DNA of 64,000 bases from Syncephalis fuscata S228 (GCA_025786725.1 JAHLTZ010000024.1:1-64000); one strand, 5' to 3'; shown: positions 1-64,000, counted from the stretch's first letter. A program made the numbers and translations. Notes: generated by a model not told the origin, from the sequence alone.

Positions 1-627
1 TAAAGATCGTTTCAGCAATACGTGGGACTACACCACGCAGCTCTTCATTGTCGATATCGGCACCCTAGTCAAATATAAGTACTGTTGAATGGTAGATAGC
101 TATTATGCTACTTACCATCATGGTAAATGTTTTACCCGAACCGGTTTGGCCATAAGCAAACACGGTACCGTTATAGCCAGCAAGCACATCTTAACAAGGC
201 AAACAATAGCAATAGAATGACTAGTAAGTCCATGTACGAATAATACGCTATTGTTCATACTAGCAACTTACCTTCAACTGTTTCTCGAAGAGAGTATTCA
301 AAAATCTCTCCCTGACGAGTCTCCATGCCAAAGATACGATCAAAGTGAAATCGACCTTGATATCTTTACCATTCTATTGATGCATATCCATTGTCATTAT
401 GGCAAATGCAGTAATACACAAAGGAGAATAAATAACCAGTATTATTAATATACAGATTACTATCTATGCACGGCTGCATGCATATAAACACCTACATCAA
501 TGCGAATAGACACTTCATTGTCATCCGGCTCCACGATTATCGTACCATTTTCGGCTATTTCACGCTTGTTCTGTGGTCGAATACGACACACGACCTTGAT
601 GTTATTTCCTCCGCCGCCTTCGCCCAT
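1..627 (-). CDS. Kinesin-1 (conventional kinesin heavy chain), 5' exons; gene continues beyond the window start
   Basis: Minus-strand exons read [22 protein letters not shown]..., [25 protein letters not shown] (P-loop) and [21 protein letters not shown]; ATG at 627; GT-AG introns. Confidence 0.92.
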
Positions 628-1918
628 TTTATTAACAGCTGAAACAAATATACAAACAATTAATTGCGTCAGTATTTTTGCATATCAGGAAGATAACATT
701 AATATATACACTCAATAACCAGCTATTTTAATAACAGCATAAAATAACGTGCCAAACAACAAGACTATATGTTTGGTCAGTACACTTGGTCAATCCATTG
801 CATAGTGACCAAACATATAGCTTATAGCTTATAGCTTATAACATACAAATGAATACACTTACAGTCACTTAGTTAAGTGTTGAGGGATGGTAGTAGTTGT
901 TGTAGCAGTGTTACGTCAAAGATGCAAGAAGTAATAAGAATGCCAGCAACAATAAACAATGCCTTACAAGCAAGTAAACAAGAATAGGATAAAAGCAAGA
1001 TGAGTAAGAATACGGACACCGGAGATGATGATGATAACCACAAGCGAAGAAGAAAAGGTAAAGAGAGAAAGAGAGAGAGCGTAAGCAAGTGAGTAAGCAA
1101 GCAAGCTGAGCGCAAACGAGAAAACTGAGAAGGCGCCGTGAAAAGGGAGGCAATTCAGCTAATGATGATGATAGGTTGAAAAGGGGACAGATAGATTGAA
1201 GGGAAGCATTTTGGTTGGACGGCACTGATAGTGCGTAGTCATCATGGCCAATAAAGGATTATTTCTTTTGTTTATCTCGGCATGTTGCATCCATACATTG
1301 CAACACTATATTGGTTGCTTTTGGTCTATTTATTAGCGGGTTTTATTAGTTTATTAATTAATCGGAATTTAAATATGTGCTTGAATAAAAATAGGTAAAA
1401 TAGCTAATTAAAAAGCGTAGTAAACATGTGCATTTGATTTAAACGATTCTATTAAATAGTGCTGTTTGGCATCACAGACTGTAATATGTTAGTCAGTAAT
1501 ACATTAATAGCAATAGCTATGGTAGTAACTAAAGTGGAATAGGCAATGTTATACTACAGCTACTTTTATAAAGAGAACAAAGCGGTACAGTCGATAGTAT
1601 AGAGGATGGCACTAGCTTGATTCTATGTACTAGTATCTAGAATGCTACACGGACGCGGCATATGCATGTTGGTTGTGCATCTTCATCTATTCGTAAAATA
1701 TTCTCCTTTTCTTCATCGTTTTACGCGGTGCATTTGTGTGATGGCAATGCAAAGGCGGCCATAATCATCACATGATACTCGTTTCTGTATCCAATGAAAC
1801 CAGTTCTACATAGTACAAATAAAAATGGATAATATAGAACACAAATTCATTCAAAATATCATTATACTAATAACACGAAATACCAGTAATAAGAAGGCAA
1901 AGACGAAGAAGCGTAATA

Positions 1919-3550
1919 ATGTCATTTAAGCCGTCGCCGACAACGACAACGACACGTACACTGATCACGCGGTCCAATCTAGCTTGGACAAGGTCTCGAC
2001 ACGAACGTGTTATTCGTGATCACTATTTTAATCATGCTGTAAGTTTAAAAAACGTAGCCTACTGTGTCGAATAGCTCTATTTAACGGTGGCGGTCAACAG
2101 CTACAAGTATTTCTGCCTACACCGCGGCCACCACAGCCATTGCCTGACTGGTTCGCTGTAGGAGACGTGTCGATAGATGGTACCAAAAAGGATGACGCGT
2201 TCTATTATGACGCTAAACTACCTTTAACGCATTTTATCGAGCCAGATTTTATTACTCGGTATATTCGTAATGGTTCGTTAATATGGTTGATTATAACACA
2301 AGCTGATAGTTAGATGATAGGTGTTGCCAGTACGGTTGCTATTAGTGTGGGCACACATATTGACAGAGATGATGTAGTGGCACTTGATGCCTCTGGTAAA
2401 TAAATAGCTAGTAAATCATTACTTGCTAATATTGCGATAGGTCGTCTTATACTGAATGTTACAAAAGATACTTATGAGAAATTGGGACTCGATGGTCAGC
2501 CATCAAGGTTTTCCAAACAACAGCCACAACGATTTGGTAGGGACAGACTACTAAACGATATAATCAAAAAAGTAATAACTTAATTTAATATACCTCAGTG
2601 ATTACATTAGATTTGACACTAGCAGCAATGAAACCAGGAAAGAAGCTATACGATCGGATACGCTGGTGTTTTGAAAATACATTTAACGAACCAGTTCGTT
2701 TCTTTATTGTTCATGCATTGCAAGGTAATAGCGTAAGATAGTAGGCAGATACATGGTTATTTAGCTATGCCTATAGGAAAATACACAGAAATGGTCTTTC
2801 CAGCGTCAATCCGTGTTATTAAGCGCAATTTATCTCGTGATGCTGGCCTTTGTCGAGATCTAAAGATTCCAACAATGGCCTCGCTACACACTGGTCCAAC
2901 GCCACTTAAAACAACTGAGCCAGCTAAAGATGCGACAAAGCCTTTATTTACGCTATCTAGTCGTAAACGGCCTCGACCAAGTGATAAATGTGAAAACAAT
3001 ATTGCAACAACAATATCAGAAACACAGTTAACCGATTGGGAGAGTGAAGCGATAGAAGCACGAGAATGGCTAGGCATGGTAGCATGTAATGCTGATCGGT
3101 ATATATATATAATAAATGAATACTAGTAGACACACTAATATAATACTAATGGCTAGAATGCGTCTTGGTGAAGAGGTAGACCCATTTGTTGCTGTCTACC
3201 ATATACCTGAGCCTAATGAAATATCCGATGGCTATCAATGCCGATGGCGAGGACTTATTACAGCCGAGCATATTCATTGTACATTGATAGGTGTTTGGTA
3301 GGTGAATTTATAACATTATGTTAAAAAAGAGTATTTTTATCTTATAAACCATATTAGGAAAACATTGATTGATATGTCATTGCCATGGGCTGCCATACAC
3401 GTCTGGGGATTTGCCGATGCGCCTGTATCATGGAACACTAACGAACATGGCCATTTAATAAGCGGCGAAAATCACTATACATTTATAGTATGGAAAGATG
3501 GCACCTACGTTCTCTACCAGGATGTTGGCAGCCAAGATACTTATAATTGA
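1919..3550 (+). CDS. RPP40: Ribonuclease P/MRP 40 kDa subunit (Rpp40 family), multi-exon
   Basis: Spliced exons include RLILNVTKDTYEKLGLDG, EAREWLGMVAC, VDPFVAVY and the C-terminal PWAAIHVWGFADAPVSW...EHG...GENHYT; probable ATG at 1919, stop at 3550. Confidence 0.82.
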
Positions 3551-3626
3551 AATTTATATATTTTCAAAATAAACTATAGAATAGTGACAGTACGTAAACG
3601 TACATAGCACAGTGTATACAAATCGA

Positions 3627-4846
3627 TTAAGCTGGTAGTTGTGCGATCGATGGCGGTCGAATTACATGGACCTGCTCGTCCCAAGCACAGGTGGCAAGTT
3701 CACCCGGTCGATAAAGATTCCAGTCAACACCTAATACGAATTCCGTATGTGCATTATAGCTATCGATCTGTTGGGCGGTACCACCAGTTGCCGCCATATT
3801 CCAAATACGCAGTGTCATATCGTATGAAGCACTAGCCAATATATGCGCATGGTGTGGCGAATAGCGGACACGGCGCACTGCATATTCGTGGCCCATAGCA
3901 CAGCCCAGTTCACGGTCGGGACGGCGCGTATCCCACACGCGAATAGTTTTATCGACAGAGCCCGTAGCAATGGTATGCGGCTGATACTTGTTCCAATCCA
4001 GCGACAGGATTTCGCCTTGATGACCATAAATTGTCATGGCGGTAATCCAGGTTGCCGCACATCCCATAAACGCGTAACTCGATCACCACTAGCACTAGCA
4101 AATATATCTGCTTCATGCGGTGACCAAATCGCCTCGTAAACACAATGCTGATGTCCAGCAAATGTGGCAAGCGATTCGGGCCGTTCTGGTGTCCACTAAA
4201 TAAAACCAAAATAGAGCAATTGCCATTACCATTAGTGTTTTTGTTGGCCATGATATCATCGCTGTATATTTCATCCTTATTACTTACCCATTTACTGTTA
4301 AATCCCAAGAGGCTGATAAAAATGTATCTTTACGAATAAGATTCCAGTTTACTGAGTATACTTCCTTCGTATGTTCTCCCCAATTTTGAATTGGAAATTC
4401 CTAATTAAATGTTAATAATAAGCATCAATTTATTTTATGACCATCTAACACCCACCGATAGCGTTATGTCCCATAGCTTAATCGATCCATCTCCGCTACC
4501 AGTAACAAGCTGATGCTCATGCTGCTCACTCCACGCTACATCATATAGACCATCCTGCGTATCGTAACTAGAACAAGATATCTCGTGTTATTACAATGCT
4601 ACCGCTGTTTAGAAATGTTCTTACAGCTTTTCCGCATCGACACCTTGTGGTCCCACACCAGTACGCAAAAACCACAAACGACCATTGCCAACTAGACCAA
4701 AGTTAGCGGCAGATGCACACGCTAGACGATCCTCAAAGAATGGACTGAATTTAACCTGTCAAAGCATTATTAGTGCAATACCTTTAATAAACTCTGGTCT
4801 TCTATACCGAGTATCCATTGTATCCTTGTGTACGAAATGAAAACAT
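3627..4846 (-). CDS. PEX7: Peroxisomal targeting signal 2 receptor (WD40), multi-exon
   Basis: N-terminus [40 protein letters not shown]; WD repeats [36 protein letters not shown]. Confidence 0.93.
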
Positions 4847-5666
4847 AATTGTAATGGCTACAGGCTATAAGCAACAAGACTAGAATAACAATTGCCACAA
4901 CTACAATTGTTATTGATATAGAAAAGAAAAGCAGTTGCGTTACTAACTAATGCGTAAATGATAAAAAGAGAAGAAGAATAATCGCGATAATAGTAATAAC
5001 ATTAATAACACTAATAATAAATACGTCGTCTCGGAGTTGAACATCCGAGTATTTTCATTTTATAAAATAGTCTAATATTTGTATCGTCTTCTATGTACTC
5101 AGATGTATAAAAGAATTATGTTCAGTAGTTATATTGCTATTAATTTGATTTAAAAATCATAGTGTAGATAATTAAATAACATATCATCTTGACTTTATCT
5201 TGTAAACGACAGCCTTCAATGTTTACTAATACTCGCTTTAACGCTCAAAACGTAAAGTGTTGGTTGGTTAATATTAATTTGATTGTAAACTTATTGATCA
5301 TTAATCATTATGTTTTAACTATAATAAACTAACTTGCATGAAACTAAAAAGAAATAGAGCAAAGCATAGACTTATCACTTTATCGACATTAAATAAAGCT
5401 ATTATTTTATAATAAACAGCCGGTAATAGAGCTTGAATACTTTGCAGTGCTTTATCATTAAAGCAGCGTATCAGTTTATATAGCTGCTCATGCATTCACA
5501 ACTAACAAATATTTATTTTTATATGCTTGTAATAGCTACTTGTTTGTTAGCAGTTAGTGCTGATATCTGGTATGTCTTCTTCTTGTGGCCAATTACATGT
5601 GGCATTATTATTTAGCCACACTATTATATTAATATGATTATAATGTTAAAATGATACCAATACGGC

Positions 5667-6703
5667 CATAGCAAAATGCCATGATTTTATTTATAATAAC
5701 TTGAAATGCCGATAAAGCACTAGTTTACAAATCAAACGTAAATTGCTGTGTTAATGCTATGGCAGTATGTAGCTGTATTAAAAAATGATTCTAGTGCAAT
5801 TAGATTGTAGATTTTAATGTCAATTGAATTTAAGAACGGTGTTAAGCTTTGGTTATACACAGTGTTATGTAAAATGAAGCAAACTGTATGATATTTGCAC
5901 AAGCATACTTATGACATATATGTAGCTATTGATAAACTAAAGTGAGATTGTGCTAGGTATTGCTGCAATGGCTATGCTGATAGGCTAATAAATGTGCATA
6001 AATAGCGGTTTTATGCCATCCACAGCCTACATACTTAAAAGATAGCAAAACGATTGACGGATTCAAATTCTCCGTGCTTAGCTGCATCGTTTGGTATGAC
6101 TTATAGAACAACGATTTTTGCAACAAATGTTGGTCAAAAATGCAGTTTGCGTAAATGTTTGTTAACAAAAATCTAAATTATATGTATATCTATGTCATAG
6201 ACTGCCACTATAAATCGGTTTTATGCAGATTAACCTGGTATTATGCATGTTTTAGTACTGTATAATGCTTTGGATTTACTTTAGACCAAGTCTCGTTTTT
6301 AATATTAGAAATTTTAAAATCGTAAATTTGATTATGTTTATGTTGATGATATTTACGTAAACTGCTATTTATGCACATTTATTAGCCTATCAGCATAGCC
6401 ATTGCAGCAATACCTAGCACAATCTCACTTTAGTTTATCAATAGCTACATATATGTCATAAGTATGCTTGTGCAAATATCATACAGTTTGCTTCATTTTA
6501 CATAACACTGTGTATAACCAAAGCATTAACACCGCTCTTAAATTTAATCGACATTAAAATCTACAATCTAATTGCACTAGAATCATTTTTTAATACAGCT
6601 ACATACTGCCATAGCATTAACACAGCAATTTACGTTTGATTTGTAAACTGTGCTTTATCGGCATTTCAAGATATTATAAATAAAATCATGGCATTTTGCT
6701 ATG
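5667..6703. repeat. Nested inverted repeat within the A arm (~340-bp arms 5667-6006/6364-6703, ~357-bp spacer); also at 8517-9554 and 42575-43613
   Basis: CATAGCAAAATGCCATG...TGCATAAATAGC recurs as its reverse complement GCTATTTATGCA...CATGGCATTTTGCTATG. Confidence 0.93.
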
Positions 6704-7364
6704 ACCATAGTCATTGAAAGTAGAAATATTGCATTTTTGCGATGACATTGTATATTAAAGATAACGAATAATACACCTACAATATTCATGGCTATTGTGA
6801 GTTAATGGTGAAGTGCTAATACGAAATCGTGACTATAAATAAACAGATATCTACATGATGTTCATAGCTAATATCAAGCGAAACACGTGCAACTAAAATA
6901 ATTATAAGTAGATTTTATTATTATAAATCGCTTTAATTATCAAAGACAACAATCGCTACTAACTGTATGATATATCGCGACTCATTGGCATTACCAGTAT
7001 GTCATTAATGATTTCAATAGATGTATGATAGGCGGTGAGCATGCTACATGGCTACACGGCCTACTAATTGCGTTGGCAGTGTTCAATACACTCACCATAA
7101 ATACAAATAAGGCAGTCAATACACACCAATGCCGCGCAGTCCATAACGTATGTAGCCAGCAGTTTATCGGTGCATATCATTGTGCTATTGTACATGCTGT
7201 AACTATCTGTAATATAGCTATTAGTGTGCTTGTTAGCTAATAGTGTATTAACAATAATGTTTGTTAACCAATATAGTTAGCAAATTGGCAGCAGCCATTA
7301 ACGGCCAGTTGTGGCTATGTGGATCGATGCTGGCAATGTGTAATTAACTATTTATTAAATAGCC

Positions 7365-7856
7365 AACTAATTGGTACACTTTTGATTTGTGCGTTTTTGA
7401 GCATTTTTGGCAAATCCGGTAATGGTCCCCCGTTACAGCTTTTTCAATAAATCGGATATTTTTCACCAGTGTCTAACTCCACCAATAATGCAGCTGGCAA
7501 TGTGTAATAACATCCGCTATGACTGCATAGGCTTGGAGCATTGACACATAGACATTACGCAGATTTGAAGCATTTGGGAATGTTCTAGGAATAAATAGAA
7601 TTTAACAAAAATAATTTAAATTACATTCTATTTCTAGAACATTCCCAAATGCTTCAAACCTGCATAATGTCTATGTGTCAATGCTCCAAGCCTATGCAGT
7701 CATAGCGGATGTTATTACACATTGCCAGCTGCATTATTGGTGGAGTTAGACACTGGTGAAAAATACCGATTTATTGAAAAAGCTGTAACGGGGGACCATT
7801 ACCGGATTTGCCAAAAATGCTCAAAAACGCACAAATCAAAAGTGTACCAATTAGTT
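7365..7856. repeat. Palindromic core copy 1 (~220-bp arms, 45-nt loop 7589-7633)
   Basis: AACTAATTGGTACAC...CATTTGGGAATGTTCTAG, then the loop, then CTAGAACATTCCCAAATG...GTGTACCAATTAGTT. Confidence 0.95.
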
Positions 7857-10142
7857 GGCTATTTAATAAATAGTTAATTACACATTGCCAGCATCGATCC
7901 ACATAGCCATAACTGGCCGTTAATGGCTGCTGCCAATTTGCTAACTATATTGGTTAACAAACATTATTGTTAATACACTATTAGCTAACAAGCACGCTAA
8001 TAGCTATATTACAGATAGTTACAGCATGTACAATAGCACAATGATATGCACCGATAAACTGCTGGCTACATACGTTATGGACTGCGCGGCATTGGTGTGT
8101 ATTGACTGCCTTATTTGTATTTATGGTGAGTGTATTGAACACTGCCAACGCAATTAGTAGGCCGTGTAGCCATGTAGCATGCTCACCGCCTATCATACAT
8201 CTATTGAAATCATTAATGACATACTGGTAATGCCAATGAGTCGCGATATATCATACAGTTAGTAGCGATTGTTGTCTTTGATAATTAAAGCGATTTATAA
8301 TAATAAAATCTACTTATAATTATTTTAGTTGCACGTGTTTCGCTTGATATTAGCTATGAACATCATGTAGATATCTGTTTATTTATAGTCACGATTTCGT
8401 ATTAGCACTTCACCATTAACTCACAATAGCCATGAATATTGTAGGTGTATTATTCGTTATCTTTAATATACAATTCATCGCAAAAATGCAATATTTCTAC
8501 TTTCAATGACTATGGTCATAGCAAAATGCCATGATTTTATTTATAATATCTTGAAATGCCGATAAAGCACTAGTTTACAAATCAAACGTAAATTGCTGTG
8601 TTAATGCTATGGCAGTATGTAGCTGTATTAAAAAATGATTCTAGTGCAATTAGATTGTAGATTTTAATGTCGATTAAATTTAAGAGCGGTGTTAATGCTT
8701 TGGTTATACACAGTGTTATGTAAAATGAAGCAAACTGTATGATATTTGCACAAGCATACTTATGACATATATGTAGCTATTGATAAACTAAAGTGAGATT
8801 GTGCTAGGTATTGCTGCAATGGCTATGCTGATAGGCTAATAAATGTGCATAAATAGCAGTTTACGTAAATATCATCAACATAAACATAATCAAATTTACG
8901 ATTTTAAAATTTCTAATATTAAAAACGAGACTTGGTCTAAAGTAAATCCAAAGCATTATACAGTACTAAAACATGCATAATACCAGGTTAATCTGCATAA
9001 AACCGATTTATAGTGGCAGTCTATGACATAGATATACATATAATTTAGATTTTTGTTAACAAACATTTACGCAAACTGCATTTTTGACCAACATTTGTTG
9101 CAAAAATCGTTGTTCTATAAGTCATACCAAACGATGCAGCTAAGCACGGAGAATTTGAATCCGTCAATCGTTTTGCTATCTTTTAAGTATGTAGGCTGTG
9201 GATGGCATAAAACCGCTATTTATGCACATTTATTAGCCTATCAGCATAGCCATTGCAGCAATACCTAGCACAATCTCACTTTAGTTTATCAATAGCTACA
9301 TATATGTCATAAGTATGCTTGTGCAAATATCATACAGTTTGCTTCATTTTACATAACACTGTGTATAACCAAAGCTTAACACCGTTCTTAAATTCAATTG
9401 ACATTAAAATCTACAATCTAATTGCACTAGAATCATTTTTTAATACAGCTACATACTGCCATAGCATTAACACAGCAATTTACGTTTGATTTGTAAACTA
9501 GTGCTTTATCGGCATTTCAAGTTATTATAAATAAAATCATGGCATTTTGCTATGGCCGTATTGGTATCATTTTAACATTATAATCATATTAATATAATAG
9601 TGTGGCTAAATAATAATGCCACATGTAATTGGCCACAAGAAGAAGACATACCAGATATCAGCACTAACTGCTAACAAACAAGTAGCTATTACAAGCATAT
9701 AAAAATAAATATTTGTTAGTTGTGAATGCATGAGCAGCTATATAAACTGATACGCTGCTTTAATGATAAAGCACTGCAAAGTATTCAAGCTCTATTACCG
9801 GCTGTTTATTATAAAATAATAGCTTTATTTAATGTCAATAAAGTGATAAGTCTATGCTTTGCTCTATTTCTTTTTAGTTTCATGCAAGTTAGTTTATTAT
9901 AGTTAAAACATAATGATTAATGATCAATAAGTTTACAATCAAATTAATATTAACCAACCAACACTTTACGTTTTGAGCGTTAAACGAGTATTAGTAAACA
10001 TTAAAGGCTGTCGTTTACAAGATAAAGTCAAGATGATATGTTATTTAATTATCTACACTATGATTTTTAAATCAAATTAATAGCAATACATATATATATA
10101 GTTTAATAAATGCATTTATTATTCCTTATAAGCGCAACTAGT

Positions 10143-11513
10143 TTAGAATAATAGTTTGAATGGATAGCCTCTATTCTTGACTCGGAACAATCGAAGTAGC
10201 AATGAGTAGATAATGACTAGAAGAACCACCCAAACTAGATTAACGACACTTTGCAGCGTAGTATCTTTCATATTGGGAACTCGTGTTACTAATGATACGG
10301 TGGCAAAAGCACAGCCAGCATCTGATAAATGCGTGCATTAGTTGTCAATTATATTTTATTGTTATCAAGAATTACTTACATAACAGAGCGACAATTTGTG
10401 TTTCGGCTACATATTGTTGTTGGAATCCAGATGCAATATATTCTGGATTCTGAGCATTACCGCCATGATAAGGTGGCATACGAATTTGATTCCACATAAA
10501 GCCAGACATCAAAATCAACAAAAATACCTATATATATATATATATATATGTATATATGAATATACGGATATGGTCAGAGATATTCTATTATTCATTATAT
10601 TAAATATGTACCAGTGAAAAGGCACTCCAGATACGTGGATTGGATAGAGCCGCCCATACATAGCTAGAGGCTAAATGTAAAGCGATAAATGTAGCAATAA
10701 CAATACCGGCAGACATGGCATGTTTGCTCCAGTCAATGGGTCTATATAATGTCATCTAAAACAAATCAATAATAAGCAAACAAGTATATATTTAGGTATT
10801 TTATTATAGAAAACTACCTCTATGCCCATATTATACTTGATAAAGTCAGCAACATCTTCAGCAGTCAAGCCACTATAATTAAATGGTTAGATGTATTAAT
10901 AATGCTGTATTTGTTATATTTATTATATTGCTTACCGTCGACCAAAGTCATAAACGGCTGGGTCTGCCTTTGTGGCCTCGGGTCCAAGGGTGGGATAAAA
11001 GAGAAGCGCTGCTGGTGCTGCATTGATATTATACTATTGTCATTGTTTAATAAATATATGATATCAACGAATTATATTTATCAATCTATTACTCACCTTG
11101 CCAAATGTATGTCGACCATCAGCAAAATCTACATGAATGAAATAGAGCGGCTTTGGTGATCCCATCTTTTTCCAACTGGAAGCAACCAACTGATATTCTG
11201 GTTCAAACGACTAATAACAACAACAACAACATTGCATATTAACAAATAATAACCATATAAGTCTATCTACATACATGCATGGCTCGCAGGCAAAAGCGTT
11301 TGATCGCACAGAGAACACGACAAACGCCGCATAGTCGTGGCCTTCTTCAATAAACTTTGGAAATGTCTTATCGTTTAGCATAATAACATTGTCTGGTTTG
11401 CTATCGGCCAACGCCTGCATTTCCTCGGTTAATGAGGCAAGTACATGGCCTTGCCAGCAGGTCACCAGTAGCAGTAGCAACGAAGTGTATAGATGTTGTC
11501 GAGAGAACCACAT
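10143..11513 (-). CDS. Oligosaccharyltransferase gamma subunit (OST3/OST6, MAGT1/TUSC3 family)
   Basis: Signal peptide, thioredoxin-like CEPC, hydrophobic C-terminal half, terminus LFRVKNRGYPFKLLF*. Confidence 0.85.
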
Positions 11514-12709
11514 CGTTGTAGTATACGAGCACTATTGTATACCGTGGTGATATTCGTGGTATAATCTGTGAATGATGCCCCCTAATAACGGCCGCTATCA
11601 ACGGTAGGATACGTAGTAGCAGCAGTAATAGTAATAATAATAGGTAGTGGTGGTAGTGCTGGTGCAATAAGGGAACCAACAAAAGAGATAGAAAGAAAGA
11701 GCGCGCGAGAACAAGAGCAAGTTGAGGGGAGAGGTGGCTGTGGTGGCAGCTATTACTACGCTTCTACTGCTTTGAGATGACGCGAATCAGTGTGATTTCG
11801 CTAATGGTTGGCCAACAGTATCGGCGTTTATTATCCAATCGAAATAGCCACGACAAGTTCGGTGTATTAAAGAGCCAGTGGTTACCAATAAGCGGCACCT
11901 TTTCTTCTAATGGCAACGAAATGATAATTGATTAGTAAATGGATACTCCTAGGATATTTACGCTATTACTAACCAAGACCAAGGTTTCCAATGTGTCTTA
12001 TAGACGCTGTTTTAACAACTGTGTGGTATATAATCAAACTTTAAATGATTTATAAAAATTTACACCTTTGGTTTCAACAACACACGTTCATATTATTACC
12101 ATCACTGTTACAACCATTGCTATTATTACTATTATAACTGTCTTCTTTCTCCTACGCCTGTCTTGTTTTGTAATTCCTTGTGTGTGTGTGTGTGGTTGCT
12201 CACGACGGCGATATATACACGAGCACTACAAGTTTTATTCGTTAAAAAGTTTCATCTTTGTAGCATTTGAAGTAGCCGTGTTTCTATTGGTTTTTTACGG
12301 TTACGACTATCTTTGTTGTTACTATCCTTGTTATCGCTATTGGATGAGTGCATATATCCACTCTACTATTCTATTTCCAAGTCACTATATCTGGTAGGTG
12401 TGCGCGCCATGTTATCTGTGAAACAGCGGATAGATGAGGCACGATTGCGCCTCTTCTATTACATTGTGCATTTTCACAAGAATGAATTAACTATAGCTAT
12501 GCAACTAGATCTCAACGTATTAACCAACCAGCGGAATTGAAGCTACATTGACACTATTATATTGCTATTGTTGCAATTACAGGCTAGTGCCAACCCTCTT
12601 TGTACTATTCTATTGCAAACAGTGATCTTGATTGTCTACACAACAACAACCGACGCTTTATCAACTATAACTATACGCCGCCGGCTTCTGCACGGCATAA
12701 ATTTGCGAT

Positions 12710-15700
12710 ATGGAACCGTTTTTCCGTCGCAAGCGTAACAAAGGAGGGAGTCAAAGTAGTATAACACCTCCGGTTACTGCTATATCGATATCAGCACCTA
12801 CTGCTTCTCCAACCGGTAGTAATAATGGTGAGTCAGGTAGCCAGATATCAGCTCCTCCTATGTCACCACCGCATCGATCAGGGTCTTGGGCTGATGCACG
12901 TGCATCCTCGTTATCGGCATCGTCTACTGTATCGAGTCGCATGTCAAATCATTCTGATGGATCGGTTAATCTAGGCAGTGAGCGTCCTAGTGAACAAGCA
13001 GTTCTTGATGAAATGCTCGAACAGATTATGGTAATATAGATGCATGCTTTATATGCTGTTGTTGTTACTTACGCGACAATTACATGTATCTAGGAATCTA
13101 TGGGGCTTGGTGAAGCACAAAGAAAGCAAATGCGAGATATGCCATTTCAAAACAAGTTAAAGCTTGTCCAGTCCAGTCAATTTAAACAGATTAGCGCGGT
13201 AAGCAGAAATTTATTTGGTTTAGCTGCTTATTGATGTTTAATTATATCTGTGTATCTGCATGTTTATATAATCGTATATTTATTATTAATAGGATAAGGC
13301 CAACCGTAATGGTAGTAAAGATCGTTCAACGCCTGAATATTACGTAAAAAAGATGGCCGAAACTGAAGTGAGAAATATTCCATTAAAGACATGGACTGCA
13401 TTGCGTGTTTCATTGACCACTCAACCTATTGCGTAAGTAAATAGCATTAACTAATGAAATATAACTAATGTATTTAATGATATTATCATTACCATTCTAT
13501 TAGATGGGTGCGTCAATTTATCGATCTACGTGGTACTCAACTTGTATGGGATGCGTTAGGTGTCATTAATAGTCGACAGCATCGGTAAGTAGTATTGGTT
13601 AATTAATCAAATAGACTTGTAATCAAAAATGGTACTAAATCGCTATTTATTAGACGTGAAAGTGATATCAATATAGAAATTGAAATTGTTAAATGTCTTA
13701 AATCATTACTTAATAATAAGGTAAGTAACAATATATTGCTAATAATATGGAATTAATAATTAATGACTAATGATTAATGTATTTGTTTATTTAGTGGGGT
13801 ACACGAGATGCACTTAATAACGAAGAATCAATCTACAATCTCGCCTTGTCTTTGGACAGTCCAAGCATTATTACGCGTCGACTAGTCTCAGAAGTGTTGA
13901 CGTTTATTTGTTACTGTGACATTCCACATGGACATGCGCTAGTAGTGCGTGCTATGGACAAATTACAATCAACACGACAAAGTAAACATCGCTTTGGGTC
14001 TTGGATATCTGTACTTGAACAGACTATTGAAGGCCGTGGCCGTATGGGCAGTATGGTCGGAGCCAGTGATGAATATCGTCGATTAGGATCAGATCGAGAA
14101 TTACTTGAATATGTGGTATGTAATTAATTCATATTATACTATATAGTACTATATATATATGTTGCTATTAATTAACCGTATTAAATGCTTTAATATACTA
14201 TATAGTTATCTAATATTATTCTAGTCAATGCCATTGTCGGTGTTTGTGACGAAGTTGATCTACGCCAACATTACCGCAACCAATTGAACACCTGTGGACT
14301 GGCCCGATTACTGCGCACAATTAAGGAATTTGCCAATGACTTGATTCTATTGCAGTTGAACAAATATCAACGCGAAGCCGAAGATGATCAGTCAGAATTA
14401 ATGGACTTTAACCACGCATTTTCTCTACCTGATATGAATAGTCCGGCTGAAGTTATTGAAACATTACTTAAATCAGTTGAAGGTACAAAAGCCCACGACT
14501 ATTTACTTTCTGCGTTGCAGCATTTATTGCTGTTACGTGATGATGACGACACACGTGTACAGTATTTCCATCTGATTGATCGTCTAATTACACAAATTGT
14601 ACTCGATCGTCGGGGAGTGAATGAAGAGTTCTCTACACATATGGCACTTCAGTAAAGTCGGTTATTGCCGGTTTTAATAATGAAGAAAGTTACAGCGAAT
14701 GCAGCGTGACTTTGTAACTGTTAAAAAGAAACTTGATCAAATTCAACGAAGAAATGCCGAATTAGAACAACAAGTCAAATTAGGCGCAGGTAAGATGGTG
14801 GAGATAGGCGTGAATACAATCCAATGTACTTACGACCATGTAATTAGATGGCATGGTTAGTCAGTTGCAGGAGCGTAATAAATCGTTAGAGGATTTGTTA
14901 CGTATGTCACGTACAACTGTCAAATCATTACAGGATCAAGTAACACAATTACGTACACAGTATCATGCCAAATTGTGTGAACAGGATAAACAGCTACAAC
15001 AGCTATATGAAGCATTGAAGCAAGAAGCAGAAGAGAATACACACCTAGTCAATGCTCGTGAAAGTCTAATTGTAGAAAATCGTTTAATGAAGCAAATGTT
15101 ATGGCCTGATAACGATAAGGCAGTTCCTGGTAAAACCAGTGTTAAAGGCGCGCCAGACATTACACATAATGCTTTATTAAAAGAGATCGAGAAATTGAAA
15201 CAAGATCGTGGCATGATATGGAATGAGGTAAGTAGATGGCTACATTTATCATGAATTATATAGCTAATTAATCACTTGTATTATTAGAGTAATCGACCAC
15301 GAATTACTAGTTCAAGTGTAGATACAGTTGCGATGCGCAACAAAAAGGCATTTATTGAAAATCTTCGACCAACAAGTGTATCGACTACATTCGGTAAAGA
15401 GAATATGGCTGGACCACAATCAGCCTCATCGCCTGTAGCATCACCGATAACATCGCCAGTTGGTATTAGTGGTGGCGGTTCACGACTGTCATCAGGCAGT
15501 TTAGATCGCCGTTCACGTAGAAAATTCAGTCTGGCCGGTACACCTTCCTTGGCTGGATCAATTGATAAGTTGGAGTCACTACAGGCAGTCATCACCGAGT
15601 TTGATAATAACAATTTGGACTCATCTACATATGCACCGGATGGCATTACTTCGCCGAATCGACGTGATAGCAGTGGTAGTATGAAGCCATTACCAGTACC

Positions 15701-18549
15701 GCCATCGAAACGACAAACCATTTCGTTTACAGATATTAAACAAACGCAAATGTCATCTTCTAAGCCATTGCGTGAAGCATTGATGGAATCAATTCGTAAA
15801 CAACGCAAGGAAGAGGATGAATCTGACGCTGATGGTATTGAAGAGGAGAAGGATGAATCGGCTATGGTATCCAGTCCAACTGATATGGCACCAAGCGATA
15901 CTAGCTTACCAGCAGATAAGCCAAGTGCAGCAAGTACTACATTTGCTGCCATTCCTCCACCTCCGCCCCCACCTCCACCTCCACCACCACCAGCGCCACC
16001 GCTACCTGGAGCGACGTCATCAGTAGCTGGATCACTTCAATCGGCTATTAATAATTTGAAATCGACGTCAGATGCTACAGCTGCCATTCCACCGCCACCT
16101 CCACCACCACCTCCACCACCACCACTTCCAGGTGCATCTGGACCGCCCCCTCCACCGCCGCCGCCCCTCCACCTCCGCCACCTGGATCATTGGCTCCGCC
16201 ACCGCCACCACCGCCACCAGGTCCAGTGGCTAATAACAGCGCTGGTGCACCAGTTGCACCTATTATATCATCAGCTGGTAAGATCTATGATACAGTCTTT
16301 ATTAACACTATTAATACATCATTTACAATGATCATAGCATCGGTACCTGTCAAAGAGTCCAAGTATATGGCGCGAGTCAAGCTTAAGCCGCTTCAATGGG
16401 ATAAATTGGCAGGCCATGCCTTTAAGGAGACCATTTGGGCTCGTGAAATAGAGCGACGCGAATTAGACGAGGCATTATTTGGCAAGGTATTTGGCGAAGA
16501 AGGCTTATTTGACCAGATAGAAGATATGTTTGGTGCAAGGATATTTGAACCTAAACCAAAACGTAAGTAATTAGACATTTAAGTTGATTATACGTGTATT
16601 AATACTTGTAATATTACTATAGAAAAACCAAAGACAGAAGAAGTCAAGCTAATATCTATATTAGACTCTAAACGCAGTCAGAATATCAGTAAGCTATTGT
16701 TATAATAGTTATAATTTATATCGTTAATCATTGGTATTAGATATTGTATTGAGTCGACTTAAACAATATTCAAACGATGAAATTAGAAAGGCCATTTTAT
16801 CAGTAGAACATGAAATGTTAACTGAGCCGCTTCTTCGTCAATTGGCTACATTTACCCCAACTGCTGAAGAGGTAATTAATATAAAATAGCCAATCTTACA
16901 TTATACTTATTACCCTTATTATTATAGCGTGTAGCACTTGCTAAATACACGGACGATCCAAGTGTGTTGGCACGGGCTGATACATTTATGATTGAGGTAA
17001 GTAATATATTAATGTTAGTAATACATTTAAATTAACCATCAATTTAGATTATGAAAATTGATCGATATGAACAACGATTACAAGCCATGAATTTCCGTAG
17101 AACATTTGAAGAGCGATTTATTGACATTGATAACGTAAGTACATAACATTATGATGATATTTAATAATATTAATAATATTATATACTATATATACTATAA
17201 TATAGGCGGTAGATTCAATTCAGCGTGCTTCAGCTGAATTAGAAAAGAGTCGAACATTCCCCAAAATACTTGAAGTCATTCTTATGATGGGTAATTACAT
17301 GAACGGTCAAGGATTCCGTGGAAATGCTCAAGCCATTAAAATCCACAGCATCAATCGAGTAAGTAAAAATGACTATTAATTACCAATAACACTAATGTCA
17401 TATCAATTATTAGTTGATCGACACAAAAGCAGAGGACGGTACCACAACACTACTTCACTTTTTGGCTACAACACTGGAAAAGAAGTTCCCCGATCTATTA
17501 TCATTTATTGATGAGCTTGCCTCTGTGGCCAGTGCACGTCAAGGTAAGTATAGCTGTAGAATGAACAAATTAAAACTGTTATATTTACGCATCATGGCTA
17601 TAGTAGCTTTACCGAGCTCAATCTTGAATACAACGAAATGAACGTTCGTATTACCGAACTCGTCCACCGAACTAGAGACACATTACGACAAAAATAAGAA
17701 CAGGTTGGCAGATGATGCCTTTGGTAGTATTATGAAGATATCCTTTTTAAATACTTGTATAGTATAATACTATTAAATAAGTAACCTTGACTATTATGTT
17801 TACGAGTTTAGCGAGATGGCCAAGGCACGGTTTGAAGCACTAGATCAACGCTACCAAGAGATGAAAGAGATCTACGAACGTGTTGTCGTACTTTATGGTG
17901 AAGATGCCAAGACTATGTCGCCGCATGAGTTCTTTACCATTTTCCATACATTCTTACTTTCATTTAAGGTACGAGTAGATTAAATAAGTGTATATATCTA
18001 TTAACATTGATAACAATAGCGTGTCCAACGTGACAACCAAGATAAATCGGAAAGAGATGAAAGAATGGAACGCCGCAAGAAGGCCGAGGAAGAACGAGCA
18101 CAAAAAATGGCTCAACGAGCCCAAGAAAAAGATGCAAAAGATGGTAAATACACGACTATAAAGTCTACACTATTAATATGAACACCAATACTAATTGCTG
18201 TTTACTAGATGCTGGAGACGACAAAGGTGTTATGGATTCATTGCTTGAATCATTGCGTAAAGGCACCGATTCTGAAGCATCTAAACGAAAGCGAACCCCT
18301 CGAGGCAATGCAGCCAATACTAAAGGCCAAGACATGCTACGAGTTGGTAATAATGATGCTGCATCTCGCCGTATCTCTGTATCAGTACGTACGCGCGAAC
18401 TACTTAAAGAAGTTAGTATGAGTGGATTTGATGATCCAGATGCGGCTGCTTCTGCCACTTCCATAAGAGGATCGGCCCGTCGACGCATGGAACGACGTAA
18501 AATATCTGGCAGTGGCAATGGCCTTCAAAATGATAATAATGACGATTAA
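12710..18549 (+). CDS. Diaphanous-related formin (GBD/FH3, coiled coil, FH1, FH2, DAD), Bni1/SepA-like
   Basis: LRVSLTTQPI.WVRQF, GRGRMGSMVGAS, polyproline FH1, KLKPLQWDKL, ILMMGNYMNG, DTKAEDGTTTLLHFL, DAD GVMDSLLESLR; several apparent single-base frameshifts. Confidence 0.95.
17738..17803 (+). other. U12-type (minor spliceosome) AT-AC intron in the formin FH2 region
   Basis: 5' end ATATCCTTT, branch-like AACCTTGAC, 3' end TTTAC. Removal gives DAFGSIMK|EFSEMAKARFEAL; the unspliced frame contains TAA. Confidence 0.88.
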
Positions 18550-18704
18550 GCCTGGTAGTACTGTACTTTGACTCCCACATCTGTCCCCAAAGCACAATTT
18601 GTTCCAATCAGAGTCATGCCATTGTGATGCACAACATAGTTATATTACTTTCTATTAAAATACTATTAATAAATTAATTTAAATAAATAATGTAACATAC
18701 CATT

Positions 18705-19065
18705 TAATTTTTGAAACATTGAGGTTAATCATTGTTGTTGTTGGCCATGTGTAGAAAGATTGATCGAATATTAATAGAAGTCATATGATTGCAATTCCAT
18801 ATCATTCATTAAACAGCCACTTCCTCTATAGCCAATCTGACTAAATAAATGGCATTGAACAATTAATATTATAAATGACAATAGATATATTAAAACAATA
18901 ATAAAGATAACTAACTAATTACATTATTGTACTGATAATCACACATGAATCAATTAATGTTAAATGCAATATTATACATGTTATAGTAATAAATAAGTGT
19001 TTAATTGTATTTAAAAGTGAAGGAATGAAATGGATAAATAGAAATGTGAAGTCAAAGTACAACAA
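18705..19065. repeat. Dispersed repeat fragment; inverted homolog at ~53045-53560
   Basis: GGCCATGTGTAGAAAGATTGATCGAATATTAATAGAAGT and TATAGCCAATCTGACTAAATAAATG match the reverse complement of the 53.05-53.56 kb region. Confidence 0.8.
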
Positions 19066-19230
19066 CTCCAATCTAATTAGTATTAATAATAATAGTTAAA
19101 GCCATTGATGTATCTTTCTCTTTACCTTTTGTTTTATTGTGAGTGTGTTTTGTTGTTACGGTGACGGACATACTACACGTTCCATGATTAACATATTTAA
19201 ATACTATTATTAAGTACTAGTATTATTACA

Positions 19231-20348
19231 ATGTTCCAGACACCAATGAGACGTCCGGGAAGCACTGCGGTCACTGCCCCTCGAATAGTTGAGGAGGCAC
19301 CGCTACGCACAATAGAAATCAACGGCTGGAAGATAACAACGTGTAAACAGCCTATACTTAATTCCGAAGAAATTCAACAGTACGACACCTATACTAACTA
19401 ACTAACTAACTAACTAACTGGAATGACTTTAGAGCCGAGACAGAGCTCGACATTCCTATGCCGGAAATGATATTTGGTCATAACTATTTGGCTATTGAAC
19501 ATGCTGAAAGTGGATTCCATTTTACCTTTCGTGCATTAGACGCCCTACGTCGCGTCAATAAAGGTAAAGATGCCGCAACAAGTGTTCAAGTAGCCTATGC
19601 CGATGACTGGAGCAAAGCACAGTAAGTGAATAAACTAGTAGACAATAGCAGTATTTATAAGGGTCAACCACAGTAGCGAAACAGACGAGGAAGTACAATT
19701 GATTAAGCCCTATGACTGGACCTACTCGACCGATTATGACGGTACACTTTTATCTGATTCACTTCAAGTATGGCTGTATTAGTAATGGTGTAATATATTA
19801 ATATTGTTGTATAGTTTGTACCAACTACAACACATTATATTGATTATGAGCGATTAAAACAACGTGAACATATTCATTTCTTTGATCAAGTTATTTTATT
19901 TGAGGATGAATTGGCTGACAATGGCACCGCCTTGCTTGACGTTAAAGTGGTAAGTAATAACTATGCCACTGGTTCAACGTATTAGTAGTATATATGTATT
20001 ATGACTAACGATCAACAATAGCGTGTTATGCCGTCTGGATTCTTTATTTTACAACGATTCTTTATGCGTGTTGATGGCGTTTTACTTCGTATGAATGAGA
20101 CACGTGTCTATCATTCATTTGAGATACAGTTATACTACGTGAATATACTGTACGCGAGGATCGGTATGCTACCGTTGTAACGGTAAGTATTTAATCAAAT
20201 GATTTCTATAACTTATCAATTTTATTAGAAAATACCCCAATGGAAAGATCCCAGTGCGTTAACCGATGCCGATTGGGTCTCAACCGTATTGCCATCACCT
20301 TTGAGCCAAAGAATTGAAGTGGCAACACTGTCATCATTATCATCGTAA
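19231..20348 (+). CDS. TIP41: TIP41/TIPRL, regulator of PP2A-family phosphatases
   Basis: [68 protein letters not shown]. Confidence 0.93.
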
Positions 20349-20707
20349 TTTATATGCATATTTATGCATAATAGCACCTTCTTTTGTGTAGATATATGCA
20401 TACAGATCTATATATATTTACAAGTGTGTATGTATGTATGTGTGTGTGTGTGTGTCGATTTCATATAAATTATTATTGCCATGATGGTTATTGTCGGTTT
20501 TCTCTTTCTTTTTACGTCCGGCTATTGTTTTTTGGATATTATCACACACCGATCTTGCTGAACTACTACTGAGATCACCGTAGTAGTTGCAGTAGTTGTA
20601 ATAGTAGCCGTGAGTAGCTTTCTTTTTCGCTTTTAATCGTATTGCCGGCAAATCGACAACCAGTATCTATTCTACATTGCTTTTAGTAGTATTGGCACTT
20701 GATCATC

Positions 20708-22366
20708 ATGAGTTCTCAGGCCGAAGCCAGCTCCACCGACAAGAATGTCGAGATGTGGAAGATTAAGCGGCTCATCAAGAGCTTGCAAGCTGCACGCGGG
20801 TAAGTTTTGCTGTTGTCGATGACAGTGACAGCTGTTATACTAGTATATGGCACTGGTACTTACTAGCGATCTATAGTGCGGGAACATCCATGATCTCGCT
20901 CATCATTCCACCTAAAGATCAGATTAACCGCATTACGCGTATGTTGGCCGATGAATACGGTACTGCATCTAATATCAAGAGTCGTGTCAATCGTCTATCG
21001 GTACTTTCGGCGATTACGTCTACACAACAACGATTAAAGCTATACACTAAAGGTAATTACAATATGTGTATTTTGTGATTTGTCTGTATATGCTAACACT
21101 ATTTATTACAAGTGCCACCTAATGGTCTTGTCGTCTATTGTGGTACTATTATTACCGAAGAAGGCAAAGAGAAGAAAGTTAACATTTCGTTTGAGCCATT
21201 CCGTCCCATCAATACGTCGTTGTATCTGTGTGATAACAAATTCCACACTGAAGCACTTCAAGAATTGCTTGAATCAGATTCACGCTTTGGCTTCATTGTC
21301 ATGGATGGTAACGGCACACTATTTGGCACATTAAGCGGTAATACGCGTGAAATATTGCACAAATTGAGTGTAGAATTGCCCAAGAAGCACGGTAAGTTAG
21401 CGAAATATACATTGATATCGTTAGTTAATATTTAATAGGTCGTGGTGGTCAGTCTGCGTTGCGTTTTGCGCGTTTGCGCGAAGAAAGTCGACACAATTAG
21501 TGCGTAAAGTGGCTGAAATTGCCGTTCAATGCTTTATCACTCAGGATAAGGTTAATGTCACTGGTCTCATTTTGGCTGGTTCGGCAGATTTCAAATCAGT
21601 ACTCAGCACGTCTGATGTGTTTGACGGCCGACTACAAGCCAAAGTACTGAAACTGGTCGATGTCTCGTATGGTGGCGAGAACGGATTCAACCAGGTAAGC
21701 ATTGTATAAATGTGCTATAATTGTTCTTGATTAATAAATTAAAATGTATATTAGGCCATTGAACTTAGTGGTGAAGTATTATCGAATGTTAAGTTTGTAC
21801 AAGAAAAGAAATTGATCCAACAGTACTTTGATGAAATCTCATTGGATACTGGCAAATACTGCTTCGGTATCGATGATACGCTTAAGGTCGGTGCGAATAA
21901 TGGTATATTGTAGAGCAGAAGGAGCTAATATATAATAATTAGGCGCTTGACTTGGGTGCAGTTCATACGTTGATTATTTTTGAAAATTTGGATATGACAC
22001 GTATTGTAGTGAAGAATCAGACCGGTGGTAAGTAACAAAACAAATTAGATAAACTGGATTAAAAGCAATATTAACACGTTAATTGTAATAGAGGAAACGA
22101 TTATGCATTTGACACCTGAACAAGAAAAAGATCGCAGTCTTTTTATGGATCCAAGCACGGGACAAGAAATGGAAGTGGTTGATAAAATGCAATTGCTTGA
22201 ATGGTTCACTGAGCATTACAAGGAGTTTGGTGCAGAACTTGAGTTTGTCACTAACCGATCGCAGGAAGGTGCGCAATTTGTAAAAGGATTTGGCGGTATT
22301 GGCGGTCTTCTACGCTACAAAGTGAATTTTGAGCAAATGGAATACGATTCAGATGATTTTTTCTAA
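20708..22366 (+). CDS. SUP45: Eukaryotic peptide chain release factor 1
   Basis: [51 protein letters not shown]; apparent 1-nt deletion at ~21499. Confidence 0.96.
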
Positions 22367-22577
22367 AAATATTAAATAAATGAACGAATGAACGAACGAA
22401 TAGTATGATGTTTTAATAATACAATTAAGTAATTGTAATAATAAGATTTTAAAAGTCCATTAATGTTATTAATGTATTAGTTTGAACTAGATAATAATAA
22501 AGTATTAATGATATTTGCAAAATAGTCGTATTATTACATAGAGTATTTAATAGTGCCAATAATAGCCAAATCTAACA

Positions 22578-24336
22578 TAAGTATTTGTAATATGATAACC
22601 ATATAATACAATTTAGGTAGCTGAATGACATGCAAAAGCTACTGAATATTGTATTGCATTGCTATAATAATAGTGCTATCTATTTAAAGTATGCTAAATA
22701 GTAAATTGTTTATAAAAAGTGGCCGTATTGCTAATACCTGTAATCAAGACAGATATGGTATGATGACAGGAATCAACATTGCGATATAAACAGCACACTA
22801 AGCAGTCAATATATATATACATAACATTCAAAATACACGAAAGTAGCGCCAGTGGCAATGTCCATTAGCGAATACAAGCATGGTAGCTGCTGTTCGCTAT
22901 AGCTGTAGAGTTGTCGGCAGCATTAGCTTATATATGTGGCAATCAATGCCGATACATGTCAGTAAGATGCAGATATTTAAGCAATATACAGCAATATACA
23001 GTTGTTGATGCGTATGTTAGTGCGCACTTGGCACCAACGACTAACACTATTACTATAGCTATGCAATAGCTAGCAGTATCGTTGCTGTTGATTGTAGTCA
23101 AGATACGTGCAGTGTTGTAATGTATGGTGGTGTGCTACCAATGCTAGTAATAAGTTGTTTATGACATTAGCAACACTAGTGGGCAGCATAAACAAGTGAT
23201 GGTTAACTAATTGGTACACTTTTGATTTGTGTGTTTTTGAGCATTTTTGGCAAATCCGGTAATGGTCCCCCGTTACAGCTTTTTCAATAAATCGGGTATT
23301 TTTCACCAGTGTCTAACTCCACCAATAATGCAGCTGGCAATGTGTAATAACATCCGCTATGACTGCATAGGCTTGGAGCATTGACACATAGACATTACGC
23401 AGATTTGAAGCATTTGGGAATGTGCTAGAAACTAGAATGTAATTTAAATGTTATTTGTTATAATATTCTATTTATATCGCTAGACATTCCCAAATGCTTC
23501 AAATCTGCGTAATGTCTATGTGTCAATGCTCCAAGCCTATGCAGTCATAGCGGATGTTATTACACATTGCCAGCTGCATTATTGGTGGAGTTAGACACTG
23601 GTGAAAAATACCCGATTTATTGAAAAAGCTGTAACGGGGGACCATTACCAGATTTGCCAAAAATGCTCAAAAACACACAAATCGAAAAGTGTACCAATTA
23701 GTTAGCCATCACTTGTTTATGTTGCCCAGCTAGTGTTGCTAATGTCATAAACAACTTATTACTAGCATTGGTAGCACACCACCATACATTACAACACTGC
23801 ACGTATCTTGACTACAATCAACAGCAACGATACTGCTAGCTATTGCATAGCTATAGTAATAGTGTCAGTCGTTGGTGCCAAGTGCGCACTAACATACGCA
23901 TCAACAACTGTATATTGCTGTATATTGCTTAAATATCTGCATCTTACTGACATGTATCGGCATTGATTGCCACATATATAAGCTAATGCTGCCGACAACT
24001 CTACAGCTATAGCGAACAGCAGCTACCATGCTTGTATTCGCTAATGGACATTGCCACTGGCGCTACTTTCGTGTATTGTTGAATGTGTATGTATATATAT
24101 ATATTGACTGCTTAGTGTGCTGTTTATATCGCAATGTTGATTCCTGTCATCATACCATATCTGTCTTGATTACAGGTATTAGCAATACGGCCACTTTTTT
24201 ATAAACAATTTACTATTTAGCATACTTTAAATAGATAGCACTATTACCATAGTAATGCAATACAATATTCAGTAGCTTTTGCATGTCATTCAGCTACCTA
24301 AATTGTAGCATATGGTTATCATATTACAAACACTTA
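22578..24336. repeat. ~1.75-kb palindrome (B-core-B'), arms with scattered mismatches
   Basis: TAAGTATTTGTAATATGATAACC at 22578 pairs with GGTTATCATATTACAAACACTTA ending ~24336; centre ~23455. Confidence 0.95.
23205..23703. repeat. Palindromic core copy 2 (51-nt loop 23429-23479)
   Basis: Same arms as core 1; loop in the opposite orientation to core 1. Confidence 0.95.
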
Positions 24337-24489
24337 CATTCTATATAGCTACACCCGCGCTAACCATGTCAATAGCAATATCAATGCTTTATTTGATTAT
24401 ATTATTTGTGTTAAGTCTATTGCACTAATATTAAGCAGTTTATTAAAAATGCTATTATTTAAGAGCCAAATGACTGAAATTAACAGCAT

Positions 24490-25520
24490 TCATGTAAATA
24501 AACTACATATTTGTTCTATTGAAGATGGTCGGATGGTGCTAAATGTTAATGATCAAATCGTTTAATTATATTGCAATTTGGTGGTCAAATGACTACATTT
24601 AAACTAACATTTATTGTATTAAACATGAAACTGAGCAGTCAATGGCATTTGTGACTAAAATACGCATTATTGTATATTTATTATCCAGTATGTATATATC
24701 CTTTATTTACCTATATCATTCTATCACTAGAAATCTACCAATGCATAGCCAGCACTACCGTCATGCTGACAACTTTGCACATACAACAGTAGCAATACAC
24801 AATGACTGTGATGACTATAGGTTACCAAGATCATTACATACTCTTTTTTTTGCTAATCGCCACTGCAGATTGTACTAACAACAGTTTTTGCAATCTCGAC
24901 AGTAGCAGATCGTACAATCATTGCTGGGATTGCAGAGTTATTGCCAGACGAGTTATAATTGCGATCAATAGTATAAGCAAAACATACAACGATGTTTCAC
25001 AGTATATATGCAGCATAGCATAAAACAAGCCAGAAATGCACTTACCGTGTCAATAAAGCTGCCAATACCAATGATCGGAGTAATGAAGGTCAGATTATAA
25101 AAAAGTAATGCAAGTACATAGTGTAGAAGGTGTTTGTACTTGACTATTAGTCAATCAAATACTGGTACTATCTATATATCATATATGGAGTGTACAAGTA
25201 TATGCAATGGATGTATACTATCAAGTGTGAAGAAAAAGAAAGAAAATGTAGTGACGTAGATTGTGAGATGTGAATTCTGTCAGCCAATATTTATAAAGAC
25301 GTGAGCTTAATTTATTAATAAATGGAGTGTGAAATAATAAAAGTCAATCTACCCAACATGTTGGTACATCATAGAACAGATTAACAGTAAATGAATAAAC
25401 GCATTAAAAATAAAAGTCATTTGACCTTTAAATTACAATATAATTCAATAGTTTGGCCATTATTAAAATTCACCACTTAGTTCCATATCCAATAGAACAA
25501 ATTTGTAGTTTAATTGCACA
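24490..25520. mobile_element. Degenerate MITE/foldback-like element with imperfect TIRs (mirror copy ~39590-40620)
   Basis: AAACTACATATTTGTTCTATTGAAGATGG vs CCATATCCAATAGAACAAATTTGTAGTTT; GGTCAAATGACT at ~24583 vs AGTCATTTGACC at ~25415. Confidence 0.55.
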
Positions 25521-27566
25521 AATGTTATTAAACAATGTAAATGTAATTATATTAAAGCTAGTTGTGCTATGATACTATTTGTGAAAATAAAAAGCTACTT
25601 TTATTTAGCAAATAAAAAAGAATACATAAATAATAAAAATATGCTACTACAAACCAAGTGCTAAATTGTGTATTACAATCCTAATCTTGCAAAATATAAA
25701 CAGTTCTTGAATATAATCTATTAAAAGTGGTATAAGTAAACGATATATGTAAATTAATTATGGCAATGATGCCTGCTGCATAACTACGCCAAGACAAGCA
25801 ATTTGGAATAGTTACTCTGCATAAATATAAAAACCGCAATAGCGTTGGACCGGCGGTCGTACTAAATCAACATTGTTTCTCCTAACAGCTTCATAAATAT
25901 GCAGAATAGGCTATTACCACTGCTACTTCATAGCTGCTTAATTATAAAGGCTACTGTTTACGTCATTTATATACAATCTTTAGCACATATATACAGCATA
26001 AAACTAACAGCAGCTGCCTAAGCAACACTCTATCTGTACCATCAAAATATCAAATATCAAGTATCAAATACCAAGTATTAAAATTAGTATTAAGCAGTGG
26101 CTCAACAATATCTTCAAGCACAGCCTTCATGTTGCACCGACAACCAAATAACTATACCAATGTAATTACCACAGGCAAGCACATAGTAAACACCCATATT
26201 CACTAATCAGTATAGCTAATTAACCATACAGTATTGAAGCACCTTATGTAGCATATTGGAATTATGCCACAGTATTACATAGTTGTAGCCGACTATGTGT
26301 CTAAGAATGCTACCAAATCACACAGCCAAAAAGCACAACAGTACTGCCCACACAGATTCGTTTACTTAGCTTAGGTATGCAAAACAGTAATTAGCAGCAA
26401 TCTTGTGATTACTAAAGTCTAACAAGTAAAAAGTGTACTGAGCAATAGGCAATGGTATGAAAAGACAAAAACGCAATGCTTGGTTCGGGGAAAGTGGCAA
26501 AGTCATTTTATGTGGCAAAAAATCGAAACTGGTGAAAAGCATTCACGTTGCATAATTCAGTTGATAAAGCCTAATGGATAGATACTGATATTCGCTCATA
26601 CTAACCACAGCTACATCGGCAAATAGTCATAAATAATTGATTTGTTCTGGACATATCCATACTCACTGTGCGTTATTAAGTGCACGGTGCTGGTTGTTAT
26701 CAGGATCCAAGCTAATCCAGCCAATTAGACTGTTCTTTTTGTTATGCCTTCCATACCCATTTAGTTTGTTGCATTAGTCATTCCAAAGCTTTGGAATCAT
26801 CTTTACGCTTTTTTCCGCACACCTGAATTTACCTGTTTTGTAGTATGACAAATGCAACTTGTTATACTTTTATAACTAACTGTACAAATAATATGACAAT
26901 GTGCATAATTAATATATTTGTTTATTGTTTATATTTCTATACTAATAAAATAAACATAACTATCGTTCGATAACAATCGTAAAGTGGGCAATTGATAAGA
27001 TCTGAAACCAACACAAAATTGCGTCATTGATGGCTTAATTAGACCGTTTTGCCAGTAGACCCGTAGCCGGACGATAACGACGATAAGAAATTGGGGCAAT
27101 ATAGCTTCTGAGCAAAAGCAAGTACCAACACTATACCTAAAGCAGCATTATACGTTCTAATGGCAAAGCGCTATGACCAAGATACACGCCGTCACAAGTC
27201 CTTTGTCGGTCTTTATTTGACTAAGCCCGATATGTCGGTATCGGAGGTTCTACCGGAGTGTTTAAAGTGCATGTGCCGTTTTAAAATAAATTGTTATTGA
27301 AAGCAGTAGCAAGTGCAAAAACAATTGTTATATGACAGTGCAAAGCAATCAGCTAAAGACCATACCGCAGTAAATTGTGTAGAGCTAATGATGCTTTTGT
27401 GATAATATGGCATAGTATGGCTAGCCCATAAGACAATGAATAAAGTGTGCAATGCGCAAATATAAAAATAAAATACCAATTGTGTTTCTTCCAACTTACT
27501 GTCAGTATATCTTCATTTATCCGAGCTTGTTTATTGTATTTTTACTACACTATCTTTTAAAAAGCA

Positions 27567-29268
27567 ATGGCGTCTATTTCCGCCGTACAAAGAAATACAG
27601 ATGACAACAGCTCCGATTACGAGAAGGTAAGTGTTGTATAAGTAGTATATGTTTATTGAAGTTTAATGCGCGTACTCATATGTAGCTTATCGCTGCCAAA
27701 TATCATGTAACAAACCGCCGAATTGGATCGTAAGTTATATGTATAAGCTGCCATGCATAGCTAATTGATTATTACTACTATAATACAGAGGCGGTTTTGG
27801 TAGCGTCTATTTGGCTACCGCTCTTAGTTCACGCAAGCCTGTAGCAGCTAAAATGATGCTGAAGAAAGCTAGCAAAAAAAGTTATTTTTTAGAGGCTTCT
27901 GACGATTATATTCGAGAAAAGCACGTATTGGAAGTCCTTCAAGGCCACGCAAACATTGTTCGACTGCTTGAAGCGGTTGAAACCAAAAAATATACCTATA
28001 TATTTTTGGAGTATGCGTGGGGTGGCGATTTGCATAAATACGTGCAAAAGCACCACCCACTTTCAGAAGATATCTGCAAGAGCATTTTCTGGCAGATGCT
28101 CTGTGCTGTGCAAGTAAGTTATAATAATATTATATAAATATATTGGTATTAACAGTGAAGTAGCATATGCACGCCAATAATATCGTGCATTGTGGTAAGT
28201 AATACAATAATTATAACACATTTAGCTAATAATAATTTGCATTTTATATTGCATATTAGATATTAAAGTAAGTATTTTATTTATAGCTATTTGTAATAAC
28301 AAACACTAACGCTATTTAGTTGCCTAATGTACTGGTCATAAATGACGGCGCTAATCCAAGGATTGCGCTTGCAGACTTTGGTCTAGCATGTACAATTGCG
28401 CCCAAAGGACCACGGCTGACCAAATGCTGTGGTACACGAGGATACATGGCGCCAGAGATCCTGCTTCGTACCGGTCTAAAAAACGATGTATTAAATCAAA
28501 TAACTGGGTATAGCAATGAATGTCAAGAGGCCATTAAGACATTTGCTTTTGTTCAGGATGGCTATAGCAAGGAAGCAGATGTTTGGAGCTTAGGTATTGC
28601 TTTGTTTTACTTGTTAACAAGTAAGTATATAATTCAAATATAAAATAATAGTAATAGTTAATTAATATTTTTAGAGCAATTGCCGTACAATAACGGCAGC
28701 CATATCGCGTATATTACTGATGTATTCAGTGATAAGCTTGATCTGGCAAATGTTAATCGGCCAGACTTAAGCCAAGACGGTAAGTAACAATACATTAAAT
28801 AGCAGACAATACTAATTTTATTATAGCCAAACATTTGCTTCAAGGGCTGCTTACCATTGATAGTACCAAGCGCTGTACTATCGATGAAGCCTTAAACAGT
28901 GAGTGGTTTAAGGAAGCATCTTGCAGTGAAGATAGCGCTCAAGATGTGGCTGCTGGTACTGTTGCTACTCCTACAGCTTCAACATCCACCATCCCAACTA
29001 TAGCACTAACGACATACAGTCAGTCAGCTGTAGTATCAACGTCCAGCCATCCAGTTGCAGCATCATCATCCGATAAGTTGGCTGCAAATGTATCGGCTGC
29101 GGTCTCGGCAACGTTTAATGTTGCCTTATTGATTCCAAAAGGCGTAAAACGCTTACGCTCTTTTGAATCATTTGAAGAAAAGAAGAAAACTAAACGCGCC
29201 CAAAAAAGTAAGTACCATTTCAATATCTATACCCAAATACTAACAAACAAATAGTCACCTCGCTTTAA
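27567..29268 (+). CDS. CAMK-group Ser/Thr kinase, Mek1/Chk2-like, no FHA domain, non-RD (copy 1)
   Basis: Spliced: YHVTNRRIGS-GGFGSVYLA, VAAK, HANIVRL, HCDIKLPNVL, RIALADFGLA, CCGTRGYMAPE, GYSKEADVWSLG; Ser/Thr/Ala-rich tail and basic C-terminus. Confidence 0.88.
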
Positions 29269-29409
29269 TTAGTTCTATTCTCACTTTATTTGTACTTGCT
29301 TTTAGTAAAATATGTTGTATACTATTATAATTCTTTAAGAATATATTCAAATTAAGTTACATTTGGTATAGTCTATTCAATATAATTAAATCAGCAATAA
29401 TTAAAATAA

Positions 29410-30318
29410 TTTGTCTTTTATTGATAATTTATTAGTAACATAACTATAATTGGGGGTCAAATGACTATTTTTAATAACATTTGCGTAATTGAACCAAATA
29501 TTTAATCTATTGAACATGATGGTGGGTGGTGAGTGGCATCAAAGTCTAAAATACCCATCATCATAGATTCATTATCCAGTATGCATATATTCAATACACA
29601 TATATCCTATATCCATATGTATCATTTCTATTCCATTCCACACTAATATATATCATTCTGTGATATACTAGACACATTTTATTGTTTATATGCTTCAATA
29701 TACTTTACTCATTCCTCTCATTGCACTATATGCACTCTAACTTCAACAGCGTTTTATATGCTTTCTCATTGTACATTCATTATTTTATATATCATTCTAT
29801 ACTCGCCTAACTTTCCTCTATCTAAAACTGGTTTTGTTTTTATTCTAGCTTTATTATTAATAAATGTCGGCTAATTCCGCTCATTGATCATGCATATATG
29901 CTCAATAACTTCAACACTGCTAATCGTCACTCTGTATTGTATATTCTTTATATTGTATATTACTTTATTGTATAGTACATATGTGCTATTTATTACAACT
30001 ACCGTTTGTTTTTAGTCTTATTTTAATAAACATTGGTTTATTTACTCATTCGTTGATTAAACTATATGTACTTAAAACATATAACAATAGAACACGTCTA
30101 GTGTATCATAGAATACTATATCGTAGCGTGAATAGAATGGAATTATATAGATGGATAGGTGATATATACATACTGGATAATAAATCTACAATGATGAGTA
30201 TTTGATGATTAATGTCACTCACCACTCACCATCATGTTTAATAGATTGAATTTTATTAAATTTAGTCATTTGACCTTTAAATCATATTAAATTACTAATA
30301 AACTGTTTATAAAAACAA
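29410..30318. mobile_element. MITE-like element with ~170-bp imperfect TIRs (mirror copy ~34795-35700)
   Basis: Left end GGTCAAATGACTA...AATCTATTGAACATGATGGTGGGTGGTGAGTGGCAT...TTATCCAGTATG; right end CATACTGGATAA...ATGTCACTCACCACTCACCATCATGTTTAATAGATT...TAGTCATTTGACC. Confidence 0.7.
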
Positions 30319-30714
30319 ACTGTGCGTTCCAGTAATAAAAACTGACAACGATTTACTATCAATAATCCTGCTGTGAGGCTACATCCAATTATCTTGGTAT
30401 TCTGGTACCGCGAAGCCGAACTCTAAATATACAAATGTCCTTTCTGTCGGCGTATATCTTAAATAATGCAGCATTCTCATTTTCATGCAAATATTTGTCT
30501 TTTCATTATTAAAACGTTATAACTAGCAGCAATTGTAGTGCTATTACCCCTGTTTATAACAACGTCAAACAGTACAAAACACGTTTTGTCTAATTATAGA
30601 TATCGGTACTCTAGCCGATATCACTCCCGAAACACCATGTTCTACTAAAACAATGTATTTATTCTCTTGTCATTACCCCCGCTAACTTGTTGCTCTTCTC
30701 CTTTTCTTACAATA

Positions 30715-32465
30715 ATGAATCATACAACTAAGAAATCAGCAAAGACGGAAAAGCCGGTAAATATAGCGCCGGCTCGACCAAATACAAAGCGAGTTACGCG
30801 TGTGGTCTTCTTTACGCTACTCTTGGATATCTTGGCGTTCACCATTATTCTACCGCTACTACCAAGATTAATTGATTATTATCGTGCTCAAGAAGAGCAT
30901 CGTGAGGTACATGAATTCATCTATAAGATATAGTAGCATTTAATTGATTAATCTGTTGATTGTTAATAGGATACATTGCTTGGTCAGACACTTTTATTCA
31001 TCGGTCGGTTTCGTCATTGGACTGGTGCTTCATTATCGCGTCATGATCCACCAATGCCATCAATGGCTACAGTGCGTGGACCTAGTGGTTCGCCGCTTGA
31101 TACTGTGCTATTAGGTGGTGTACTTGGATCGCTTTTTTCCTTCCTGCAGTTTATAGCATCACCGGTCATTGGACGACTATCAGATCGATGGGGACGCCGT
31201 AAAACACTCATCTATACAATGGTAAGTAGTACTTTGCTTTTAGTAATAATAAGTAGTAATTTATCTACATATAATTTATAAGATTGGCAATTGGGCTTCA
31301 TGTTTGCTATGGGCATTTGCTGGTAATTTCACCATTTTTCTACTGGCCCGCATTGTTGGTGGCTTATCAGAAGGCAATGTTCAGTTAGCCGTGGCCATTA
31401 TCACTGATGTTACTGATAGAGCTACTCGATCCCGTGGACTGGTAAGCTATTGACAGCTCATTAGTTAATTATTAACAATATTATTGTCATATTATTTTAT
31501 TTATATAGACTATGGTAGGCATTGCATTTGCTATAGGATTTACAATAGGCCCGGCTATGGGTGCCTACTTTGCTTCATGGAATCTATATCAAACATTTCC
31601 GGCATTAGCCAACTGGGGATTGAATCCATATTCAGGTGCGGCGCTATTTGCTCTACTACTTATCACTATCGAGACGGCAGCCATTCTATTATGGCTTGAT
31701 GAGACAGCTCAGTATCGCGAAAAAGTCAAAGAAGTAGCTGTCCATCAAGAAAACACTGCACTAGTCAATGCACGCCGTAACAATCTTACTATTCTTAACC
31801 GTATCCACTTTCTTCATCTATTTTTATTCTCGGGTATGGAATATACGCTTACTTTCCTTACTCACGATGTACACGGATTTACACCAATGCAAAATGGCAA
31901 ACTGCTGGGTGTTGTAGGTATTATATCAGCTGCAGTACAAGGTGGCTACGTACGCCGGTCGGCCTATCGTATTGGTGAGAAGCGTATTGTACTGCAGGGT
32001 GTTATCGCCTGTGCACTAGCTTTATTGGCCGTAGCACAATCAGCCTACACCGGAAAACAAAGCTGGCTATGGCTATCGACAATATTTCTAGCCTTTACTT
32101 CAGCGACAGTCGTCAATTGTCTTACCTCGCTTGCTTCGATGCAGTGTGACGACGAGGCCGAGTCCACCATGGCCAGCCACCGCAATAATACTAATGCTAA
32201 TGCCAATAATAAACGGTACGTATCCTCGCCTCTGGCCGCATCTTCATCCCCAACGGATACAATTACTCGCGGCGAGGCCCTTGGTCATTTCCGTTCGCTA
32301 GGTCAGTTAGGTCGCGCAGCTGGTCCTCTACTAGCTTGCACACTTTATTGGTTAGCCGGTCCGGTTACTTGCTACACAAGTGGTGCCGTCGGCGTTTTAT
32401 TAATCGCCACCATTATCTACGTAGTTGCACCGGATCGTCCTTTAAGTGCACGAAAACAAAACTAA
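30715..32465 (+). CDS. MFS transporter, MFSD10/TETRAN-like (tetracycline-efflux-like)
   Basis: VFFTLLLDILAFTIILPLLP, GSLFSFLQFIASPVIGRLSDRWGRR (motif A), GGLSEGNVQLAVAIITDVT, FLFSGMEYTLTFL, RSLGQLGRAAGP. Confidence 0.92.
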
Positions 32466-33498
32466 TAATTTATTGTGCAGTAACAGTATTAACAATAACA
32501 GTACCATGATACTTGAAACGTCACATTAAACCTTTTATTGGGGCAATTTAGACAAATAAACCTTTCATATGACCTCGTATCACGCTTTCAACATTATATG
32601 ACATCATAACCGAGCACACTGCATACACATGGCATCACGTGCCACTTTCAAGGATCATCTCCTAGTTTCTTAGTATCGATGTACATTAAATTGACCGCGG
32701 CCTTTGCTTTAATCCGTAATACAATCTCTTTCTCATTTCTTTCTTTTCTATTTCGCTTTATTTCGTTACTTCGTTCTCGCTTTCTTTCTTTTTTTATTTA
32801 CCGCCGGCTTCTTGGCCTGGGCGTGTGTGCGTGTGCGCGTGTACAACTTTACGTATCTAAAGTGCCGTCTCCTTTCCGTACTTCTACTCTACTCTCCTTT
32901 GTCTCTCACTGGCTCCTCTCTTTCGCTTAACAACAACATCCAACACTTGGCAATTGTCGCAGTTACACTGTTATTTGAGTATTATCAATCCCCAGTGCCT
33001 TTATCTCCTACTGATTGATCGGCTGGCTACTGTCTGATATATCTCACATATAGTGACGCGTGCTGTACCATTCTACTCGATTGTATCTACAATTCTTTGA
33101 TAAATTAGAGTATTGATTAGTGATACCATTCGCTATGTCGGCTGCTGATAAACAATAGCCTAACACTTTTCTACGCTCGCCACACAATTCTGTGTAGGCG
33201 GCTCATTGTGAATCATCCACACACCACACGCACATAACATCATCTGCCAATCCGCCTTGTTTGTCACACACTAGTAGTACATGACACAGTCCACGATTTT
33301 CGAATCAACACACCAATATTTTTTCTATATTACTACTATTACCACCATTACCCATCGAATAAGAAATATCTTTAACTATTTCAATTTGATTCTTTGGTGA
33401 TATTTAATCATTCGATTATCTAGGCTTGTCATATCTGTTTACTGACACAACTAACCATTACTCATACTATTATTGGTGTGACTGCTCCGTTAACTACC

Positions 33499-34323
33499 AT
33501 GGCCTCAACAACATTTCTATTGATGCCAGCATTCCTGTTGATCGGCTGTATGTTGGCACCGTTTATATTGGTCTTACTATTCGCCTGTTTATTTACATTG
33601 CTATTTATTCGTATATTATTATTGCATCATCGGCGTAAGATGACTCCACTGGCCGTAGAGCAGCGTGACGTTATCGATACCAAACTAAATGCACCAATTC
33701 ATTCATCTATATCATTATTAGATCAAATGCGGTCTCATTGGACCTACCGGATAATTGCCCATTTTAAACTAACTGTGATGACGGGGTTACAAATCGCCAG
33801 TGGTCTGGGCGCATTATGGCGCGCTGGAGGTCTATCTAAGATCCGACGTGCGCGAACAACTGTTACACTCAATTCCCCCCGCATCGCTGCAGATAGCAGT
33901 AACAAACAGCATGATATGAAGAGAAATAGCCATAGAAATGGCTCTACTAGCGATAAAGATAGCCATAATAATGATGACAGTATTACTGGTCAATATTTAA
34001 CTGACGTGCCAGACACTAATCATCAGCTATCAAATAAATCAACTTCTGCACTATCATTACAACGTAAATCACCATTAAAGCGCAGCAACTTCATTGCAAA
34101 TTCGCAGTCGACTTTAATGGGCGTTGCATTTTTACGACGACCCACAACCACCATGATTAAAGAGCAGCGTATTCTCCCAACTGCATTATCTCCAAAACCA
34201 TCTATACTATCACAGCGCAGTTTTAAAGGTGCCCATGCTTCATGGCTTACTACTCCTATTCCCTCAAAAGTAAGCAATGGACCCCGATATAGACTGTATG
34301 CTGAAGTGGACTCTGTCCAATAG
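33499..34323 (+). CDS. Hypothetical protein with hydrophobic N-terminus and low-complexity basic tail
   Basis: Intronless ORF of ~274 aa from the ATG at 33499; N-terminal hydrophobic stretch of ~40 aa; no family recognised. Confidence 0.6.
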   Translation: MASTTFLLMPAFLLIGCMLAPFILVLLFACLFTLLFIRILLLHHRRKMTPLAVEQRDVIDTKLNAPIHSSISLLDQMRSHWTYRIIAHFKLTVMTGLQIASGLGALWRAGGLSKIRRARTTVTLNSPRIAADSSNKQHDMKRNSHRNGSTSDKDSHNNDDSITGQYLTDVPDTNHQLSNKSTSALSLQRKSPLKRSNFIANSQSTLMGVAFLRRPTTTMIKEQRILPTALSPKPSILSQRSFKGAHASWLTTPIPSKVSNGPRYRLYAEVDSVQ

Positions 34324-34610
34324 TATCTATATATTTTGTTATGCAGCATCATTATATTTTATTTTGTTTTCAATATAAATTCAAATTTATCGCTAATTAT
34401 ACCGCTGATCGGCTATTGATAATGCATAGCCAATCACTAGACTAAATTGCTAGATCTATTCTAGTTAATATTGAAATGTACTCCTATCATTTGGCATTAT
34501 ATATTTGCAATGTTAAAGCAAATATTGTATTGCTGAAAAATTAACAAATAAACTATTTAAATAAAATAACATTTATTTATAAATAGCTGTTGTTTTATAA
34601 TATTAATATT
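34268..34610 (+). repeat. Direct repeat, copy 1 (copy 2 at ~44643-45218, with ~230 bp of extra sequence)
   Basis: CCCCGATATAGACTGTAT(G/A)CTGAAGTGGACTCTGTCCAATAG... near-identical over ~220 bp, followed by a more diverged block starting TTTGCAATGTTAAAGCAAA. Confidence 0.9.
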
Positions 34611-35842
34611 GCTGCTCATATTCATGCCACTATACTTTAATTTAAACAAAAATACTTTTTAATAATCAAGTTTAATACATACAAACAAGATAAATAACAA
34701 ACGGTATTAAATCACATAAGACATACTATCTATTACATCTATCATGGTAGTGCCATTCTATTCTACTCAGACTAATGAAGTTGATGACAAATAGTTGTTT
34801 ATAAACAGTTTATTAGTAATTTAATATGATTTAAAGGTCAAATGACTAAATTTAATAAAATTCAATCTATTAAACATGATGGTGAGTGGTGAGTGACATT
34901 AATCATCAAATACTCATCATTGTAGATTTATTATCCAGTATGTATATATCACCTATCCATCTATATAATTCCATTCTATTCACGCTACGATATAGTATTC
35001 TATGATACACTAGACGTGTTCTATTGTTATATGTTTTAAGTACATATAGTTTAATCAACGAATGAGTAAATAAACCAATGTTTATTAAAATAAGACTAAA
35101 AACAAACGGTAGTTGTAATAAATAGCACATATGTACTATACAATAAAGTAATATACAATATAAAGAATATACAATACAGAGTGACGATTAGCAGTGTTGA
35201 AGTTATTGAGCATATATGCATGATCAATGAGCGGAATTAGCCGACATTTATTAATAATAAAGCTAGAATAAAAACAAAACCAGTTTTAGATAGAGGAAAG
35301 TTAGGCGAGTATAGAATGATATATAAAATGATGAATGTACAATGAGAAAGCATATAAAACGCTGTTGAAGTTAGAGTGCATATAGTGCAATGAGAGGAAT
35401 GAGTAAAGTATATTGAAGCATATAAACAATAAAATGTGTCTAGTATATCACAGAATGATATATATTAGTGTGGAATGGAATAGAAATGATACATATGGAT
35501 ATAGGATATATGTGTATTGAATATATGCATACTGGATAATGAATCTATGATGATGGGTATTTTAGACTTTGATGCCACTCACCACCCACCATCATGTTCA
35601 ATAGATTAAATATTTGGTTCAATTACGCAAATGTTATTAAAAATAGTCATTTGACCCCCAATTATAGTTATGTTACTAATAAATTATCAATAAAAGACAA
35701 ATTATTTTAATTATTGCTGATTTAATTATATTGAATAGACTATACCAAATGTAACTTAATTTGAATATATTCTTAAAGAATTATAATAGTATACAACATA
35801 TTTTACTAAAAGCAAGTACAAATAAAGTGAGAATAGAACTAA

Positions 35843-37544
35843 TTAAAGCGAGGTGACTATTTGTTTGTTAGTATTTGGGTATAGATATTGAAATGGTACT
35901 TACTTTTTTGGGCGCGTTTAGTTTTCTTCTTTTCTTCAAATGATTCAAAAGAGCGTAAGCGTTTTACGCCTTTTGGAATCAATAAGGCAACATTAAACGT
36001 TGCCGAGACCGCAGCCGATACATTTGCAGCCAACTTATCGGATGATGATGCTGCAACTGGATGGCTGGACGTTGATACTACAGCTGACTGACTGTATGTC
36101 GTTAGTGCTATAGTTGGGATGGTGGATGTTGAAGCTGTAGGAGTAGCAACAGTACCAGCAGCCACATCTTGAGCGCTATCTTCACTGCAAGATGCTTCCT
36201 TAAACCACTCACTGTTTAAGGCTTCATCGATAGTACAGCGCTTGGTACTATCAATGGTAAGCAGCCCTTGAAGCAAATGTTTGGCTATAATAAAATTAGT
36301 ATTGTCTGCTATTTAATGTATTGTTACTTACCGTCTTGGCTTAAGTCTGGCCGATTAACATTTGCCAGATCAAGCTTATCACTGAATACATCAGTAATAT
36401 ACGCGATATGGCTGCCGTTATTGTACGGCAATTGCTCTAAAAATATTAATTAACTATTACTATTATTTTATATTTGAATTATATACTTACTTGTTAACAA
36501 GTAAAACAAAGCAATACCTAAGCTCCAAACATCTGCTTCCTTGCTATAGCCATCCTGAACAAAAGCAAATGTCTTAATGGCCTCTTGACATTCATTGCTA
36601 TACCCAGTTATTTGATTTAATACATCGTTTTTTAGACCGGTACGAAGCAGGATCTCTGGCGCCATGTATCCTCGTGTACCACAGCATTTGGTCAGCCGTG
36701 GTCCTTTGGGCGCAATTGTACATGCTAGACCAAAGTCTGCAAGCGCAATCCTTGGATTAGCGCCGTCATTTATGACCAGTACATTAGGCAACTAAATAGC
36801 GTTAGTGTTTGTTATTACAAATAGCTATAAATAAAATACTTACTTTAATATCTAATATGCAATATAAAATGCAAATTATTATTAGCTAAATGTGTTATAA
36901 TTATTGTATTACTTACCACAATGCACGATATTATTGGCGTGCATATGCTACTTCACTGTTAATACCAATATATTTATATAATATTATTATAACTTACTTG
37001 CACAGCACAGAGCATCTGCCAGAAAATGCTCTTGCAGATATCTTCTGAAAGTGGGTGGTGCTTTTGCACGTATTTATGCAAATCGCCACCCCACGCATAC
37101 TCCAAAAATATATAGGTATATTTTTTGGTTTCAACCGCTTCAAGCAGTCGAACAATGTTTGCGTGGCCTTGAAGGACTTCCAATACGTGCTTTTCTCGAA
37201 TATAATCGTCAGAAGCCTCTAAAAAATAACTTTTTTTGCTAGCTTTCTTCAGCATCATTTTAGCTGCTACAGGCTTGCGTGAACTAAGAGCGGTAGCCAA
37301 ATAGACGCTACCAAAACCGCCTCTGTATTATAGTAGTAATAATCAATTAGCTATGCATGGCAGCTTATACATATAACTTACGATCCAATTCGGCGGTTTG
37401 TTACATGATATTTGGCAGCGATAAGCTACATATGAGTACGCGCATTAAACTTCAATAAACATATACTACTTATACAACACTTACCTTCTCGTAATCGGAG
37501 CTGTTGTCATCTGTATTTCTTTGTACGGCGGAAATAGACGCCAT
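35843..37544 (-). CDS. Mek1/Chk2-like kinase (copy 2; ORF-track exon translations identical to copy 1)
   Basis: Mirror ORFs 36974-37300, 36468-36791 and 35857-36276 translate identically to copy 1. Confidence 0.88.
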
Positions 37545-40500
37545 TGCTTTTTAAAAGATAGTGTAGTAAAAATACAATAAACAAGCTCGGATAAATGAAG
37601 ATATACTGACAGTAAGTTGGAAGAAACACAATTGGTATTTTATTTTTATATTTGCGCATTGCACACTTTATTCATTGTCTTATGGGCTAGCCATACTATG
37701 CCATATTATCACAAAAGCATCATTAGCTCTACACAATTTACTGCGGTATGGTCTTTAGCTGATTGCTTTGCACTGTCATATAACAATTGTTTTTGCACTT
37801 GCTACTGCTTTCAATAACAATTTATTTTAAAACGGCACATGCACTTTAAACACTCCGGTAGAACCTCCGATACCGACATATCGGGCTTAGTCAAATAAAG
37901 ACCGACAAAGGACTTGTGACGGCGTGTATCTTGGTCATAGCGCTTTGCCATTAGAACGTATAATGCTGCTTTAGGTATAGTGTTGGTACTTGCTTTTGCT
38001 CAGAAGCTATATTGCCCCAATTTCTTATCGTCGTTATCGTCCGGCTACGGGTCTACTGGCAAAACGGTCTAATTAAGCCATCAATGACGCAATTTTGTGT
38101 TGGTTTCAGATCTTATCAATTGCCCACTTTACGATTGTTATCGAACGATAGTTATGTTTATTTTATTAGTATAGAAATATAAACAATAAACAAATATATT
38201 AATTATGCACATTGTCATATTATTTGTACAGTTAGTTATAAAAGTATAACAAGTTGCATTTGTCATACTACAAAACAGGTAAATTCAGGTGTGCGGAAAA
38301 AAGCGTAAAGATGATTCCAAAGCTTTGGAATGACTAATGCAACAAACTAAATGGGTATGGAAGGCATAACAAAAAGAACAGTCTAATTGGCTGGATTAGC
38401 TTGGATCCTGATAACAACCAGCACCGTGCACTTAATAACGCACAGTGAGTATGGATATGTCCAGAACAAATCAATTATTTATGACTATTTGCCGATGTAG
38501 CTGTGGTTAGTATGAGCGAATATCAGTATCTATCCATTAGGCTTTATCAACTGAATTATGCAACGTGAATGCTTTTCACCAGTTTCGATTTTTTGCCACA
38601 TAAAATGACTTTGCCACTTTCCCCGAACCAAGCATTGCGTTTTTGTCTTTTCATACCATTGCCTATTGCTCAGTACACTTTTTACTTGTTAGACTTTAGT
38701 AATCACAAGATTGCTGCTAATTACTGTTTTGCATACCTAAGCTAAGTAAACGAATCTGTGTGGGCAGTACTGTTGTGCTTTTTGGCTGTGTGATTTGGTA
38801 GCATTCTTAGACACATAGTCGGCTACAACTATGTAATACTGTGGCATAATTCCAATATGCTACATAAGGTGCTTCAATACTGTATGGTTAATTAGCTATA
38901 CTGATTAGTGAATATGGGTGTTTACTATGTGCTTGCCTGTGGTAATTACATTGGTATAGTTATTTGGTTGTCGGTGCAACATGAAGGCTGTGCTTGAAGA
39001 TATTGTTGAGCCACTGCTTAATACTAATTTTAATACTTGGTATTTGATACTTGATATTTGATATTTTGATGGTACAGATAGAGTGTTGCTTAGGCAGCTG
39101 CTGTTAGTTTTATGCTGTATATATGTGCTAAAGATTGTATATAAATGACGTAAACAGTAGCCTTTATAATTAAGCAGCTATGAAGTAGCAGTGGTAATAG
39201 CCTATTCTGCATATTTATGAAGCTGTTAGGAGAAACAATGTTGATTTAGTACGACCGCCGGTCCAACGCTATTGCGGTTTTTATATTTATGCAGAGTAAC
39301 TATTCCAAATTGCTTGTCTTGGCGTAGTTATGCAGCAGGCATCATTGCCATAATTAATTTACATATATCGTTTACTTATACCACTTTTAATAGATTATAT
39401 TCAAGAACTGTTTATATTTTGCAAGATTAGGATTGTAATACACAATTTAGCACTTGGTTTGTAGTAGCATATTTTTATTATTTATGTATTCTTTTTTATT
39501 TGCTAAATAAAAGTAGCTTTTTATTTTCACAAATAGTATCATAGCACAACTAGCTTTAATATAATTACATTTACATTGTTTAATAACATTTGTGCAATTA
39601 AACTACAAATTTGTTCTATTGGATATGGAACTAAGTGGTGAATTTTAATAATGGCCAAACTATTGAATTATATTGTAATTTAAAGGTCAAATGACTTTTA
39701 TTTTTAATGCGTTTATTCATTTACTGTTAATCTGTTCTATGATGTACCAACATGTTGGGTAGATTGACTTTTATTATTTCACACTCCATTTATTAATAAA
39801 TTAAGCTCACGTCTTTATAAATATTGGCTGACAGAATTCACATCTCACAATCTACGTCACTACATTTTCTTTCTTTTTCTTCACACTTGATAGTATACAT
39901 CCATTGCATATACTTGTACACTCCATATATGATATATAGATAGTACCAGTATTTGATTGACTAATAGTCAAGTACAAACACCTTCTACACTATGTACTTG
40001 CATTACTTTTTTATAATCTGACCTTCATTACTCCGATCATTGGTATTGGCAGCTTTATTGACACGGTAAGTGCATTTCTGGCTTGTTTTATGCTATGCTG
40101 CATATATACTGTGAAACATCGTTGTATGTTTTGCTTATACTATTGATCGCAATTATAACTCGTCTGGCAATAACTCTGCAATCCCAGCAATGATTGTACG
40201 ATCTGCTACTGTCGAGATTGCAAAAACTGTTGTTAGTACAATCTGCAGTGGCGATTAGCAAAAAAAAAGAGTATGTAATGATCTTGGTAACCTATAGTCA
40301 TCACAGTCATTGTGTATTGCTACTGTTGTATGTGCAAAGTTGTCAGCATGACGGTAGTGCTGGCTATGCATTGGTAGATTTCTAGTGATAGAATGATATA
40401 GGTAAATAAAGGATATATACATACTGGATAATAAATATACAATAATGCGTATTTTAGTCACAAATGCCATTGACTGCTCAGTTTCATGTTTAATACAATA

Positions 40501-41406
40501 AATGTTAGTTTAAATGTAGTCATTTGACCACCAAATTGCAATATAATTAAACGATTTGATCATTAACATTTAGCACCATCCGACCATCTTCAATAGAACA
40601 AATATGTAGTTTATTTACATGAATGCTGTTAATTTCAGTCATTTGGCTCTTAAATAATAGCATTTTTAATAAACTGCTTAATATTAGTGCAATAGACTTA
40701 ACACAAATAATATAATCAAATAAAGCATTGATATTGCTATTGACATGGTTAGCGCGGGTGTAGCTATATAGAATGTAAGTGTTTGTAATATGATAACCAT
40801 ATGCTACAATTTAGGTAGCTGAATGACATGCAAAAGCTACTGAATATTGTATTGCATTACTATGGTAATAGTGCTATCTATTTAAAGTATGCTAAATAGT
40901 AAATTGTTTATAAAAAAGTGGCCGTATTGCTAATACCTGTAATCAAGACAGATATGGTATGATGACAGGAATCAACATTGCGATATAAACAGCACACTAA
41001 GCAGTCAATATATATATACATACACATTCAACAATACACGAAAGTAGCGCCAGTGGCAATGTCCATTAGCGAATACAAGCATGGTAGCTGCTGTTCGCTA
41101 TAGCTGTAGAGTTGTCGGCAGCATTAGCTTATATATGTGGCAATCAATGCCGATACATGTCAGTAAGATGCAGATATTTAAGCAATATACAGCAATATAC
41201 AGTTGTTGATGCGTATGTTAGTGCGCACTTGGCACCAACGACTGATACTATTACTATAGCTATGCAATAGCTAGCAGTATCGTTGCTGTTGATTGTAGTC
41301 AAGATACGTGCAGTGTTGTAATGTATGGTGGTGTGCTACCAATGCTAGTAATAAGTTGTTTATGACATTAGCAACACTAGCTGGGCAACATAAACAAGTG
41401 ATGGCT

Positions 41407-41912
41407 AACTAATTGGTACACTTTTCGATTTGTGTGTTTTTGAGCATTTTTGGCAAATCTGGTAATGGTCCCCCGTTACAGCTTTTTCAATAAATCGGGT
41501 ATTTTTCACCAGTGTCTAACTCCACCAATAATGCAGCTGGCAATGTGTAATAACATCCGCTATGACTGCATAGGCTTGGAGCATTGACACATAGACATTA
41601 CGCAGATTTGAAGCATTTGGGAATGTGCTAGAAACTAGAATGTAATTTAAATGTTATTTTTGTGTGATAATATTTCTATTTATATCGCTAGAACATTCCC
41701 AAATGCTTCAAATCTGCGTAATGTCTATGTGTCAATGCTCCAAGCCTATGCAGTCATAGCGGATGTTATTACACATTGCCAGCTGCATTATTGGTGGAGT
41801 TAGACACTGGTGAAAAATACCCGATTTATTGAAAAAGCTGTAACGGGGGACCATTACCAGATTTGCCAAAAATGCTCAAAAACACACAAATCAAAAAGTG
41901 TACCAATTAGTT
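41407..41912. repeat. Palindromic core copy 3 (56-nt loop 41632-41687), B flank on the left and A flank on the right
   Basis: Left flank ...CATAAACAAGTGATGGCT|AACTAATTGG is B type; right flank CCAATTAGTT|GGCTATTTAATAAATAG is A type. Confidence 0.95.
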
Positions 41913-44131
41913 GGCTATTTAATAAATAGTTAATTACACATTGCCAGCATCGATCCACATAGCCATAACTGGCCGCTAATGGCTGCTGCCAATTTGCTAA
42001 CTATATTGGTTAACAAACATTATTGTTAATAACTATTAGCTAACAAGCACACTAATAGCTATATTACAGATAGTTACAGCATGTACAATAGCACAATGAT
42101 ATGCACCGATAAACTGCTGGCTACATACGTTATGGACTGCGCGGCATTGGTGTGTATTGACTGCCTTATTTGTATTTATGGTGAGTGTATTGAACATTGC
42201 CAACGCAATTAGTAGGCCGTGTAGCCATGTAGCATGCTCACCGCCTATCATACATCTATTGGAAATCATTAATGACATACTGGTAATGCCAATGAGTCGC
42301 GATATATCATACAGTTAGTAGCGATTGTTGTCTTTGATAATTAAAGCGAATTTATAATAATAAAATCTACTTATAATTATTTTAGTTGCACGTGTTTCGC
42401 TTGATATTAGCTATGAACATCATGTAGATATCTGTTTATTTATAGTCACGATTTCGTATTAGCACTTCACCATTAACTCACAATAGCCATGAATATTGTA
42501 GGTGTATTATTCGTTATCTTTAATATACAATGCCATCGCAAAAATGCAATATTTCTACTTTCAATGGCTATGGTCATAGCAAAATGCCATGATTTTATTT
42601 ATAATAACTTGAAATGCCGATAAAGCACTAGTTTACAGATCAAACGTAAATTACTGTGTTAATGCTATGGCAGTATGTAGCAGTATTAAAAAATGATTCT
42701 AGTGCAATTAGATTGTAGATTTTAATATCGATTAAATTTAAGAGCGGTGTTGATGCTTTGGTTATACACAGTGTTATGTAAATGAAGCAAACTGTATGAT
42801 ATTTGCACAAGCATACTTATAACATATATGTAGCTATTGGTAAACTAAAGTGAGATTGTGCTGGGTATTGCTGCAATGGCTATGCTGATAGGCTAATAAA
42901 TGTGCATAAATAGCAATTTACGTAAATATCATCAACATAAACATAATCAAAATTTACGATTTTAAAATTTATAATATTAAAAACGAGACTTGGTCTAAAG
43001 TAAATCCAAAGCATTATACAGTACTAAAACATGCATAATACCGGGTTAATCTGCATAAAACCGATTTATAGTGGCAGTCTATGACATAGATATACATATA
43101 ATTTAGATTTTTGTTAACAAATATTTACGCAAACTGCATTTTTGACCAACATTTGTTGCAAAAATCGTTGTTCTATAAGTCATACCAAATGATGCAGCTA
43201 AGCACGAAGAATTTGAATCCGTCAATCGTTTTGCTATCTTTTAAGTATGTAGGCTGTGGATGGCATAAAACCGCTATTTATGCACATTTATTAGCCTATC
43301 AGCATAGCCATTGCAGCAATACCCAGCACAATCTCACTTTAGTTTACCAATAGCTACATATATGTCATAAGTATGCCTGTGCAAATATCATACAGTTTGC
43401 TTCATTTACATAACACTGTGTATAACCAAAGCATCAACACCGCTCTTAAATTTAATCGATATTAAAATCTACAATCTAATAGCACTACAATCATTTTTTA
43501 ATACTGCTACATACTGCCATAGCATTAACACAGCAATTTACGTTTGATTTGTAAACTAGTGCTTTATCGGCATTTCAAGTTATTATAAATAAAATCATGG
43601 CATTTTGCTATGGCCGTATTGATATCATTTTAACATTATAATCATATTAATATAATAGTGTGGCTAAATAATAATGCCACATGTAATTGGCCACAAGAAG
43701 AAGACATACCAGATATCAGTGCTAACTACTAACAAACAAATAGCTATTACAAGCATATAAAAATAAATATTTGTTAGTTGTGAATGCCTGAGCAGCTATA
43801 TAAACTGATACGCTGCTTTAATGATAAAGCACTGCAAAGTATTCAAGCTCTATTACCGGCTGTTTATTATAAAATAATAGCTTTATTTAATGTCGATAAA
43901 GATGATAAGTCTATGCTCTGCTCTATTTCTTTTTAGTTCCATGCAAGTTAGTCCATTATAGTTAAAACATAATGATTAATGATCAATAAGTTTACAATCA
44001 AATTAATATTAACCAACCAACACTTTACGTTTTGAGCGTTAAAGCGAGTATTAGTAAACATTAAAGGCTGTCGTTTACAAGATAAAGTCAAGATGATATG
44101 TTGTTTAATTATCTACACTACGATTTCTAAA
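41913..44131 (+). repeat. Third A arm (direct copy of 7857-10071, with scattered substitutions)
   Basis: Colinear match to the right arm of the 5-kb palindrome, ending ATCTACACTA(C/T)GATTT(C/T)TAAA. Confidence 0.95.
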
Positions 44132-44642
44132 ATAATTAGTTTAAAAACATGTCACTGTTAATATGCCGTTTAATAATACCCTATTCACTCTTAGCTATAA
44201 AATAGCTGTAATGATTCACAATCTAATAAATAATGGTTTACTCTTGTTTCATCTAACATTCTTATAAGCTTTCCTTTTATTTCTAATAGATTGAAAGTCT
44301 CAATCATTTTTAGTATTTATATTCATTCATTTTTACTGATTCATCATTTAATCAAATGGCACATTTATTAAAACTGTTTTAAATTATTTTACATGCATTT
44401 TACTACTATACTGTTTACATCCTGCATTTCTATTGAAATGTTTAGCGATAGAGGTTATCAAACATGAAAAATTGACATTATGATGCTGCTCATCAGCCGT
44501 AACTTACCTTGTACTAAAGATTAAAACCCACCGCAAAACAATAATAATTATGATAAATGAATTAAGAAAGACAGAAAGACAATTGCAGTAATATTCTCAT
44601 CCAAGCAGACCAACAGCTCTTTATAATTAATACACAACGTTT

Positions 44643-45218
44643 AAGTAAGCAATAAACCCCGATATAGACTGTATACTGAAGTGGACTCTGTCCAATAGTA
44701 TCTATATATTTTGTTATGCAGCATCATTATATTTTATTTTGTTTTCAATATAAATTCAAATTTATCGCTAATTATACCGCTGATCGGCTATTGATAATGC
44801 ATAGCCAATCACTAGACTAAATTGCTAGATCTATTCTAGTTAATATTGAAATGTACTCCTATCATTTAGCATTATATTGTAAATTCACGTGCAGCGTTGA
44901 GAATTAATATCAACACTGGATAAATCGCTAAGACAAATAAGATAGTAGTAAAAATTAGGACAGATAATATACGGTTGTTTTATTAATACAAAAGCTAAGA
45001 ATAATTATACTGGCTTGGTTAAAACTACGACGCGCATTTTTAGTAATTATCGACGTACCCATGTATGTCGATCATTAACCAATAAAATAATTTGTGTTAC
45101 AATAGATTTGCAATGTTAAAGCAAACAGTGCACTGCTAAAACGTCTAAAAAATAAGCTATCTAAATAAAACAAATACTTCTATTTATAAACAGCTGTTGT
45201 TTTGCAATATGAATATTA
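44643..45218 (+). repeat. Direct repeat, copy 2: duplicated 3' end and downstream region of ORF 33499-34323
   Basis: Matches 34268-34610, see that feature. Confidence 0.88.
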
Positions 45219-46633
45219 AATAGACTGGTGATAATTAATGTAGAGTAATAGGATCAACGGCTAATTTGTTTTACTAAACATTTGACCTTATAGATACACA
45301 AAATACATTGTCTAGCTATTTATAGCAACAGAACAAAGAGCTTTTACAATTCACGTAAAGCCTAAAATATATGTAGATTGTAGAAATAATAATAATAATA
45401 ATAATGATATTCATAGTGGTATAGGTATGATTCATAATTACAACAGTTTACTATACAGGATTAAATAGAAACAGGTATAATATTATGCATATTAGAATAC
45501 AGGCAGTCGTATCCATTACAATATCATTATTAACATAATGGACTAGTTTTATACTGATTAAAGCGAATATATTATTTATTAAACTAGACAATATACTTTA
45601 TAAAGTAGCAAGTTCCATCATTATGTGTACTTTTAATTCATCGCCAAGAGGTAACAGTAAGGCACTCATGGGACAGATCCATGATATGGCCATTCACACT
45701 TAGATATTCTCTACTATCAGTGTGGAGTGCTAATAGAACATGACATGCTCCTTGTATACCATGTGGTATCTACATACAACATACACGCACACATGTATGA
45801 TAGAAGTGGAATACAGATGCTCGGGCACGCCACGCGATACTTTGCGATGTGCACGCCCTTATCAAGTATACAAATAGAGAGCAATGTCCTTGATTGCCGT
45901 GTGCCTTGTTCTCGTTACTAAGCACACAGCCATTCCTTCACGTATTTGTTCTTACTAGTGGCCATTCTCCATTCCGTGTTTCATTCTCATACTGCCGAGT
46001 ACTTAACGAGTAAATAGCCGTTGAAACCAACTTACTTTCTCTATTTGCAGTGGTAAGATATTTTATGCGAGCGGTCCTGACTTTTCAGTTTATTAAGAAA
46101 GCTCACATTCTCCGACAACAACTTCTCCGCTTTTTATTACTCTCAACTTGCTTGCTCAGTTAGATATTTTATCACAGCCGTTGACATTCCATAGGATATA
46201 CTTTGGATTCCACTAAACTCGACTTGCTTTGCTAAACCGCTTTTGCACATGCACCTTTAGATTGACGGCAATCTAGCATTAGTACAGATTACTCGCCATT
46301 GACCTATATATCTATTTATCCATCTATTGGTATTGTTGGTATTAGTATTAATATTATTGGTAACAATAACAGCAAGAATATATTGGCGGCGTTTTTATAT
46401 AGTTATTATTGCCAGCGTGTAACCTTTTCGACGTTCGTTTCTCCATTGTCTTTTCCTATTCACTCCTTTATTCTTCATTTTTTAACATTATACTGTGCGC
46501 ATTCTTATTAACTACTGCGTAGCTTTCATCATTTTATTTGGACGTTTTTTGAACGTGTTCGCCGTATCGTCTATTCGTTATACTGGTGCATGCCGTGTGG
46601 CCTATTTATCTATCTATAGTTTAAATTGAAGCT

Positions 46634-48928
46634 ATGTCGGTCATTACTGCCACTGCAGCCAACACCACTGCTGCTGCCTCTGCCGTTGCAGCCGCCTCGG
46701 CTCCGGGAGCACCAACCACACTTGTGGATGTCATGACCGGAGATGGCAGTGCTTTGCCCTCACTACGTTTAGATAACACGGATGGGTCGGATAGAAACAC
46801 AGAGTCGACACCAGTAGTTACCGTAGTAAAAGATATAGTTTACGGGGAAGACTCGGACGACGACAGTCTTCCTATAACGCCCGATCCAGGCGATACAAGT
46901 GCCGAATTCGATGCGCATTTACAGCTGCCCAATGCGTCGACAACGTCGCTATCACTGGATGCGGAGACCGATTCGATTTGCTCGGCCAACGATCAGAGTG
47001 GCAAACGTCGTCGTCGTGCAGCTAATCCACCGCCACGTCCATCGGTCGAATTGTCGAGCACGGGCGAGTATGTGGCCACTGGCAAAGCAGGGACCGGAAT
47101 CCGCAGATCCTTTTTGGACTTGCCGCACAATGTTGGATCACATATCGCTAGTTTAATGCCACGCCCCATGCTAACACGATCACGAAGCGAGGGGGCTGGT
47201 CTATTTCGTCTTCGCAATGCTCGTTCTCAGACCGATTTACGTACGGCATATGGCCCACAGTCCAACAAGCCAGTGCGTATGCCTAGTGCAAACACTGCCA
47301 CTGGAACACAGCGTACAGGACATACGAAACGTCGTAGTAAACAGGGCTCTTCGGGCGATGGACTTGGAAGTCGCTCAAACTCGCAACGTAACGGCCAAGA
47401 TGAAGATCCATCTCAGGTAGAAAGGGATCAATACGGTTTTCGTAAAGGAAATCAATATCTATCATTGGAAGATATCCATCGATTTGAAAATGACTATGAG
47501 CAAACAGTACAGAGACGACGAGAAAAGTGGGCAAACCTATTAAAAGATTGTGAAGAAGGCCAATTGCCACCTCTGTCATCAAAGGTTAAACGATTTATAC
47601 GCAAAGGTATACCCGCTCATATTCGCGGTCAGGTAGGTGCAATCATTTCAGTATCGCCCTGGATTTAATTGTTACATCAGTGCTGGTTACATTACAGCGG
47701 TGCTGCCGATACAATGAAGCGGAACCAGGGTCGTTATCATCAGCTTGTAGCGCTATCGTCCGATCGTAAATATCGCGAATACCGTGATTTAATTGAACGA
47801 GGTAAATAGCTGTTTTATTGCAGGCACAGTCAAAGTAACACTGTGTTAGATTTACATAGAACTTTTCCTGAAAATATACAGTTTACTGCGGCTGCAACAA
47901 GGACGCCATCTAATAGTGGCGGTGCTCTGACAGCCTCTTTATCTAATGATCGTCGTGACCGACGTCCTAGTCCAGTAACATCACGATTTCGACAGCTGCC
48001 GGCCAGTTCAAGCGTGCCAGTATTACAGCAGCTACGCCGTGTATTAACGGCATTTGCTGTTCGCTGTCCCAGTGTTGGCTACTGCCAGTCACTTAACTAT
48101 GTTGCAGGTCTTTTGTTGCTATTTATGTCAGAAGAGGAGGCGTTTTGGATGCTGTGCACGGTAGTCGAACAGATTATGCCGGAGGGCATGTACGGCGTAA
48201 AGATGGAGGGTGTCACTGTTGATCAGGAAGTATTAATGCAGTTGCTCGAGGAACGCATGCCATCGATCTACTATCGAATGAATCGAGACGAGGATGAAGT
48301 TGGCGCGCCTCCAGTAACATTTGTCACTAGCCATTGGTTCCTTACACTTTTTGTAGATGTATTACCTGTGGAGGTAAGTAATCTAACGATGCTAATAGAA
48401 GTATATAATAATTATAATGTAATTATCGGTATTATTCATTAGAGCAATCTTCGTGTATGGGATTGTTTATTCCTGTAAGTAATAATTGTAATGATTAATA
48501 AGCAATAACTAACAATAGCAATAATGATAATAATGATAATAGTGAGGGCAGTGAAGTACTTTTCCGCGTTGCTTTAACGTTATTTAAAATGCACGAGCAA
48601 CAAATTTGCAATATTGATGATTCATTAGAACTGTTTCAATATCTACAAAATATGCCAAAACGTATGGTAGACTGTCACATTCTCATGGAGGTAAGTAGAA
48701 GTCACATTGACTTGTTAATCAATAATAACATGTGGTGTATGGTATGTTTAGAATTGTTTCCGTAAATATGCTAGTCTATCTCATGTCAGTGCCAAAGAAC
48801 TTGAGCGACGAAGGAAAGTGGCACGTGATATGACACGACGACGTGTATCTAATGCAACCAATGTTCCGGAAACAATTCCAAAACGAAACAATAACGGTCA
48901 TGACTTTGGTTCTTTTTTCCGTAACTAA
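46634..48928 (+). CDS. TBC-domain Rab GTPase-activating protein (Msb3/Msb4- or GRTP1-like)
   Basis: RDQYGFRK, KRFIRKGIPAHIRGQ, IER-DLHRTFPEN, VGYCQSLNYVAG, WFLTLF, LRVWDCLF-EG. Confidence 0.92.
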
Positions 48929-51900
48929 TTTTATTATTATTAAGCTGTGCCTTAATATTAGGCATACCATTTCAATCCACTACATTTTATTGTCATTTAT
49001 CTTTTTTAACTCAAGGCACCTATGAATTTATTGATATCATACTACATTACCCAATAATTATGACACTATTAATGACTATTTTAATTTTATTTTATAAATA
49101 TTAATCTTGAGTTTTCCCTTATAATATTGATGTTAATTTGCAGCTGATACTTGACATTAAACTATCTTTAAAATAATAGATGAATGAACTATCGATCTTT
49201 AAAGAGATATTATTTGCATGGCAAAGTAAATGGATAATCATTTTGTGCTTAAATTCAATGGAACAGCCATAGGCATGTCTTGATTTCTACGTGACAATAT
49301 GATGTATGTTTTGACAGCCATCACGTCGCAATTCCATGTTGTATTGCAAGTTTTGCACCTGAATATAGCGTTTAACTTATGCTTTGATACAGCAATCGCC
49401 ATGCTTTCTAATGGTCTGGTTTACATTGGTTATAATATACTTGCAAAGTATTAATCAACACAAATAAATTTAATAAAACTATTGTCATTATTATTTTCGT
49501 CGTATACTATTGCATATCATTTTACTTTATGCTGATTACATTATATTGTTTATATAGATTGATATGCTTTACTCATTTTACATCATTCTACTATACATTG
49601 AAACATCGCTTGTCGACCACGCTATTAGCAAAAGCTGTTTTATTTATTTTTAACTATCTTTATTTTATATTTCAATTCATTTCCCCTATTCTGCTGTTAT
49701 ATACATTATAGCTTCCTGCCAATATTCATGCACATCCTCCTGCTTATTTATAGAGTTCATTTATTGGTTACTAAATATATCGTGCTAAAATTTTAACTAA
49801 GCAGCAATAAGAAAACATTAACTACGACGGTCAGTACTTTATTAAGGATAGATAGTTGTGCGGTTACTTATGTTGAAAGCATGCTACCCGTGTGCCAATA
49901 TACACAGAATTACTGCAATATTGAATAAACAAAGTAATAATTATGATAGAAAACTCTAATATTTGAAACCACGATAATATGCTACCATTGATTTCAAACT
50001 AACATAAATACATATGAAATCTACTATTGTCAAATTTTAATTCTACAGTTTATTTTAATGTAATTTGATTGTGCACCTGGTATTTCATTATTTTATCATT
50101 GTCAACTAATTTATTTGTACACCAAAATTGTCACGGGTTAATGTGTTGTACATCGCTGGTGTACACTCAAGGCTGGATATACACGATTAAGATAGTCTGA
50201 TAGGTACATTATAGTATCTTTAAATTACTTTATGATCAAGCAACTAACATTATCAATGTTCAAATTTAATATTCTATTATTGAAAATGCCGCTGCGCAAT
50301 AACCAATACTTAATGCCAGCAGTCGATTGCTGAAAATAATACTTGTTTCAAAGATTGGTAGTACAGTGGTACACAATAAGCACCCCATTTTGTAGCTAAG
50401 CTGCAATATCAAATTGAATGACTTGAAAACCAATCAGCACATCTCATGTTTTAAAAGTAGCGCCCATTTATGCACAACAATAAATACCTGTAAATATGCC
50501 TATGTTCAATGTGTTGCTGTTGCATCGGCGTTAAGCGATGTTTGAGAAGCATGCAGATATTGGAAACTTATTGTGTTGGTGAAAATGACAACAAAGGCGT
50601 AGCAATGCCCTATCACCGTTGTCGTAGCACCAATATGTTTTTTAAATTAGCGTTAAACGTCATCTTTTATTAAATAAAATATTGCATTAATAGAAGGTAA
50701 ATGACATTGCATATTAATCAACTATATATTAAACATATACCACGCAGTTTGTATTTAATAACTTGCATTAATAAAAGGTAAATAGAATTGCATTTTATTG
50801 CTTTATACGCTAATTATATGACATGCATGTATGTATTCATACACATAGAATAACCGAAGTTTTTAAGACATTGGTATTGGTATTATAATTGGACTATTAG
50901 TCTCATAAATTTTAGGTATGCATTTGCCAAAAATCAAGACCATTTGACAACTACCGTATGGTCCGTTTATACACCAATTTTAGCCAATACACGATTTATT
51001 CGGCTTTTAATCATGTTGTATATTGCAAACAAACTTGCATTAGTTGTACTTATTCAGCTATGCAGACTATTAGTAATAAATACACGATTTCTTTTCAATT
51101 ACATTTGATTAAGCTATCATACCTATTATCATGTCCGATTTGCATCCAGTGACTAGCAAATATTGTTTTTATAATTTATATTTGGTTCGTTCATTTCATG
51201 CAATATGACAGTAAACATTTTTATTTAACGTGCTATACACTGCTACCTACCATCAGAATGCCAAAAAATATCTTTTAGTGCATTGTACGCTGTGGTCACT
51301 GCTGTTTGCCATTTTTACTAGCCAAACCGTGTGATTGGCAACGTTTCATGTGATTGATGAGTTAATCACGTAATGTATTGTGATACAATGGTTTTAATAG
51401 TCACGTGATATAAACATTATCTTTATCACAGTTGCAGCAACACTATTGATGGTTTCTTTTCGTTTTACTTTATAAATAATAATAAAACTTTATTTTCTAC
51501 TTATGATATTGACAATAAATAATGTAGCAACAATTTTTTGTAATTAATGTTTGTCGTATTTTATATTCTTATCAGCACATCCACATGGCACTATTCAAAA
51601 ACGGTATTTGATTTGATATTCCGTCCTGCGACATTCACATGCTAATAACAAAAATAATTTTCAACTCCGCTAAATATTACAATTCCCCTGAATTCGTTCG
51701 TAGTTTTTCTCGTGTTACCTATCATCTAGTTGATAACTTGTTGATTGATTTACCTTAACAACAGTATTACTAAGAATACTTGCTATATAGCTGTGTGTTG
51801 TTGGTTAGCCTGGGTACCTGTATAAATACGCTTACGTATATCAACTTATTGGTTTGATTTTTAATTACCTACTTAGTGTTGTTTCTTTATTATGCAATCT

Positions 51901-51940
51901 GTGGTAAGTGGCGTACTAAGCTTTATTTTTTCAAATATCA

Positions 51941-53022
51941 ATGCATCTACGCCAGCGTAATTCAGGTTTTTTATCAGGCACGATGGCCACAACAGCCATG
52001 GATGTTGCATCTGCCCTGGGCACTGCCACATCCACAGTATTTAATGCCGTCAAGCCATCGTCACGTATTGCTGGATGGCGTAGTGCCGTTGCATTAGCAA
52101 AATCAAATTCATTTGAGCATCATATGTCGGACGACATGGATGATAATATTACTTTAGTGAGTAATGGTGATAATAGTCATAATGATCATTGCGCACCACA
52201 TTTATCTCCTGCCGATCTGTACGAAGCGGCATCTCGATTAAGTCGTGCTGCAGAAGCAGCTGCCAATGGCGACCAAGAAATGGCTCATATACAATATTGC
52301 GCGGGATTAGCCAACACAATATCCGCGGCTTCCGGTAAGTCTATTTAACAGCCGTTGTCAAGCCACAATGCTAACCAAGATACCGCTGATTAGATGATCA
52401 AGGTAACTGGTATCCAGATATTAGCCACAAAATGCAAGATAATGCATTAAAGGCAATGGGCAATGAGGCAGCAAACGTAAATTTTAATGACGCTTTATTA
52501 ATGCAACAATCAAATAGCGAGTTATTGGACGGCTATAATCTACGCTACCAAGGCTCCGATGCTAGCTTGCGCTCATCCACGTCATCTGCTACTAATGACT
52601 CGTATGAAACAAAAGAAGCGCCCAAACAGAATTTATCACTTGCACAAGCTATTATGGATGTCATGATTGCCCTTGCCATTTTCATTCGCCAGTCTCCCAT
52701 TCCTGATGCATGCCAGGCAATAATTGAAGCTTGTTGGCACACAATAGTACAGCTGGACGCCACGCTGGAGCTGCGAAAACGAGCCATTCAGATGCTCGTT
52801 CATTCTATGTATTTTTTTATTGAACTTGATCGTAAGCACCACCTAATGGCTAAAATGGGCCAGATGGCTACAACACTATTTAGCGCCTTCTCGGCTGCTC
52901 TGCAAGCCTACAACAATACTACGCCTTATAGCGAGTTACAAAAAATTATGATCATAGAAGCACAACAACTGCTACCGCTATATGACTTTAGATTAGTTTT
53001 TTACAATATTATATATAAATAA
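51941..53022 (+). CDS. Hypothetical two-exon protein (possible MIT-like helical segment)
   Basis: ORFs 51941-52348 and 52432-53022 appear joined by a GT-AG intron (~52334-52393); LYEAASRLSRAAEAAANGDQEMAHIQYCAGL; the true stop may differ. Confidence 0.6.
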
Positions 53023-53044
53023 CTTTGCATATGTTTAATATATG

Positions 53045-53900
53045 GAGCTATTTTACTTTGACTTTTACATTTTTATTTACTCATTTCATTCCATCCCTTA
53101 ACGCTTTTAGATACAATTAAACATTCACTCATCACTATAACATGTGTAATATTGCATTCAACATTAGTTAATTCATGTGTAATTATCAATACAATAATGT
53201 AATTAACTAGTTATCTTTATTATTGCTTAATATATATACATTGTCATTATGATATTAATTGTTTAAATGTCATTTATTTAGTCAGATTGGCTATAGGAAA
53301 AGTGACTGTTTAATAAACTACTTTTTATAATAGTTATATTAATCTTGAGTTTACATCACAAATATGCCCAAAATGCAATAGTAGAATAGTAGAAAATAGA
53401 AGAGACCATTCAGATGCAATAATTTATGTTGTACGTAGATCCAACAATAACAAATGCAGAACGATATGGAATTGCAATCATGTTACTTTTATTAATATTC
53501 AATCAATCTTTTTACACATGGCCAACAACAATAATAATCAACCTTAAATGTTTCAAAAAATCAAATAATATGATTTAATTGCAAATGGCTCATTGAATAA
53601 TATTCGCGTAATTAAACTACACAGTCAATCTATTGAACATGATGGTGAGTGGTGAATGACATTAATTATCAAATACTTATCATCATAGATTTATTATCCA
53701 GTATGTGTATATTCAATAGACATATATATCGTCAATATATATATGCCTATACCACTATATAGCATTCTACGATATACTAAACACATTTTATTCATTATAT
53801 GTTGGAATATACTTTATTCAATCCACTCCTTGCATTATACGCACTATAACACTATTGGTTATACTATTCCATTATATACCCATCCTATTATACATCGTTA
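53045..53900. repeat. Composite repeat: homolog of the 18.7-kb repeat plus a solo MITE end (53600-53900) of the 29.4-kb family
   Basis: AATCTATTGAACATGATGGTGAGTGGTGAATGACATTAATTATCAAATACTTATCATCATAGATTTATTATCCAGTATG matches the TIR at ~29505 and ~34865. Confidence 0.8.
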
Positions 53901-54059
53901 TATCACATAATAATCATGCTGTATTAGTAAAAATCATTTATTTATTATTAACTGTGTTTATTATATAATGTTGTGTAGAATCACTAGCTGTACATGATAG
54001 TATTTTAAGGAGATCAATAAAAATAAAAGTAAACAAATCGCTGTTTATTCTCTTTAATC

Positions 54060-55701
54060 ATGAATCCAATGTTGGCTACCAGATTAGTTAGTAATTGGCG
54101 ACGCCCGGTCGTTCAAAATGCGCGATCTGTACGGCTTCAACCTCTTTCTATGCAACTGCTAGTTGATTGCCGGGCTGGAGTGCATAGAGTGCCGATTCAG
54201 CGTTCATTAACTACGCAGCCAACACCACCACCACCATCTAAGCGACGCTTTTCCCGCCTAACACAATTGTCGCTTTTAGCCGGTGGATTAGGTATTGGCT
54301 ACGTGGCCGTCAATGCCTATGTCAATCCTAAAGGCGTAGTTGGCCCTTGGCAGGTAAGTATTGTCGCGTTTATGTCTTCTAGTAATAATAATTTACAGTA
54401 ACAATGACACCGCCATTGCCATTGCCATTGCCATTAATCAAGGTGCGATTTGCCACGGCTCTTCCTCTAAAAGGTCTATCCCGTTTCTTTGGCTGGTTCA
54501 ATGAACTAACGCTGCCGATGTGGTTTCGACGTCCCGGCCTACATTTTTACGCCTGGGTATTTGGCTGTAACTTAAGTGAGATGGAGGATCCAGATTTGAC
54601 ACACTACGACAATCTGGCCGATTTTTTTTATAGAAAACTGCGTAAAGATGCACGACCCATTGACAAAGGCATTCTAGTAAGTTTACGATTTATTTATTAA
54701 ACAGTGATTAATCGTCTAAACATTTATAGGTAAGTCCGGCTGATGGTCGTGTACTACACTATGGTGTGGTGGTAGGCCGCCAAGTCGAGCAGGTTAAAGG
54801 TGTCACTTATAGTTTAGATGCCTTCCTCGGCACACGAATGGCCAAGCTGCCAAACGAAATTGAAAAAGTGCTAAGCGATACACATTCGTCAAGTGTAGTC
54901 GGTGATCGCGATTTTGCCGAGATTAACGGTATTCCTTATAGTATCGATGAATTGTTGTCAGGCGGTACAAGAGTAGAGGCAGTTCACGAAGATAACGCAG
55001 CCAACAATATTACTACACCTGATGAAATTGCACAAACAGAGAATCAGCCACAACCAGATCCTGTATTACAACGACTGCAGCCAGGCCACCGTTTGTATTA
55101 CTGTGTTATTTATTTGGCACCTGGCGATTACCATCGATTCCATTCACCGGCCAATTGGGTCATCCATAGCCGTAGACACTTTGCCGGTGAACTTTACTCA
55201 GTCTCGCCGTATATGGCCAACATGCTAAAAGATTATTTGTACTTAATGAACGGTTGTATTGTTTGGACGCTGGCGCTATGGATTCTTTTCAATGACCCCG
55301 GTTGGTGCTACTAATGTAGGCTCTATTCGAATTAAATTTGATCAAGTAAGCTATACACATTAGTTATTCTTGCTTAACAAAGCGTTTATTAACTTGTCAA
55401 CAAATAGGAATTGGCCACGAACAAAATGGAGAAACAACTACCATATGGCACGTTTACCGAAGCATCCTACGCGTCCTTTAGCCAGATCCTAGGCGGTAAA
55501 GCAACTGAATCTGGAGAAGAAATTGGCGGGTTCCGACTAGGATCGACGGTGGTGCTGCTGTTTGAAGCACCTGAGTCGTTTGAATTTACACTTACCCAAA
55601 ACGAACAAGTTCGTATGGGCCAGCGTATAGGCCAGTTAAAGGCCCAAGACCAAGAGGCAGGACGAGTAGTAGCAGAGAAGGAAGAAGTAGTGGTAGTATA
55701 A
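54060..55701 (+). CDS. PSD1: Mitochondrial phosphatidylserine decarboxylase proenzyme
   Basis: Presequence-like N-terminus, [59 protein letters not shown] (LGST autocleavage); apparent frameshifts at ~55235-55260. Confidence 0.95.
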
Positions 55702-55802
55702 TAATAGTAATGAAAAAGGCCATTCATTAGAATTGATGCCATGAAAGAATACAATAAACGATCTTATGTAAACAAACAAACAAACAAGCAAACAATAATC
55801 GA

Positions 55803-58800
55803 TTAAATAACTTGTAACGGTAATTCCGGCAACGGTTTATCGCTATTAGTAGTCGCTAGTAGCTCAGTAGTCTTGGGCAATGGCTTTCTTCCCCAAGCAA
55901 TATAAATGTTAATAAAGCCTTTTGTTTGTTCTGCCTCTTTTTCTAATGCATCGAGGGCGTGTTCGAGCATGCTACGTGTCACATCAATAGTATTGAAATG
56001 CACAGCAAGTCCTAGAATGAACTGCCGATACGTTTGTTTATGCGTAGTACCAATACGGCCACCCCAATCACCCAATGGACACGGCAATGCTTGGTAGTGC
56101 ACATTTTCAAATCCAGATTTACGTATAATAGAGCGTAGATTTTGCGGTGCATCTAGTTGAATGGCATATCGATCGCTTAATCGACGGAACCAATCGTTTA
56201 GTTGTTCGCCCTGTGGACCTATCGAACGAAGTAGATGATCTGTTTCGACCAACTCTACTAATCCACGTGGCGATAGTACACGTAACCATTCAGCACTAAT
56301 AGTCGGCCAGCCTTCCTTGCCTGATGGGAAGGCCAGTAACATTTGACGTTGATAGACATAGTCAAAATAGCCATCAGGATACGGCAAGCCTAATAAATAG
56401 TAGTAGTTAGTTAATATAAATTAATCTAGTATACTAATATGTATAGTAAAAACTTACCTTTCATAATATCGCCATATTGGAAACTACACTGACTAGTGGG
56501 AGGTGTGGATGGCATAATAGCTTCATCGTTATCACAGCCATGTATTTCACAAAATGGATATTCATCAGCCATACTCTAATAGAATTAGTTAGATATTTAT
56601 ATTTAATAATATCCAGTGTAATCACCTGAACCCATTCACCAGTACCGGTACCTAGATCGAGTACACGTTTTGGCTGTGATATCGGTGCCATGCATAATGT
56701 GCCAAGAAAGTGTAATAGCATAGTATGTTGCTGATCCAACCTATCCGTATTTATTAATACTTATTAATAGATACTATTGTTAATTACCTTTCAGCTTCTT
56801 CAGGTGAACGTGGCATCATATAAGTACGATAATTTAATGACTGAACTAATGGCATATTTGGTATTGTTGTGCCCCGTGGCCATGAAAAGCTACCACGTAG
56901 TGCTTGCAGTCCTCGTTTCATTCGTTTACCCAATACATCAGCAGAGGGACGTGATTTAGTCAATGTATTTGACGTAGCTGGTAATGTCACTTCAACATCA
57001 TGATGGCTTGAATTGCCACCACTATTTTCATCTAAAGGACGATAGGCAAGATAGCAGTAGAGTTGTAACTGAACATTATGCTTTGTATCGCACTCTTCCT
57101 CCCATTCTTCCAACAGGGTATTCAACTCTTCACTGGATACGCCTATTGATTGCATATAGGGAAATAGCAGGTTCACTCGTGTTTTATAGTATCGCTTAGC
57201 ACATATGCCTTCTAAGCCGGCCCATTTACCCATACGCAATTGTCGAACTGTACGAGAAATCTCGTGAAAGCCAGAAGTGACCAATCGCCGATCAATAGTG
57301 GTCACACGTCCTACACCCAATTTATGACGTGTTGTTGCAGCTGAAATCAATGTATTCAGCCTCTTACTAGCCAGTCCTTTACCGGTAGTTTGTAGATCAC
57401 ACTCAATAATCTCTACTAATCCACCGGGAATTAACATGCGATATATTTCTTTGAATGTAGTTAACCAATCAATTTCTGCGTTAGATATAGTTAGTGCCAT
57501 ATCTCGTTGATAGACATAGTCAAAATAGGCATTAGGATAGGGTAGCCCTATTAATAGTGTTAAACACGAATAGCTATTACAATTAATATAGTTACCTTGC
57601 GTAATATCACCACAAGCCATTATACAATTTGATGCTAATGGCTTATGAGTGCTGAAATATTGATCAGTAGCATCAACACCAATGAACTCTGTTGTTGGAT
57701 ACTTGTTAGCTGTATCCTGTATAGCATCAAATAGTTAATGTAGAACATTTAAATGCTAATAATCAACTTACTTTAATCCAAACACCAGTACCAGCTGCAA
57801 TATTAAGAATACGACGCGGCTGTTGAAGAATAGCCGCATGGGTGCCGTGAAGGGCCGTCATCATTGTTACATGAAGTGTATCAGCACTGGTACTATTGTG
57901 TTAATAGCCATGTAGAATGATATTCAGCTACAACTTACTCGTGTACATTACGGCCGAATCCCATAACAGTTTGTCGTCGACGTATAATACGTGGTCTTTT
58001 TAATGTACCTACAAATTGTGAAAATGTATGGGCAACTGAGATACGGCGCTGTGGTGTAGGTAGTGCAGCCGCCACTGCCATCATTGAATGCGGTCTACTA
58101 CGAATGATAGATAATCTACGTGTTGGTGCTGCTGTTAATGCTGCTGCTGTTGTTGCTGGATCTTCTGCTGGATTTGACATATTAGTGCCAAAGAATGTAT
58201 GTCGCCATTGCGAAGGAGCAGAAAGTACTTTATTTCTTAGTCGAACAGGCGGTGCATCGCCCGATAGTGCCCGATCAACGGACATGGATCTAAATCGTAT
58301 GTTAAGTTGAATATTATAGTGACTAGTAAGCCAGTTACCTTTGTTCAGTAGTAATAATGATAGGAGAAGGTAATGGATGGTCGGTAAGTGACGAGCATGA
58401 AGATGAAGACCGATGGCCAGACGATAATGATAGTGCTGGTGTAGTGGCACGCCATACACTAACAAACATCTTACTGCCTGTCTTGCCAAGTGCTTCATGA
58501 TACTCATCAATGGTCGTGTCAATCTGTTCTGCCGTAATATCCGGCAGCGTCAGTAATCTGTTACGTAATTGTCGCCATGCATCACGAGAACAATCGAGTC
58601 CAGTAGGACCTGTGGCGGTACTGCTAGTGCTTATTGGCACTGCCACAACACTTTGCTGTACACTACTACAATGAATACGAAGGGCTGCATTGATGAGATC
58701 TGCGGGTATAATAACTGAAGTATCCGTGGCATCCGAAGTGTGTAGTTGTTTAAGCCAGCCGCGTAATTGATGGACCGCCGGCACATCAAGTGGCACTAAG

Positions 58801-59530
58801 TTAGGCGGTAGAAATAAATCCAAACGGGCACCGGGACGAGCCACTCGACACAGTTCTTCAATTACTTGTGACCATGTTGTAGTGGTGATTTCACTCCATA
58901 ATAATGGCACACAAAATCGGATATGATCAAATTGGCGGTCAGCCAATGCAAGTCCTACAATAACAATAATAGTAAGAAAAACAACACCGATGGCCGCCAA
59001 GTCAATGGATTAGTTATTTTTGTTGATCATGATATTTGTATTTATATTAGACTTTTGGTATTTAATTATACTGTATTGCAATATACTACACTTACCATCA
59101 CGTATATCTGCTTTAATGGCTACACAGCCTGGCAAAAGCTTCTCTTCCGCGTTATCGCACAGTAAAGAGCCACAAGCAATATGACGACCCGCTGGATGTA
59201 TTTTGGCTGCCTTCTATTCTCGCATTGCAGCGTATATATACATATAATACATAATATATAATACATAGTATATCAGTACAGCTGCAGGATAGTCGAAATA
59301 GAACGTCATGCTTGTACACACACATACAAACACATCAGGTACTGGCACGACGTTCAACTATATACATATCTATGTACACTTACCGTTATCCACTGGGTGT
59401 CACAGGCCTCAACGTCCAACGCTGAGGAACTAGACGGCAATACTGACCACAAATGGCCCAAGTGTGATTCCAACCAGCGGTTCTGTTCTCTAACAAGCTC
59501 TAGACGCTCTTGTATAGAGTCGGCCGCCAT
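55803..59530 (-). CDS. Protein with three tandem class I SAM-methyltransferase domains (LaeA-like/Methyltransf_23-25 type); first domain degenerate
   Basis: Motif I variants ALDVEACDTQW, ILNIAAGTGVW and VLDLGTGTGEW; GLALADRQFDHI / GLPYPNAYFDYV / GLPYPDGYFDYV; introns at equivalent positions in each domain. Confidence 0.8.
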
Positions 59531-60747
59531 AATCACAGGCTAATGAAAGGCGGTTTGTAAGATGAAGGTTAATAATTATACGATAGAGTTGTAGTTAAAA
59601 TGGGCAAATAAAAAGTGTGTATGGTCGGTGGTAACAGCAGCAACGACCGCATGTGGAGACTCGCCTTCTTTCTTGTAAGACGGTAGCTGCACACCCACAC
59701 ATCCACACACCCATACACAACAGGTACCTACCCACAAAGCTCATGCGTACACGCAAATACCGGCTATACAATACAGTGGATACGGGTGCGGTCGCCGCTA
59801 TTACTGCACCTTCGGTAAGGAGTGTTATGTGTGTAAATCCAGTTATGATAAGCAATATCACGTGGAATGCATCTCTGCTCTCTTTGGCACGTGCGTCTAC
59901 GACAGTCACTGGCACTTGGCAGTTCTCTACAAGCTAAACGACGAAGATTGTCGTCGATCTTTGTAAAGGCTAAGTAGACTAAATATATACAGTTGAATAT
60001 TTTGGTTCACGATTTACATTAATTAATAGATCGCCGTATGGTAATCCAATCATGCACTACAATGTATTACAATATATTATGAGTAAATAAATTTGTTAAT
60101 ATTAATAATTAAAGCAAAGTATTGATTCATACTATTAGTTAGTAGTAGCATATTGATTTATTAATGGCTACAAGCAACAACAACAACAATAATGCTAGCA
60201 CTGTCTAATATCTAATTACTAGTAAACAATTAAATCTCCGATTTATCATACAAATCAGTGTAAGAAAAAACCGTTTAGTCTCAACTGAACTGGATTGTTT
60301 CGTAAACTATTCATAATTATTGCGATCGTTACTACAGCCATTAGTAATAACAATAATAAAATGATGTTGTGAATACAGTAGCTAATGACCATTTATTACG
60401 CAGGTACACGTTTATAGTACTACCTTGTCATTTATGCGTCATCTCTCTTTTTGGTTTCACTGCAGTATTTAAAATGGCAATATCGCCTTGAAACTTACTG
60501 CCAGTTCAACTTTACAGATGACGTCACCCTAGCGCTATGTTTATGCGTTATGCCGTGTTGTGAAATCGTGTCGTGTCGTATCATATAAAACAGCCGCGAC
60601 TTCACAACACTTATCTCAAGTATTAACTCATTCAATTTAACCTTTTATATCTGACTACCACTATCCAACTACTGATTCTTTTACTGTTGAACGTTTACTC
60701 TTTCTCTTTCTATATCTCTTTCTATCACTACGTGTTCTTTTGTCAAT

Positions 60748-61465
60748 ATGTCTCGTAAGCATAACGGCGGAAATACTGGCGACCGTGTTGTATTTAAGGC
60801 AGACAACGGCGATGAATTCTTTATATTTGTTGATCCTGACATGGTAAGTAGCTGGCGTGTCGCCTGATTTAATACTAACAACTAAATAAACTACAAATAT
60901 AGTTTTTAAAGCGCAAGAAGGGTAAGTACAGCGATAGCACCGCGTTATACATGCTATTAATTAATTGGTCTACCTAGACACATCCGTGCCACTTGTAGAT
61001 GTCGTTCAAAGTAAGTATTTACCTTTATTATCCTTCCCTCTCCACCACATTTTTGTGTATTTACATCTTTAATGCTTACTAATTACAAAACTGTCCATAG
61101 CATTCGACGTCTTCGCCACTGAAACAGGCGGTAACGACGGCAAAGCCGGACGGGCCTCTATGCAAAGTCTAAGGTAGGTAATCATTACTATTGCTGTTAC
61201 TACCATTAGATACAGTCACATTTGATTAACTATGCCATTTACACTTCTTTCTAGTAATGCACTGGAAGTCTCCAATGTCGACGATGCCATTCAATACATC
61301 ATCGATCATGGTCAACTACATGGTAGACAAGATTTGGGCAGCACCAATGCCCGTGCACGTAAGTATAAGTATAATGTATAATGAATTACAACTGGTTAAT
61401 GATATATTATTATGATTATGATTACAACAGCATTAAATATCTCGCGTGGCTATGATCGAAGCTAA
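60748..61465 (+). CDS. RTC3: Rtc3/YHR087W-like protein (SBDS N-terminal fold)
   Basis: DRVVFKADNGDEFFIFVDPD, DTSVPLVDVVQ-FDVF, GRASMQSLSNAL...DDAIQYIIDHG. Confidence 0.78.
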
Positions 61466-61715
61466 ATGTATAAACTATACAATTAAATCCATTTTCAGTT
61501 GTTAAGCTTGTTTTTCTCGCAGTCGATATGATATAATATTGCACGGAGATGGTTGAAAGCAAATAAACAGCAAAGTGTTATACGAATTGATAAGACTAGA
61601 GTGTATTTATAATACGTATTTGTTCTTTGTCTTAATGGATAATAATGATACTGATTGGTGGTGATGGTACTTTAGTTGTTGTTGTTGTTATGGTAGCATG
61701 TATATCGACCATGAT

Positions 61716-63789
61716 CTATTTGGAAAAGCTATAGTTGATTTGCTCTTTAGTAGCTAGATAACGACGATTACTGCTGATGCTAGATTGAGTTAGGCCTAGA
61801 TTTTGAAAATAGGCATGCTCTAGCAATACATCGGCACAGAGCCGTTCTTCAGGATTGGGTGCAAGCATAGACATAACAAGTTGGCTGGCCTCGTTGTTTG
61901 GTAGTTTTGTCGTAAATGCCAATCCGCTTTGTGCTCGATCTTTTAACGACTGTCTCGTCCAATTAACATAGGACGATAGACCGAATCATTTGCTTGATTT
62001 GCTTGGCACCACGGATTCCTACCACACAGCATAGTCAAATAGACAATACCACACGACCTATTGATAGAATAATAGTAATAATTAGCTAAAAACATAAACA
62101 TTTAGCGAATACACTTACCAAATATCAGCACTGCGAGCATCATGCCAGTCGTCGTTAAAGGTCTCTGGTGCCATATATGGCCGACTACCAGCCTGTCCAC
62201 GGGTCATACTGATATTTCTTTCCCAGCATTGCCTGAATACTTCGGCAGAACCTAGTAAAATAATGAGCCTACTAATAATGCACCATTAACACTATAACTT
62301 ACCAAAATCAGCTATTTTTACTTGGCCTTCGCTATCAAATAGAATGTTTTCTGGTTTGATATCCCTAGTATGCATATATTAATACAATAAATCTATCGTT
62401 TATTCATTCATCTTACCGATGGGCCACGCCTTTGTTGTGCATATAGGCAATACCTTTAAGCATATAGTATAGAATGTGGCCAGCCTCATTTGGCTGAAGC
62501 TGCTGTTTACGTATACGGCCAAAAAGATCTCCATTGGGACAGTACTCCTAGTGATATAACAGTTAAGCAACGTGGCCATTAATGCCGCACTGGCTACTTA
62601 CAAGGATCTGGCACCAATGATTCTGGTCAAGACGTACTAAATCTAAAACGGGTACTAAATTTGGATGCTTTAATGTAGATTGGATACAAAATTCGGCAGC
62701 TACAATCTTGCTGAATTGACGATCGGAAAAATGGTGCTGTTCACGAGTGCGGAATATTTTTTTTACAGCTAATGCACGCCCTGTGTGTGGATTATGCACA
62801 GCCATACTATTCAGGTCATTAACGGTGTTTTGAGAGGCTCGTCGTTGATGCTGTACAGTTTGATATGAATGTGTAGGTTGTCCAATCGATGCATCAGATG
62901 TAGAGGCCCGTCGACGTGGAAAGGCCAATCTTACCACGGATGTGGCACCTCGTCCAATAACAAGTTTCTTACGATGCCATTCATAGTCGGTGGCAAACCA
63001 GCGCTCCCCATTACAAACATCAGATAAATGGCGCTGTCCAGATCCATTGGCTATAGATGTCATGTGCATGGTTGATAACGATTTAGAAAGTGTAGGATTA
63101 AAGGTAGGCTGAACTATCTTTGGTGTTGAAGAGACAGATGGACGGCCTATAAGTAGCTTTTGCAAAAATGAACGTTTACCAGACATGGCCATCATTGTTT
63201 CAATCGATTTTGGCTCCTCTATCGGCGTTGATAATGACCGATAGGGTGCAATTTGAGCAAACTGAGCGGTCGGACTGGCTAGTTCGGGAAATTCAGCTTC
63301 ATTAGGACTTGGCTCATCACATAAAACGGGCAACTCCGTGCAAAATTCTTCGTGCATCATATGGTTTTTTAAATTGTCACTATTATGACTGCTATTGCTA
63401 TTACTTGAACCGAATAGTGCCAGAAAGCGGTTCCGAGTGCCTTCCTTTGTCGGTGCCGACCAAGTAACCCGTCTTTGCAGTCTACTTACTACGGAAGGTT
63501 GTCGTTTTACGTGTGACGACGACGATGTAGGTGGAGTAATATAGTCGGTCGGTGTGGTGATCAAGCTAGCGTCCAAGCCGTTCAAATCACTTAATGATGA
63601 TCCGGATGTTGAGTAGCCGTTAGTAGAGGTAGAATTGGTAGTGGCAGTGCAAGTGGCAGTTAATAGTATGGTCGGTGCCAGATGTTGTTGTTTAAGTAAG
63701 TTCTGCACCACAGGCATATCGTGGACGGAACAAGGCAGTCCGCATAAACAAGAACATGATTTATTCACCACGATAGGCCCAGTGTCCAT
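61716..63789 (-). CDS. Fungal Hal/Npr-family Ser/Thr kinase (Hrk1/Sat4-like)
   Basis: IGRGATSVVRL, ALAVK, AEFCIQSTLKHPNLV, HRDIKPEN, ADFGSAEVFRQCWE, GSRPYMAPE; long disordered N-terminus. Confidence 0.9.
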
Positions 63790-64000
63790 TATTAAATAGG
63801 CTGCGCACGACGTTTAGGAACGGTCAACTAGGCCAGCGATTAATGCCAAGCGCAAGCAAGACGTAACCTAACCGGCAAATAAAACAACAATAACAATAGT
63901 CACAAAAGGGGTTTTTAAAAGTAGTAGTAACAACAATAGAAATAACAACAATAGAAATATGCTAAGGTATTAGCAACAGCGGCGTAGGAATAAAATAAAC

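Follow-up and report, generated by a model that had tools for sequence, protein, structure and literature searches.

The window analysed here opens a 443-kb contig of Syncephalis fuscata, of which it covers the first 64 kb; S. fuscata is a mould-parasitic fungus from an early-diverging and barely studied zoopagalean lineage. Self-comparison and a genome search identified three palindromic cores of ~500 bp within it: core 1 at 7365-7856, core 2 at 23205-23703 and core 3 at 41407-41912 (no strand assigned). The cores are 93-100% identical, occur in both orientations, and are all internal to the contig, among housekeeping genes. Exactly between cores 1 and 2 lies a block of four genes, OST3-formin-TIP41-eRF1 (10089-22577, no strand assigned). 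Comparison with the loci of relatives (tblastx) placed OST3 at about 10137-11500 on the minus strand, and formin (about 12710-18510), TIP41 (about 19261-20387) and eRF1 (20580-22383, also defined by spliced RNA contigs) on the plus strand. The block is single-copy in the genome and has not been duplicated. A single-copy spacer (30314-34797, plus strand) carries an MFS transporter gene (about 30775-32477) and an orphan ORF (33424-34320). To the left of a 5-kb palindrome described below, positions 1-4900 carry WD40, Rpp40, and kinesin genes; a search of representatives with a 151-aa WD40 exon gave matches dominated by multi-repeat WD40 proteins.

Each core consists of two ~225-bp arms around an asymmetric loop of 45-56 nt. 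In core 1, the arms (~7365-7588 and ~7634-7856) enclose a 45-nt loop at 7589-7633; the loops of cores 2 and 3 are at about 23429-23483 and at 41632-41687, respectively. Cores 1 and 2 are 93-96% identical across the whole core and 98-99% identical in the arms. A six-way alignment showed that the loop of core 1 is oriented inversely to those of cores 2 and 3. As single-stranded DNA, the core has a folding energy of -283 kcal/mol (z = -42). About 8 cores were found in the 29 Mb of the genome, 7 of them with the flank that we call A attached; the copies on C24/C351 carry A on either side of the core, with one arm short. Among public RNA contigs, none was found over core 2.

The same alignment showed that the flank changes at one identical base in all junctions, the outer arm end (AACTAATTGG...). 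Outside this base the sequence is either of type A, reading ...TTATTAAATAGCC, or of type b, reading ...AACAAGTGATGG(T/C)T. Core 1 has A on both sides (A|A), core 2 has b on both sides (b|b), and core 3 has one of each (b|A, the parental type). An earlier note on this DNA had described one core at three places with flanks switching at a single nucleotide, and the self-comparison, genome search, and alignment all bear this out. The genome search also showed that the flanks of the core are not random genome-wide, which sets the core apart from an ordinary MITE.

The A|A junction centres a palindrome of 4957 bp (P1, 5132-10088), and the b|b junction one of 1759 bp (P2, 22578-24336); both are centred on a core and retain its asymmetric loop of 45-55 nt. 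The arms of P1 differ by four transitions and three indel columns, and at every one of these sites the state of the third A copy is present in one arm. The arms of P2 differ by 1.4%. Given these arm differences, P1 and P2 look unlike fold-back read artefacts. The left arm of P1 is A1 (5132-7364, minus strand), with unique sequence beginning beyond 5131/5132, and the right arm is A2 (7857-10088, plus strand), whose distal end and the OST3 3' end are separated by about 50 bp. A2 contains a nested inverted repeat (8511-8862 / 9210-9560) of a foldback-like family with >200 genome matches. The third copy, A3 (41913-44131, plus strand), differs from A1 and A2 by 2.0% substitutions, and its homology stops 17 bp before the ends of A1 and A2, which have those 17 bp in common.

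The other flank is composite, and the earlier note's single type "B" holds for its first 627 bp (b), common to 3/3 copies; the other 6 kb are present in 2/3. The left arm of P2 is b1 (22578-23204, minus strand). The second copy, b2 (to 24336) together with B2 (23704-30313, plus strand), and the third, B3 together with b3 (34798-41406, minus strand; b3 = 40776-41406), lie in the left and right arms of a 7.1-kb inverted repeat (23205-30313 / 34798-41912), which includes the 6 kb of B beyond b. The A-core-B unit that the note had proposed is thus only partly upheld, with a common length of 3.35 kb (2.2 kb of A, the core, and 0.63 kb of b) rather than 9.3 kb, the long B being found in two copies only. 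In the whole genome, b occurs three times, always on this contig. Within B2, RNA from a repeat family is highly expressed at about 25000-25400, a Ser/Thr kinase gene whose transcript is spliced spans about 27784-29251, and a foldback MITE of ~840 bp occupies 29470-30313. The kinase gene is cellular, with a paralogue (94-97%) on contig C35, and B also contains common small repeats. A direct duplication of 345 bp (34268-34610, plus strand, and 44643-45217) brackets the third unit; its copies are 98% identical across 235 bp and then 81% across 112 bp, and no further copy was found in the genome.

Identities by substitutions group the flanks in conflicting ways. In the A part, A1 and A2 (99.82%) stand against A3 (A1 vs. 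A3, 97.97%), and in the b part b2 and b3 (99.84%) stand against b1 (98.56% to b2 and 98.41% to b3). B2 and B3 are 99.98% identical, with one substitution and one indel in 5977 bp. When the path A2-core-b2-B is compared with the third unit, identity changes from about 100% to 98% precisely at the loop, as is expected if A2 and b2 are truly separate.

We compared gene order with four outgroup loci (S. plumigaleata on contig JAIXMF010000009.1, S. pseudoplumigaleata, a metagenome relative, and Thamnocephalis). OST3 lies 130-370 bp from MFS in 4/4 of these loci, and the direction of formin-OST3 relative to RabGAP is the same in all four. In S. fuscata, tblastx showed that the MFS side is faced by the eRF1 end and not by OST3. 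Judged at the OST3-MFS end, the gene orders show that the OST3-formin-TIP41-eRF1 block is inverted relative to the four relatives, and because eRF1 now abuts the MFS side, the inverted segment must equal exactly OST3 to eRF1. A2 and b1 border the block, each with its distal end pointing toward it, which is what an inversion of arm-b1-block-A2-arm predicts. According to the self-comparison, the two breakpoint intervals have nothing in common except the core; the inverted-register homology at both breakpoints is that of the palindromic cores 1 and 2. In the relatives, tblastx found none of the repeats in the orthologous loci. The earlier note had proposed that flanks were exchanged at the core, and the inner block, inverted with respect to four relatives, fits this, as do A|A and b|b as products of a reciprocal exchange. 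It had also asked whether cores sit at contig ends or at synteny breaks; they are away from contig ends, and cores 1 and 2 coincide with the inversion.

Piptocephalis loci were tried as a further outgroup and set aside as uninformative, because synteny is not conserved there. In close relatives, the Logan contigs with the last eRF1 exon are about 1 kb long and end before the next gene. A flip-flop of the spacer between the 7.1-kb arms, which would explain why MFS is oriented differently in S. plumigaleata, was rejected; the orientation of the orphan gene is unchanged. An inversion by staggered breaks was likewise rejected, as inverted duplicates are expected at opposite inversion ends and the self-comparison shows otherwise.

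We consider an ectopic exchange in the inverted arms of the palindromic cores, by homologous recombination or by break-and-rejoin, to be the best explanation of this locus, with a probability of about 60%. S. fuscata would have a low-copy DNA repeat of foldback type (long inverted repeat) with the core at its centre, and three A-core-b units would have been inserted into three neighbouring intergenic spacers in the S. fuscata lineage only. Since the cores are near-perfect palindromes, even units in direct orientation would present ~225 bp of 98-99% identical sequence to each other in inverted register. If the cores of units 1 and 2 then underwent an exchange, through a crossover or through rejoining of breaks at the hairpin-prone cores, the gene block would be inverted and A joined to A and b to b, giving the palindromes of 5 kb and 1.8 kb, and the third unit would retain the parental b-core-A form. 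Later gene conversion may have kept each piece close in sequence to the one with which it now forms a palindrome or inverted repeat. Reversing an exchange within cores 1 and 2 restores the ancestral gene order together with two A-core-b units like copy 3; each interrupted ancestral adjacency then pairs an A end with a b/B end, so that a single exchange explains the three junction types. We count the identities of A1-A2, b2-b3, and B2-B3, which follow the present partners, in favour of this exchange. Nonetheless, a single reciprocal crossover predicts the same loop orientation, and the opposite loops thus need an extra flip or conversion. Similarly, A1 and A2 are near-identical and b1 and b2 are 1.4% apart, which calls for gene conversion or for a second unit that was already chimeric. 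Also against this reading, neither target-site duplications nor terminal inverted repeats mark the units, and it does not account for how three copies arose.

The pattern of identities can also be read as replicative fold-back or template switching seeded by the core (foldback priming, MMBIR or ODIRA-like), which we regard as unlikely. Here, a stalled or broken fork would turn at the cores and copy A and b-B in inverted form, with the block flipped, in one complex event that starts from just two older units. The divergence falls into two classes (A1-A2, b2-b3, and B2-B3 at ≤0.2%, other comparisons at 1.5-2%), a pattern consistent with two older units to which inverted copies were recently added. 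The 17 bp that A1 and A2 have in common past the end of A3 and the 345-bp direct duplication around the third unit point the same way, and palindromes centred on short inverted repeats are a known product of such events (PMC10622511, PMC10766183). Path-tracing, however, requires four to six template switches, compared with one crossover plus conversion, and the block is not duplicated, unlike typical products of inverted duplication or triplication. Of what is expected from freshly copied arms, the 99.82% identity of A1 and A2 fits, but the 1.4% between b1 and b2 and the single-copy inverted genes do not. We give a still lower probability to the reading that the inversion was made otherwise and that complete foldback elements of an ordinary kind, A|A and b|b, landed or built up at its breakpoints, with b|A as the odd hybrid. 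The genome is rich in foldback-like repeats, and both the C24/C351 copies and a 5408-bp palindrome at C35:521776-527183, whose centre is 68-70% related to the core, resemble such elements; in view of the C35 palindrome, A|A could be their normal form and not a recombinant one. Yet centres that are 98-99% identical between unrelated arms still demand that flanks were exchanged at the core, each of the two breakpoints would have to have received an independent insertion at the exact spot, and b is present nowhere else in the genome. Target-site duplications were not found at P1, P2, the three units, the C24 copies, or the C35 palindrome.

The connectivity of the junctions rests on the assembly, and it is conceivable, if improbable, that A-core-b truly occupies both sites, with the block in its ancestral orientation and 15.8 kb between the palindromes flipped by the assembler. 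The uninverted form would be collinear with Thamnocephalis and require no rearrangement, the unique-to-repeat junctions are identical under both arrangements, and the 5-kb palindrome lies just 5 kb from the contig start. Public runs (one RNA-seq set and PacBio-like DNA) leave this arrangement some room, as the Logan contigs of the DNA runs cover only repeats and no contig bridges a core. On the other hand, reads of ~1 kb over a 500-bp core suffice to separate the junctions, a trivial task for long reads, and the arms differ by real transitions. Levels of identity also match the partners as assembled and shift precisely at the loops; were A2 continuous with b2-B, this would be difficult to account for. 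A search of the genome for the alternative contig found none. The most doubtful reading by far is a dedicated site-specific system, either a protelomerase-like hairpin resolvase or a tyrosine recombinase, that cuts and exchanges at the core. It would account for the flank switch at one nucleotide, and six tyrosine-recombinase ORFs are present elsewhere in the genome. But the shared nucleotide is merely the end of homology between A-type and b-type flanks, and the recombinase-bearing elements have no sequence in common with the core, A, or b. A six-frame search of the whole assembly with the protelomerase catalytic domain (PF16684, ResT/TelK) gave no match, and the cores are not chromosome-terminal. 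The likeness to hairpin telomeres drawn in the earlier note is therefore not upheld, and a dedicated cleavage activity is not needed, since ordinary homologous recombination or repair of palindrome breaks suffices.

A Foldback or MITE-type transposon was also rejected, given the lack of target-site duplications, the few copies of the core, and the confinement of b to this contig. Terminal repeats were not found at the unit ends, nor Pfam domains in the ORFs of A, b, and core. RIP-like mutation was rejected as well: 84% of the differences between copies are transitions, but they run in both directions and have no clear dinucleotide context.

An exchange in the cores would most likely make this locus a known kind of repeat-driven inversion, and not a new recombination system, enzyme, or element class. 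Inversions in Drosophila buzzatii arise by ectopic recombination between copies of Galileo, a foldback-like element of the P superfamily; at the breakpoints, flanks are swapped, chimeric copies occur, and the exchange maps to the middle segment, with breakage of hairpins or cruciforms as a proposed trigger (Delprat et al. 2009, PMC2775673). As in Galileo, long-inverted-repeat elements are found at both breakpoints with swapped flanks, and the exchange is placed in the middle (loop) part. Unlike Galileo, the S. fuscata repeat has no recognisable transposase relative or target-site duplications and only about 8 copies, and its host is zoopagalean; the recombining units would be in direct orientation, with the palindromic centre supplying inverted homology, and the products are long perfect palindromes instead of chimeric elements. 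In yeast, the fragility of palindromes and inverted repeats involves hairpin-capped breaks, Mre11-Sae2, foldback priming, and ODIRA (PMC8053094, PMC10622511, PMC10766183). There too, a long, closely spaced inverted repeat centres the new palindromic junctions, and arms of ~225 bp with spacers of 45-56 nt are within the known hairpin-extruding range. This differs from the duplications, triplications, and dicentrics of yeast in that the intervening genes of S. fuscata are single-copy and simply inverted. The resemblance to the hairpin telomeres of N15 and Borrelia is one of formal pattern only (one palindrome with L|R, L|L', and R|R'): the S. fuscata palindrome is about ten times the length of a tel site and internal to a eukaryotic chromosome, with no protelomerase domain and no evidence for hairpin ends. 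The ampliconic palindromes of human and primate Y chromosomes undergo arm-to-arm gene conversion. The arms here are similarly alike (99.8-99.98%, with older paralogues 1.5-2% apart), but they span kilobases rather than hundreds of kilobases, and conversion would be deduced from sequence.

The locus offers a clean natural case of a palindromic repeat with the full signature of an inversion in an early-diverging fungal lineage, with parental and both recombinant junctions inside one 37-kb stretch that is polarised by four outgroups. A palindromic centre would let direct repeats recombine as if they were inverted and turn hybrid units into multi-kb perfect palindromes, whose arms, as their sequence identity suggests, were subsequently kept alike by gene conversion. 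There is a slim chance that the core is a recurrent, still-active hotspot, with nuclei carrying both orientations of the 12.5-kb block and of the loops, and that it builds the multi-kb perfect palindromes of the genome; if so, inversion here would be driven by DNA structure, would need no dedicated recombinase, and might be reversible. For studies of Zoopagomycota genomes, the cores mark synteny breaks and spots where assemblies merit checking. Foldback-like repeats in general are abundant throughout the S. fuscata genome.

Self-comparison of the window, the first 64 kb of contig C157 (443,508 bp; S. fuscata assembly of 29.4 Mb in 371 contigs), placed three copies of a ~500-bp palindromic core among two flank types, A and b, with a longer flank, B, beyond b in two copies. 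From left to right, the map comprises unique genes (truncated kinesin, Rpp40, and a WD40 gene; 1-5131), A1' (5132-7364; the prime denotes reversed orientation), core 1 (7365-7856), A2 (7857-10088), a gene block of OST3 (-), formin (+), TIP41 (+), and eRF1 (+) (10089-22577), b1' (22578-23204), core 2 (23205-23703), b2 (23704-24336), B2 (24337-30313), a single-copy spacer with an MFS transporter gene (+; 30775-32477) and an orphan ORF (+) (30314-34797), B3' (34798-40775), b3' (40776-41406), core 3 (41407-41912), A3 (41913-44131), and RabGAP (from ~46.6 kb). A1'-core 1-A2 is a 4957-bp palindrome (5132-10088), b1'-core 2-b2 is a 1759-bp palindrome (22578-24336), and 23205-30313 and 34798-41912 are the arms of a 7.1-kb inverted repeat. 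The MFS product of 31512-32462 was 100% identical to an NCBI S. fuscata protein. C157 starts within the kinesin gene (1-684), whose N-terminal exon lies on the minus strand at 463-684; the 5-kb palindrome is only 5.1 kb away, and no overlap of the unique first 5.1 kb of C157 with other contigs of the assembly was found.

A six-way alignment in both orientations confirmed the three cores described in the earlier note, with arms common to all six half-cores and the flank changing at the same base in 6/6. The common unit (A-core-b) is 3.35 kb in length and not the ~9.3 kb previously proposed. The core was computed to fold into a near-perfect 225-bp hairpin (-283 kcal/mol, z = -42), and its asymmetric loop is oriented in core 1 opposite to cores 2 and 3. 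Neither palindrome resembles the artefact of a fold-back read: four transitions and three indel columns separate A1 from A2 in the A flank, with one arm keeping the A3 state at each differing site, and b1 is 1.4% different from b2. Across the A and b copies (5132-10088, 41913-44131, 22578-24336), 84% of differences were transitions (38/45 for A1 vs A3; 8/9 for b1 vs b2), in both directions and without clear dinucleotide context. ORFs in A, b, or the core had no Pfam matches. RNA-seq contigs covered eRF1, as spliced RNA ending at 22383, as well as parts of B; none were seen over core 2 or b. These contigs were very deep at 24512-25400 (mirror copy ~39700-40600), with a word depth of ~2000 at 25000-25199 vs ~570-1320 over eRF1; 25200-25400 was also high-copy in DNA runs.

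Four relatives' loci, found through MFS orthologues, were compared for gene order. S. plumigaleata (969-kb contig) carries RabGAP(-), orphan(-), MFS(+), OST3(-), formin(+), and TIP41(+); S. pseudoplumigaleata and a related metagenome contig both carry MFS(+), OST3(-), and formin(+); and Thamnocephalis carries formin(-), OST3(+), MFS(+), BSD, and RabGAP(+). OST3 and MFS lie 130-370 bp apart in 4/4 relatives, and the direction of formin-OST3 relative to RabGAP is the same in all four. In S. fuscata, collinearity with Thamnocephalis holds for MFS, the orphan, RabGAP, and the gene that follows, and OST3 to eRF1 is reversed, with eRF1 facing MFS. Because eRF1 now adjoins the MFS side, the inverted segment appears to be exactly OST3 to eRF1, its ends coinciding with cores 1 and 2. 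None of the repeats was present at the four relatives' loci. The MFS gene alone is oriented in the S. plumigaleata group opposite to S. fuscata and Thamnocephalis; this flip next to OST3 is a separate, small single-gene inversion.

We propose, with a probability of roughly 0.6, that a lineage-specific inversion arose by exchange within the palindromic cores and was followed by homogenisation of the arms. The core is the only sequence common to both breakpoint intervals in the self-comparison. Undoing the exchange would give left genes, A1'-core-b1, eRF1 to OST3, A2'-core-b2-B, MFS, orphan, B'-b3'-core-A3, and RabGAP, that is, the ancestral order with three like insertions, each with an A end and a b/B end. 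As two units in direct orientation would still share inverted homology through the palindromic core, a single reciprocal exchange could account for the inversion, A|A (core 1), and b|b (core 2) at once, and core 3 (b|A) would be the parental type. As mechanism, general recombination would suffice, as would the repair of breaks at a palindrome prone to form hairpins, in keeping with studies of palindrome fragility in yeast (PMC8053094, PMC10622511, PMC10766183). A comparable exchange has been proposed for Galileo, whose foldback copies lie at inversion breakpoints in Drosophila (PMC2775673), matching our reading, and the event would be a further case of an already known kind, repeat-mediated inversion. 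However, the loops of cores 1 and 2 should point the same way after a single crossover; they were observed in opposite orientations, so that an extra loop flip or conversion is needed. The three units lack transposon ends, and the inversion model does not account for the origin of three copies.

Pairwise identities (substitutions only) were 99.82% for A1-A2, 97.97% for A1 or A2 vs A3, 98.56% for b1-b2, 98.41% for b1-b3, 99.84% for b2-b3, and 99.98% for B2-B3; each piece is therefore closest to the copy with which it now forms a palindrome or inverted repeat. The groupings of A (A1 and A2 apart from A3) and b (b1 apart from b2 and b3) conflict, which calls for either conversion or a second unit that was chimeric beforehand. 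Upkeep by conversion is more likely than mere recency to explain the near-identity of the 7-kb arms, given that a duplication bracketing unit 3 has already reached 1.7% divergence in its best-matching part. The two copies of this direct duplication (34268-34610 and 44643-45217) match at 98% over 235 bp and at 81% over the following 112 bp, and the right one has gained ~225 bp by an insertion. The duplication takes in the final 17 codons of the orphan ORF and resembles a long target duplication from insertion of a 10-kb segment.

Assembly mis-orientation is improbable: were A2 truly continuous into b2-B, the step in inverted-repeat arm identity from ~100% to 98% exactly at the loop would be hard to explain, and we take this step as evidence, internal to the sequence, in favour of the arrangement as assembled. 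None of the contigs from public runs spans a core; those of the DNA runs cover repeats only and include a core-to-A junction and a flank of the type found on contig C24. A complex replicative fold-back event is somewhat less improbable, and still unlikely. That ordinary foldback elements happen to lie at an unrelated inversion is about as doubtful as mis-orientation; in favour of this reading, long A|A-like palindromes may be a normal form of such repeats, as suggested by C35:521776-527183, a 5408-bp palindrome with arms 97.7% alike and a central ~330 bp 68-70% similar to the core. It contains no ORF >=80 aa and no target-site duplication. With its core-like centre, it shows that multi-kilobase palindromes with related centres recur in the S. 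fuscata genome.

A genome-wide core search and flank tally, as the earlier note had suggested, returned about eight cores with non-random flanks and no target-site duplication at any of them. Core and A occur elsewhere on C24 (two sites) and C351 (~80% identity in the core, 70-75% in A). At one C24 site (54849-56289), a 1.45-kb palindrome contains two diverged cores 63 bp apart, and an A-like arm comes next. C351:1-12610 starts within a core and duplicates the second C24 site; at ~98% identity with C24:55399-68000 over 12.6 kb, it is evidently a haplotig or recent segmental duplication. The b flank (627 bp) has only three genome copies, all on this stretch, and a nested inverted repeat within A belongs to a foldback-like family with >200 matches. 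B consists of cellular and repeat material: it carries a spliced gene for a Ser/Thr kinase, a 4.5-kb stretch that has a 94-97% paralogue on C35, and small repeats of common types, among them an 840-bp foldback MITE. This MITE-like element (29470-30313, 34798-35641, 53593-53850) recurs dozens of times in the genome with 74-87% identity, and its outer terminus is the exact inner end of both 7.1-kb arms.

The idea of the core as an exchange site survives as general recombination or break repair, but not as a hairpin-telomere system: all three cores lie within the contig, and no ResT/TelK catalytic domain was matched anywhere in the S. fuscata assembly. A site-specific system is accordingly given almost no weight. 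The recombinase search returned no protelomerase and six long open frames (540-991 aa) with a tyrosine-recombinase (Phage_integrase) domain, all on other contigs (C34:2474-6910, C201:365-366 kb, C344:44.8 kb, and also C90, C312, and C314). They lie inside their own foldback arrays and share no sequence with the core, A, or b. Those on C34 and C201 share 99.9% identity and have ~2.4-kb internally repetitive foldback arrays on their flanks; these elements may be Crypton/DIRS-like.
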